Origin: Botryllus schlosseri
Lineage: Eukaryota
NCBI GenBank assembly: GCA_051294905.1
Contig: CM119371.1
Span: forward strand, 23,872,001 to 23,936,000
Direction: 5' to 3'
DNA: 64,000 bases
The notes beneath the pieces were generated by a model. The model did not search any database. It saw only the letters and a list, made by a program, of their open reading frames with translations, and had not been told where the DNA came from. The first letter of the stretch is position 1, and the number at the start of each line of letters is the position of its first letter. Below are positions 1 to 64,000 of the stretch, piece by piece. The translations under genes and the position numbers were made by a program.

Positions 1-835
1 CTCTGCACTTGGTGAATTCGGCCCTCGGGAAATTTTGTAATGAAGTGTATTAACAGCTATTAATATGAATTATTAAACTAATAATAGTATTATCAAGTGA
101 TTTGTCAATCTTGTAAGGAGGTCAGGGCATCCGAAGCTCACGCAGTCACGGCGTGATTAGATCACGGATTGCGTAGCCGCGGGAAATGACGCAGCGCTCA
201 TATACCGACCACGCGCAGTCTGCTTGGAATCGATGGCGTGAGTGAGGGGCCTGTGTCGTGTAAGTTTTGAGAAGATGGATCCTGTCGTTGTATGTGAGAT
301 CGGAGCTGTGGAAGATCAAGCGGCGCTTCTTCGTTTATCGATCACGACAAGCCAGTGTTTCTCATCAACAAATGTTTCGCATGATCACGTCAAAATAAAT
401 TATTTTTTGCCTTTGGAGAGACGATTCCACTCTGGGGTTAGGGTGTCTCGATAACAGGGTTGAAGGATCCCAAGATTACGAGAACTACCGCGAGCCACGA
501 CACGTTTAAATTACCTTTTTGATACTGTTCATTCATATTAAATGCATTTCTAATGCGAAGGTGTTCTAGTGCCAATTCCTCAAAGGGCCGAGTTCACCAA
601 GTGAAGTGTGTCGCGTTATTTCCCGCGGCTACGCAATCCATGATCTAATCACACCGTGACTGTGTGATCTACGCATGACCTAACCGCCGTACAACATTGA
701 CAACCACTCAAAGTGCCAAGTTCACCAGCAAACAGTCCAGTAACCAATCATGGTGACCGGTACCGCTACGAGATCTACCACGGCCAAATTCACCAAGTGC
801 CCAGTTCACCAAGTGCCGAGTTCACTGGATATCGG
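1..835. mobile_element. Foldback/MITE-like element, left end outside the window
   Basis: ~95-200 is an imperfect inverted copy of ~605-710 (ATTAGATCACGGATTGCGTAGCCGCGGGAAAT vs ATTTCCCGCGGCTACGCAATCCATGATCTAAT); motif GTTCACCAAGTG repeated at ~590 and 785-825 and inverted at 5-25. Confidence 0.55.
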
Positions 836-2319
836 GTAGATACGGAATAATAATGAGAACCGGCCTGGTGTAAAATGACCAGTGTAGTCGAACCACCACC
901 ATGAACACCACAAACAAACAAACATCTAACATGGAAAAGAAATTACCTTTACAGCCTTTGACAAACACAGTTAACATTGAAACCAGCAATTTAGGTCTCA
1001 TTCGAAAGCAGAATAACAACTCTTTTACCTGACATATCAAATCAAATGTTGTAAAGTTCATGTAAAATAGCCCAAAATATTATCTTACTGTGACCTTATT
1101 CTATCAATATGGTCTGGCTAGCCAAATTCTCTGGACCAACATAAGCAAGCTGTGTTTGGATTCGAGGTATAATTGCACTCAAATATCAAATTTTGCTCCA
1201 TTAATCAACATCAAGTTGAAAATGTCCATTCTTGCACCAACTTTTATAAAATCAGGATGCCAGTACGAAGGCAGGTAACCTACGAATCTGTGTTCTACAG
1301 GTATGTATCTATATGACTTATATACCCAGAAAATTCAAGCATAAATATTATGATATAGGTATAGGTACCGGTAATTCAGATATTTGAAGCGACTTGGACA
1401 ACTAGATAATTCTAGTGTTCTAATTTCACTAAATTAGAGCGAAATGCCAGTAATATAATTGTAATCTAATTCGGAAAAAACGGTTTAGCTCTATAATTCT
1501 AACCTGGAAAAGTTGAGACTTTTCTATAGTTGTCTACGCCTGCTTTGAAGAAAGTCAAACAGCTCTAGGCGTCATATACTACAGGCAATTCGAAATACCA
1601 CATAAGCTATATGCTACTGCGTATATACCGTTTACCCGCTACCTCATTCAGTCACAATTACTATATATTTACGGCATTTACCATACAGAAAGAGCGAACT
1701 ATGTCTGGCTGCTACATGTTTCGAGTCAAATCTTTGTCCCGCGCGATGACGTAAAATTTGAATCGCCGAAATATTCTAGAAGTCACGCATCGATAATCAT
1801 ATTCCTAAACGTACAAGTACATCTCACTTATTTAGTTATTCTCTGAATAAAACTATTATCCATACTCGTTGAACATACGAGATTACAGAAAGAGCGAATA
1901 TACATATAATGAAGATCATATATATCAGAAGAAAACGAAACTGTTCGACCTTAGAGCAACAACACGAATATACAACACCGGTGACATCCTCACGCAATAA
2001 AACGAAGGGAGAACATTGTTTTCTAATGGATATAACGAAGCTACCGCATGAGATCGAACAAAACCGGATAGTAATTTATCGTTATTGAATGTAACACAAA
2101 CATTATCCTTTCTACGTATTTGAGACGTACCCGCAAGTGATCGAAAATTCGCATTATTAGGTTAACAACGGGATATAACGAAGTCTAACGCATGCCATGG
2201 GACATGGAACGATTTGGAGTTTAAAGTCTAACGCATGCCATGGAACGATTTGGAGTTTATTCTGATTGAATATAACCACAATACCACCCTACTACGTATT
2301 TTAGACATTCCCCTGACAC

Positions 2320-3190
2320 TTAGAAAATCAGAACCTAATCGAGATGATCCCGGATTATCCTTTTACGGTTTTGTGCTTGTTGGGTATGAATTGCTGGTTT
2401 GGAGATAAGGGCGACGCTGAGAGCGAATCCGGGTGGTGTTGGTTTAGAAGGCGAATCCTGCGTATTGTTGAATCGATTGTTGAATAGGGACGGCCACAAT
2501 GATTCGAGTACTCTGTTTCTCATAGTCGTTATCCAGGGGCGGTAAAAGTGCCCTAAAGTGTCTTAAATATATATCGAAGTCCGCACAGTTCGTCAGTGCT
2601 CTAGCCTCAATTATCACGCATTATGGCACTGGGCTTCTCTTCTCCCGACGCCATCAAAAATTGAGGTAGGCCTACTTTATACGCCAGAGGCCTATACCCC
2701 CGAAACTTGGAAATATGCGAAACTTTGCATCTTCATAAGTGAATGTTAACTAACTTGAGAACAGGAATTTCACTAAAATACTACAACTTTCCGGGAAAGC
2801 TTCCAGTAAACTGTTGATATCCCACACCCGATATCTAAGCGAATTGCTGAGTTGAGTGTGTGACTTTCTTGCCGGGTAAAGGCTAATTGTTCCAAAGATA
2901 CCCATGCGACGTATTTCACGTTTTAAAATCGACCAGAACGAGGCATTACTAGACTCGGAAGTAATCGAGTTTGAGAATTGGGCGGAACAAATAGTGGATA
3001 TATCGGCAATTATTGTTCCTCGGTGCTCTTTCCGGGGTAGTTCCAAACAGAAGATTCAAATTCATGGGTTTTGCGATACCTCATAAATAGCATATGGCGT
3101 GATAGTATACATTGTATATATGATATATGACTGACGAAGATTTCGTTCTTTTGCTTGAGACAAATTTTTTCAAGAAATTTTATTTCGACA
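2320..3190 (+). pseudogene. Degenerate BEL/Pao LTR-retrotransposon pol fragment (RT to RNase H)
   Basis: QNLIEMIP/IILLRF at ~2330-2370 resembles the Pao RT start (GPNL..IP.ILLRFR); KIDQNEAL...IVPRC...IQIHGFCDTS*IAYGVIVY at 2904-3110 matches the Pao RNase H motif LHGFxDASxxAYGAVVY; stops and frameshifts present. Confidence 0.75.
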
Positions 3191-3559
3191 CCGTAGGTTG
3201 AGTAGCAGGAATAGGACAATTTTCAATTTTTCCTTTCTGTTTTGGTGGCATATTCATTATTCATATGAAAATAATGATTGTTTGATTAATGATTACCACA
3301 TCCCTGACAGAGGGTTATATTTTCAAAATGCCATTGAATTTTTTAAACGCATTGGTATCATTGATGAGAATTTACGTCTTCCATTTCTACCTGTATAGTA
3401 TATTTGATAAACTAATTATTTTTGCAATTTCGATCATGGAATGAGAAAGTAGGTAGGTAAAGGAAAATATTGCACCACTCTCATGAATTAAATCATCACT
3501 AGAACTACGTAAAATCTCCCCGGAATCACAGAATCTGAATAAATTTTACCATACTCTAC

Positions 3560-3830
3560 CGGTGGGTTGTTTTTGTTTGTTGTTTCTGGTATTGATGGTG
3601 TTTGTCGACTACTATGGTCATTTACACCAGGCCAATTTTCATTATTTAATTCCGTCGCTGCTGACTTGTAGCACGGCTCACTTCTAGGCTTTATAAGACA
3701 CCGCTTACACGGATAAGATGGCGAGGAGGAGCCTAGATAAACCTCGAACACTTAGGTGAGAATTTAGGTGTCGACCTCGGTCGGACTCGCACCAGCAACC
3801 CTATGTTACAATAACCATTTCGCGTCAAAC
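3560..3830 (-). mobile_element. tRNA-related SINE, family 2 (other copies ~6000-6130 +, ~32090-32350 -, ~47640-47810 -)
   Basis: Shared blocks GTTTGTCGACTACTATGGTCATTTACACCAGGCC and TAGATAAACCTCxAACACTT; B-box-like GGTTCGAGTCCGACC seen in the 6045 and 32310 copies. Confidence 0.6.
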
Positions 3831-4191
3831 GTGAAGGTACATCTTGGGACTTCGTATGTAGCCAGCTACGAGTAATTTCTAAACGTATGCGACCCGACTA
3901 AATATACTTTGGACACATTTAGACTTGGCATTTTCAGATCTTTTCGTCTTTTACTTGAAGCAGTTGTGACATGTCTTAGAAATGACCACTTCTACTTGAA
4001 ATTAAGAAGAAATATGAGGAGTTACTTGTTATATTTAAATAGCAACTCTGGTCAGTTCAACCACCTCTGGTTTACAGTAAAATATTACAGCAAATCAGAA
4101 ACCATTCTGAAAATGTAAACGTCAATATAATCAGAACTGTAGAGACGTTTACCCATGCAAAACAGAACTTAGCAAATACATTATCATTCAG

Positions 4192-4359
4192 GTTTCGAAG
4201 CTGTCGATCTGGGATAGTACTATGACCTCAGATGTCTACAGTCATGTCGCGGCTATTATCGGTATCACGGGATGTTCGACAGTATTTTTTGGTAACTGCA
4301 ATTTGACGAAACAGAAATTGGACTGTTTCAAGACGACTGGCAAGGAAAATCAAATATCT
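4192..4359 (+). CDS. LRR-cassette exon A1 (56 aa, phase 0-0) of a spliced LRR gene
   Basis: ttatcattcag|GTT...TCT|gtaaga; 168 nt, no stop; VSKLSIWDSTMTSDVYSHVAAIIGITGCSTVFFGNCNLTKQKLDCFKTTGKENQIS; paralogous to 12405-12572. Confidence 0.85.
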
Positions 4360-4635
4360 GTAAGATGCATAGTTTGATGATGGAATTGCCGTTATAAAAA
4401 TGTATTTTTCCAATATCAGGACAAGAAAATGGGACGTAGCACGAATAAGACGACAGTGTCACGAACATTCTCAATATAATTTTGTCAAATTTTAAACACG
4501 ATCACGTCGCGATCTATATTGATAGCAGCTTCTGTTATCCTACCTTTCTTAAACAAAGAAAAATATCAACCTTCATCCACTCCACACTGTATTTGAAGAG
4601 CAATCAGTAATGGTAAAATAATTCCTATTTTACAG

Positions 4636-4803
4636 CTTTCAAGTCTGCAAATCACCGATGTCAAAATGCCAGCCGGAAGTTACCGTGAAATCGCAATTAC
4701 ACTCAAGTCCATCGATTGCGCAGAGATAACGTTCCAAAACTGCGAATTGACGAAACGGAAACTCTCTGAATTCTACACTGGGTGTAAAGACAATCATACA
4801 ACT
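4636..4803 (+). CDS. LRR-cassette exon B1 (56 aa, phase 0-0)
   Basis: tattttacag|CTT...ACT|gtaagt; 168 nt; LSSLQITDVKMPAGSYREIAITLKSIDCAEITFQNCELTKRKLSEFYTGCKDNHTT. Confidence 0.87.
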
Positions 4804-7289
4804 GTAAGTTGGAATAATGTTCGCTAGACTTTCATTGCTTACATACAGATATATTCAAAAGGGTGATCGCGGTGCACCTGTTGATAGCGAGACCCGACCG
4901 ACATACCACGCACCAATATTTAGTGAAACGGCTATGTTGACAGGAATTTTTCATTTGTAATGAGATTTGTAGACCACGGTAGCCAACAACCTGCCAGTGA
5001 TCACTCCTTGGTTTGGATCGTATGAACCTAAAGTTGCACAATGAATTATTGACGGGATATCCGATACTTGTTATGCTTTTCATTGGTGCAAGTACTGTTA
5101 GCAATTAAGGATAGTAACATAACATCATTCATTTTATGAAGCGCATACGGAGTATTGTCGTAAGAAGCGGTGTGATTCGCTAGCTCGGAGGTGTAATCAA
5201 AATCAGTATTGAACGTTAATGAGCCGTTAGCACAAGTCATGATTTTTTATGATTTCATATTTTAAAGTCCGATACACCCGTGCTGGTGGAATGGGCACAT
5301 AATTGTCAGTGGGGTCATCTATTCATGTTGACACCTAGTATTGCTGTACTTAAAATCAATTACTATTTTCAAGCATAGCTGTTACATTATTTTAATCCAG
5401 TGACTTCCTTGGACTGAGCGACATCCCAGCAAAATTATTGTGGCGTTAGCGGTTGAATCGCGGCCTGCCTCGTGGATTCGCCGTGTCAATTTAGGCCCAT
5501 GAAAGCTGTACGAGTCGCCTTATTAGTTTCAACCTAGATCGGGAGTGGCCAAAAGTTTTGATCAAAGGACTGCTATGTATGAGGGGTCGCGCGTGTTTTG
5601 ACTCCGGAAATTTGAATATTATAAAGTGGATTTTGCCTACTTGCATTACTTACTGAAGTCGTTTTGTTTTAAGACTACTTCTTCTTTTATCCGGACAGTG
5701 TTTTGGATAGACTACTTACTTTTTCAATTTAGATTTGAAACGAGAAAGCAGTTTATAGATAAGATTGCACCACTGTCGTGATTTAAACTGTAATTAGAAC
5801 CGTATGAAATAACACCATAATCAAAGTATGCCTACCTGAATATATTTTCCCTAGATTCCACCTGAGGGTAATTTTATAATAGCCATTGTCGTTCGGTCTG
5901 GAAGACACATGTTGCGGTTTCGTATGTAGACACCTCCGAGTAACTGCTAAACATATGCAGCCCCTACTAAAAAAAACTTTAGACGCATTCTGACGGCGGG
6001 GTAGCGTGGTGGTATGATCGACAGCTATAGCACCAAAAGGTTGTGGGTTCGAGTCCGACCGCCACATGATCCATGTAAGTGCAGTCCTATAATAAGCCTA
6101 GAAGTCGGCCGTACTAAAAGTAGGAAAATACGGAATCAAAAATAAAAGAATATAGGGCTGGCATAAAATCTCCAATGCAGTCGAAACACCATGAATATCA
6201 AAACAAAAAACACATTCTAACTTTATACTTTTCAGAGTTTTCATTTTCTAATCCACAAAGAACACAACCTTCAGCAGGACAGATAGATAGTTTAATATTT
6301 TGTGTTACGTGGATTACGCTTAACACACAGTCAGACCATAATATTGGCAACGGTAATTGTCCAATTCATAGTAAGCAGCGAAGCAGAAGGGAATAGAAAG
6401 ACGCGGTAACGATAAGTCAGCATTATACAGTGCAACGGAAGACTAATCATATGAAGATCATGATTGTTAGGTTACGGATCACCATACATCCCGCAAGTAG
6501 GGTTATATTTGCAAGATGCCATTGCATTTATGAAACGCATAGGTATCATTAACGAGAATTGTCCTAAGAGACGAGAAAGTTGGATATATCGAAGGGCTAA
6601 TTCAAAATGAGCAAAGTATTGAATGATAAGATATGCAAATCGATTCAGAATGTAGGCTACAGTAACAGATGATCCATTTCGCACATGTTATGGTCGGTAT
6701 TATTTCCTACACGAAAGCCATGTATATTCGTAATCTGAAGGATAAAGTGAGGGCGCAAAGCTTTGGTTATGACTATGTGTGAAATGTATCAAAAAATACC
6801 TATCATCATTATTAGACATTTTCGTCAATTTTTCGACGTAATTGATACTTGAATTGGCATATAATAGACACCGGAATTTTCTTTCTGTTGGCAGCTAGTA
6901 TCGTTGCACTTAAACAGCATTTTATTCTCATACACAGCGGTTAAATAAAGTTGATGTATAAACGAGCTTCCACTGTTCGACATTCTTCTGAAATTCTCGT
7001 GACGCATCGGTTCCAGGGCCATGGGAAGTCTCATGCATCGTACCAATTTGGACTGTGAAAGCTGTCCGAGTTGCTTTCGTATGCACTAACATGATCTAGT
7101 GTAGCCATCATGTTTGTTCAAAGGGCGACAAACATTTACGAGTGATCACTCGGGTGATAAACGGAAGAAGGCGATGTCTAAGCCAGCTCAATTTTTTCGT
7201 CCGGGTAACGGCTGCCTTACATTATGCTGAAAAAAGCTAGCTGATGACAAACAAAATGTCAGCAGATAAATTTTAGATAGCAACTAGAT

Positions 7290-8712
7290 CAGCGGTTCTC
7301 GACCGGGGGTCCGCGGACCCCTAGGGGTCCGCGAGACCTCTAAATTTTTAAAATGGTTGATAACCTAATTTTTATTTTATTTTTTAATTTGAGAAAGCAC
7401 AACGCAGTTTTGCACCACAACTGCTAAAACCTCATGACTCGTATCATCATAATAATCGTCTGACATGAACTATCGTAGTGTGGAAAATCATTTTCATTGC
7501 CAATTTTGCAATAAAACTGCTGTTTAGAGACGTTTTGTTGGGGTTTGTGGAAAAATAAAAATATGGAGATGGTAACGTCGATTAGGGTGACTTCGTAATG
7601 TATGCGAAACCTTCTCGGTGCGAAGTTGTCAGTCTCATCAAATTAGTGAACAGTCGTTTGAAATAAAAATTTCAGAAGTATTTCCCTAATTTGTCCCAAT
7701 GCAGGGATTGAAACCTCGGCACGAAATCCATTTTATCCTGTGATATGCATAACGACTATTAGAACAGCTTCTTTGAGGTACAGAACTTCAATATACAATT
7801 AAATAGTATATTCATAATGAAATGAGCCCGAGTACTTTCGGCTGACACTCGTCATAAATCGGGCAATTATATACCTGCTTTTAAAGCTCGGCTCTCAGAT
7901 TTGGCACATTCTTATTGCGGATTCCGTATCGACAAGGCTGGTTTTTGATGAGCAAGGAGTGTTTCGTTATGCTATCAAAACATTACGCTCCAACCCTGAA
8001 ATTCGTATCACCAGTTATATTGGTATGCAGCCCTTTCTTGTTAATGTTCAGTTATTCATGGTCGAAAATGTTTGCTGGTAAATAGGCCTATATATGTAAA
8101 CCCGAACATAACAGGTCGTTTCATGACAGTCTTTCTCAGGTTGGAAAACTTGGATCCATTCTTTGGCGTATAAAATTTGTCTATACTTTTAGATTAGAAT
8201 TTCACTTTGTCGGTAGAAACTCTCTGCGGGCCGATCTGCGGGTCCGTATGTTGCCCTTCCCTGCGCTAGATGCTAGACGTGATATGTTCATAAAATATTT
8301 GTTTCTTCATTTTGGTGTCATAAATGTTGCGATCACACCAAACGTATCGTCGGAAGCGTAATGCGGTAATATTGCATTAGCCTCCATCTATATTTGCGGA
8401 AATGGTTTTCGGCACTCCTCGTTCATATCAAAACGAAGACGCGGATTTTCAAGACACGACCACGTACTTACAGCAGCAAAATTAGCTTTGAAATAATAAA
8501 AGTCCACCAATTTCTTCATAAATAGTATGATGTTATTTTCAAGAAAAATCATTATTTTGCTGTTTATCACAAGCCTACAGTTCATATTCGCACAAAAACA
8601 GATGAAGGTTGCACCATAATAGAGCTATAATTGAACTAAAGCTTGAGGGGGTTCGCGAGGGTCCGTCACGGTAAAAAGGGGTCCGCGAAGCCAAAAAGGT
8701 TGAGAACCACTG
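7290..8712. mobile_element. Non-autonomous hAT (Buster/Charlie-type) MITE
   Basis: TIRs CAGCGGTTCTCGACC / GGTTGAGAACCACTG; perfect 8-bp TSD AACTAGAT (7282-7289, 8713-8720). Confidence 0.9.
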
Positions 8713-9145
8713 AACTAGATGGAAGTACAATGAGGCTGTGCAGGTGTTATGACCGTGATGGTATTATAGACAAAGAAAGAAAAGACTAAATGCCAATTTC
8801 CAGAAATGCAACGCAACAGAAAATACGTAGGCGATTAATTTAAAATCATATGGTATTTTGGTAAGTAGCGCGTAGCTCATGCTGAGAGTTCTTTAGGCTC
8901 TCATCTTGGTCGAGCATTGCCTATATTCTATATGCATCACTATTTTATTTGAACAGCATCAATATGGAAAGCGCTGTTCATTGACACATTGTCCTAAATA
9001 AGTTGATAACTTGATCGCACAGAGAAGACTGTTTCGATTATGTTATATGCCAAGCCGCCAAATATCGATATATGGAGAAGTAAACAGCCAGCGTTATATA
9101 CCCGTCAGAAATAGCTAATGAATTGCAAATACTATAAGTCTTCAA

Positions 9146-10014
9146 CAGTGGTTCCCACGATGGGCGATATAGCCCCCCACTGGGCGATAATTTTGAGAAA
9201 CAAGGTTGCGCGAAAATACCAAAGAAGGCGACTGGTGGCGATGGTGTCCAAATGTTTGAACCTACAGCAGTGGCTCCCAACCTTTTTCGGCTCATCGCCC
9301 CCTTTTGAAGCTCCACATCGATCATCGCCCCCCAAATATCGGGAACCTCGAAACAGCACTTCGTCAGGCCCCCCAAAACGTTGGTATTTGGCCCCATATG
9401 GTGATAAACCAGACCCCCTCAGCCAGTGGGCTTTTTGTCGCTACATATCGGATATACCCTATTTCATGTACTGTTTGGTGGTAAATCACCGTATTTCGCC
9501 TAAACGCGCGAAGCGCGATAAATTTCTATAATTCATGTTTGAATCGGTAAATATGATCGGGAATTGCATTCGTTGTTTTCGCCCCCTTTCTCCCCCTTCA
9601 TCCGTTTTCGCCCCCCATCGCCCCTTCGTTATTTTCGCCCCCTGGACCGCTAAATCGCCCCTGGGGGGGGGGGGCGATATCGCCCACGTTGGGAACCACT
9701 GACCTACAGTGTGGTATAGTTAATTACCACGGCCAAAAATATACGTGAAGGAGGCTTATTAAGCATATGGGGCGAAAGTTGATTGTAATATAGGTCAACT
9801 CAACGGAAAGTAGACGTGGAAATCAGTTTTCAGTGTTCCGGGCGCCTTCCAGGAAAAAATTACATTTATTTCTGAGTTTTTCCCGTTTATGTCCTCTTTT
9901 ACGGAACCGTAAATAATGATCGCGAAAATTTGTGTCGAACTTTATAGGTGGTGCGGGGGGTGGTGGTGGGGGGGGGGGGGGGTACGGTGATTCGAAAAAG
10001 GTTCGGGACCACTG
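9146..10014. mobile_element. hAT MITE hosting a nested related copy
   Basis: CAGTGGTTCCCACG...GGTTCGGGACCACTG termini; TSD degenerate. Confidence 0.55.
9268..9701. mobile_element. hAT MITE (nested)
   Basis: TIRs CAGTGGCTCCCAAC / GTTGGGAACCACTG; perfect TSD ACCTACAG; internal TCGCCCCC motifs. Confidence 0.9.
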
Positions 10015-10221
10015 ATGTACAACAGGATCTGGGATGAAAGAAATGTCGACTTGTAATCCCATCAAACGGACATTAGTTATTGGAAATATATATTTTATGA
10101 GTATACTGGCAGTATTGGCACATACGTCGAATAGACTATATAAGATTTGATGTGGCAGCAGCAGTCAATCATTTGTTTTGAACGAACTCGTTTTGCTATT
10201 TCATTAAATATTATATATAAT

Positions 10222-11025
10222 GAATGGATGGGCAAACTGCGGCTCATTCAGCCTTTGATTGCGGCTCTTCAATTATATTGCAGAGGGGTTTCGCCATTTA
10301 CCCGGAATATAAATTGATGCAATCAATCGCGAATTGTTTTCGTGTCGTTTCTTTATGGTTTACGAAAGACTTGTAAAATTTAGGAAGAGGTGGCACTAGA
10401 GTTAAAACTTGAAATTGCACTCTCGAATCTATTTCACAATCGTTTCACCCTCAACAATAGTGCCTGATCATCCATCTATGATAAACCATTGTGATCAACA
10501 ATGCACTTGATAATTTATCACGCCAACGCGGGTCACAATCATTTCTGGGCTAGCAATGGCGATACTGCTCTTCGATTTTTATTGCAAATGCTAGCAATAA
10601 CGGCAGAGTCTGACCAAGAAAATGTCGTCTAGCGATAATTGCAAGAAAAGAAAGTATGAACAGTAAAATAGAACGGTAACTAGAAACGTTAATACGAAAC
10701 CAAACAACAAAACTTTGTCACGAGTTACCCAACGGAGACGAATTTACAGAGTATTAAAATTACCGAGCTGAAACCTTCCTTACATTCTAATCAGAACTTA
10801 AAGAAGCTGCTCCGTACTGATTTGTCGTCATATCAGTCAGATTTCATACACCTGGAAGCCCAGGTGGAGACGCATCGTTTCGCCACACACTATTAAACTA
10901 AGTTCGATAGCCAGGATTTTATTTGGACGAAATATATCCGTATTTCATAGTTTCTGTGTTGTGGCTATTTTAACGCTAAGATTTTTGATATGCGGCTCAC
11001 GCATGAAGCAGGTCTTTCCACCCTG
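10222..11025 (+). mobile_element. Internally deleted hAT (SPIN/GTF2IRD2-like Buster) element
   Basis: Degenerate TIRs (..GATGGGCAAAC / TCTTTCCACCCTG), GCGGCTC subterminal motifs, remnant N-terminus MSSSDNCKKRKYEQ*NR (~10622) and C-terminus NLKKLLRTDLSSYQSDFIHLEAQ (~10795). Confidence 0.55.
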
Positions 11026-12404
11026 ATATATATATAGTCGTATAACAACTTGTACGCCGTGAAGGAACGGAGTTCATGGGTGGATATGTTCGTCACAACA
11101 ATTTTTAGCCTTCACCAAATCGAAAAGGGTTGAAGATCACCGCTTTAGAGAGTGAACCCCTATACTCAAAAATATTCAAAACATTGCATCTACATAAGAA
11201 AGTCCCTTAAAACAGCACTATTTTTCTGCTATAATTTCGACAGATCATTATGGATCACCGTTCTCGAATTTACGTGTCTAATAACTGACCCAATTACACA
11301 TCAAAACGATCTTATGATATCAGATTGCCTTTTTCAGACACTGCGGAATTTCTCGACCACGTTGAAACACATTTTTATGTTAGCCAATACGCAGTCAATC
11401 CAACGCTGAAATTTTGTCACTTCGTTTTGTCGACAAAATGACTGTACACAAAGAATAAGTGAGCGACCCTTGGACTCTTTTAATGCTTTTGATCACTACA
11501 ACCAAATCCCACAGGTCAGGAGCAGTTATAAATTGTTGTTGGCTTTCTTGTAAGGCACCGATAAGAATTGCGATGATAGTTAGGGCAGACCCCTATATCC
11601 GACGAGTAACTAAAAATGACAAAAGTATCGAGTGGCATGGAAATAAAATCTGAATACGCCGCAACCGCCAATCCGGATTGTAAACTTTTAGTTTTTTAGT
11701 AGTCGTCATTTATCAGACATTTCTGACATTGGAATGGACAGATAAAATCGACATTATACGTTACTCTTGCTGTCGACACAAGTAGCCCTAAACAGAAAAA
11801 AACATAAAGAGTTCCCAAACTTGGCATTTACTTTACTTTAATTTTGATATCTATCTGTAAGTTCATTTAATGTACGGGAAACTTACAGATATGTATATTA
11901 GTTTTCGCCAATTTGTTGACATATTTGATATTGCAGTTCCTATATCATCGAAAATAGAATTATTTCTTGCTGTCGACGGCGAATATCCCTACACTCAAAA
12001 AGCATCTACTATTTTAAAGCATAATAGTTACAATCTTGGTATCAACTCGCATTCGACTCACGTAGAACAAGCCCGAAAGAATCAAGTCCGATATTGGGCA
12101 ATCCAGTATCGAACCGGAATAGCCATATCCACCAATCACCATAGCATATTACAAAGTATACTAAGTGCATTTGTATCGAATGCGAAAAGAATTGTTTCTG
12201 AGCAGATTATCACGGATTTACCGTCTCCAATTTGGTAGTCTAGTTAGTAATGCATTCCCACCTCAGAGAAATGGTTTTATGACACCTGAAATGGCTCTCG
12301 ATTAGTTCAGGTAACTACGCGAAATGAATGTAAGACATTCCAGCGAGCAATTATGTCATTGTCTCGACTAATCAATACTGACAAGTTGCATCGTTATCAT
12401 TCAG

Positions 12405-12572
12405 CTTGCCAAGCTGTCGTTATGGGATGGTACGATGACGTCGGATATATATGGCCTCGTTGCGGATATTATCAGCATCACGGGATGTTCGACTATATTT
12501 TTTGGAGAATGCGATTTGACGAAACTAAAGTTGCAAGCTTTCACCGAAACCGGCAAGAATAACAAGATATCT
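12405..12572 (+). CDS. LRR-cassette exon A2 (56 aa, phase 0-0)
   Basis: ttatcattcag|CTT...TCT|gtaagt; 168 nt; LAKLSLWDGTMTSDIYGLVADIISITGCSTIFFGECDLTKLKLQAFTETGKNNKIS. Confidence 0.85.
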
Positions 12573-12711
12573 GTAAGTTGCAAATTTTGCTGATTGATTT
12601 GTTCGGATTTAAATAATTCGTATTACGAAAAGAAGTACCAAGAAGTAAATCGACCACTGTAAACCGTAATTATAAATCAATCCGATATGGTGATTATATC
12701 TTATTTCCTAG

Positions 12712-12879
12712 CTCTCGAAGCTGCACATAAGAGATGTCAAAATGCCCGCCGAATGTTACCGCGAAATCGCAACCACACTCAAGTCCATCAGTTGCAAAGA
12801 GATATTGTTCGGACACAGTGAATTGACGAGTCCGAAGCTTTCTGAATTCTACACTGGATGTAAAGACAACGATATAACT
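12712..12879 (+). CDS. LRR-cassette exon B2 (56 aa, phase 0-0)
   Basis: tatttcctag|CTC...ACT|gtaagt; 168 nt; LSKLHIRDVKMPAECYREIATTLKSISCKEILFGHSELTSPKLSEFYTGCKDNDIT (partly seen as ORF 12742..12936). Confidence 0.87.
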
Positions 12880-13791
12880 GTAAGTTCATTTAATGTACAG
12901 ACAACGTGCATTGCTTGTATCACGAGTGCTCGCTAAGTTTTCGTTCGGTTTCTTATTCCTACACGCATATAACGCAATAATACTAATCCCAGAATATAAT
13001 GCGTTTGACGAGTGATATTGACATTACTTATTTCGGGGATTAGATCAACGGGAATTCTGTGCTCGAAAAGTAGTTGGAAATTTCTCCAAATAGTGAGCAC
13101 ACAATTCAACATTGACTAAATCGACAAAATGAATTTGTGAGCGATGGTTTTGATCGCTGCGAGGAATTCCCGCAAGTGAGAAACAGTTGAAAAATGGCAT
13201 TGACTTTATTGCAACGCACTGATAAGAATTGCGATGATAGTTGGGGTAGCCGAGTAAATGAGAGGAGTAAGGGAAAATGAAATGAGTACCGAGTGCTATT
13301 CAAATCCGTTCTGAATACGCCGTCAAGGATAATATAGCTTGTACAGTACATTGTTGGATTTTCTAGATTAAAATGCAATACAATCATAATTTCATTGCCA
13401 AAGTTAATGACGACAAGAACTGTGGGGTGTAAGAAGAATGAATCAGCAAATTCGTAGACATGATGCTTATCTTTGTCGCCATTTCTCGACATTTTTGACA
13501 CTGGAAGGGGCAGATAATCAAAATTGGAATCATTTTGCGCTGTCGACGTCAGTATCTATGCACAGAAATACATCTAGCCTACTATTATCATACTAGATTC
13601 AGATATCGGTTTTAATTGAGTGACAACATCGTGAATTTCTCGGCTATGACGTATACTGTTTGAACCGTGTGATGTTTCATACATTCTTCGCACAATTGAA
13701 TCGGAGGAAATATTGTGAATAGCATCTGACCTGTTGCAGAGACTCCAATAAATACGAGACTTCAATATATTTTTTTCATACCGATTTCGGA

Positions 13792-14198
13792 TGGCGCAGT
13801 TGGTTAAGCGCCAGCGTCACGACACCAATGGTAGTGGTTCGAATCCCGGTTCGGACATCATTACTATGTGTCGGAGGTTCTATGGGCTCCTCATCGCCGA
13901 CCTCACTGCTAAGCAGTGACTTGAAAAGCCCAGCTACAGAGAGCCGAGCTATAATCCGGTAGCAGCAGACACGATGATCAACTGATGAAGCGTGCCTGAA
14001 AGAGACTGAGAGAGTGCAAGAAGAATGAAAAAGTACAGCAAAGATACGATGATAAAGCGAGACTGCATGAGAGAGTGGAAGAACGTCAAAGACCCGAAAA
14101 AATGCATTTCATTGTACTGTCCGTGTAATTGTAATGCCGTGGAGCACAAAGCCTTAACCTGGCTAAAAGCACCACCGTTGTGTCCTATAATAATAATA
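13792..14198 (+). mobile_element. tRNA-derived SINE, family 1
   Basis: A box TGGCGCAGTTGG, B box GGTTCGAATCC, (TAA)n tail, 14-bp TSD ATACCGATTTCGGA; the paralogous intron at ~27715 has the empty site. Confidence 0.9.
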
Positions 14199-14625
14199 AT
14201 ACCGATTTCGGAAGATCTTGAGGAAAACACAGTTTGCTAGAAATGTTGCCAACATTTATTTACGTGGTGTTTGGCATGCGAACCGTGAGCTTCATGTCCG
14301 TGAATATTTTGAGTGAAGTAGCAGTATTTTCTAAATATCTTAGCAGTAATCGTGAGCATTCTTGAGATAGAAACTGCTCCGAAAACTAATTATTCGGCTT
14401 TCACGCTATGCTAAGGTAACATTCTCTAAGCATTCATTCATTACTTGCTACAATTCTTGTCACTAGCGGTGCAAACTGGCTAGGGATCAATTATAATTTT
14501 ACGCACGAGTTGTTGGTGCAATAAAACACTCCGTTCGATCATTATCACTATTCCCGTGCTAAATTTTAAAGACAACACTAGCGCAGCAGCTCCGCCGATC
14601 ACGCTGATAACGAGGGATGGCAGAT

Positions 14626-15415
14626 TATTATATTCTTTATTCACAGTAAAACTGGTAAATACACACATAATCCGGGGAGCAACCTGCCCCCAAAGGAAAA
14701 TGGCGAGATTGGAGTAAATTTTTAAAATTTCAGTAATACATTCAAATTGTTATTCCTATGCAATACATGGAGAAGTCAGATTACAGAATTGCAGCAGATG
14801 AAGAATTGGCTAGGGTTACAGAGCAGAGGTAGAGATGATTGAAGATGAAGAATCGACATTACAGAAATTATGCTGTGATTCACAAGTGTAATTTTAGTGC
14901 AGTGGTGCATTCAAGGCCTTCCGAAGAATGTGCACAGTGCCCAATAATGTGATCTTTTGGATCATGTCGAATCGAACGTTACCCGGAATTTGTTGGATAT
15001 GTCTCAGGAGTTTTTTGCTCACGACCCCTATAGCGCCAATGACTAGCGGTACCATGTTTATTTTGCATCGCCACATTTTCTCACATTCCATTTTGAGGTC
15101 TGCGTATTTGGAGTGTTTTTCTGATTCTTTTTGCAGTAGGTTGTGATCAGCTGGGACAGCCAGTTCAATGAATAAGCATTCTCTTTTCTTTTTAGTTTGA
15201 CGATTATATCCGGGTGGTTGCTCCTGATTTCGCGGTCAGTTATAATAACTATCACATCCCACAGAATTTTTACTTGTTCGTTTTCTGTCACTGGTGCTGG
15301 GCTGTAATCGTACCAATTTTTTGTCGAAGTGGTGATGTTAAAATGTTTGCATAATTCAATATGAATGTAGTGACCAATCCTATTGTGTCTCCATGTGTAT
15401 TTGGTAGCTGCAAGT
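14626..15415 (-). mobile_element. 5'-truncated R4/Dong-clade (restriction-like endonuclease) LINE copy
   Basis: Nearly identical to 62470-63259; ENEQVKILWD...TDREIRSNHPDIIV motif, frameshifted; 3' end GTGAATAAAGAATATAATAA. Confidence 0.9.
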
Positions 15416-15482
15416 TATTAATATTATGTTCAAAAACAATTTTAGTGACGCATATAACAACGATGGTCTTTTGCGTCACGAC

Positions 15483-16310
15483 TTAACAGTTGCTAATCGA
15501 ATCGAAACAGTTGCAAATCGAATCAATATTGTGATGAGTAAAGACAGTCAACCAAACATTTAATACTGTCTCTTTGTCTTCGCTATGAATTCCCATGGCT
15601 GAGGTAATATATAATCGGGTAGTTAATATATTTTCCATGGTGAAGGGTACTCTCAAGTCCAGTACGGCAGCTCTAAACTGGCATCTTTCGTTGGTGTACT
15701 TCGCACACTCTATAATAACGTGCTCTGCAGTTTCTTCAACATGGAATGTGGTACAATGAGGGGTATCGGAGCATCCAATTTTGCTAAGATGGGAAATGAT
15801 ACGACAGTGACCGGTCCGCAATCTGAAAATGGTGATTTCGGCCTCGCGTGGCTTAGTTATAGTTGGTAGTTTCGTGTATATGTCGGAGCAGAACTGCTTG
15901 AAATGTGCTCCAGCGTCTGTTTCGATGAAATGTTGGTTCCAGTCTCGCCCACAGGGATTTAAAATCATTGAGTTGGCTTCGCTAGAAGTATAATCTATAC
16001 TTTGGTCAGCGAAGTCATGGGCCGCAGCCTCTTTAGCAAGTCGGTCAGCGACTTCATTCCTATTAATACCACAGTGTCCTGGAATCCATATAAAAGAAAC
16101 ATCTCTATGGCTTTCATGTAAGAGATGGTGAGTCAGTTCTAACATTGGATTGGTAATATAGTTATTTTCACCAAGATGGTTTTTTAACGACAGCAATGCA
16201 CTTAAAGAGTCGCTCAGAATAGTCACTCGTTCGATGGAATTTTCTAAAATCCATACCAATGCATCGAATATTGCTCTCAGCTCAAATGACAGAATTGATA
16301 GGAGTTTCAA
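15483..16310 (-). pseudogene. LINE ORF2 RNase H / C-terminal fragment
   Basis: ELRAI..A, SDSLSAL, WIPGHCGINRNEVADRLAK, RLRTGH, ETAEHVIIEC. Confidence 0.88.
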
Positions 16311-16323
16311 ACATGCTTTTGAC

Positions 16324-18397
16324 CAGGGCTTTGGAGCAGCCGTAAATTTGCATTACTCCAGCTCCGGCTCCGGAGCTTTATTCCATAATACATTAGCTCC
16401 GGCTCCAGCTTCGGAGCCGCATTATTACCACTGCTCCGGCTCCAGTTCCAGCTCCGGCTCTGAAAACTATCGAAGGTGTCTATATCAGGGGTGGGCAACC
16501 CGCGGGCTGCGGGCCATATGTGGCCCGCGAGAAGGTTTTGAGTAGCCCGTGAGCTAATTCTCCACTATATTATCAAAATTCTGTTATATTATCGAAATTG
16601 AATTGCTCAGATTGTGAGCTTGCAAGGCCAACCAAAAATATGATTAGTCTGGCCGCAACACTTGGGATGTTGATGGCTAAATATCAGTTTCGACGCATTG
16701 GCAGATCTAGGGTCCAGTCACATTTTTACTAAATCGTCGTACATTACAATAAACTAAAATAGTAGTAAAATTTTACTTAACGCTTCGCGTGTTTAATTGT
16801 CACACGATTTCTTTCTTGGTAGCCTACCCCCACCTGAAAATGAACAAACGCCGGATTTAGCCGATTGAGTCTAACTATATTCGTAATTGCGAGAGAAAGT
16901 ATTTTCGCGTTTGTGCTCGCAGAAAGATCGTCGGCGATGAAATGTAGACACAAAATGATTGTCGTATATTAGCGGACATTTTCGATATCGATATGTCCAG
17001 ATGCTGAATAGTCCTGTCCTTGCAAACTGAGCCCAGCGGGCGGTATTCAGTCGACCCGCAATATACCCAAGTAATAACAATAATACCTTTGAAAATTTTA
17101 CGCGCCTGGCGCGGACATAATGAATACTTGTCAATTGTCGATAACATCAGAGTTGCACTAGAACGCACTTTACTCCGTGCCATTGCTGTGTACAGCATTA
17201 AAATTCTGATGCGGCGTTTTAACACTGGCACTGTACTCGTTAACATTGAGCCATACAGCTCAATTCAATTTTTAAATGCGCGATTATTATTCAACTGTAA
17301 CTGTAGTAAGAGCAATATGGGTGGATATAACGACGTGATCAATAGAAATTCGATTTGTACCTAATGGCCAATGGTTTGACGTTCGATATTGGTGCACTCG
17401 TTACCAGTCCATCCGCTGTCGATCAAGTCTATCTGAATATAATATTTTTCGGTAGAAACAAATCGAGTAATCGAATTAAACACTGTTCCCTGCACAATGC
17501 GCCATGCCCATAACGAATTAAACTATGTAGTATGCACATTGCACATTTACAAGTCACAGTGCGCGATAATCCTGGAATACTGGAGTATCAAGCAGACTTC
17601 AAGAATGAATTAACGAAACAGATGATTACAAATTGGAAATCGTGTATCAAATCAGTAATTTGTCTCCAACATAAAATACCATGGGGCTTTGGGCTACTCT
17701 TCTGCCATCCCCTATTTACGTTCGAAAATCCTTACTGGCGTGAATGACGATGATGCGCAGTAATGAATTCCAATTGAGATGCATAATTGCATAGGCCTAC
17801 TCAATAAAACTGAACAATTTTGCGGCCCGATTAAAGAACTATCACAAAAGAATGAGTATTTGCTCATCCGATTCATGGCAACGATGAGATGGAATTTCTC
17901 GGCGCGTGCTCGTCAGATCGACATGTGCAACGAAATCACGTTTTTATCCTCTCTCCCATTTCGCGCAATGCATAGTGATCATTATTTTCGAATCGTACAA
18001 TTGGCCAACAAGGTTGATGAAATTGCGGGTATGCCGAACACCCACAATATTCACAGGCGTATTTCGTATACCGAGGTTCGGCACTCATGTGTGAAAATTG
18101 AACATTGAACATATGACTGCTCTGCTGTTAAATCCCCAGGAACATGGTTAGTCGGAAAAGGTAGCGCCAAAGAGGAGAAGATTCTTAATTTCGCGAAGGC
18201 CTGCTGTTGAATTAAGTGAACTCAGCAGATATGGTTGTTGCGTAGATAATAGCATCTTATGAAATACGTTGGATCCGGAGCTACCCCTCAAATAACTGGC
18301 TCCAGCTCCGGCTCGGCTGAATTGTATGTAGAGATCCGGCTCCTGCTCCAGCTCCGGTAAAAATGCACGGCTGCGGGGCTCCGGCTCCAAAGCCCTG
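16324..18397. mobile_element. hAT-type non-autonomous element with GGAGCC/GCTCCG subterminal repeats, inserted in the LINE RNase H
   Basis: TIRs CAGGGCTTTGGAGC / GCTCCAAAGCCCTG; TSD CTTTTGAC/CTTTTGAT; contains the left end of a CAGGGGTGGGCAAC MITE at 16486; a related copy lies at ~45028-49237. Confidence 0.88.
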
Positions 18398-18947
18398 CTT
18401 TTGATGTTCTTGTATTGCGATCGGGGATGTAGAAGGAGCACCCAGCACCATTGATGTTTTTAGATCCATCGGTATAAATTAGCATTCTGTTCGGGTATTG
18501 CTCAAAAATATGATCTCTGAATACAGGATCATCAATGTGAGGTTGGGGGTCGCGTCCGAGGGCTGTTTGCAATGATGTATCAATCATAGCGCATTTCAAT
18601 AACCAAGAGCATATAGTAAGAGGATGGTTACCTCTGATTTTCAAATGATCCAATATTTGAAGTCGGGATAAGATATTGAAAGACACAAATCGGTATGAAA
18701 GTAGATTGTGAATTTCCTCCCATGAACCCTCCAATAAACTACGTGCTGGGTTCGATTGTCGAGTTCTGATCTTGGAACGGTACTTGAGACAAAGATATTG
18801 GTGCCTGAGAAAGAGGGGCATGTCGTTACACGAGGCCTCTAGTACGCATATAGGGGTGCTGGACATGGCACGGCAAGAAAGTCTGAGAGCTTGATTGCGG
18901 ATTGCAATTATTTTCATGAGGTGTGATTTCGGTGCGAAGAAGTACGC

Positions 18948-19895
18948 TTACATGCCATACTCTATGATTGATCTCATCAGGCTCCTATACAGGATTAATA
19001 CCGTTCGAGTGGATGCACCCCAAGATGTGCCGGATACCATTTTGAGTAAATTCATGCGCTTCGCGCATTTGGATGCAACGTTAGATGCGTGTATCTTATA
19101 GTTGAGTCTTTTGTCAAACGTGACACCTAAATATTTGAAGGATTCCACATACCTCAGCTGATGACTTCCTAGTTTGATTACAGGTTGTACATGATTTCGC
19201 TTTTTCGTGAAAACCATTGCTACGGTTTCCTCGTCCGACACCATAAAACCCCACTTTACACACCATCGATGGATCTGGTCAAGGGATGACTGAATGTTTT
19301 GAGCAAGTTCGTCAATAGCAAGACCGGTCTTCCAAATGGCACAATCGTCCGCATAGAGTCCCATATCTGACTCGATAACTGTCGGGAGGTCATTTATCAT
19401 AATGCTGAATAACAAAGGGCTAAGCACACTCCCCTGTGGAATACCATTTTCTGTGATGAAAATGTCAGATAAAGTTGTGCCGATTCGGACTTGGAAAGTA
19501 CGGTCGTTTATGAAATGGTTGATCCAAGAAAGACTAGGCGCCGAAATACCCATTTCCCGTAATTTATAGATGCCAGCAGCCCTCCACACCATGTCATATG
19601 CTCTCTCGATGTCTAGGAAGACAGCTAAAACCGATCTTCTATTATGGATAGCTTTGTAGGTGGCATCGTGTAATCGGAGCACATGATCAAGGGCCCGCCG
19701 ACCCCGACGAAAGCCACTTTGATCTGAGTGGAGTAAGCCGTGCTTTTCTAGGTACCAAGAGGAATTGGGAATTGGAATAACGATGGAGTGCTTCCAGCTG
19801 CGAGGAACAGCGCCATTGCACCATGAGTAATTTATCACCGAAAGCATACTGAGTAGGGCATCTGGCGGGAAGTTTTTAAACATATGGAATAGCAA
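18948..19895 (-). pseudogene. LINE ORF2 reverse transcriptase domain fragment
   Basis: RT motifs listed above; flanked by frameshifted continuations 18406-18917 and 19876-20848. Confidence 0.9.
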
Positions 19896-21006
19896 AGAGT
19901 GTCATGTCCTGGGACGTGTCTTTTTTCGAGTTCAGTGCTTTCGCAAGCTCTGCAATCGTGTAAGGATTGTTCAGGAAAGTATCGTTCCTATGGTTTCCCA
20001 CTTCTATGTGGAGTGAAGCTCTCAGGTTCAACCTATGACGGTATTTCAAAGAGCTGCTACAACGGTTGAATGTCTTCGGTAGAACTTGTGCTTTTCCCCT
20101 TTTATCAGTAATATAGTTTCTTTCAACTTTCAAAGATGCCACCGAACTATTAGAAAGATTGCCCGAAATAGAACGGACGACACTCCACACTTTCTATAAA
20201 TTTCCCATGGGGCCAAGTGTTTCACAAAAGGATCTCCATGATTCACGTTTTGCTGTTAGTGTATCACTCGTCTGCGATGTCTTGCGTATCAAACGTTTGC
20301 CTCATTTTCAAAAACGATGCCTTCTTCCTTCTCACTGCCCTGGCGCAATCGTCGTTCCACCATGGTACTGATGACCGACTGTGACTTCTCTTGATTGGAA
20401 CGGACAGGCTGGCTGCACATAATACATCGCTAGTGAATTTCACGACCATAGCGTCTCTGCTGTTTCCGAGATTTGGCAACTCGGGTTGATCAATCATCTG
20501 GCGAAAACTTGCGCAATCTGCCTTCGAAAGGGCCCACGTAAGCGGACGTTTGTTAGAGCGGGGTATTTTAGCCATTAAAGATGTTAGTATGATAAAATGA
20601 TCCCTGCCTAATTTGGAGTTTGTCACGTTGGTAGAGCACGAGTGTGCGATATCTGCCGATGCCAGTGACAAATCGATGAGCGAGGCCCTGCTCACTGCGT
20701 TGTATGCAGTATTGATGCCAGTTGGACTCGTTGCGCTGAGGGTTACCAATTCATGCCGGTTTATTGAATCATACAACATGTTCACTTCGATGCACAGCGT
20801 ATCTGTACCACCACCGGGTGACTGAATATCGAGAATTCGATAAGACAATTGCTTACTAATTAGAATGGCTAGCCCACCACTGCGTAGAGTTTTATCCTTC
20901 CTTTCAATATTGTACCCTTTAATTTGGGAACATATTTATCAATAAGGTAAATAACATAATATCAGTAGGCCTATGGAGTTGTTCTCTAAAGTTCTTCAGT
21001 TCAGGC

Positions 21007-21285
21007 TGTTATGTTCGTGCATTTTACGTTCAGTGTTGTTCAACTTCTAATTTCTATAGGACTAGTAATTACCGCCAATCATTATTTCCTCGTGTGTCGT
21101 GCTTGTATTTATACCTTTTGTTGTGTTGTCTACTCGTCTTTTCGTTTAAATGCACTCTGGATCGTGTCGCCTGTATTAAAGTTATTCTGCTGATAATATA
21201 CTGCTTTCATATTGCAACCTTGTCGTGTCGTGCAACCTTGTCGTGTCGTATGAGTTATTGTTCAAACAAGATCAAGAACATAACA
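21007..21285 (+). mobile_element. Solo LTR related to the Gypsy element at 56211-60934
   Basis: TGTTATGTTC...GAACATAACA termini; collinear with, but diverged from, the reverse complement of 56211-56467; 5-bp TSD CAGGC/CAGGT; interrupts the LINE APE frame. Confidence 0.9.
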
Positions 21286-22731
21286 CAGGTAACTTCCTAT
21301 ATATTCCTCGGCAGTTCCATTGCAGTATAAGAACACCAGCGTTCTCATATATTTTGTGGAACTGCGCTCAAGAGGTTTTTCAGAGATTCAGGGTCGAAAG
21401 AAAAGCTTAGCCACTTCTGAGCCGGGAAGGTAATCAATGACGGAAGATCGATATCATCGCTTGATCGACATGTTTTTGCTGAGGTTCACAATTTCGCATA
21501 TGAATGCGAAGAATAGTAACGGATGTGTAGAAGACATCATAGAGAGAATTGACAAGTCATGGTCTGATTCGACGGGGTATTGGCGGCCTCGGTGGCCTCA
21601 TTTACATAAGAAGAGGTCTCCAATGAGGATAAGTCCGAATCATTTGGAAGGGGTTGTCGCGGTGGACTGATTTTTGCCGAAGTTGACTTTGCCAGCAGAG
21701 GCATTCTGACGTGGGTGTACAGCCTGACTATAAGTTTCCTCTGACGTTGGTGTACAGCCTGACTGTAAGTTTTTCCGCCGGGAGTTGGCTACAATTGTGT
21801 AGGCTATGTGACGTTTCTGGTACTTTCGCTTTAGCATCTACAGACGATAGACTCTCTCGTTCTCGAATTATTTGTATTTTGGCTTCCCTCTTATACACTG
21901 GGCAGTGGGCACCCACCGTAGGCTGCATACACTGGGCACTAGGGTTGTCCATAATTTGCAAAATCTCAAAAAAGATGCGTATCCATGTCTCATTCTGTAG
22001 ATTATTGATAAAAAAAACATCAATGAACCTGCAATAAGCTCAATAGGAAAGTCGTTAACATTTGTCTAAATGCGTTTGAAAGTAGGTGCCGTAGAGTGGG
22101 CGTGTTAGCGACCATAGAACGGCGAGAAGACTAGTAATCACGAAATCACCTCTCTTGATTGGTTAATCAGCTATGCTTGAATGGTCACGACCACAGCGGC
22201 TTGCTGATTATGTGCTTATACTAGTTCAAGAAGTTCGCTAACGGCAATGATTCCGTAAGCGCATTGTACGCTGGTGATTTAATAATAAAATGAGACATCT
22301 GGTCATTGCATGTTTTAGTGTTAAAACTAGGTACCGATAGCTTTAGTGCAACAATAACCTATTGCAGGCGTGACAGAGGTGAAACAGCGAATGAATGTGA
22401 ACTTATAGAAGTAAGTATAGATACCAGAAATAGCCTACATATCTGATATGCTTGAGATTACACCAAGTGGTTCTGTTTTTTTGGGTGCAGGTAAGGTATA
22501 TTAGACATCGCCAAACTGGTGCCGCATACCATGTGATATGGATTCTGGACACAATCCTGTATGCTCAGAAGATATGTGAGCCGAACAGGCAGCTTACATT
22601 GGATTTCCGAAGAAGAGTGTAACTACCACGCCGCTTCAATACATCATTTTTATCTCCATGTCTGGTTTGATTCAATCATTAGTCGAGATGCAGCCGGCAA
22701 TGATCTAAGATTCATTAAGGACATGCTAAGC

Positions 22732-23825
22732 CAGGGGTGGGCAAACTTTTCAGCTCGCGGGCCGCATTCAACACCTGAATTCATTCGCGGGCCGCACTAT
22801 ATAAAATTGGGATTATAAACCAAAACGCAATAATGATATTTGATTATATAGTGAGGACATGGAGATAATAGATGTGCTTATTTAAAACAAGACAAACATT
22901 GCTTTGATGATATCGTACACGCGTCAGAAACATATAGTGGCGAGATTACATAAGCTGGCGGACCTCAATAACCAATTTGTCAAAACTATAGTGATGAAAG
23001 TCGGTTGGCCCGATTCATAGAGCAGGATTGAAATTTAAATCTGTGAGCAGCGATCTGTTCATAGATTTACTAATTCCCCTTTTGTTTCAGTTCCAGGACA
23101 CTCATTGCTGACAGCATCATAACCATATTAGCTTCGAACACGCTTCTACTATGTGTAGATAAAATATACATACCCCCATTGCAGACATCGCATACAGACA
23201 ACGAATCTACCTAAGACACGCCCGAATGGAGTGGCCAATCTGAAATCCCACTGGTGGTTCAAATTATGTCAATCTCGTCGCAGCTATCCCGCTGTGATAT
23301 TTAGTAGCCTATATTTACCTTAGATCAGTGGTTCTCAAACTTTTGAAGACATGCCCCCCTCCTTATGATGGTGAAAGATTTCGCGCACCCTTATCGTCCT
23401 ATAACAAAACGCAACCAGGATGCTAGCAAACCTAGCTGGTAGTTTGATGACATCGAAGGTTATGAATGTGGATGAGAGATTTTCAAATATGTAATTCAGA
23501 CTAAATACAGAGCAATAACTATAAACTGGATGTAAATTCCGCCGAGCGCGAAATTTTTTTTTTGGTTGAGCTCATCTTCGTGTCCCCCATCAGATGTTTT
23601 CACGCCCTCAAGGGAGGAGCCAAACCAGTTTGAGAACTACTGTCTTAGAATTATCATGGTAATATATACTAAGAAAAAGTTAATCAAGTCCCTACATTAA
23701 TTCGATTTTTGGTACACATATTATTAATTTAATATTTTTAAAAAGTTTCGTTAAACTCTCGCGGGCCGCACAGAACGGTGTTGCGGGCCGCATGCGGCCC
23801 GCGTGCCGTAGTTTGCCCACCCCTG
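22732..23825. mobile_element. hAT MITE (nested)
   Basis: TIRs CAGGGGTGGGCAAACT / AGTTTGCCCACCCCTG; perfect TSD TGCTAAGC; GCGGGCCGC subterminal motifs. Confidence 0.92.
23326..23642. mobile_element. hAT MITE (innermost nested)
   Basis: TIRs CAGTGGTTCTCAAACT / AGTTTGAGAACTACTG; TSD CCTTAGAT/TCTTAGAA. Confidence 0.8.
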
Positions 23826-24807
23826 TGCTAAGCAATGCAAGCAAACTGTCATTTTGCTGGTCCTACCAGCATAGTCTGTGCTCATCTTTAGACCTCTTTT
23901 CGCGGCATCATTGAGGACTTTGACAGCACTTGCGGGTATGATTCATTATGCTGCAATAATCTGACTAGTGTCGAGCATAAATGACAGATTCATCCAGCCC
24001 TTACAGCATTCAAGACTTCAATTATATACCACGACAAGAGCCTAATAAGATCAGACAAAGTAGTGTCAATGTCAAGCTTTCTATTTGTATTCAATGATGG
24101 TACATCCCCTCAAAAACTGGAAATTCGTTTGCCACTTGCATAAACGCCTTTGCAATATTTTTCCGCTTGTTTTTGTGCTTTCCATCAATGAAATCAAGGC
24201 ATACAGGCTACAACGGTTACCTTCACAATAAGCCATCATGTCATGTAATTAAAGATATTGTGAAGCAGCTGTTCTTTGTTCATCATGTGTTTCGTTACTC
24301 AACATGTTCTGAATTAATCCTAAATCATGATTAGCGGACCAACCTACAATGCGCTTACAGACTCACCGCCGTTAGCCGATTCCTTGACCAGCTGATCAAC
24401 AAGCCGCCAATGTCGTGATCATTGAAGCGTAGCAGATTAGCCAATCAAACGCCGTGATTTCGTGATTACTAGTCTGCTTGCCGTTCTATGGTCGCTGACA
24501 CGCCCACTCTACGGCAGCTACTTTCAAACGCATTTAGACAAATGTTAACGACTTTCCCGTGAGGTTCTTGTAGGTTCATTGACGTTTTTTTAACTATAAT
24601 CTATAGAATGAGACATGGATACGCATAAATTTTGAGATTTTCTAAATTATGGACAACCCTACTGGGCACCCACCGTAGGCTGCGCTATGTGGCATTTTGC
24701 AATCGACACATCTCTTCTCCTGATTGCACTGATGATGCTCATGGAGCACGTTTTTCTTCCACCGCAATTTGCCGTCGTGTGACCGAATCGATTGCATCGG
24801 TGGCACC

Positions 24808-25461
24808 TCAATGGGGAGGATTGTAGGGATTGGTCTTGAATCGAAGGTATCCTATATACAACTCATCTGGAGGTGTTGGAACATCAAACCCGAGCAGCAT
24901 TGACAAACTAGCAACATAGCCATCAGTTGACTTGCGTGTTAGCCGTTTAGCAAAGCACACGTGTGATTCGCTGATGAATTCAACAACTTCGTATTCTGAC
25001 ATGTCAGCTGGCACACCTCGGATAACGGCCCTAGACGCATGCTGATGCAGTTTACTCTCATCGTAACATCCCGTATTAACTGGAATTGACACTACTCCGT
25101 CCGTAAACATATCTAGAGATAGTAGCTCATCGGCCTGCGTGCGATTGTGGCAGGTGACGAGTAAGTCTCCCGACGGGAAGACACGGTAACCTTCATAATT
25201 ACCAAACACTGCGTGTAAGCACTTGTTCACTGTGGTAGGATGATAATGTTTCATCCTCCTATCTTTATCCTTTACAACTATTTTCAAATTTCCGGAGCGA
25301 GCTGAATCAGCTGAGCGGCCAGAATAGTCTGCATCAGACTTATTATTCATTGCTTTCAATGGCGGACTATCACCATCCGACTCGCTTTGTGAACCCCTTT
25401 TACTGCGTTTTGATGTGACAACAGTAAATTCCATGTCATCGTTACCAACCTCCGCTTCCAT
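24808..25461 (-). pseudogene. LINE ORF1 (gag-like) N-terminal part
   Basis: SGDLLV, AVIRGVP and LYIGYLRF..PYNP motifs typical of I/Nimb ORF1; frameshift before the Zn knuckles. Confidence 0.8.
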
Positions 25462-25619
25462 CAGGCGGGATGGTGGCTTATACAGCTAATAACTTCTCAC
25501 TACACGTAATACTATCCGAGGACCGCTAGAGAATTACTATAAGTAAGCCTTAACACCAGAAAACCGAAACCTCGTAACAAGCTCTCGACACTGATTGCAG
25601 GATGACCTGCTCAATCTAG

Positions 25620-25656
25620 ACACGTCCGCACACCTCGGCGGTCAGACGCGAATCTG
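25620..25656 (-). promoter_or_regulatory. Putative internal Pol II promoter (Inr + DPE-like) at the LINE 5' end
   Basis: Minus strand begins CAGATTCGCG... with GGACGTG at element positions 30-36, the layout known from I/jockey-group LINE internal promoters. Confidence 0.5.
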
Positions 25657-25795
25657 GGATGACAGATAATATGATGTATATTCAATATACAGGGATGGCA
25701 GATGATATGATGTAAATTCAATTTACAGGGATGACAGATGATATGATGTAAATTCAATTTACAGGGATGGCAGATGATATGATGTAAATTCAACA
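25656..25795. repeat. 36-bp minisatellite, ~4 copies
   Basis: Unit GGGATGRCAGATGATATGATGTAAATTCAATTTACA. Confidence 0.9.
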
Positions 25796-26350
25796 GAACA
25801 TATGCAAATGCAACTACCATTACTTTTGACAAATATACATCACTTTACTCTGAGTTAATTTCTCGATTCGCGCTGCTAAGAAAACCAAAGTGACTTATCT
25901 GAAAAGTAGTGTTTTGATGTGTGCGTATATTGCCAGTTTTGGTACGCTCGACGAATCGACTTTGATCTGCGATATTGCTACAGCAGTCGGCCATTCTGCT
26001 GCAAGCGAATTCGCCTTGTAACCTCTTTGTTAATTCTATATAATATTTATCTAAATAATATGCTTATGGCGTGGGAGAACAGGGTGAAGTGGTGCATGCG
26101 TTCGTCACAACAGCCTTTAGCGATCCCCAAATACCAAAGTATTTTAAAAACATCGCATGTATATTCGAGAATCAAAATTTCATTAAACACCGGAATTTCG
26201 CTGCTAATTCCAGCTTCGAATTAGGCAGGTCGAGGCGCAAATATAGTAAGACACCGGATTGACTACTTCCTATTTGACTAAATTGCTCAATCTGATGAGT
26301 AAATCTTAGACGTAAATCGTAATCGCAATGACATCGCTACGTGGATTGTT

Positions 26351-26424
26351 AATTCCTGATAAGCAACCTTTCCTAAACAAACGATTAAATTCCTGATAAG
26401 CAACCTTTCCTAAACAAACGATTA
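26351..26424. repeat. 37-bp perfect tandem duplication (also a short duplication at ~26744-26785 and an imperfect ~120-bp duplication at ~27455-27700)
   Basis: AATTCCTGATAAGCAACCTTTCCTAAACAAACGATTA x2. Confidence 0.85.
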
Positions 26425-26497
26425 AATAAACAATAATCCACTTTACAGTATATAGTTGCAAAGTAATCGATAATGGAAAAGAATGCTTATTTTATAG

Positions 26498-26665
26498 CTC
26501 TCAACTCTGTATATAATCGATGCCCAAATGCCTGCTGAATGTTTTCGTGAAATCGCAATCACACTTAAGACCACATGTTGCAAAGAGATACAGTTCGAAA
26601 ACTGCGAATTGACGAGTCGGAAGATTTTTGAATTCTACACTGGATGCAAAGAAAACGATCTATCT
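26498..26665 (+). CDS. LRR-cassette exon B3 (56 aa, phase 0-0)
   Basis: tattttatag|CTC...TCT|gtaagt; 168 nt; LSTLYIIDAQMPAECFREIAITLKTTCCKEIQFENCELTSRKIFEFYTGCKENDLS. Confidence 0.87.
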
Positions 26666-29038
26666 GTAAGTTCATTTTGTGTACGGAAAACGTGCATTGC
26701 TTGTATCACGAGTGCCCGCTAAGTTTTCGTTAGGTTTCCAATTCCTAGCCGCCGGTCACGCAATCCCTAGCCGCCGGTCACGCAATCTTACTAATCCAAG
26801 AATATAATGGGTTTGACGAGTGATATCGACAGTACTTGTTCCGGGGTTTGGCAGATTAAGGTGACGTCTGTGTTGTGAAAGTACTTGGATCTCTCTAACT
26901 AGTGAGCACACAACAAAAAATTGGCAAAATGAATTAGTGAGCTACTCGTGGAATTATGTATAATGCTTTTGATCGCGGCAAGCAAAGCCCGCATGCGGGA
27001 AAATGTTGAAAAAAGTCGTTGGCATTTTTAAAACGCACTAATTGGAATTGCGATGATAGTTAGGGCTATCCCAGTAAATGAAAAGAGTAAGTGAAAATGA
27101 AGTTAGTATCGAGTGTTATGCAAATCCGTTAACGGCAATACAGCTTGTATACTATATTGTTGAATTTGCTAGATTAATATGGGAAACAATCCTAATTTCA
27201 TTAAGAAAGTAAATGGCGACACGAGCTGTGGGGTATGAGAAGAGTAAATCAGCAAATTCGCGAACTTGATATATACTATTTGCCATCATTTCCTCGAAAT
27301 TCTTTTCACAGAAAGGGAAAGATAATAAAAATCGGAATCATTTCGTGCTGTCTACGTCAGTATCCCTGCCAAAAATATATCTGCCATTCTCAAACTTTAT
27401 TCAGATATCAGTTTTAATTGTGTGACAGCCTCCTGAAATTCATGACTATGACGTATACTGTTTGAATCTTGTGTTGTTTCATACATTCTTCGCACAATTG
27501 AATCTGAGGAAGTTTTGCGAATAGCACCATAAGCTACTGCCGAAACTCGCATAAATACGGGGTTTTAATATATTATTCATCAACGTCCTGTTGGAGCCGT
27601 GCGATGTTTCATACACTCTGCGCACAATTGAATATGAGGAAGTTTTGCGAATAGCACCATAAGCTACTGCCGAGACTCGCATAAATACGGAGTTTAAATA
27701 TATTATTTATTTACGATTTCGGAACGTCTTGATGAAAACTTAGTTTACTAGAGACGGTGCCAGCATTTATTCCCGTTGGTGTTCGGTAATGTTGCTTGCA
27801 TTTCCCGATAATTAAATAACTCACTTTCGTTACTTCTGCGTACTTGGACCATGCCTATATATATTCCCCAACATTTACAAGGTTATAACTATGTCTCATG
27901 AAACAGAACCATTGTATTTGGGTACGTTGTGCAAACTGATTATTGAACTTTCTGGCTAAGCTAGGGCTACATACTCAAACATTCATTTAGAATACCTGCT
28001 ATAACTTCTTGGCACTTGAAGTGCAAAGTGCTCATGGATCCATTATAAGTTTGTGTACGAGTTGTTGGTATTACTATAACATGTGATAAAACACTCCGAT
28101 CGGTCATTAACTATTCCCGCGCAAAATTGTAAAGACACCACTACCACAGCAGCTTCTGCGATAACGCTGATTACATCGGTTGAAATATGATATAAATTAA
28201 CCAGTAATATATGCAATACCATTACTTTTGGAAAAATATAAATTAGTTTACTTCGAGTAAATTTCCCGATTCGCGCGTCTATAAGATAATCAAGGCGGCT
28301 TATCTGAAAAGTAGTACTGTGATCTGAACGTCTGCTGAGAAATTTTGTAGGAACGTCGAATTGACTTTGATCTAGGATATTGTTACAGCATTCGACCATA
28401 TTGCTGCGAGCTAATTTGCCTAGTAACCAGGTTGGTCATTATATACATATTTAAATACATATGTTTATGAGAAAACAGGCTGACGGGGTGCATGCGCTCG
28501 TCACAACAGCTTTTAGTGATCGCAAAATACAAAAATATTGAAGAAACATCAAATATATATTAGCCAATCAGAGATTCAGTAAGTACCCGAATTTCACTGC
28601 TTTTTCCAGCTACGAATTATGCAAGTCCAGGCGCAAATGTAGTAAGAGAATGGTCACTGGATTGACTATTATCCAATTTGTTCCAATTCCTTCCGAAAGT
28701 TCCGATTGTATTTTTGTGATCAAATTGCCCTGCCTAATAATTAAATCGCAAACGTCAATCGTGAAAGCTGTCACATTGCTATGTATATTGGTAATTTATG
28801 TTTCGCGACCTTTCCAAAAATGAGGAAGTATAGAAACAGTAATCTACTTCAGAGAATGCATATTTTGTAGCTCTCAAAACTGTTTATCATCGATGCCAAA
28901 ATCCCTGCTGAAAGTTTTCGTGAAATCGCAATCGCACTCAAGTCCACGTGTTGCAAAGAGGTAAAGTTCGAAAACTGCGAATTGACGACACGGAAGCTCT
29001 GTGAATTCTGCACTGGATGTAAAGACAACCATATATCT
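26666..29038 (+). repeat. ~2.4-kb intron+exon tandem duplication unit, paralogous to 12880-14625 joined to 25656-26665
   Basis: Collinear similarity from the donor (gtaagttcattt...tgcattgcttgtatcacgagtgc) through the intron to the next B exon once the SINE and LINE insertions are removed. Confidence 0.88.
28871..29038 (+). CDS. LRR-cassette exon B4 (56 aa, phase 0-0)
   Basis: tattttgtag|CTC...TCT|gtaagt; 168 nt; LSKLFIIDAKIPAESFREIAIALKSTCCKEVKFENCELTTRKLCEFCTGCKDNHIS. Confidence 0.87.
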
Positions 29039-29095
29039 GTAAGTTGAGATAATGTTACTGAAATGCGAATTGTGTAGATTGGATGAGGACATAAG

Positions 29096-30028
29096 TAGGG
29101 ATGGTGTGAAACTCCGAAAGGTTCATGTTCGTGTGAACGCGAACCTTTTTGAAAGGTTCTGTGTGAACGCGAACGTGAAGCTCATGACGTCATGTGACGT
29201 CATATACCTAATTCCAGCCCTACATTTCAGCGAAGTGATAGCCTATATTAATGTACACGATACGTAGCGACGACTCGGGCCACATAATGCCACAATGGTG
29301 AAGTACATATTGTCGTCTTAAACGTCGCCAAATGTATGAACTGGGGCAATCAAACGATATATTAATCCCATTAAATCAATATCTTCCGTCGCTTTGCTAA
29401 CAATTTCGACGAGGACTTGCAAGGGAATATAAGCATACGCCTTAACGGTGTAGGCCAGACCAGACAATGTATTCGGCGTCTGATTATTGCTATTTGCAAC
29501 GTTGATATTGAGCAGAGTGTAAAACTAGTTTCTGTACTTGCTACCGATAACACCCCATTACCTCGTATGCCTGATAGATTTTTTACATCAGATAACAATA
29601 TCATTTTCATTGATTGGTTGAATAAGCATCATTCGCTGACTACATGTGGTGCATTTCGCTGATTCGTTCTTGATGTTGCGTGATTGTGGGTCTAGCTCAC
29701 AGAAGAGAGTCACTACATATTTACAAACGGGAAGCTGGATATTTCGAGCAAACTTTTGTAACAAAGCAAGTAAAATTTTTGAGATTGTCAAGGTGAATGT
29801 TCGTTTAGTGTTGTTTTTTTCTATGCTGCCATCGCCATGCATAGAGTGGCCCGCAGTTGAAATGCAATAAATTTCAACCGAAGATGTTATATTGAAGTGA
29901 AAATTGTAATATATGAAAAAGGTTCACAGTGCAGAACCTACCAAGGTTCGTTTATGAACGTGAACCTCTAAATTTCTGAGGTTCACACACAGAACGCGAA
30001 CGTGAACCTCACGTTCACACCATTCCTA
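29096..30028. mobile_element. hAT-type MITE with GTGAAC subterminal repeats (second, truncated copy ~52942-53600)
   Basis: TIRs TAGGGATGGTGTGAA / TTCACACCATTCCTA; perfect TSD GACATAAG. Confidence 0.9.
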
Positions 30029-30154
30029 GACATAAGGCCGATCGTGACCTGTCGGTAGGTTGCGTGATCCAATCAAAAGCCACATAACAATCCTAATCAT
30101 AGGACTAATACAGTGGAAGGCCAATTGTGACAGGAATTTGTTATTTTACTCATA

Positions 30155-31121
30155 TACTTCGTTTCCACGCACGGCCGACGGACGGCCGAAAGGCCATGAC
30201 GCATGCGTTGTACATGTCCGCCCTGTTTCCATGACCAGGCGTAATCCTACCGTAACTTGGCCGAACAAGTTGGGCGAAGCGTTTGCGATGACGTATCTGG
30301 CTTATACAGTTATAATTTCTTAATAATCACAAGATTGCGATAAATGACTTGGCAGGAATGAGCCGACACGACTTGTAGCGGTTATTCAATTAAAAACCCG
30401 CTTTGACATTGAACACGTAGGCCTAAATCCAACACGTAAAATGGTTATGATGAACCACTTGCCTAAAACTAACATAAGATAAAATAAGAGGGAAAAATAT
30501 AATTTAGGCGGCATATCTTAGTACGGGGGACGTATAGATATAGGATATCGTGGTCTGATAATTTCGAGAGCAGACTAGTAACTTGTCAAGTAGTCTACCG
30601 GTACTACTGTTTCATCGTCGTGATTCATACATGAACTTCGTGTGTCCTGTTCATGATTTGCTTACCAGGAGTATGTGAATAAGTTCACCTAGTTTGTGGT
30701 CAAACCGTAGTATGTATCGAATCCATGCACCAGAACACAAACCCTCGAAATGTGGCAGCAGCGCATATGAGCATTGAGCTGATCGCGAAGAAGATTTCAG
30801 TAGCCTAGGGGTAATTCGCAGCAGTACCGGTATTACTAACTTCCGTTGCAATCATAATTGAATTCCTGGGTTCTCCATGCGTCCAAAATCTATCCGGAGT
30901 GTCAGCCATGGTTAATGTGATACGAAAAGTATATTTCAAGTAGCAAATAGCAATTAGCTAACCGAAGACACAGCGCAAGCATGGCCGAACGGTCAAGCCG
31001 AAGTATTCACTCGACGGCCGACGAGTCGGCCGACGTGCGTGTGCTTGCGCAACAAAATTCTCTCGTTCGTCGGCCGAGTCTCTCGAAAATGGGCCCATCG
31101 GCCGTGCATGGAAACGCAGTA
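30155..31121. mobile_element. MITE with 3-bp TSD (PIF/Harbinger-like)
   Basis: TIRs TACTTCGTTTCCACGCACGGCCGA / TCGGCCGTGCATGGAAACGCAGTA; ATA on both sides. Confidence 0.7.
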
Positions 31122-31124
31122 ATA

Positions 31125-31721
31125 AAGTTGTTAGAGACTTCTTAATCTTTGACATAGAGAGCGACCTACGATTGAATAATCCCTGGTGTGGATAAAAAAA
31201 AGAACAAAAGCTAGATAAATATATTACAGAGGTAATTGAAAATGGTCTTGGCATTCCATGGTAGGTCTATACAAATTCATTCTGAATGTATATCATCAGC
31301 CAATGGTCCAGTTTGAACAATACATGATAGTTATGATTTCGGTGCGAAAACTTGGAATGATCTCCCTGCAGAGCTGATACTAATACCGCCATGGCAGTTA
31401 AAAAAAAATATAAAAATTATCCACTCCAAACGTACTGTTGATTTTTTTCTTTTATGCAATGCTTGTTCTAATGTTATCCTTTATTACACCTTTATTAAAG
31501 CTTAATATCGTGTCGTTAGTCATATATTTACTGAATGTAGACTCTACGTATATGTGTGTGATTTAATATATATGTTTCATGTAATTATTTATATATGCAT
31601 CAAACACTCCAAACGGGTGGCGACTGACTCTGAAGGCCTAACGGCCCCTCGTCGTCTCCCAGTCTATTCCGCAATATTTGTTTCGTATACTTCTTTATTT
31701 ATTGATGTGACGAATAAAAGA

Positions 31722-31757
<36 letters not shown>
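31125..31757 (+). mobile_element. 3' remnant of an L2/CR1-group LINE with (TATC)n tail
   Basis: GAKTWNDLPAEL (~31340) matches the L2/CR1 ORF2 C-terminal G.K.WN.LP motif; AATAAA followed by (CTAT)n at 31722-31757. Confidence 0.7.
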
Positions 31758-34700
31758 ATTAAAGTCCAGTTTAATCGTAATTTGATGGAAAAGATGAGTT
31801 CGAAAAACTTCGGGGCATGAGAAGACAAATCCACAAATTATCTGGGCATGACAATTTGTAGAGTTCGCCATTTCGTCGACATATTTGATGATGGAATAAA
31901 GGCACATTCTCGACACTGTGAATATTTCCTCCTGTAAAAAGCGAATATCACTATACTAAAGAAGAATAACGAAGGCGAATAAATAAAATTTGTGTAATGT
32001 CTAAAAGTACCGAGTTGGTTACATATGTCTCTCTGCGAGCTAAGGTAAAGTCACTGTGGTGACTCAGTATCTCTAGACCACTATAGATGGTGAATATTGG
32101 TTTTTGTGGTATTCATGGGGTTTGTCGACTACTATGGTCATTAACACCAGGCCGATATATTCTTAATTTTTTCCCGTAACTGCCGACGTATAGCACGTCC
32201 TACTTTTAGGATTTTTGTAGGACAGCGCTTACGCGATTGAGGTGGCGAAATGGAGCCAAGATAAACCTCCAACACTTAAGTATAGGAATCCTGAAGCCGA
32301 GGTCGACCTCGGTCGGACTCGAACCCGCACCCATTGGTGTTGCAGCCCCGGATTATACCGGAGTTTGACTTTATATTTTCATCTCCGATTTCGGTAAATC
32401 GATTCGAAAATGTAATTTCATGAAATAGCAATCATATCGGCTATTGTCATTTTGGTCTATTTTTTCGAAAGTTTCAAATGTATTTCTCTGATCAACGCTT
32501 GATAACTGATAGTGAGACGAGAGGGATTTTTTAATTATGTCATGTAGGCCTACTTAAAATACGGTATTCATCTTTAGTAGCCCAATCTCATACGTGAATG
32601 AATTCAAGTTTGAAAACAATCCTCGTTCTGACGAGTCAAGTTGTCTTGTGAATCAGTTTCGAATTCAATTGTCCTTTATTTATATTTCGTTTTTTTCTAA
32701 TCGACAACACTAATTGTTAGGTTTCATTTGATTGGTTTATTTAATTGATGCGCCGTCCGTTGTCGCTTGCCTATATATATATTTCCCTGGTTTCTGTTGC
32801 TCACTTCTCTGTTCTTGGGACATTGGAGGTGAAATCACCAGGGTTGTAACCAAGTCACATGGTTCCAAGTCACGAGTCAATCTTACTTTTGGGGTTTTGA
32901 CTCGAGTCAAGTCTAGTCATTTTCAATTCATCACCGAGTCGAGTCCGAGTCCAAGTCACCGTTTAAAGGGTCAAGTCCGAGTCATAGTGCTATGACTCGA
33001 GTCCGAGTCCACGTCACAGTATTGAAGTCATGTTCAACTTATGTTTTCAATCCTGCTAGGGTGATATCATATTCCTTGCTTGCCAAACATGCCTATTTTT
33101 GTCCCTACCAGAGCATTGCCACATGTTTATTTAAGCAGACAACGGACAGATCTGGCCTTATTTAACGATGCTACAGATAGACGAGACAGGCCGCCAATAT
33201 GATAACTTAACTAATCTTAAAACTTTAAATGAAATATCTGTCTTGTCAGTCTGATACATCACAAATACAAGCATTCAGTTTTTATTACGAGCACATCGAC
33301 GGCTGCTCACAAATAGCTTATAGAGAACGAACGAATTCAAGTCTAGATACCAGCCGATAAAGAATCACCAGATAAATATCTATGTAGAGGTGCAGCTTTT
33401 CTTTCACATTATTAGGTGGTTGACTAAAAAAAAAGGTCAACTTTCCTGCTCAGCTCCCGAAATAGCCGCCGGAGCGTTACTTCAGTGCTGATTTACTGTA
33501 TCTTAGTCGAATTTGCCCTACATTTAACAGAAATTCTCAAAAAAGACAACAAAATCTCAAAAATTAGGCTATTTCTTAAAATTGTTAGATTGCCCAAACG
33601 AAGTCAAATTTGGCTCAATTCCAACCAGTAGAAACCAATGCGATGAGAGAAAATTTTGGATTAATTACAGATAGAGATTTTCGAATTTTACCGGCTACCT
33701 CATGATATTGTTAGAGTGTGTAACAATATTATTCATAGCAAATTTGGCTCAATTCCAACTAAAAGAAGCGAAGTTATTAGAGTGGAATATTTTGGATATG
33801 AAAAAATAGTCGGCTTACTACTAGTATTAAATTATATAATTTGGAAGAATTTCTTACTAAAAATATTCCATTTATTTTCAAATCCAAAATTTTCTTCTCT
33901 CATATCATTGATTCTACTACAGATTCAGTGTTCTTTTAATGCAACATAAAAAATTTATCAAGTAGCCACCCAGTAAAAAAAAGAAGGTATTTTTGAGCAG
34001 CCATATTGTACAAACATCACACAACATTAGCCATTCATTATCATGCTCGTGCACAATGCATATATCCAACAAAACGTCAAATGGACGGAGGGTATTGTGT
34101 GTTTTCACAGACAGCTGATCAAATCAATGAGTTACACTTCAAAATTACTAAAGTGGAAAGGAGATCCTCATATATGGTAAAGCGGCATGGCCATAGAATA
34201 AATCCACATTTACTAAATACACGTTCCACTAGTGCACTAGATGCAGGAATTGACAAGCATTTTTGAACCACGCTGAAGAGTATTGGATACTCATTCTTTC
34301 TACACTGTAAAAAATCTGGTAGATTTACTGGGAAATCTCTGTAAATTTTACCACGAATTACCGGTCGCAGCCAATTACTGTGCGTAGCTTGTCATTTTAC
34401 ATTTTGATATGTAATATCACCTTAATATAGCTGTAAAGTAAGTTACCAGAATTTATTCGCAAAATTACTGACAGTTACTCGTTACTGCAGTTTACCGGGC
34501 TATTGGCAAAATTGATTAGCTTCAAAATCGCTGCAGCCAATGTATACGTAGAACTGAATGTTACTGATATATCATTCTAGGTGATTTGACCTGATTGAAC
34601 CTCGTTTGCGAGACTGGGGTCTGTTATACCGTAATTGTTGGCCCTAGTATCAATTTAAGCTTATAGGGTACAAGAAATAACTGACAATCGTAGCTAATGT

Positions 34701-36445
34701 GGAACACCGTAGCCATATTATATTATAAGGCAATGGCTGTACGCCGGGTACGGCCAGTCTCGCCGGTTACATTCGTTGTCACGGATAAGGCTGATAAGTT
34801 AGAAAATTAGTTCAGGATGTATAATATTGCTCGGGGATACTAGAAATATCAGCAGCGCATGCTCAACTGACCATTTGTTAATGGCGGACAAGGCGACCTG
34901 TAATAGGTTACATTAGGTGGCTGCTTTTTCTGAGATTCGTAGTAAACAACCAACGCACAACTGTGACATCACAAGCAGCGTCTGGTTAGGTAAGTACAGT
35001 AAGTAGTGAACAACACATGGAATATATATCAATTTATACGAAATTAGATGAAAAAAGGGACTATATGCAATGATAAATGTTTCTGTATGGAAAAAACGAC
35101 CCAGATCAAACATTATAACGTGGCCAGTAAATATTATTGGTGTCATGTGTCAGCGGATGAATACCATTTATTTCGAAATCGTTCGAGTGTCGTCTGGCCA
35201 GTGGCCATTAGTGAGATTTATTTGAGCAAAGGGTGGAGCGAAGCTTGTGCTTGAAGAAAGTGGACACGATCGTTGAAGATTCCTAGGAATGCTGAATGGA
35301 ATTCGCATCTTAAAAGGTAATGCAGTACTACATAGTATTTGTTACCGTGAATATCTGACTCTGCACACCAGCCCTCGCTGACTTAGATTTCATGATTGAT
35401 ATATTTCATTCGCCGCATTCTCTGTTCTATTTTGGGATATTTGTCGACTTATTCAGTGACCACATACTCCGCTGCGGAGGAGTTGAAACTGTTGACTTGG
35501 TAATGTCATTTTCGGGCCATAGCATAGATATGTTTTCATCCACTGCTGGATTTGTTTGCCACACATGCCACCTTAAATTAGGAACCTTTTGCTTCAATAC
35601 AGAGATAAAGTCATGAATCTCTGCTATGTCATGTAAAAGGCGGAGCCGTCATCACACAATGTGCCAATACCGGTACTTCAAAACATGTTATATTTTTGTT
35701 AGCCTATTTGTCTTAGTCTTTACAATGTCATGTCCACTGTCCAGGTTAGGAACTTTGCTTTATATAGCGACTTACGCATGAATTCTTTTTAGTGGAACTG
35801 CATGATACTACTTACACAGAAGGAATGAGAACGAGAAAAAGAAACAATTGGAAGTTTGGCCGGTGGTGGAATTAATTCACGTTTTCTTGAGACCACTCGT
35901 GTTACTGCATGTCTCCTAAAGAAGAATTAGACCTCCAGCAGCAATATTTTTCCATCGATAACCACTTCATCGTGATATCATGAATGAATATACAGTTTGT
36001 TCCAATGTCGTTTTGGGGATGTGAAGAAAATGTTGCGATATTTTTGCATCGGGTTGCTTTTGTAACGGTGTCGCTACTAGTTCTTTATACTCTTCAAGTG
36101 TAAATCAGTTCACAGCCAGACAGATACCGTAACAGTTGTATTGACGACAGTAGAAAGCCGAAAACGTGTACCACCCAGACACAGACAGAATATTCTAGAA
36201 GGTTGCGGTTATCTCCCGCGAACGCATTGTCTACAGGGGTGACGTCATCAGTCGCCATAGATGGCGCCCCGTCACATATACCCCCCTCCAAATTTTTTCG
36301 AATGGTACATGAGAAAATATCTACCCCGAAACAAAAAGCAACGACACACCAAAAATACTTCGGCATAAAAGCCAAAAAGCAACGAACATACAAATGGTTA
36401 GGACAACTGATTGTGAAAATCTAACGACAAAATGATGAAAATATG

Positions 36446-39400
36446 TCATGTTATGTAGTCTTGCAGACGACCAGGTCTGTTGATCTGTCGGCCAGCACGA
36501 GTGGTGGTTGGCGTCGTATCGTCAGCAGCAGGATCTGATGTAGAGGGCGATGATTCCCGCGTCTCCAGCAGATAAGGTCTGATATAATCAGCATGCGAAA
36601 GTCTGCACTGCCCATTGTCCAAGTTCTCGATTCGGTACAGGTATGGCGATTTCACTTCAATGACCTTGAATGGTCCAACCCACCCATTGGACAACTTCTT
36701 CACCAAGGGTTTATAGAAGAACCAGACTAAATCGCCGACACAATACGTGGCTGGTTTAACAGAGAGGTTAAAGTTGCGCTCCTGTTTCTCAGCAGATCTC
36801 GACAGCTGCTGTCTTGCGAACGTAAAAGCATCAGATGTTGTTGATTCGACCCATTGTACATATTCATGATAAAACTCGAACGACAGTTCGTTAGATGGTT
36901 TTCCAAACATCAAGTCTGTGGGAAAGGAAATTTCTCTCCCAAACATGAGTCGGTTGGGCGTGTATCCTGTACTCTCATGAACCGTGGATCTGTATGCCAT
37001 CAACAGATAAGGGATATAGTCCTCCCAATCGTTGCGATTTCCATTCCCCACAAACGTTTTTATCATTTTTTGCAAAGTCCCATTAAATTTCTCGACCAGA
37101 CCATCACTACGTGGATGGTAAGATGTTGTTCGAGTCTTGTCGATTTCGAACAATTTCATGAGATGACGAAACAGTTCAGATTCAAATGCGGATCCACGAT
37201 CAGAATGAATGGTGAATGGAACACCATACCTCGTGAGAAATTGATTGACCAGCGCCTCCGCGGTAGTTACAGCTTTAACATCTTTGACTGGGTATGCTTC
37301 CACAAACTTACTAAAATAGTCCGTAACACACAATATATACTCGTTGCCGTTCTCAGACAATGGTAATGGTCCAATGTGATCAATGCCCACTCTGTCCATG
37401 ATTTCTGCACATGGCATTTTCCGCAAGTAGGCCTGATGTTGTCGTAATGGCGTTTTTGCAGCAAAGCACGGTTTACATAATCTGGTCCAATCAGCAATTT
37501 GTCGATGCATATTAGGCCAGTAAAATCTTGATCGAATTTTTTTGTAAGTTTTCTCCTTGCCAAGATGGCCGCCCGTTCTTGATTCATGAAGTAACCGATA
37601 GATATCCTTACGCAAGCTCGATGGCATCACAATTTGAAAGAGCTCAAGATTGCCCGGTTTTTGTGACAAAAATTTTCGGTGCAGGACGCCATCCAAAACT
37701 CGCAAGGCATCCCATTGCATACATAGGGTGCGGACATCCCTTGGATATGGTAAAAGTTCAGTGCCTTTAGGAGCATCATCTCTCGTCTCCTTCCAGTTCA
37801 GCACGACCGATATGCACTCATCCTCAATCTGCAGCCCTTTAAGCTGACTTGGACTATATGATTCCAGCCATGAGCACATTCTTTCATCAGTTCCACTCTC
37901 AGGAGCTGGTTGAATAGCAGTCACTTCCAATCCGGGTAGGAAACAGGTTAGTTCAATGTCCGGTTTGTCGCCGCATGTAGCACAGCAATCCCTTTCACAT
38001 TTACGTCTGATGCGGGAAAGTCCATCTGCGTTGCCATGCTTTGCCCCCGCTCTATGTTCAATTTTGAAGTTGAACGTATCCAACATGCTGACCCATCTCG
38101 CCGTAATGCCTTCTAGGTTCCGGAAGTTGTACAACCACTGCAAAGAACTGTGATCCACTCTCAGTCGGAACGGCCTTCCCCACAAATAAGACCTGAAATG
38201 ATTCACGGCCCACTGTACAGCATATAATTCCCGGAAGGTGGCACAATATCGTCTCTGTTGCTTGTTTAGCGTCTTGCTGGCATATGCAATCACCTTTTCT
38301 TCATTTCCCTGCACTTGGGAGAGGACTGCTCCTGCACCAAAGCCAGAGCAATCAGTATCGAGAACAAACTCTCCTGCAGTCTCAAGCGGATAAGCCAATA
38401 TTGGTGTACTTGTTAATTTTTGTTTCAGAGACAGGAATGCCACCTGGCAATCCTCGGACCATTCAAAGGTAGCCTTCTTCCGAGTGAGTTTCACCAATGG
38501 CTCTGCAATGGTTGAAAACTGGTCAATGAATCTTCGATAATAGTTTGCCGTGCCGAGGAATGCTTGAACGTCCTTGAGATTTTTCGGCACTGGCCAATCC
38601 TTCACAGCAGAAACTTTGTCATCACTACACTTGAGACCATCTGGGCAAATCACATGTCCCAGGTACTCTACCTCCTGGTAAAACAGTTTGCATTTTTTAG
38701 GCTTAAGCTTAAGACCAGCGTCACGAATTCGCTTGAAAACATCTTCCAAATTGCAGAGTGTTTGGTCAAAGTTCTCCCCATATGCCAAAATGTCGTCCAT
38801 GAAGGCAAGGCATTTCTTCCACAAGATTCCATCAAGTAACTTCTCCATCATTGCCATGAACGTGGCAGGCGCATTACACAAGCCAAAGCAAAGGACTGTC
38901 CACCGAAATTGCGAATGCCCAGGTACGCTGAATGCAGTTTTGTCTCGGTCACTTGGATTCAGGGGAACTTGCCAAAAACCGGATTCGAGATCAAGAGTAC
39001 AATACCATTTTGCCCCACCCAGAGAATCCAGGATATCGTCAATGCGGGGCAGAGGATGGGCATCCTTTACCGTGATCGTATTTAATTTACGGAAGTCGGT
39101 GCAGAAACGGTACGTGTTATCCCGCTTTGGAACCAGAACAATCGGCGCGTTGTACGGGCTTTGGGCTTTCTCGATAACACCCAGTTTTTCCATCTTTTCG
39201 ATCTGGTCACCCACAATTTCTCGTGCCCTCCAACTCAAACGTCGCGGAGGCACTTTAACTGGTACGGTAGAAGATAGCTCAATTTTGTGCTCAACCAAAG
39301 TGGTATATCCCAATTTCCCATCAGGCCCCGTGAATATATCCTGATACTTGATGAGAAGATCTCTTAACTGTTGTCGCTGTTGTACATTCAAGTTGTCTGG

Positions 39401-40201
39401 TTCTTCTACAAGGTGTCGCAGATGGTCCGGCAGATCCAAGCACGGTTCGACTTCCACGGTGTCAGGCGCCGCCACAGACCCACAAGTCGCAAGGGGCACT
39501 AAAGAGCCTACTCGTTCCCCAGCAGGGATTACAATATCATTTTGAGATAGGTTTATAAACATCACAGGCACCTCATTACATGTAGGATCGACCAAACCGG
39601 ACAACACACGCAACCCACGATTATCATACTGGCTCTCAAACACAGGTGACGATTCAACCACACCATACTGTGAAAGGGACGGCAACCAAGGCCCACTCAC
39701 TGCACCCATGACAGCTCTTTCACTCCACTTAGGGACTATTATCTGTTTCTGAGTTATAACACCACAACAGGACACCGACAGCTGTTGCAATATAACATTT
39801 TGTCCATGCAAACTCATCATTCCTTTACCCATGTACAAAACAGCATCATGCTTCTCCATAAAATCACACCCTAACAAGCCATATGGCGCACCCAGACGAG
39901 CAATCACAACCTCTTGTTGTGCACAAAAATCACCAATACGTAGGGTCAACATCACTGTGCCATATAGCTCTAAGGGGCCACCAGAAGCAGTAACAAATGG
40001 GATATCACATGGTTTCAAATCAGTTATATCATACAGTCGAGTGTACAGATCATAGTCTAGGAAGGTACGGGGACTGCCTGAGTCTACCAAAAGTTTAGCC
40101 GACAGGCTGTCATTCACCGATGCAACGGTGTACCAGCTAGATGTGAGCCGAAGCGCACAAACAAAATTCATAAGTCTTTCCAAATCCTGGTCCATATCCA
40201 T
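36446..40201 (-). CDS. pol: Gypsy Pol (PR-RT-RH-IN), -1 frame relative to gag
   Basis: LVDSGS protease; RT (LDLESGFWQ, FGLCNAP, FMDD); RH (TDCS, RELYA, VDH, NADGLSR); integrase HHCC, D-D-E (IDHIGP, SDRG, VEKFN) and GPF. Confidence 0.97.
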   Translation of the reverse strand: MDMDQDLERLMNFVCALRLTSSWYTVASVNDSLSAKLLVDSGSPRTFLDYDLYTRLYDITDLKPCDIPFVTASGGPLELYGTVMLTLRIGDFCAQQEVVIARLGAPYGLLGCDFMEKHDAVLYMGKGMMSLHGQNVILQQLSVSCCGVITQKQIIVPKWSERAVMGAVSGPWLPSLSQYGVVESSPVFESQYDNRGLRVLSGLVDPTCNEVPVMFINLSQNDIVIPAGERVGSLVPLATCGSVAAPDTVEVEPCLDLPDHLRHLVEEPDNLNVQQRQQLRDLLIKYQDIFTGPDGKLGYTTLVEHKIELSSTVPVKVPPRRLSWRAREIVGDQIEKMEKLGVIEKAQSPYNAPIVLVPKRDNTYRFCTDFRKLNTITVKDAHPLPRIDDILDSLGGAKWYCTLDLESGFWQVPLNPSDRDKTAFSVPGHSQFRWTVLCFGLCNAPATFMAMMEKLLDGILWKKCLAFMDDILAYGENFDQTLCNLEDVFKRIRDAGLKLKPKKCKLFYQEVEYLGHVICPDGLKCSDDKVSAVKDWPVPKNLKDVQAFLGTANYYRRFIDQFSTIAEPLVKLTRKKATFEWSEDCQVAFLSLKQKLTSTPILAYPLETAGEFVLDTDCSGFGAGAVLSQVQGNEEKVIAYASKTLNKQQRRYCATFRELYAVQWAVNHFRSYLWGRPFRLRVDHSSLQWLYNFRNLEGITARWVSMLDTFNFKIEHRAGAKHGNADGLSRIRRKCERDCCATCGDKPDIELTCFLPGLEVTAIQPAPESGTDERMCSWLESYSPSQLKGLQIEDECISVVLNWKETRDDAPKGTELLPYPRDVRTLCMQWDALRVLDGVLHRKFLSQKPGNLELFQIVMPSSLRKDIYRLLHESRTGGHLGKEKTYKKIRSRFYWPNMHRQIADWTRLCKPCFAAKTPLRQHQAYLRKMPCAEIMDRVGIDHIGPLPLSENGNEYILCVTDYFSKFVEAYPVKDVKAVTTAEALVNQFLTRYGVPFTIHSDRGSAFESELFRHLMKLFEIDKTRTTSYHPRSDGLVEKFNGTLQKMIKTFVGNGNRNDWEDYIPYLLMAYRSTVHESTGYTPNRLMFGREISFPTDLMFGKPSNELSFEFYHEYVQWVESTTSDAFTFARQQLSRSAEKQERNFNLSVKPATYCVGDLVWFFYKPLVKKLSNGWVGPFKVIEVKSPYLYRIENLDNGQCRLSHADYIRPYLLETRESSPSTSDPAADDTTPTTTRAGRQINRPGRLQDYIT

Positions 40202-40230
40202 AAGAGCAGCGCCATCGGACCCATGGTCTG

Positions 40231-41547
40231 CTATGGCATGTTTACAGAATTGCCCGATTGGTGGGGCTCATGTTCGCCGGTGACTGGCGGAACACCATCT
40301 CTATTTCTATTGGGACACGAAACTAGAAGGTGACCCAACTGGCCACAGTTAGCACAATGGGAGTTTGGGCAGTTTTTGTGAATGTGTCCAGTCACTCCAC
40401 AGTTATGGCAAGGTCCATACCCAAACGTTACTCTTCTTCGAAAGGGAGGGCTTCTAGGCCGACTCATCGGCGGTGGATTACTGGCAGTCACTAGGTTGCT
40501 AACCAGGTCAATCAGCTTGTCAATTTTCGATTCTATCTCATTATCACGCTTGCCTACTGCAAGAAGTTCATCGCCAGTTTTTGGTTGTAGACTTACAGGA
40601 GCCACAACTGGTTTACTAGTTTCGAACAATTGACTGTTAGGCGGTCCATCAACAGAGAAATACAAATCCGCGGAAGCAACTAGCTCATCTAGGTTACTTG
40701 TTTTCATCAACGTTAGCTGTCGGCGAAGGTTAATATCGCCAAGACCGTTGATAAACTGTTGACACACAAACTCATCACGAGCCGCAGAATTCATACGTGG
40801 AAAAGCCTTCAAGCTAAGCGTAGCCAGAACTGATGCGAATTCTGTTGGGGATTCTCCCAATTTCATTTTGCGTTTGTTAAATTCAGTACGGCTCAAGGTT
40901 TCCATACCCCATGGAACGTAGCGCTTCTTCAATTGGGCAATTACACGATCAATATCCCGACGGCAATCAGCCGACATTTGTCCAAGCACTTGCAAAGCGT
41001 TACCACGTAAGCTAGCATTAAGCCTAGTACAAGCAGTTTGTTCGTCCCATCCGTTGGCCAATGTCACCGCATCAAAATGGCATAAATAATCGCTAATGGG
41101 CATATTCACACCATCAAATTGTTCCAGTTTAATAACACCAACAGCGGGTTTGGGCATGCTATGACTTGATGGAGTGGGGCGTACAGAATTGCTACGAGTA
41201 ACACGCACTCTATCATTTACATACTGTGGTTCTGGAGACATCACACCAGTTTTACTGTCAGTCATATCAACAAACTCCCCCATGTCACCATTATCATTAC
41301 TGTCAAACACACATCCACTCGCATTCGGAGCCGCAGACATACTCTCACCTCCCAAACTTTGTACAATGGTTAATACACGACTGAGGGTACTGTTTTGGGC
41401 TTCCACCATATCGTCGATCCGGCGATGAACCCGTTCCAACTCTGCTCGCAGATACTCATTCTCTTCACGCAATGAATCCATGCCGATACCGGTATTCTTG
41501 TTGCACTGATCGCTGGTTGTTAACTTGAAGACTGGTGTGCTCGCCAA
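40231..41547 (-). CDS. gag: Gypsy Gag with two CCHC knuckles (first ATG at ~41481)
   Basis: FDG, ANGW, QFINGL capsid-type motifs; CHNCGVTGHIHKNC and CANCGQLGHLLVSC. Confidence 0.92.
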   Translation of the reverse strand: MASTPVFKLTTSDQCNKNTGIGMDSLREENEYLRAELERVHRRIDDMVEAQNSTLSRVLTIVQSLGGESMSAAPNASGCVFDSNDNGDMGEFVDMTDSKTGVMSPEPQYVNDRVRVTRSNSVRPTPSSHSMPKPAVGVIKLEQFDGVNMPISDYLCHFDAVTLANGWDEQTACTRLNASLRGNALQVLGQMSADCRRDIDRVIAQLKKRYVPWGMETLSRTEFNKRKMKLGESPTEFASVLATLSLKAFPRMNSAARDEFVCQQFINGLGDINLRRQLTLMKTSNLDELVASADLYFSVDGPPNSQLFETSKPVVAPVSLQPKTGDELLAVGKRDNEIESKIDKLIDLVSNLVTASNPPPMSRPRSPPFRRRVTFGYGPCHNCGVTGHIHKNCPNSHCANCGQLGHLLVSCPNRNRDGVPPVTGEHEPHQSGNSVNMP

Positions 41548-42949
41548 TTGTAACGGTGTCGCTACTAGTTCTTTATACTCTTCAAGTGTAAATCAGTTCA
41601 CAGCCAGACAGATACCGTAACAGTTGTATTGACGACAGTAGAAAGCCGGAAACGTGTACCACCCAGACACAGACAGAATATTCTAGAAGGTTGCGGTTAT
41701 CTCCCGCGAACGCATTGTCTACAGGGGTGACGTCATCAGTCGCCATAGATGGCGCCCCGTCACACTTTGCGATAGGTATGGATGTACGTGAATTTACAAG
41801 CTGGTATGTAATCCTGATTTACAGGGACAGCATGTAGGTAGGTAGGCGGTAAAATGACAGTCTCGATCGCAAATGTACAGGAGAACATGTAGATTAGATA
41901 TACCGGAGGTGACTGTAACATTACAGTCTGGCGTGTAAAGTGAGATTACCGGACGAGTGTAAGTTAAATTTACATTGACTAACGGTAATGTTAGATTACC
42001 ACGAAATGTCTGGCTACCGTGCTTCCAAACATTTCGCGGTAAATCGAGGTTTTTATTTTTTACAGTGTAGTCGCCCAAGAATGCAAAGAATCATCGCCTT
42101 CAACTCTACACATGAGCTAATCAGTGTCTTCCAAGTACTTGACCATCTGAGTCATTTCATTGGCTATAACTAAACTTTTCTTCGATTGCTTGCTTGTATA
42201 ATTGAAAAGTTTTGAGTACTTTGATTGCGGAGGATCTATTACCTTTTCATCACTGGATGATTTTGTACAATGCATCGCTACTATATTTACCATTGTCTGT
42301 TGTTTTTACGGCGGTATAGGCTACCTGATATCAGACGAGTGCAACGAAAGCAGTGGGACAAATAGCGATGTCGCCAGAATTCGTCAGATGCGTTAATCTA
42401 GCCATTACGATTCGCAAATTTCTTCATCTTCAAGTCAATGACTTGGGCCGAGTCATGCGTAATGACTCGAGTTCAAGTCAAGTCAATCCAAATATTTACT
42501 CGAGTCGAGTCGAGTCATTTTTCAATTTCAAGAAAATGACTCGAGTCAAGTCGAGTCACAAAAGAATCGTGACTCGAGTCAACTGAAGATTAGCGTCAGA
42601 ATGGTCATTTCTAAAGTAGGGGGTTTTGCGTTTCAAAAGGAGGGGGTTTCGCCGCCCCTGGCTACGCGCCTGTCGCCACCCCATGCAAAAATAAAAGTCG
42701 GCCTCCATGCCTACAGGTCCACTTTCTATCCAGCCAATCCTCACATCAAGCCGAAAAGAATATATCAATTATTATAATTTCTCTCCGTTTAATCGACCGA
42801 TTTCATGTACCTGATTCGCCTATATTGAGCCATACTGCCCAATACCAAAGTAACATTTTTGAGTTTTTTCAGTCTTCAGTCTTTTTGAGTATGTGACTAC
42901 GACATATGGTGATAAACTACACTAGTGACTCGTTCGTCTTTGTTTATAG

Positions 42950-43800
42950 TATCTGTAAAAGTGATATTTCGTTTTCGCAATTCAACAAGAAAAAGGTTCT
43001 ATTCATGACGTTTGGCAATCCTTTCGGTTATTTACGATTTGTTATGCGGGGTCTGTAAAATTTATCTATAGATTGAATATTACACCGTTTGGTGCATGTT
43101 ATTTCTTCGTTATTTTCAATCCAATCAAGTGTTGATATATATGTCAAACTGTTGTTTTGGATCCTGAGGTGCCCTTATCGGACGCACTCCAACAACCTTC
43201 ATATGAAATCACCGTAACTTTGGAAACATTGAAACGAAATTATCCGGTCTACTGTACAATCGTCCTCGGAATATTCATTGGGTGCTTTTTTCTATTGAAA
43301 TTTTTTTCGACTCCGCTGATCTTCCGTGTAAATCAGGCCTGCTCAAGGATACAGATATCGACATATGCCCGTCGCCTTCGGCGTCAGTTTTGCTAAGTCA
43401 TGAAACATTATCAAAATTGACTCCAACCTATCATGCGAATGGGTAAACTTTGGGCTGTAAGACGGAATACATCTTATTTCTGCTTCTTGCCTGTGTCTCT
43501 CGGCACGAGCAAAAAATGTTCAAGTTCGACATAATTATTGTCAACACCAAATACATTTGATGATAAAAACCATGAACACTACCAATTCTTTTGGTAGCGC
43601 GCGTTGACTTGAAACTACGTTCATCACAAACTGAAAATGTTTGATATATTAGTATATAAGTAGAACGACTTCCAGATTTCTGAGTCATTCTCATTCCTAT
43701 CCAATAAAATGACTCTCGTAACCTTTGCTTTGAAGACCTCATAGATCAGCTTGACAATGAATTGTACTCGTATTTTAAATGTCGATTTCCCCATAAACGG
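42950..43800 (-). pseudogene. Highly decayed Gypsy integrase remnant
   Basis: KQRLRESFYWIGM (HHCC region), YLVLT, IPRTIV and QTPH in collinear order, with stops and frameshifts. Confidence 0.5.
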
Positions 43801-44033
43801 AACTCACGAGCAATATCATATGTGACTGTGCAGTGTCTTCGAATTGGAATTGCTGGAAATTCATGTCGTATTCTGGTAAACAGTTATAGGAATTCATTTA
43901 TGTAGGTATCACGCAATTCATTTTCCGTTGCATACATCCAAACTATATTCCACCAATGCAATCGAGACTGATATAATATACCAAAAATCAAAATACCTTT
44001 TAAGTAAAATCCTCACATATTTGTCTCATCCAG

Positions 44034-44201
44034 ATTTCGAAACTGATCATCATGGATAGGACAATGCCTCCAGACGCTTATTTCTACATCGCAACTACCG
44101 TCAAAGCCGCCAAATGTACTATACTATATTTCGTAAATTGCGATTTGTCAAAACAGAAATTGGAAAGCTTGTTGATGGGCTGCAGGGAAAGTCACAGCTT
44201 G
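44034..44201 (+). CDS. LRR-cassette exon C (56 aa, phase 0-0), more divergent paralog
   Basis: tctcatccag|ATT...TTG|gtaagt; 168 nt; ISKLIIMDRTMPPDAYFYIATTVKAAKCTILYFVNCDLSKQKLESLLMGCRESHSL; same SKL-x-I-x-D-x-x-M and C-x4-F-x-NC-x-L frame as the A/B exons. Confidence 0.83.
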
Positions 44202-44550
44202 GTAAGTTTGGCTATTTTATTTTTCGTGTCACCCCGATTTCCATACGAAGAAATCAAATCGAAAAATCACCAAATTTCATTTTTTTGCAATTCATCGATG
44301 AATTGGCCACATATTTGGTATGGTGGCATTGGGATCACGTGACGACGGACGTATTGGTATTATTTGGGATGTTGGGTTGTATTACACGTAATTGAAGGCT
44401 GAAATTTCTTAAATGATGCGTATCCCAGACAATCGTGATGAACGGAGAGGGGAAGCCGAGGGTCTTTAACCATTGAGCCCTGAAGTTCTGCGAATCGGAA
44501 AAGTAATATTAAATTTTCCAAAATTGCGACGACGTGCGAAAGAGATTGAA

Positions 44551-44645
44551 ATGGCCCGAAGGAAGATTCAAATTGATGAAAGATATGTTGCCTTGACTTT
44601 GTTGCAGAAGGGAAACTATGTGATCACTGTAGCCAGGGATATGTG
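44551..44645 (+). pseudogene. Possible Tc1/mariner transposase N-terminal HTH remnant
   Basis: MARRKIQIDERYVALTLLQKGNYVITVARDM resembles the paired-like HTH start of Tc1 transposases. Confidence 0.35.
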
Positions 44646-45107
44646 CTTTGATAGTCTGGTTTCGTGGATGACTTTCGTCCTATACAGACTGAGATGGTTT
44701 ACATATCACACAAATTTGACGATGGATATTTGTATTGTGTTGCTCACGTATGTGTTGTCATAAGCGTTCAGTAACTGTTCGGCTGTCCTCAGCTGTGCTG
44801 CTGTGTCTTAGTATGTTCGAGATGATGCCTATGCTGAATTTCTATTTGAATGTGAACTATCTTACTGTACTATCTGGAACGGCGGGTAAAGCTTATAATG
44901 CGTTGGGTCACTTCTTCAGTCGGCCGGCAGAATGACGATAACGGAAGTTTCTCGCGCATTCCGGAATCATTATACAGTTCCGTTTACGTCCACATATAAT
45001 AAATCTGTCGTACCTAATGCTCATTGATACCACTGCTCCGGCTTCAGTTCCGGCTCCGTCAACTATGGTTCGGTTGTAGCCATTGCATGGAACCATCATG
45101 TTGTGGG

Positions 45108-45286
45108 CAATGTTCCCTCTAAGCTGCGCACGTGCGCAAATGCGCAGTGCTGAAACGGTCTCTGCGCAGAGAAAATCGAAGCTGTGCACAAAAAATCCGA
45201 AGTGATGACTTTTTTTAGTAGTTGTGCAATGTTCTTCAAGGGACCGCGCAAGCGCGCAGACTTGTGGAAAATTACAGGGAACATTG
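45108..45286. mobile_element. Small hAT-like MITE
   Basis: TIRs CAATGTTCCCT / AGGGAACATTG; TGCGCA motifs; TSD unclear. Confidence 0.65.
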
Positions 45287-45695
45287 CCAGGGGAAAATAG
45301 TGTTATCGCTGATGTCTGAAACCGAGGTACAAGTGCGGCCCATCGAGGTAAATATGACGCTCCGCGAAGTTAATCTGCGAGAAACCAACGAATAGTGTTC
45401 TCCACGTGGTATGAACATTGCGTATAGATTTACTGTACAATTGCATTCCGCGAATTTTCGAAGTCATCATTTCCATCCGGCAAATCTGATCACGTATGTT
45501 GAGATAGGATAATATGCAGAATATGCTAGTACAAGCACCAATATTGTTGAAAAAATCTATCCATCCCCTTGCAAATGTTGATCGGGAAAGCTGCAACTGT
45601 GCACTGTGGGCGTTGAATTACATCAGCTTCTCAGCAGCACAAATTTTGATTTTATTCAATTCGAACGGAAATCTTCTGTCGATAAGGTCATACGC

Positions 45696-46146
45696 TAGGC
45701 TTACCATACGTCCTCTTTTAAGAGGATTTGTCCTCTTTTTTGACTTTTTTGAAAGTGTCCTCGGAGGATGCCCAAATGCCCATCTTTTGAGATTTTGTCC
45801 TCTTTTTTGAAAATTTAGGTCAGATTTAGAGCAAATTGCGAGTGATAAGTCGTAAATTAGCACATAAGTGACGCTCCGGCGGGTATTTCGGAGTGAAAAA
45901 CGGTGATTTTAGCTCGGAGCGAAAAGATGACCTTTTTTTAGTCATCCACTTGGCAATGTGGAGAGAAAAACGGTATTTGGAGCTCGGAGCGGAAAAGATG
46001 ACCTTTTTTATTTTTTTTTAATTTTAGTCAACCGATCGCAAAGTGGGAAAAATTCACCGGTTTTTGAGAATTCTTCTCCGGTTTTGCAAGTTGCAAATTT
46101 CTGAAAAAGTGTCCTCTTTTTAGATTTCCAAAATATGGTAAGCCTG
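45696..46146. mobile_element. hAT-type MITE
   Basis: TIRs TAGGCTTACCATA / TATGGTAAGCCTG; perfect TSD TCATACGC; GTCCTC repeats. Confidence 0.88.
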
Positions 46147-46202
46147 TCATACGCTGATATTGTTCTTGCTTCAGTCAGAATTGAATATTCGTACATAGTA
46201 AT

Positions 46203-47338
46203 GAGAGCATTGCCGGTATTAGGAGGTCACATCAGTGTTTAACGCGGTAGGCCTACATCGATCGCATATATTGATTTAAAGTGCGTTCTCGTGCGTGTAC
46301 GACTAGTAGTGGTCTATGCCACCATGTATACCACATGTATATATTGTGACGTCACAGGGGGTCGCACAAGTTACGATTCGCCGTCTATAGTACTCGCGGT
46401 TATAGGCGTCCGCGTCCATTTGTGTCGCTACAAGTGTTTTGGCTAGCTGCTTCCCTGTGTGGCCAACGTTGAATGAATAATCGCTAATTCTTCTTAGCGC
46501 TGTTTATACTGACCTCTTTCAATTGTGGCAAAACGAATGGTTAGTTTCTCATCCCCTCACCAAGTCAAATTAACAAAGAAATGCGATTCGTTTAACATGG
46601 AATAGTTTTCGGAGCATGTGAAAACGGAAGACAAAACTATAAAATTAGGTGAGTTTTTTCTTTTTCGAGTGGGAAAGGTCTGCTCTGCACAATATGTCGC
46701 AAAGCCAAAATAGCAAACGAAATTTCGGATGGTAAAATGTGGACACTGGACAGCATGGAGGTCACGAAATAGCATCCTGTGATAGAGTCATTATACCAAC
46801 CAACGGGTACGCCCGACGATGCTTAATTAGGGGTCCTACCTTATCCAACACTCCTCACCCGATCAGCTCTACCGGTAAATCTGATTTCGTGAGCAGAGAG
46901 AGCATAAAATTGAGAGCAATATACCGATTCAACCATGAATATAGAAAATCTTCGCGCGTTTGGACCACACATCCACCAATCGGACACCCAATGCAGATGA
47001 CCAGTACTGGTAAAAAGCGTCGAGCCCGAGGGGGGTCTGTGGGGCGAAGCCCCCCAGAAGTTAGGTTTATCACCCTGTGGGGGGCCTGGATGCGCACTGT
47101 TGTCCAAGGGCCTGCGCAGTGAGTTGGCGTGTTTGCGCAGACTCGTGAAAAATTAGAGGGAACATTGGTTGTGTGGGTATGCACAGTCCTGTGACGTGAT
47201 AATTACTTTGTGTCGTCTGTCGATAACGTCATATCCGCACGAGAACGCAATTTACTCTACGTCATTGCATGTACACTTGGTACATCATACAGCACTAAAA
47301 CAGTGAAGTGACGTTTTAATACCGATACTGCGCTCTTT
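46203..47338. mobile_element. MITE with ~130-bp imperfect inverted arms
   Basis: AAGTGCGTTCTCGTGCG (46280) vs CGCACGAGAACGCAATT (47236); GAGAGCATTGCCGGTATTA vs TAATACCGATACTGCGCTCT. Confidence 0.55.
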
Positions 47339-47939
47339 GTTATCAAGCCATGCAGTGTAATTTAATCTTGAAATGGAGCGATTTTTTCGACTGTTACTGC
47401 AGAAGTGAGCGCATGTCGCGACCGTATCAGCAGAAATCCACTTTTTTACCAAATATAGTCAATGGCTTGAAATTCGATATTGGTGTGCTCGTTACCAGTC
47501 TGTCCGTCGTCGATCACGTTAAGTTGAATACACAAGGTTTCCCTCAAACGAGCAGATTGAAGTCAGAATTTGTGCCACTAAGAATCCCGTGTTGCATCGA
47601 TCATTCAGAACTTGATTGTTTGTTAAGAACTTGATTGTATTCATGGTGTTTGTCGACCACTGTGGTCATTTACACCACGCCAATTTTTCGTTTTATAGCG
47701 CAGCTGCCGAATTGTAGCATCGGCCCACTTCTATGCTTTTATAAGACACAGCTTACACGGATGAGATGAGATGGCGAGGAAGAGCCTAAATAAACCTCCA
47801 ACACTCATTGAGAACTTGATTCAACGCCATGCAGTGTACAAGTCAGTAACCAATTAAACTACAAGGTCGCAAGAGACATTGCGCAACAATTCAGGAATAC
47901 GAGTGTATCAAGCAGACTAAAGCGAATACACAAAATTAA

Positions 47940-48430
47940 AGGGGCACTGCGCTCTAAAAATGACGTGGTCTCAAATTGAAGGTAAAAACGAACCAAAAAT
48001 TTTGGCCGCAGCCATTTCCTTCAGAACGCCACCGTAAATGGAGCTGCAATTTATTGAAATTTCTACAAGACCAGCTGCCGCGGCTGCTTAACCCGTTACA
48101 TGGCACGATGTCTTCATCGTCGCACTTGCTCGACGCCATAAGGCAGTCACGAAGAGAACGAAACTTGGACACATTTCCTTCATAACATCGGCTGACAACT
48201 ATCTAAAATTCGTTCTCTGCGTAACTGCCTAATTGCGTCGAGCAAGTGCGACGGTGAAGATATCGTGTCATGTAACGGGTTAAGCAGCTGCGGCAGCTGG
48301 TCCTGTAGAAATTTCAATAAATTGCAGCTCCATTACGGTGGCGTTCTGAAGGAAATGGCCGCGGCCAAAAATTTTTGTTCGCTTTTACCTTCAATTTGAG
48401 ACCGCATCATTTTTAGAGCGCAGTGCCCCT
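47940..48430. mobile_element. Kolobok-type foldback MITE, almost fully palindromic
   Basis: TTAA|AGGGGCACTGCGCTCTAAAAATGA...TCATTTTTAGAGCGCAGTGCCCCT|TTAA; ~200-bp arms, ~90-bp spacer. Confidence 0.88.
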
Positions 48431-49434
48431 TTAATGTTTACAAATTAGAAAGCGCGCATCCAATCAGTAATTGCCCTATTATATTCAACACCAGGGCAGG
48501 GTTCGGACTTCGCATCGACTATAGCTCGCATCTCGACAATTGTATGCGGACTATAAAAGCGATCTGCCGGGCTGCATCGGTGCATTTCCCTATTTACGTT
48601 CGCAAATCGTTACTGGAGTAAACGATCATGCGCTAGAATTAAGCTCAATTCGTAGGCAAAAACGGTGACACACTTTCCTATTCGACGCTACGATTAAAAA
48701 CTATCGACGAAGAATTTGCTCGTCCAATTCAGAAAGGAGGCAATGTTTCTCGGTGTGCGGTGTCCAAATAAACATGTACAGCAAGGTTATATTTATATCC
48801 TATGGCGTCGGCTAAATATTTGTCTCATTTGTCTCAGGTATATTGCTCTGCTCACATAACCATCAATCCCGTTTGGTGACATGCATGGTTTTCATTATTT
48901 TTCGAACCTAACAAATCGCTATCGGTGTTGTGCTGATGACGAAATTGATGGTATACCTATAATAGAGTAATTACGGAGTGAGCGCGGCAAATCCAGCCTA
49001 CCCAGGCCTGACACCTATGTACGAACATGGGTATTGGTTAGTATGAAAAGATAATGCCAACAAGGCAGCAATTCCTAATTTTGTGAATGATTATCGTAAA
49101 ATGATGTAAAGTCAGCCAACAGCAATAGCATAGTATCTTATGAAATACATCGGAGCTGGAGCTACTGTTCATACAACCGTTTCCAGCTCCGGCTCCGGCT
49201 ACTGGCTTTGGCTCTGGCTCCGGCCCTAAAGCCCTGAGCACATCTCCCCTAGTTTACTTAAAAGGAAATAGTTAGTTTTATCCCGATGGTAATCAGTTAC
49301 AGGCTCTTTCGTTGACTAGACAGCTTATGCTAATTCGTACCACCGGTTCATCTGTAGAAAGAGTCAAATAGCAAATATCTCATCGGTGATGTTAAGTAGA
49401 CTCAAAGACAGGATACGAATAGCTTACCTTAAGC

Positions 49435-51488
49435 CAGAGGTCTCAAACTCAAATGTGCTCGCGGGCGAATTTCCTAGTTTTCGATGACGCTGCGGGCCGC
49501 AGCATCGATAATAGGGATATTCAATATATAATTTCCAAGTAGGCCTTATTTGACGGGACAGGCATTTCACAAATATCGTTGAAATGTAATTTACTATTGT
49601 ATTGTCCACGCTTGACACGGAAAATCTTTCATTTCCCAATATTTGAATAAAATTGTTTTTGTGCCGGGATAATTTTTTTCATTAATGAGTTATAGACATC
49701 ATACAAGAGGATGCACGATAACATTTTAGAACTCTCGGGTTATAATATTGCAACTAGTGGACCTTTGACGCGCCACAATTTTATGTAGAATATTTTAAAA
49801 TCTACTGAAGATTGATCTGATATCAGAGCATTTGAACGGTGTAGCCTAATCCTGGCTTCGATATGGTAGTGATAGGTATAGGGTATATTGTTACTGTCAT
49901 TGCCAAAGTCAAATTAAATCAGCGTTAGATTCTGCCTTCGATTAATATTTATTGAAAAATATATATAATACCTTAAATATAATCATTATTGAGTAATAGT
50001 AATAGCATTGCTTCTTAGCCATTTTTCGCGATCGTACCCCTTGTGCTTCCAATGAGATTTCTTGTAGCACCTGGCAATTTTCAACACAATTTCTGATGGT
50101 AGGCTACCTATACAAAATATCAGATCGCCCATTCAGATAAAATTGCGCATAACGCGAAGACTATATTACAGTTGAATAAATTTCCCAAAGAAATATTCCA
50201 CAGCAAATAGGCTTAATTCCACAATGCATCTCGTACACCCTGATGTGGTGCTTCGTACCCCGATGGGGTCTACGGACCCAGGTTAAGAACTTCTGGAATA
50301 GAAATGTCCAATCGGCGCAGAATTCATTAGTGTTACATCTGTAGAGCGTACTATACTACCTTACTCGCCACCGATAATAACATGGATAAATAGAACAAAC
50401 AACATCCAGCATGTAACCAACTATACGTCACGTGGTCACAGAATGCCAATGGTTGCCATACTGACCTGATTAGATAACTATATACCCTACGCAACGCAAG
50501 CTACGACCTTTTAAACATATTACTATTCTCCATGACAGTTTCACAGATTGTTGCGTCCGTAGGATTACCAAGTCACCGTTCCGAGTCGCAAGTTATTCTC
50601 TTACTTGTATTTTAACGTTTGACCCGAATCAAATCGAGTAATATTTATTCAATCACCCAGTCAATCCGAAAACGAGTAATTTCTAGGGCTGGGCAAAATC
50701 GAGTACCTGAGTGATTCAATTCTGAATCACGTAATATGCTTCGAGTCGAGTCGAGTAATCGAGTATCAGTCATTATGACGTCATAACAGAATGTAATATG
50801 TCAAAGTTCAAATATGTACCTTTTATGCTACCACAAAGAATATAATGCCTGTTATCCGTTACATTAAACATAGTGTGATATTTTTTCGCCCGTACCGATT
50901 TCATAGGACTTGGTGACAATGCTGTGGGATGATCATGACTTCGGAAATGTGCTATTTACAGTAATGTTCCTAGCTTTGTGCTATATATTTCGTATGCTAC
51001 AATATGAAAAATCAGGTTTCAAGGCTTCAGCAGTGAAAATCAGTATCGAAACTATAATTCTCGTTGATAAATTAACTGTCAGTGGCGAGGAGCGTATAAT
51101 TTCAATACTCGAAAAGTTCGTCTTTTACTACTCGACTCGAATCATTAAAAATAATACTCGATTCAGATTCGAGTACTCGAATCATTGTGCCCAGCCCTAG
51201 TAATTTCACGAGAAGGTCGCGCAAACCGAATCACAATTTTCAGTCACGAATCACCAATGGGTCATATGACGTAATAGCTGGTCTTCTAAAGCGTGGTAGC
51301 TTTTAAAAGTGACGTGATAGTGGAGTTAGTTGAGATTTTTGTGAATTTTATAGTAGCCTAGTTTTATGGTGAACTTACGTTCTTATAACTAAAAAGATAT
51401 ATGGCACTTGAATATCTTGTTGAATCCTTGAAATTCCAAAAGGCCGTCGCGGGTCGCACAAAATGCTCTCGAGGGCCGCAGACGTCTG
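49435..51488. mobile_element. hAT MITE with nested insertions
   Basis: CAGAGGTCTC...AGACGTCTG ends; perfect TSD CCTTAAGC. Confidence 0.82.
50684..51199. mobile_element. hAT-type MITE (nested)
   Basis: TIRs TAGGGCTGGGCA / TGCCCAGCCCTA; perfect TSD GTAATTTC; TCGAGTA repeats. Confidence 0.9.
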
Positions 51489-51752
51489 CCTTAAGCAATG
51501 ACTTTAATTTACGAATTGAGAGTTTCGGAAATGTTCAGGCATCGGTGTTTCATTACAATTTACGGAAGTGAGTGATACAGCTGACGGAAAAAGTGTCGTA
51601 ATGACCGATATTTGTTTTGGTACATATGTTACGAGTATACGCGATGAAGAAGTAGCGATTTAGTGTGTGACATTCCACCAAAAAGGGTCTTGTTCAAACC
51701 TGGCGGATGCTAAGTCGTGTAAAATTGGCTTTATCTTGATTCCATATGAGTG

Positions 51753-52127
51753 TATGTATGTATGTATTAATGTGCACGACACAGTGGAGCTTATCGCCTA
51801 TTTAGGCCTTGTGCTCCACGACACGAATTTCATAATGTTCAGAGGTCTTTGCTTTTTTGTAATCTTGGGAACGTCCTTCAATCTCTCTCGCAGTCATTCT
51901 TCATTCACTCTCGCTCCCATGCGTCCCCATCGTGGTCATTGCTGCCGACTTGTAGCACGGCTCACTTTCATTCTGGGCTTTTCAGTGCACTACCGTAGTA
52001 GCGAGGTCGGCGATGAGGAGCCCAGAGAAACCTCCGACACATAGAAGTTGGTCAGAACCTGGATTCGAGCCAACGTCCATTGGTGTCGTGACTGCAGTGT
52101 TTAACCAACTGCGCCACTCGCTTCCCC
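51753..52127 (-). mobile_element. tRNA-derived SINE, family 1 (second copy)
   Basis: 5' GGGGAAGCGAGTGGCGCAGTTGG, B-box-like GGCTCGAATCC, (TACA)n tail, 13-bp TSD TTCCATATGAGTG. Confidence 0.9.
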
Positions 52128-55063
52128 TTCCATATGAGTGAATCTTAAGTGTAATGCTTATGGACTGTGTACGGTGCACAGAATTCATATTTATTCACCA
52201 GACCACCCTTCACAGTGGGTGTGACAATATTCCTAACATTCCTGCTGCTGTCTTTACATTCCCGTGAGGTCCGACTCTGGATGATGTCGCGATATTAGAT
52301 GTTGTGAAAGTTGAAAACTACAATGCCGGACGCATGACGCTTAGAGCATGAGAAGAAATTCATCACTAAACGAGCATGCACCTTGCCAATTACAAAATTG
52401 TTTGCTTAAAAGTTTGCTCGGAATATTCAGCATTTCGTTTGTGAATCTTTAAGAACTATATGTTGTGAGCTTTGCCCACTATCACACAATAGCAAGAACG
52501 AAACACACTACATACAAGATTTATGGAATATCAACGTCTTAGGTGGAGTAACAATTGCACACTTAGTTAGTCTTCGTGAATAATACAGAAACATTGAACT
52601 GTTGCAATATCACAAGCACAATTGGGATTGGATCATACATGTCAGGTTTGAAATATTGTGGTTTCTTAGCGGTCAGACAATAAGAATGCACATGTAACCC
52701 TGATGCACATGTACCACTGTCATATGTTGTTTGCGGACAGCAGACTTTCAAAAAAGCTAAAATAACTGAATAATTTCTCGAAAACCTTGGCATAGTCCGA
52801 GATAGGCAAGAAGAAAGCATACTCCAATAACTGAAGATGATTGGAGTAGGATACCAGAGTAGATTGAAGCTTACATATGTTAGCTGACTATTACAGGCTC
52901 GAGTACCAAACGAGACAACCCAGAGAATTTCGAGTTATTAGTAGGGATGGTATGAACGTATGAACGAAAGGTTTAGGTTCGTGTGAACATGAACCTTTCT
53001 GAGAGGTTCAGTGTGAACGCGAACGTGAACCTCATGACGTCACGTGACATGATTTTGCTGATTCCATCCCTACATTTCAGAAGTGATAGCCTATAATAAT
53101 GAACTGTACTCACTAAATACACTGTACCTGTACGCGTACAAGTTAACGATACCTAGCGCACGACTCGGGCCACGTAATGCCACAATGCCGAAGCACATAT
53201 TGATGTTTTAAACGTCGCCAAATACATAAACTTGGGCCATCAAATGATATAATAATCCCATATACTCAATATCTTCCGTGGCTTTGCCAACAATTTCGAC
53301 GAGAACTTGCAACGGAATATAACGGTCAAGGCCAGACCGAACAATGTATTCGGCGTCTGAGTATTGTTGCGTTGATATTGAGCAGAATGTAAACCGGGTT
53401 TCTATACTTGCTACCGATATTACCCCATTAATAAGTTATACAGCAGTAGCCAACACCCCGATCGCACAGATTATTATTTTTTTTTAATGATACAATTACC
53501 ATATGAAGTCAAGATTTACCCCCTACGCTTGCTAGATTTTTTACATCAGACAACCATATCATATTCATTAATTGATTGAATAAGCATCATCCTTTGACCA
53601 CAGGTAGAAAAATTAGAAAAGTTTTATGCAATAAACACAAAATATTAAAAGTAGTACTTTTATGTGGGTTATGGGACAATGGGGTGGGTGCCTACAAAAA
53701 AAACTTGACGTTATAGATCAAAACGGAAGTCATTTTTTAATTCCGCGCCCAAAAGTTAGACGAAATCAATTATCTGATTCAATTCCACAGAACTTGTGCT
53801 TACCAGTGTTATTCCCGCGTATAGGTGATCGTAGATTACGTATCGATTTAAAGAACGCTTACTATTAAACGGGTACTTCGCTATAAATATGATGTGGTCT
53901 CAAATTGAAACTCGGATCAAAAACAATTTTTGGATACAGCCATTTTCTTCAGAAAGCCGCCGTGATGGAGCTGCAATTAAATGAATTATGGATATACCCG
54001 TTTCAATCCAGCTACCGCGTTTCTTGAACCATTGCGAAATCTCTGTCGCGGTATGTCCACCGTCGCACTTCCTCGAAGCGACCTCCATATTGTAGCTTAA
54101 TTTCATTATGCAGTACGTGGAAAACTTATGATGTATCACTTACTTTGCTTCCACAATCCATATGATACAACAGCACGGACTCTCAATGCCACTTGCAACA
54201 TATGTATGTTTTAGTATAATCACCATACGGGTCGGGGCTCGGTTGTAGGCATACGTTACAGGTATCGTTCTGTACTATGCTAATGTCTTATGATCTGGCA
54301 CTAACAAAGATTGTACTATGAACATTCTCAAGGGCACATTGATATTCACCATAAATATTAAAAACAGGCCTCTACAGGGAATTATCCGAATGAAGTCTAT
54401 GCCCACGAATATGTTATTGGCCAATGGATATTGTCGCAGTGCTGTATTGCATAAACTACAAAAATACTATTATTTTACATCAATAACAACGAGGCACAAT
54501 CGGCATCACCTTCTTTATATCATTCTAGTAAAGTGGTTCTCAACCTTTTTGTCTTTGCGGACCCCTTTCGGACCATCACGGAAGCTGCGTACCCCCACGA
54601 ACTTTCAGTTCAAATTTTGCTCAATAATCGTGCAATCGTCATCTGTCTCGTGCAAATGATAACTGTAGGCTTAGTGATAAACAGCAACAAAAGTAATTTT
54701 CTTGAAAATGATATCACACTATTCATGTAGAAATTGAGTTGACTTATTTTCGGCATTTTTGGAAATACGTGGTCGTGTCTTGAAAATCCGCTCCTTCGAT
54801 TGGATATGAAAATCCATTTCCACAAATATAGGCGGTGGCGAATGTAATGATAACGCGTAACGCTTCTGTCGACACATTTGTGTATGATTGCAACAAATAT
54901 GCGACCAAAATGGACAAACAATTTTTTCATAATGAGCATATAACGTCAAACCTGGTCATTTCTATCTAGCAGCTTATCTTGAAGTTAGTATGGAAAGCAT
55001 GGTTATTGGTTAGGTATATCACAGGAGGAAATATTTTGAAGTCACCGTGATTGACCTTATATT

Positions 55064-55994
55064 CAGTGCTGGGATCAAGTCACTACCTTCGAGTCACGAG
55101 TCATTTCGAGTCATTGCACATTTTGACTCGAGTCAAGTCAATAGATTTTCGAAGGTGACTCGAGTCAGGTCAAGTCACTCGATTTTAGGAAGTGACTCGA
55201 GTCAAGTCAAGTCAAGTAACGAGTCAAGTCACAATTCAAGTCAAGTTGCCTATTTGCAGTATTAGGAATGATTACGTCATTGCATTTTACTAGCTGTCTG
55301 ATATGCAGATTGAGTGGTCATTGATTCTGAACAACTGAACCAATATAGAGTTAAATACACAGGCAAAAAGACGCTGTATCGCTCGCATATACGTACAGCA
55401 CAGCCTCAATTTATAGTTACCAGCGAAAATACAGAATAGAGAAAAGAATTGATAACATGCAATACATTGCCCATTTGCAAATTGATATGATACAATTCGA
55501 GTCTGCGCCAGTGGTTGAGGACTATATAAACTATATTCGAATTCAATTTCAAGCAAGCAATATGTTTGGCTAAGGTAAGAACAGAGAACAGAAATAGACA
55601 TTTTGCTGTTAAATTACTTTACTAGTTTAGGACAACGTAAGCTGTAAGTTTCGATCACTTCGCTTGCGGTCAATTTATTTGTGAGAGAACCATGGAGGCT
55701 CAGTAATACGCACGATCGTTGAATGATTGGTCGCTCTCACGGATTACACCAGCATTTCGCTAACAATCCGACCATATGCAAGATACAGTGATTTCTATCG
55801 ACGCCGATTACTTGATGACTTGAAATTGACTCGTGAATTTTGCTCCGAGTCACGAGTCAATCAATATTTCTGATATGCTGAGTCAAGTCAAGTCAAGTCA
55901 TTTGAGCAAAGTGACTCGAGTCAAGTCAAGTCATACGAAAAAGGTGACTCGAGTCTGACTTGAGTCAAGTCATGACTCGAGTCATCCCAACACT
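55064..55994. mobile_element. hAT-type MITE with GAGTCAAGTC repeats
   Basis: CAGTGCTGGGAT / ATCCCAACACT; perfect TSD CTTATATT. Confidence 0.88.
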
Positions 55995-56210
55995 CTTATA
56001 TTATCGAACTTTTTCTTTCCAAAATCCCCAACAAAATATCTCTATACAGCAAAATGTTTGTATCAGTAGGGTATTGACAATTTAGCAATTATAATGAGTC
56101 TGCACAGTAGGGTGTTTCATCTCAGATGGCCAATCTTTTGATGTGAGCTCTGGAGTTTTACTGGTAATGAAGCAAAACTGTCTCGTGATTTTCCGAATTT
56201 GAAGAAATAC

Positions 56211-59200
56211 TGTTATGTTCTTGATCTTGTTTGAACGATAACTCAATACGACGAGGTTGCAATATGAAATCAGTATATATTAACAGCAGTATAACTTTAA
56301 GACAGGCGACACGATCCAGAGTGCAGTTAAATGAAAGACCCGTAGAGAACAGAACACAGGGTATAAATACAAAGCACGACACACGAGGAAATAATGATTG
56401 GCAGTAATTACTAATCCTAGACAAATAAGAAACAAACGATACCAACGTAAAATGCACGAACATAACAGTCCTCCCCTGTAAGTTAAGAGTACAGGTGATC
56501 TACGTTGGCCGATAGAAATCAGTTTGTTTTCTAATTCTATGCGGATAACGTCTGCCCGACGTTCGAGCAGGACTAGCTACAGGACGTTGTGCCCTATTCC
56601 TGACCAATGGTTGCTCAACTTGTGGTTGCTGAGGCTGAGCAACTTCCTGTGTGGCTGTATTATTGCCAGCTGAAATCAAGCGTGGTTGGAGTTGGTTTTT
56701 GTGCCTTCTCCAATACCCATGATCCGTTTTTACAATGTACACAACACGCCCCAGTATTTCCGTCACCACGCCAGCAACCCACTTTGGTACGCTTCGGTAA
56801 CTGCGAGCGTAAACCGAGGAACCAATCTCGAAATGAGTGACTGATTGTCCAGGCGTAACGGGTTTCGATTTGTCGAAGGGCGAGCACAAACTTAACAAAT
56901 TGCGCGGCTGTCGACCATGTAAAATCTCGGCAGGCGTTTTCCAGTCTATGCCCGGGTGCGGTGCACATCGGTACGTAGCGAGAAGTGTTTGGAGCGCGAA
57001 GTTGAGATCTTTTCCCCCGTCGCAATTTTTTATTAATCCAGCTTTCAAAGTCTGGACGAAACGCTCCGCTTCCCCGTTCGAGGCAGGGTGAAAAGACGGT
57101 GATACGATATGGCTGATAGCCAAATTAGAGCAAAACGTATCGAATTCATTCGATGTGAATTGCGGCCCGCCATCCGTGACAATTGTTATAGGCAAGCCTT
57201 CGACAGAGAAGACTTCCCTCAAAGCGTTGACCACACACAAGGTTGTGGTAGAACCGACATTCATTACTTTAACGAAAGGATATTTCGAATGCGCATCGAC
57301 GATGACAAGAAATATTTTATTGTTTATTGGACCTGCGAAATCCAAGTGAATTCGTTCAAAGCTTTCAGAAGTTTTTGGCCATTCGCGATACTGACGATCA
57401 GGCGCTTTCATTACCTTACGGCAAGCGTCGCAACTCTTAACGAGATTTTCAATGTCGCGATAAATGGAAGGCCATGCGATGTAACGTCGAGCCATCTGCT
57501 TCATTTTCGCGATACCCCAATGTCCTTCGTGCAACAATGATAATACTCGCGAGCGAAGTGACTGCGGAATTACTACGCGCTGAAAACCATCAATATTGAG
57601 CATGACTATGTCTTCGTGCAGAGAAAGTGAATGTTTGCGAGTTGAAAACCAAGAAAAATCATCAATGTGCGTCTTTGGATTCCAATTTCCATGAGTGACA
57701 GATAATTTCACTAGTTCCATGGTTTTGTCTTTCAGCGTCGCGTCCCGAATTTCATTGCGAGTTAACGGTAAGCCATCGAATGCCATATTAATAGCGTGAA
57801 CGATCTCCGCGTTTTCACGAATTTCCAGTTCGTCAAACTCAGGGTCTGGACCCTTTGGTAAGCGAGATAAACCGTCGGCGTTTCCGTGCTGATTAGTCGG
57901 TTTATAGCGAATATCGTATTGGTAAGCCATGAGCGTTAGTGCCCATCGCTGTAAGCGTTGCGCTGTAATCACGGGAATTTTCTTGTCCGGCGAGAAAATA
58001 GCTAAAAGCGGTTTGTGGTCCGTTACGAGCGTAAATTTTCTACCATACAAGAATTGACGAAATTTAGTGACTCCGTAAATGATTGACAGAGCTTCCTTCT
58101 CGATTTGAGAGTAGGATTTTTGCGAATCAGAAAGTGTTTTCGACGCGTGCGCGATCGGTCTCTCTTCGCCATTGTGCTCGATTGAGAGGACAGCGCCGAT
58201 TCCTAATTGAGAAGCATCAGTTGACAAAATGAGCTGCTTGTTTACATCATAATGAGCTAACTGCGTAGCGTCGATTACGTCGTTTTGGAGAATGCGAAAA
58301 GCTGCGTCACAGTCCGTATTCCAAATGAATTTCGCGTCTTTTTGAAGTAGACGGTACAAGGCAGCGGCTTTATTCGTGAAATTAGGAATAAACGCGCGAT
58401 AATAATTTACTTTGCCCAGGAATGCCTGTAGCTGGCGAACATCCTGAGGTTTAGGCAACTGTTTGATTGCTTCAACGGATTTGTTAGACGGGCGTTTGCC
58501 GTCCTTGTCGATTATATGACCAAGGTACTCGATACTACTTTTGAAAAATTCACATTTCGCGAAATTGACGGTGAAGCCGTATTCGGTGAGGTGCTCAAAG
58601 AGTAGCGATAAGTTGCGAAAATGATCGCGTTCATCAATGCCAGTAACGATTATGTCATCGATAAAACTAGCAACACCGGGTAAGCCGGCGATCATGGCAT
58701 CAATACAGCGTTGAAAATTTGCGGGACTAGATGCGACTCCGAAACACATGCGTCGATAACGGAAAAGACCGAATTGCGTGTTGATGACACACAAATTCTT
58801 CGCATCATCATCTAATTCTAGCTGAAAATAAGCATCGGCAAGATCAATTTTCGTGAAAATACAACCACCCTGTAACTTGTGAAGAATTTCATCTAATGAG
58901 GGCAGGGGATGTTGATCTATCTGAATTTGTTGATTCAATGCTTTGAAGTCACCACAAATGCGTACTGATCCATTTGATTTAGTGACGGCAACAATTGGTG
59001 CTGCCCAATCACTGTAATTGATTGGTTCGAGGATACCTTGATTGACTAATCTATCCAATTCGGTTTGAACAGCGATTTGCCTTGCAAACGGCAAAGGGCG
59101 TGGCTTGTTAAATACGGGGTTGGCATTAGGTTTCAAGTGAATTGTCACCTTTGTCTTGGTGCATCGTCCTAATACATTAGAGAAAACGGAGGGAAATTTG

Positions 59201-60934
59201 GACTGAAAAGATACCAATTTGTCGTTCGAATCAGAAATGTCAATAGTATTACATGATTGCGATTTGACCATCTGCGAGGAAATTGCATCCAAAGCAGACG
59301 TTGCCTTAGCGGTCATGGAGAAAGCGTCGCTCCAATCGAGACCAAAAATGTTTTGCCCACGGTGTTCGTCGAGAACTACCAATTTTAAGCCAACTCGAAC
59401 TTCAGAACCCACCTGCACAGTTACAGTGCAAATACCTTTCACTTTCAGTGGCTTGTCGCCGTACGCTACTAAAGAGCAATGGTATGCTGAGAGTTTCGGA
59501 GAGCCCAAAGTTTTGTACCCAGTCAATCCCACCATGGCGGAGGGTGCACCAGTGTCCCACTGTGTTGACAACGGAATGCCGTTGATGCTGGAGTTGATCC
59601 AGAGCTGGTTTCCCACGCGTCGATATAGTTGATCGATGTCGAAGGAGAGGAGTGGCACTGAGCAGAAATTGACGGATGTGACCTGTTGCGTGATACTAGG
59701 TTTGGTAGACATGCACACAGGTTTGATATGACCTTTACGACCACATTTCTGACATACTGCATGTCGATATTGACAGTCTTTTCTCTGGTGATCGATGAAA
59801 CAGCGGCTGCAGGATTTCAGTCTTTCCGGGAAGTTGCCTTGGATGGATTTGGAAGGTTTTTTCCCCTTCTGATAACTTCCCGTCATTTTGTTGACGATGG
59901 AAGCGTCTTTACTGCTACTCTCGCCTTGGATAACCCTATCAGTTTCCAGCGTTCTCACGTGTGTTGCGGCTACTTTGAGAACGTCGTCAAGGGATGGATT
60001 GGTTTGTGTTAGACAATGCCGTCTCACATCCGCGTGCGGCGTTTCTTTAATGATGAGATCGCGCATTAGCTCATCAACGTAGCTCTGATCACAGCCATCT
60101 CTTGAGCATATGAAGTTGCAATCTTTAGAGATTCCGCGTAGAGTAGCGATCCAATCGGCGTACGATTGTCCCGGTTGCATTTTACAGTTGTAAAATTCGT
60201 ACCTGGCTGCTTGCACATGAATTGAGTCTTTGAAGTGTGTAGACAACTTCTCAGACAACGCGTCGAAGGTTTGCGCACTGACATCAGCAGCCCCAAACAA
60301 ATTACGTAAGAGCGAGTACGTTTCAGGTCCGACCCATGAGAGTAGACACGCTCTTCTTTTCTCCATGTTGGAAATACCGTAAATTGCTAGGTGATGGTTG
60401 AATCGTTGCAGATACTGGTCCCATTTCTCCTTTGATTTTACGAATGAATCAAACTTGGGAGCGATGGCTTCAGATGTTGACGCACCGGGACTCAACCTCT
60501 GCACTAATTGCGATATGGCCTCCTCATGCTGCAGCTTTTGCTGTGCCATATCTTCTTTGTGCTGTGCGCGTTGTTCCGCCATCATCTCCTGCTGCTTCTC
60601 TAGAAGCTTCAATATACTTGCTTCCATGATGTATCTCAGTCGCAGAAATAAATATGAATCCGACTTCTGACACCAATTGTTATGTTCTTGATCTTGTTTG
60701 AACGATAACTCAATACGACGAGGTTGCAATGTGAAATCAGTATATATTAACAGCAGTATAACTTTAAGACAGGCGACACGATCCAGAGTGCAGTTAAATG
60801 AAAGACCCGTAGAGAACAGAACACAGGGTATAAATACAAAGCACGACACACGAGGAAATAATGATTGGCAGTAATTACTAATCCTAGACAAATAAGAAAC
60901 AAACGATACCAACGTAAAATGCACGAACATAACA
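56211..60934 (-). mobile_element. Intact young Gypsy (Mag-like) LTR retrotransposon (element 2)
   Basis: 257-bp LTRs 56211-56467 and 60678-60934 (one difference seen); 5-bp TSD AATAC; PBS TGGTGTCAGAAGTCGGATTC (60656-60675), near-complementary to a tRNA-Leu 3' end; PPT AGGGGAGG. Confidence 0.97.
56500..60627 (-). CDS. gag-pol: Single-ORF Gag-Pol polyprotein (probable start MEASILK at 60627)
   Basis: Gag knuckles CSRC..DH..C and CQKCGRKGHIKPVC; WDTGA protease; RT (IDLADAYFQ, FGVASSP, FIDD); RH (TDAS, EKEAL, TDHKPL, ADGLSR); integrase (LHEGHWG, CDAC, LDFAGP, TDGGPQF, AERFV). Confidence 0.96.
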   Translation of the reverse strand: MEASILKLLEKQQEMMAEQRAQHKEDMAQQKLQHEEAISQLVQRLSPGASTSEAIAPKFDSFVKSKEKWDQYLQRFNHHLAIYGISNMEKRRACLLSWVGPETYSLLRNLFGAADVSAQTFDALSEKLSTHFKDSIHVQAARYEFYNCKMQPGQSYADWIATLRGISKDCNFICSRDGCDQSYVDELMRDLIIKETPHADVRRHCLTQTNPSLDDVLKVAATHVRTLETDRVIQGESSSKDASIVNKMTGSYQKGKKPSKSIQGNFPERLKSCSRCFIDHQRKDCQYRHAVCQKCGRKGHIKPVCMSTKPSITQQVTSVNFCSVPLLSFDIDQLYRRVGNQLWINSSINGIPLSTQWDTGAPSAMVGLTGYKTLGSPKLSAYHCSLVAYGDKPLKVKGICTVTVQVGSEVRVGLKLVVLDEHRGQNIFGLDWSDAFSMTAKATSALDAISSQMVKSQSCNTIDISDSNDKLVSFQSKFPSVFSNVLGRCTKTKVTIHLKPNANPVFNKPRPLPFARQIAVQTELDRLVNQGILEPINYSDWAAPIVAVTKSNGSVRICGDFKALNQQIQIDQHPLPSLDEILHKLQGGCIFTKIDLADAYFQLELDDDAKNLCVINTQFGLFRYRRMCFGVASSPANFQRCIDAMIAGLPGVASFIDDIIVTGIDERDHFRNLSLLFEHLTEYGFTVNFAKCEFFKSSIEYLGHIIDKDGKRPSNKSVEAIKQLPKPQDVRQLQAFLGKVNYYRAFIPNFTNKAAALYRLLQKDAKFIWNTDCDAAFRILQNDVIDATQLAHYDVNKQLILSTDASQLGIGAVLSIEHNGEERPIAHASKTLSDSQKSYSQIEKEALSIIYGVTKFRQFLYGRKFTLVTDHKPLLAIFSPDKKIPVITAQRLQRWALTLMAYQYDIRYKPTNQHGNADGLSRLPKGPDPEFDELEIRENAEIVHAINMAFDGLPLTRNEIRDATLKDKTMELVKLSVTHGNWNPKTHIDDFSWFSTRKHSLSLHEDIVMLNIDGFQRVVIPQSLRSRVLSLLHEGHWGIAKMKQMARRYIAWPSIYRDIENLVKSCDACRKVMKAPDRQYREWPKTSESFERIHLDFAGPINNKIFLVIVDAHSKYPFVKVMNVGSTTTLCVVNALREVFSVEGLPITIVTDGGPQFTSNEFDTFCSNLAISHIVSPSFHPASNGEAERFVQTLKAGLIKNCDGGKDLNFALQTLLATYRCAPHPGIDWKTPAEILHGRQPRNLLSLCSPFDKSKPVTPGQSVTHFEIGSSVYARSYRSVPKWVAGVVTEILGRVVYIVKTDHGYWRRHKNQLQPRLISAGNNTATQEVAQPQQPQVEQPLVRNRAQRPVASPARTSGRRYPHRIRKQTDFYRPT

Positions 60935-61653
60935 AATACAAATTAGGTTATCAAAATGTTTGTATCAGTAGGCCATTGACAATTTAGCAATTAAAATGAG
61001 TCTGCAGAATAGGATATTTCGTCTCAGATGGTCATTCTGTTGATATGAGCTCTGGAGTTTTACTAGTAATGAAGCTAAACTGCCTTGTGATTTTCCGAAT
61101 TTAAAAAATACAAATTAGGTTATCAACTATTTTGAGTCTTCGCGGACCCCAGAGGTCCGCGGACCCCCGGTTGAGAACCACTGCTCTAGTGCATTGTGCA
61201 TTCGGTTATATACAAATTATACAGCTACGTTAATTCCCCATTCAATCGGACGGCATTTGTACAGCATGGTACCGGTAATTTACAACAGAGTCTCGTCAGT
61301 ATGGTATGGCATGGTAGTATGTTGCAATATGAGTGGCATTGAGAGTACGTGCTGTTGTATCATGTGGCTGTAAACTGACTGTCGCAGCATATGTTTACAT
61401 ATACTACATAAATAAATTGAGCTACAATATGGAGGTCACGTCGAGCAAGTGCGACGGTTAAGATATCACGCCAGAAATTCCGCAACGGTTTAAGAAACGA
61501 TGACACGCAGCCATACGTCAGTTGGGCTTATCCAAAATTCAGGTAATTGCAGCTCCATTACGAAGGCATTCTGAACAAAATGACTGCGGCCAAAAAAAAA
61601 ATTAGATCTGTGCTTCAATTTGAGATCATATCATTTGTGGAACGTAGTGCCTC

Positions 61654-62099
61654 TTGGGTTGCCTTTAAAACAAACGGTGTTTTAAAACACTTTGTTTAAA
61701 GCGTATTTTAGACTGTGTTTTAAAAAAGGCCTTTAAAACATTGTGTTTTTTTTCAGATGTAAAATTATGCCCTACATGTTTAAACACTTTCCAAGAAAAC
61801 ATGTTGTATGAGTCTACGGACGATTGCCACCCGGTATAGCCGGCGTACATTGGGATGGAATAGTTGGAACCCACAAAATAGTCATTTCAATAGCAATAGA
61901 ACAGATATTTCGTCAAAGGAGCTATATAGTTACCCAATATTTTCAATTTTCATTGTTAATGAACTATGACGTCACAATTAAATATTCGTGACGTCACGGC
62001 TTTAAAAAAAACTAATAAAATAACAAAACATGTTTTAAACAAGAGCATTGTTTGAAACATCGTTGTTTTAATTTGATTCCTGTTTTAAATGCAACCCAA
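61654..62099. mobile_element. MITE with TTTAAAACA repeats inserted in the Kolobok TIR
   Basis: TIRs TTGGGTTGCCTTTAAAACA / TGTTTTAAATGCAACCCAA; TSD AGTGCCTC/AGTGCCCC. Confidence 0.75.
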
Positions 62100-62272
62100 A
62101 GTGCCCCTTTAACGCTTAATGAAGGTTCCGTTGCAAAACTTAGTGTCATGTTTCGCTGAGGCAAATGTTGAAATAACTACGCTATTTTCTCAGAACATTT
62201 TAGGTACTTATTAACACAAGTGTTTGACATGTACTGTCGATATAATGCAACATTTATACTTGTTGACTTCAG

Positions 62273-62443
62273 ATTCCGGCACTTTGTATTTATTGGTCAT
62301 ATTCAACTGCAACTGAGGATCATATATCAGTTCTGTGCAATTTGATGGAGTTTGCTGTGGTAGAACTGGCTCTATTTAATTGGGAAATTGATGCAGAAGG
62401 AAGACAAAGACTTGAAGATACACTTCATCTTGAAAACTCAAAG
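62273..62443 (+). CDS. Probable further LRR-like exon D (57 aa, phase 0-0), possibly near the C-terminus
   Basis: tgttgacttcag|ATT...AAG|gtgggt; 171 nt, stop-free; IPALCIYWSYSTATEDHISVLCNLMEFAVVELALFNWEIDAEGRQRLEDTLHLENSK; two strand-like motifs (IPALCIYWS, VVELALFNWEI) about 28 aa apart; low identity to the other exons. Confidence 0.6.
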
Positions 62444-62469
62444 GTGGGTTTCTCATTGGCCAGAAGTGG

Positions 62470-64000
62470 ATTATTATATTCTTTATTCACAGTAAAACTG
62501 GTAGATACACACATAATCCGGGGAGCAACCTGCCCCCAAAGGAAAATGGCGAGATTGGAGTAAATTTTTAAAATTTCAGTAATACATTCAAATTGTTATT
62601 CCTATGCAATACACGGAGAAGTCAGATTACAGAATTGCAGCAGATGAAGAATTGGCAAGGGTTACAGAGCAGAGGTAGAGATGATTGAAGATGAAGAATG
62701 GAAATTACAGAAATTATGCTGTGATTCACAAGTGTAATTTTAGTCCAGTGGAGCATTCAAGGCCTTCCGAAGAATGTGCACAGTGCCCAATAATGTGATT
62801 TTCTGGATCATGTCGAATCGAACGTTACCCGGAATTTGTTGGATATGCCTCATGAGTTTTTTGCTCACGACCCCTGTAGCACCAATGACTATCGGTACAA
62901 TGTTTATTTTGCATCGCCACATTTTCTCACATTCCATTTTGAGGTCTGCGTATTTGGAGTATTTTTCTGATTCTTTTTGCAATAGGTTGTGATCAGCTGG
63001 GACAGCCAGTTCGATGAATAAGCATTCTCTTTTCTTTTTTAGTTTGACGATTATATCCGGGCGGTTGCTCCTGATTTCGCGGTCAGTTATAACTGGTACA
63101 TCCCACAGAATTTTTACTTGTTCGTTTTCTGTCACTGGTGCTGGGCTGTAATCATACCAATTTTTTGTCGAAGTGGTGATGTTAAAATGTTTGCATAATT
63201 CAAGATGAATGTAGTGACCAATCCTATTGTGTCTCCATGTGTATTCGGTAGCTGCAAGTGCACCACAGCCGGACATGAGATGTGCTACAGTTTCATTTTG
63301 GTTGTGGCACATTCTGCATTTGCCGTCCGTGTTTTGCTTCAGAATTCTTTTGCGATAGTATTTTGTAGGAAGCGATTGGTCTTGTGCTGCGAAAATGAAT
63401 CCTTCGCTTGCCGGTTTCAGGCCAGAGCTGGATAGCCAGGTCCATGAAAGCTCGTCTACATGGGGCTGTGAAGTTAACTTCTTGTGCTGTCCATGAAGAG
63501 GCATCGATTCCCATATCGTTTCTCTCATTTTGAGCATTGCATTTTTGTACTGGACTCGTGCTGCTTTTGCTATTGTTGTGGGTTTGGCAACAGTGTTTTC
63601 AGCAGTGTACAGGTTAGCTGTTTCCATGTTGACTTCTCTGACGTACTTGTCGTGACGGTAGCTCAGAGATTTTGTTTTGCGCTGTTTGTCTTCCTGTGCA
63701 ATGAGTATGCAGTAAATGTTTTCGCTGTTGTTGATGTACTGTGACAAGCCGATGATTTCTGTTTTGAAAGTTTGTTCAATTTCTTGTAGTCCTCGACCAC
63801 CTTTTTTTCTGGGGATGTACAGTCTTTGTGTATCAGATTTTGGGTGATGCATGTGGTGCATTGTCATCAATTTTCTCGTCTTTGTATCCAATTTTTTAAT
63901 TTCATCTTTGCGCCAGTTCACCACACCAAAGCTATATCTCAAGACAGGCACTGCAAGACTGTTTATGGCATTGATTTTGTTTTTGGAATTGAGTTCAGTT
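62470..64000 (-). mobile_element. R4/Dong-clade LINE, 3' part; ORF 62740 to beyond 64000 open off the window edge
   Basis: PVLRYSFG, RLYIPRKKGGRGL, AAQDQ, CRMC..ETVAHLMSGC, RHN, LWD..TDR..NRPDI, E.AVP, KYSKY (CCHC plus restriction-like endonuclease); 3' UTR ends AATAAAGAATATAATAAT. Confidence 0.93.

Follow-up and report, generated by a model that had tools for sequence, protein, structure and literature searches.

Results

The window probably holds the 3′ end of a NACHT-LRR gene

The eight coding exons on the plus strand of the window, by which we mean the whole 64,000-nucleotide stretch of Botryllus schlosseri contig CM119371.1 (C1) analysed here, are very probably the last eight coding exons of one ~171-kb plus-strand gene of the NACHT-LRR (NLR) type. 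Seven of them, the LRR cassettes, are 168 nt long and the last, exon D, is 171 nt; all are in phase 0 and free of stops, and together they amount to 449 codons (Table 1). The stop-free frames around them span just 58-112 codons and thus hug the exons. Each exon is preceded by a pyrimidine-rich tract and AG (cattcag in A1, ttttacag in B1) and followed by GT, which reads GTAAG after the seven cassettes (gtaaga for A1, gtaagt for B1) and GTGGG after D. Coordinates, sizes, phases and splice dinucleotides agree with the first-pass annotation of this DNA, and the order A-B-A-B-B-B-C-D holds. When the six-frame translation of the window was searched with a seven-cassette profile, exactly those seven were recovered at E 1e-29 to 1e-33, against E 0.36 for the next-best match, so the cassettes are not chance; exon D had no match to the profile in this search. 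Cysteine makes up 25 of the 392 cassette residues (6.4%).

Table 1. Positions of coding exons, transposable elements and the read-through tail within the window.
Feature	Position	Strand	Description
LRR cassette A1	4192..4359	+	168 nt, phase 0-0, two ~28-aa units; profile E 1.3e-31
LRR cassette B1	4636..4803	+	168 nt; profile E 6.6e-33
LRR cassette A2	12405..12572	+	168 nt; profile E 3.5e-29
LRR cassette B2	12712..12879	+	168 nt; profile E 2.4e-32
Non-LTR retroelement, intron B2-B3	14623..20935	-	Pfam RVT_1, RNase_H, Exo_endo_phos_2; ORFs
LRR cassette B3	26498..26665	+	168 nt; profile E 1.5e-32
LRR cassette B4	28871..29038	+	168 nt; profile E 2.9e-32
Ty3/Gypsy-type LTR element, intron B4-C	36060..41764	-	Pfam PR/RT/RNaseH/integrase, zf-CCHC
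LRR cassette C	44034..44201	+	168 nt, final regular cassette; profile E 9.6e-30
LTR element, intron C-D	56050..61108	-	1480-aa gag-pol frame; Pfam RT/RNaseH/integrase
Exon D	62273..62443	+	171 nt, degenerate LRR pair (C-terminal cap), terminal coding exon (probable)
Read-through tail	62444..62563	+	Frame past D, 39 codons then TAA-type stop
Non-LTR element copy, 5′-truncated	62469..63259	.	96.3% identical over 794 nt to window 14623-15415

Upstream exons extend the array to a NACHT domain

The first-pass annotation had pointed to the upstream DNA as the place to look for a large NACHT exon, and an intact exon of the family type was found there on the same strand (C1:23762938-23764173, 109 kb upstream of the window). 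Its 412 codons are stop-free and include a P-loop (GEAGAGKS) and a Walker B motif (LLLVIDGLDQ), and it scores 40.1 bits against Pfam NACHT, for which the cut-off is 26.7. Three stop-free exons align in collinear order with the helical region of P0033 (E 1e-11, 5e-20 and 7e-7); no counterpart of P0033 residues ~220-268 was found in the window’s gene, and Pfam matches to NOD2_WH and NLRC4_HD2 were found in the Styela homologues only. A first cassette of exactly 168 nt, bounded by AG and GTAAGG, aligns with P0033 residues 269-326 (E 4e-7), and each C1 gene contains a single counterpart of it (8/8). Four further cassettes (A-B-A-B) with canonical splice sites lie 10-15 kb ahead of the window. With these five, the gene has 12 cassettes, each of phase 0-0, which together with the cap are spread across about 107 kb; the distance from the NACHT exon to the first regular cassette is 94 kb, versus 9-37 kb in the seven neighbouring genes. 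For fine exon mapping, tblastn with Styela proteins (30-35% identity) was too insensitive, and the window’s own profile and P0033 performed better.

We infer that all of these exons, from NACHT to D, lie on one constitutively spliced transcript. Read 5′ to 3′, it would comprise the NACHT exon, three helical-domain exons, the first cassette, A-B-A-B, the window’s A-B-A-B-B-B-C and finally D. Each 168-nt cassette would contribute two 28-residue strand-helix units, and the 12 cassettes with D would form a ribonuclease inhibitor (RI)-type horseshoe of about 26 repeats. By homology with NLRs, this horseshoe may be the arm that senses ligand and auto-inhibits a STAND ATPase, which would oligomerise once activated. 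None of the 116 Death-domain matches in the genome falls within C1:23.4-25.0 Mb, and nothing matching the Death region of P0003 was found within 5 kb upstream of the NACHT exon. Lack of an effector domain would not exclude membership of the NLR class, because ascidian NACHT-LRR receptors that have none at the N terminus are reported, in Ciona, in the accessible part of an earlier account (PMC11508797).

Homologues in Styela clava and a predicted horseshoe fold

A search of 1.84 billion representative proteins with the cassette profile gave 48 matches, the best of which were Styela clava proteins that carry NACHT-WH or Death-NACHT-WH followed by 11-32 of the 56-residue units. LOC120326569 (XP_039248824.1, 2508 aa) combines NACHT and NOD2_WH with 32 matched units, and LOC120336943 (XP_077976001.1, 1650 aa) combines Death, NACHT and WH with 11. 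Both have the same 56-residue double unit as the window cassettes (30-46% identity), a NACHT module 30-35% identical to the upstream exon, and a C-terminal tail like exon D; LOC120336943 differs in its Death domain, none having been found for the window’s gene. Both are uncharacterised proteins.

As the first-pass annotation had anticipated, the repeat escapes standard LRR annotation. Pfam detected no LRR family in the eight exon peptides, where it returned sub-threshold noise only, or, at E <= 0.01, in P0001-P0005, the multi-unit homologues closest to them, and the cassette profile had no match among PDB sequences at E <= 1. The evidence on fold comes from homologues 30-46% identical to the cassettes, used in place of the window’s joined peptide. 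The model of an 8-unit homologue from this identity range (pLDDT 93.4, pTM 0.87) contains 16 strand-helix units, and its best Foldseek matches were the LRR domains of NLRP2/3/5/9/14 and ribonuclease inhibitors (E 1e-9 to 1e-7), the RI structures 3tsr, 2bex, 4peq, 1a4y and 1dfj being among them. The homologue repeats are accordingly modelled as an RI/NLRP-type horseshoe. This fold, the upstream NACHT exon and the Styela homologues all support the original proposal of an NLR whose RI-type LRR region is encoded by these exons.

A tandem cluster of eight paralogues

Genome searches with single exons as queries, of the kind the first-pass annotation had advised, uncovered paralogous arrays, eight of them in tandem on C1. 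There, family-type NACHT exons and D-like exons strictly alternate, eight of each, and all 83 distinct cassette exons of the cluster lie inside the eight NACHT-to-D intervals and none outside. The window’s gene is one member of this 1.5-Mb cluster of eight tandem paralogues. Judged from 35 D-type exons and 28 family-type NACHT exons, the whole genome holds roughly 30 such genes. A paralogue of A1 at C1:24213689 has 89% amino acid identity, and one neighbouring gene contains near-identical modules every 5.6-7.7 kb. The window’s A1-B1 module also has an exchanged tract of ~1 kb in common with a neighbouring paralogue whose NACHT exon contains two stops, which indicates that pseudogenes exist in the cluster. 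The arrays expand through duplication and exchange of the two-exon A-B module.

Exon D and the end of the gene

Exon D is 39% identical over 56 residues (E 1e-9) to the segment straight after the LRR units in P0007, an unbroken 222-aa ORF from an assembled contig, with LRR units and then a cap in a single frame. In the model of P0007 (pLDDT 92.7), the D-type segment forms two more strand-helix units that prolong the solenoid. P0007 was also considered as a spliced transcript of the same species and rejected; it has no genome match at E <= 1e-8 and therefore comes from another species.

The acceptor of D is invariant in 7/7 copies, and an in-frame stop stands at the fourth codon after D in five of six fetched paralogues (VRF*, VRF*, VSV*, VGL*, VRY*), so the GT that follows D is probably part of a Val codon. 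The GT donor originally assigned to D would then fall away. Judged from these sequences, D appears to be the terminal coding exon rather than an internal cassette, and the stop, which had been described as not visible, lies in the window. At the family’s usual stop position the window copy has TCA; it reads VGFS... and reaches a stop only at 62561-62563. The truncated non-LTR copy begins 26 nt past exon D and is the source of most of the read-through tail.

Constraint on the exons and young elements in the introns

The introns, previously described as heavily decayed, are inflated by young, apparently intact retroelements and not simply decayed. In the Ty3/Gypsy-type element the gag (453 aa) and pol (1273 aa) frames are intact and the LTR segments are 100% identical over 217 nt, and the element in intron C-D has direct repeats, one pair 96% identical over 276 nt and another 89% identical over 157 nt; in the non-LTR element of intron B2-B3, the endonuclease, reverse transcriptase and RNase H frames are fragmented. 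It is true, as was first noted, that no transposon interrupts an exon, but this is little informative as evidence of selection, because the exons make up 2.3% of the span, and the probability that every one of 4, 10 or 20 random insertions lands outside them is 0.91, 0.79 or 0.63.

All 21 same-type cassette pairs had pN < pS (dN/dS 0.15-0.71), with differences of 0.257, 0.182 and 0.358 at the three codon positions. Against the close paralogue module, the exons differ at 35/336 sites and the intron between them at 47/275 (Fisher p 0.017), which points to recent constraint. B1 itself showed no coding-type pattern against its close paralogue, with 6/7/6 differences by codon position and 11 nonsynonymous versus 5 synonymous codon changes. 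A global alignment of the 120-nt exon flanks between cassettes (70-80% identity over the aligned parts) was rejected as a control, its identity values being inflated by free end gaps.

RNA evidence was drawn from four bulk RNA-seq runs with the same species label, of which 6-13% each was read, and concerned A1, B1, A2 and B2. Depth on these four exons was 0-0.2 in the four subsamples, the bin 12104-12770 had zero depth in all four runs, and none of the predicted splice sites of these exons appeared in a joint among the best 15 of 25 joints. With essentially no reads or junctions on the four exons, these data support neither expression nor combinatorial splicing. They also weigh against the favoured reading of the gene, as do its bloated 171-kb length with the distant first cassette, the P0033 segment that was not found, the lost stop and nearby transposon after D, the pattern in B1 and the failure to find an effector domain.

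Alternative readings of the array

The window is rich in repeats and at least 140 copies of the exon family are present in the genome, as might be expected if the exons were open frames that arose by chance, or belonged to a dispersed repeat or a transposon rather than to a host gene. This reading has practically no probability left: it is refuted by the match to annotated NACHT-LRR proteins of another species, Styela clava, and by the confinement of the copies to ordered same-strand arrays running from a NACHT exon to a D exon (83/83 cassettes), and the pN < pS of the cassettes and their conserved splice sites also speak against it. Another reading is that the gene is as we describe but this copy is silent or a recently inactivated pseudogene, its exons apparently intact only because there has not yet been time for decay. 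The near absence of RNA coverage on four exons in four runs would fit such a copy, as would the loss of the family’s conserved stop in favour of a 39-residue, partly transposon-encoded tail, the giant introns with very young elements (one with identical LTR segments), the ~1-kb tract shared with a neighbour that carries stops in a pseudogene-bearing cluster, and the lack of a constraint pattern in B1. Yet no stop interrupts any coding exon located (the 412-codon NACHT exon, the three helical-domain exons, the 12 cassettes and D), AG and GT flank every cassette at the conserved positions, pN is below pS in all 21 cassette pairs, and divergence is lower in the exons than in the intron that separates them. 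The RNA-seq result, moreover, comes from a small part of each run and from samples whose tissues and immune state are unspecified, and NLR genes are often weakly expressed. We therefore regard inactivation of this copy as possible but rather unlikely.

The first-pass annotation had further proposed that skipping or alternative choice of the frame-neutral cassettes could generate a combinatorial LRR repertoire; alternative or stochastic skipping would then give many horseshoes from one gene. With 12 cassettes of 168 nt, each of phase 0-0, the frame would be kept whichever of them were joined, and in-frame skipping of LRR exons is documented for human NLRP3 (PMC6642158, in its available part). 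Against this, no junction reads were found on four exons in four RNA-seq subsamples, and the annotated isoforms X1-X4 of the Styela homologue show differences at single residues or a truncated, alternative 3′ end, but no gain or loss of a whole cassette. Symmetric exons are also the general layout of RI-type LRR genes, and NLRP3 yields two main isoforms and no repertoire, as far as that source describes it; the diversity of the present family is visible at the DNA level, in about 30 paralogues and in module duplication. Frame-neutral exons are a precondition for skipping rather than evidence of it, and we consider a combinatorial repertoire very improbable. The same small likelihood attaches to a broader scheme in which sensors diversify by two routes, duplication and exchange of A-B modules in DNA and regulated or stochastic cassette skipping in RNA. 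Were it true, one gene would yield several horseshoes differing in length and surface, giving somatic-plus-germline NLR diversity in animals that lack adaptive immunity and whose colonial relatives practise allorecognition. 

Discussion

The constitutively spliced NACHT-LRR gene favoured here is an ordinary, unannotated member of a known gene class. In human NLRP3, the LRR exons are of equal length, frame-neutral and encode two RI-type LRRs each, and in-frame skipping of them produces two main isoforms, according to the accessible text of Hoss et al. 2019 (PMC6642158); neither the symmetric two-LRR exon nor its in-frame skipping is thus new, and the window adds no new mechanism. So far as that text extends, NLRP3 and the other NLRP genes share with the window’s gene the two RI-type LRRs per frame-neutral exon, the large upstream NACHT exon and an exon border at the identical place in every repeat, and the modelled fold of the homologue matches their LRR domains. 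The exon sizes differ slightly, 171 nt (28+29 residues) in NLRP3 versus 168 nt (28+28) in the window cassettes. Unlike NLRP3, the window’s gene has no Pfam LRR match and extends its 12 cassettes and cap over about 107 kb, no PYD or other effector domain was found for it, and exon skipping was not observed for the four exons in the four RNA-seq subsamples.

The cassettes also resemble ribonuclease inhibitor (RNH1), a Cys-rich horseshoe of alternating ~28-residue strand-helix units. RI, however, is a stand-alone LRR protein, whereas the window array sits behind a NACHT exon and has no detectable sequence similarity to PDB chains at E <= 1. A stand-alone inhibitor was ruled out as the identity of the array, which belongs to a NACHT-to-D unit and whose homologues carry NACHT.

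An architectural parallel within ascidians is offered by the Ciona NACHT-LRR receptors, for which, likewise, no CARD or Death domain was found; the available portion of that account (PMC11508797) does not describe the window’s subfamily, the cassette layout or the clustered expansion. Within the accessible open-access literature and preprints, we found no study devoted to the subfamily or to how NLRs have expanded in stolidobranch ascidians. The genes would represent a lineage-specific tunicate NLR subfamily whose LRRs are missed by standard sequence models, so that domain censuses would score them as ‘NACHT only’ or overlook two-thirds of each gene at its 3′ end. The strict layout of a NACHT exon, 168-nt cassettes and a D exon offers a simple annotation rule, and a clustered, actively duplicating NLR family is added for the sister group of vertebrates. 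Large lineage-specific expansion, equal-sized LRR exons and tandem clusters are also features of the zebrafish NLR-B30.2/NLR-C genes, which differ from the window’s family in lineage, in exon size and in ending with a C-terminal B30.2 domain instead of a degenerate LRR cap.

An NLR-like exon array and its predicted repeat

All eight candidate exons lie inside plus-strand stop-to-stop frames of the window, which is AT-rich (GC 0.38-0.46) and contains zero N. Their borders, taken from a script listing in-frame AG...GT pairs, reproduced the coordinates, sizes and phase 0-0 of the first-pass annotation, which had correctly recognised a real array of seven 168-nt cassettes (A1, B1, A2, B2, B3, B4 and C) and an eighth exon, D. 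Every exon is preceded by a pyrimidine-rich tract and AG and followed by GT (GTAAG after the seven cassettes, GTGGG after D), and the introns measure, in order, 276, 7601, 139, 13618, 2205, 14995 and 18071 nt. The seven 56-residue cassette peptides align without gaps (consensus LSKLxIxDxxMPAxxYREIAxTLKxTxCxEIxFxNCELTKxKLxEFxTGCKxNxIS). Searched against the six-frame translation of the window, their profile returned exactly those seven at E 1e-29 to 1e-33, with the next match at E 0.36 and D unmatched.

Coordinates of exons and mobile elements in and around the window's gene, and of Death-ORF pairs elsewhere in the genome (L, fetched C1 segments upstream of the window)
Feature	Location	Strand	Details
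Cassettes A1, B1, A2, B2, B3, B4, C	window 4192-4359, 4636-4803, 12405-12572, 12712-12879, 26498-26665, 28871-29038, 44034-44201	+	168 nt each; in-frame AG...GT pairs
Exon D	window 62273-62443	+	171 nt; in-frame AG...GT pair
NACHT exon	L041 4938-6173	+	412 codons, stop-free; P-loop GEAGAGKS, Walker B LLLVIDGLDQ
Three collinear helical-domain exons	between NACHT exon and cassettes		match P0033 residues 2-55, 61-164, 163-219
First cassette	L058 1344-1511		exactly 168 nt; acceptor ttttttgtcag, donor gtaagg
Four cassettes, A-B-A-B	L042 4829-4996, 7055-7222, 8633-8800, 9075-9242		canonical splice sites
Ty3/Gypsy-type LTR element, intron B4-C	window 36060-41764	-	unbroken gag (453 aa) and pol (1273 aa) frames
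Second LTR element	window 56050-61108	-	single 1480-aa gag-pol frame
Seven long ORFs (205-1294 aa), one orientation	L055 4159 to L056 5449 (C1:23800159-23811449)	+	gene's largest intron
819-aa ORF	L045 7377 to L053 1833 (C1:23775377-23777833)	+	sub-threshold Plavaka (KDZ-type) transposase match
Inverted Death-ORF pairs, examples	C4:20656892(+)/20667428(-); C5:25440527(-)/25450416(+); C12:17220158(-)/17243607(+)

Pfam assigned no LRR to any of the eight exons taken singly, and the seven-exon profile found only 48 matches in 1.84 billion representative proteins. Long multi-unit proteins rank first; P0001 (2508 aa) was matched in 32 stretches, P0002 (1383 aa) in 23, P0003 (1650 aa) in 11 and P0004 (445 aa) in 8, and every named match is an ‘uncharacterized protein’ of the solitary ascidian Styela clava. 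By Pfam, P0001 (LOC120326569) carries NACHT and NOD2_WH domains and P0003 (LOC120336943) Death, NACHT and NOD2_WH, and none of P0001-P0005 has an LRR family at E <= 0.01. The cassette profile likewise matched no PDB sequence. The structure of P0004, predicted with an alignment of six homologues (pLDDT 93.4, pTM 0.87), has 16 strand-helix units with a ~28-residue period, and Foldseek against the PDB returned the LRR domains of NLRP2/5/9/3/14 and ribonuclease inhibitors as its best matches (E 1e-9 to 1e-7, probability 1.00, TMq 0.48-0.59). The modelled fold and its structural matches, together with the blank sequence searches, argue that the cassette repeat is an RI-type LRR overlooked by sequence models, as the first-pass annotation had suspected.

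The array as the probable 3′ part of a clustered NACHT-LRR gene

The proposal that the array belongs to an NLR-like receptor found support upstream, where a stop-free plus-strand NACHT exon (C1:23763142; Pfam NACHT score 40.1 bits, cut-off 26.7) pairs with the window's D. The predicted exon order of the gene is NACHT, three helical-domain exons, a first cassette, A-B-A-B and then the window's eight exons; its spliced product would be an RI-like horseshoe with about 26 repeats. The first cassette matches residues 269-326 of P0033, a homologous protein (E 4e-7), and occurs once in every one of the 8 C1 genes; no counterpart of P0033 residues ~220-268 was found in the region of the window's gene.

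The window occupies C1:23872001-23936000. A genome-wide search for paralogous arrays, which had been suggested as a check, covered the 495.5-Mb assembly (219 contigs) and returned at least 147 exons for the B-type query, 140 for the A-type query and 35 D-like exons (36 candidates, all scored). With the pre-LRR part of P0001 as query, 28 NACHT exons of the family type scored E <= 2e-40, and the next match came only at E 4e-30. On the plus strand of C1, from 23.45 to 24.97 Mb, 8 NACHT exons and 8 D exons follow one another in strict alternation, forming eight NACHT-cassette-D genes. Uniting the A-type and B-type searches gave 83 distinct cassette exons in this cluster, and 83/83 fall within the eight NACHT-to-D intervals and 0 between them. 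The window's gene spans 171 kb, versus 36-266 kb in its seven neighbours. None of the genome-wide Death-domain matches falls in the C1 cluster, in agreement with published ascidian NLRs, described in PMC11508797 as NACHT-LRR proteins without an effector domain. We read the array as the 3′ part of an intact-looking, possibly silent NACHT-LRR gene, one of a tunicate NLR subfamily of ~30 genes in this genome that is clustered, actively duplicating and under-called by annotation tools.

In a neighbouring gene (NACHT at 24387707), equal-scoring A-type cassettes at 24431738, 24437388, 24445057, 24450693 and 24456341 are interleaved with B-type cassettes; in this stretch, C1:24424000-24460400, a two-exon A-B module has recently been duplicated in tandem, the period being 5.6-7.7 kb. 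A comparable periodicity (~6.3-6.6 kb) occurs at C7:28.56-28.60 Mb. NACHT exons above the Pfam cut-off number at least 94 genome-wide (94/224 candidates scored), most of them from other subfamilies, whose exons of ~500 aa lie on C1, C10 and C16; this suggests that NLRs as a whole have expanded greatly in the genome. Many of the 116 genome-wide Death-domain matches are ~100-aa ORFs arranged as inverted, identically scoring pairs with a spacing of 5-23 kb, and some pairs lie within the NLR clusters of C12, C9 and C17; the arrangement resembles a repeated element whose inverted terminal copies contain a Death-like ORF.

Exon D and the 3′ end

D aligned with the segment directly after the LRR units of P0007, a 222-aa uninterrupted ORF of another species (39% identity over 56 residues, E 1e-9), weakly with the P0001 tail (E 0.012), and not with P0002 or P0006. 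Because the D-equivalent segment is modelled as two further strand-helix units (P0007 pLDDT 92.7), D is predicted to be a terminal degenerate LRR pair. In an alignment of the window copy with D exons from six paralogues, the acceptor TTTCAG/ATTCC was unchanged in 7/7 copies. An in-frame stop occupies the fourth codon past D in 5/6 paralogues (after VRF in two, and after VSV, VGL and VRY), and the remaining one has a stop after seven codons. The post-D sequences GTCAGA and GTTAGA would be weak donors, which together with the nearby stops suggests that D is the last coding exon. The window copy has TCA at the usual stop position and its frame runs on for 39 residues to a stop at 62561-62563, entering a repeat, with its start at 62469, that shares 96.3% identity with window 14623-15415 across 794 nt.

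Selection, exchange and mobile elements

An earlier argument for selection, from exons free of transposons, is weak since exons make up 2.3% of the span. Comparison of same-type cassettes of the gene gave pN < pS in 21/21 pairs (dN/dS 0.15-0.71), with the third codon position the most variable. The window's A1-B1 module has a ~1-kb tract, bounded at both sides, in common with a module of a paralogue having two stops in its NACHT exon, the fifth cluster gene; A1/B1 are most closely related to its A-B module at 24213689/24214133 (89% and 82% amino acid identity). The two modules differ at 35/336 exon sites versus 47/275 intron sites (Fisher p 0.017). Exon A differs from its fifth-gene copy in a coding pattern (codon positions 4/2/10; 9 synonymous and 6 nonsynonymous codon changes), and exon B without one (6/7/6; 5 synonymous, 11 nonsynonymous). 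The fifth gene's NACHT exon (C1:24164994-24166091) carries one TGA and one TAG, so this gene is likely a pseudogene.

The LTR segments of the element in intron B4-C are 100% identical over 217 nt, marking it as a very recent insertion, and the direct repeats flanking the second element show 96% identity across 276 nt and 89% across 157 nt. The seven-ORF block in the largest intron forms a large mobile or virus-like element of no assigned class; one ORF has an rve integrase core and chromodomain and one a P-loop motif, and Pfam found no family in the remaining ORFs. The Plavaka match of the 819-aa ORF scored 25.4 bits, below the cut-off of 26.3.

Expression and splicing

Four bulk RNA-seq runs carrying the same species label (X3, X5, X7 and X8; 7-13 million records per run, ~6-13% of each; tissues unspecified) were mapped at 93% likeness to window:4100-24099, where almost all reads fell on intronic repeats. 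Depth in the A1 bin was 0.2 (X3) and 0.1 (X8), and 0.03 in the next bin; it was 0 at 12104-12770 in 4/4 runs and <=0.2 at 12771-13437. None of the 15 joints listed for this interval in the four runs lies at a predicted splice site. For A1, B1, A2 and B2 this is, to the letter, the outcome that the first-pass annotation had named as refuting its reading; given the shallow sampling and unspecified tissues, we read it as no support rather than as refutation.

Since all cassettes are frame-neutral, skipping is possible. The combinatorial cassette splicing proposed on this basis gained no supporting junction in the four RNA-seq subsamples, and between Styela isoforms the differences are single residues or a truncated end. 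The two-LRR exon layout and the skipping idea are already published for NLRP3, whose LRR exons each measure exactly 171 bp and code for one LRR of 28 and one of 29 residues, the border lying at a fixed position; exon 5 is skipped (Hoss et al., PMC6642158). Both genes have equal-sized frame-neutral two-LRR exons, of 171 bp there and 168 nt here. We consider a combinatorial reading of the cassettes improbable.

A short intronic repeat at window 13438-14104 reached an RNA depth of 50-136x on both strands in 4/4 runs, and at 13792 hundreds of reads have loose ends, whose consensus resembles what we take to be a cDNA template-switch adaptor followed by G's. This suggests a highly transcribed repeat family with transcripts starting there. 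Long poly-G loose read ends at window 9955-9982 (359 and 547 reads in X3 and X5), with odd back-joints to 13.8 kb, are probably a library or repeat artefact.
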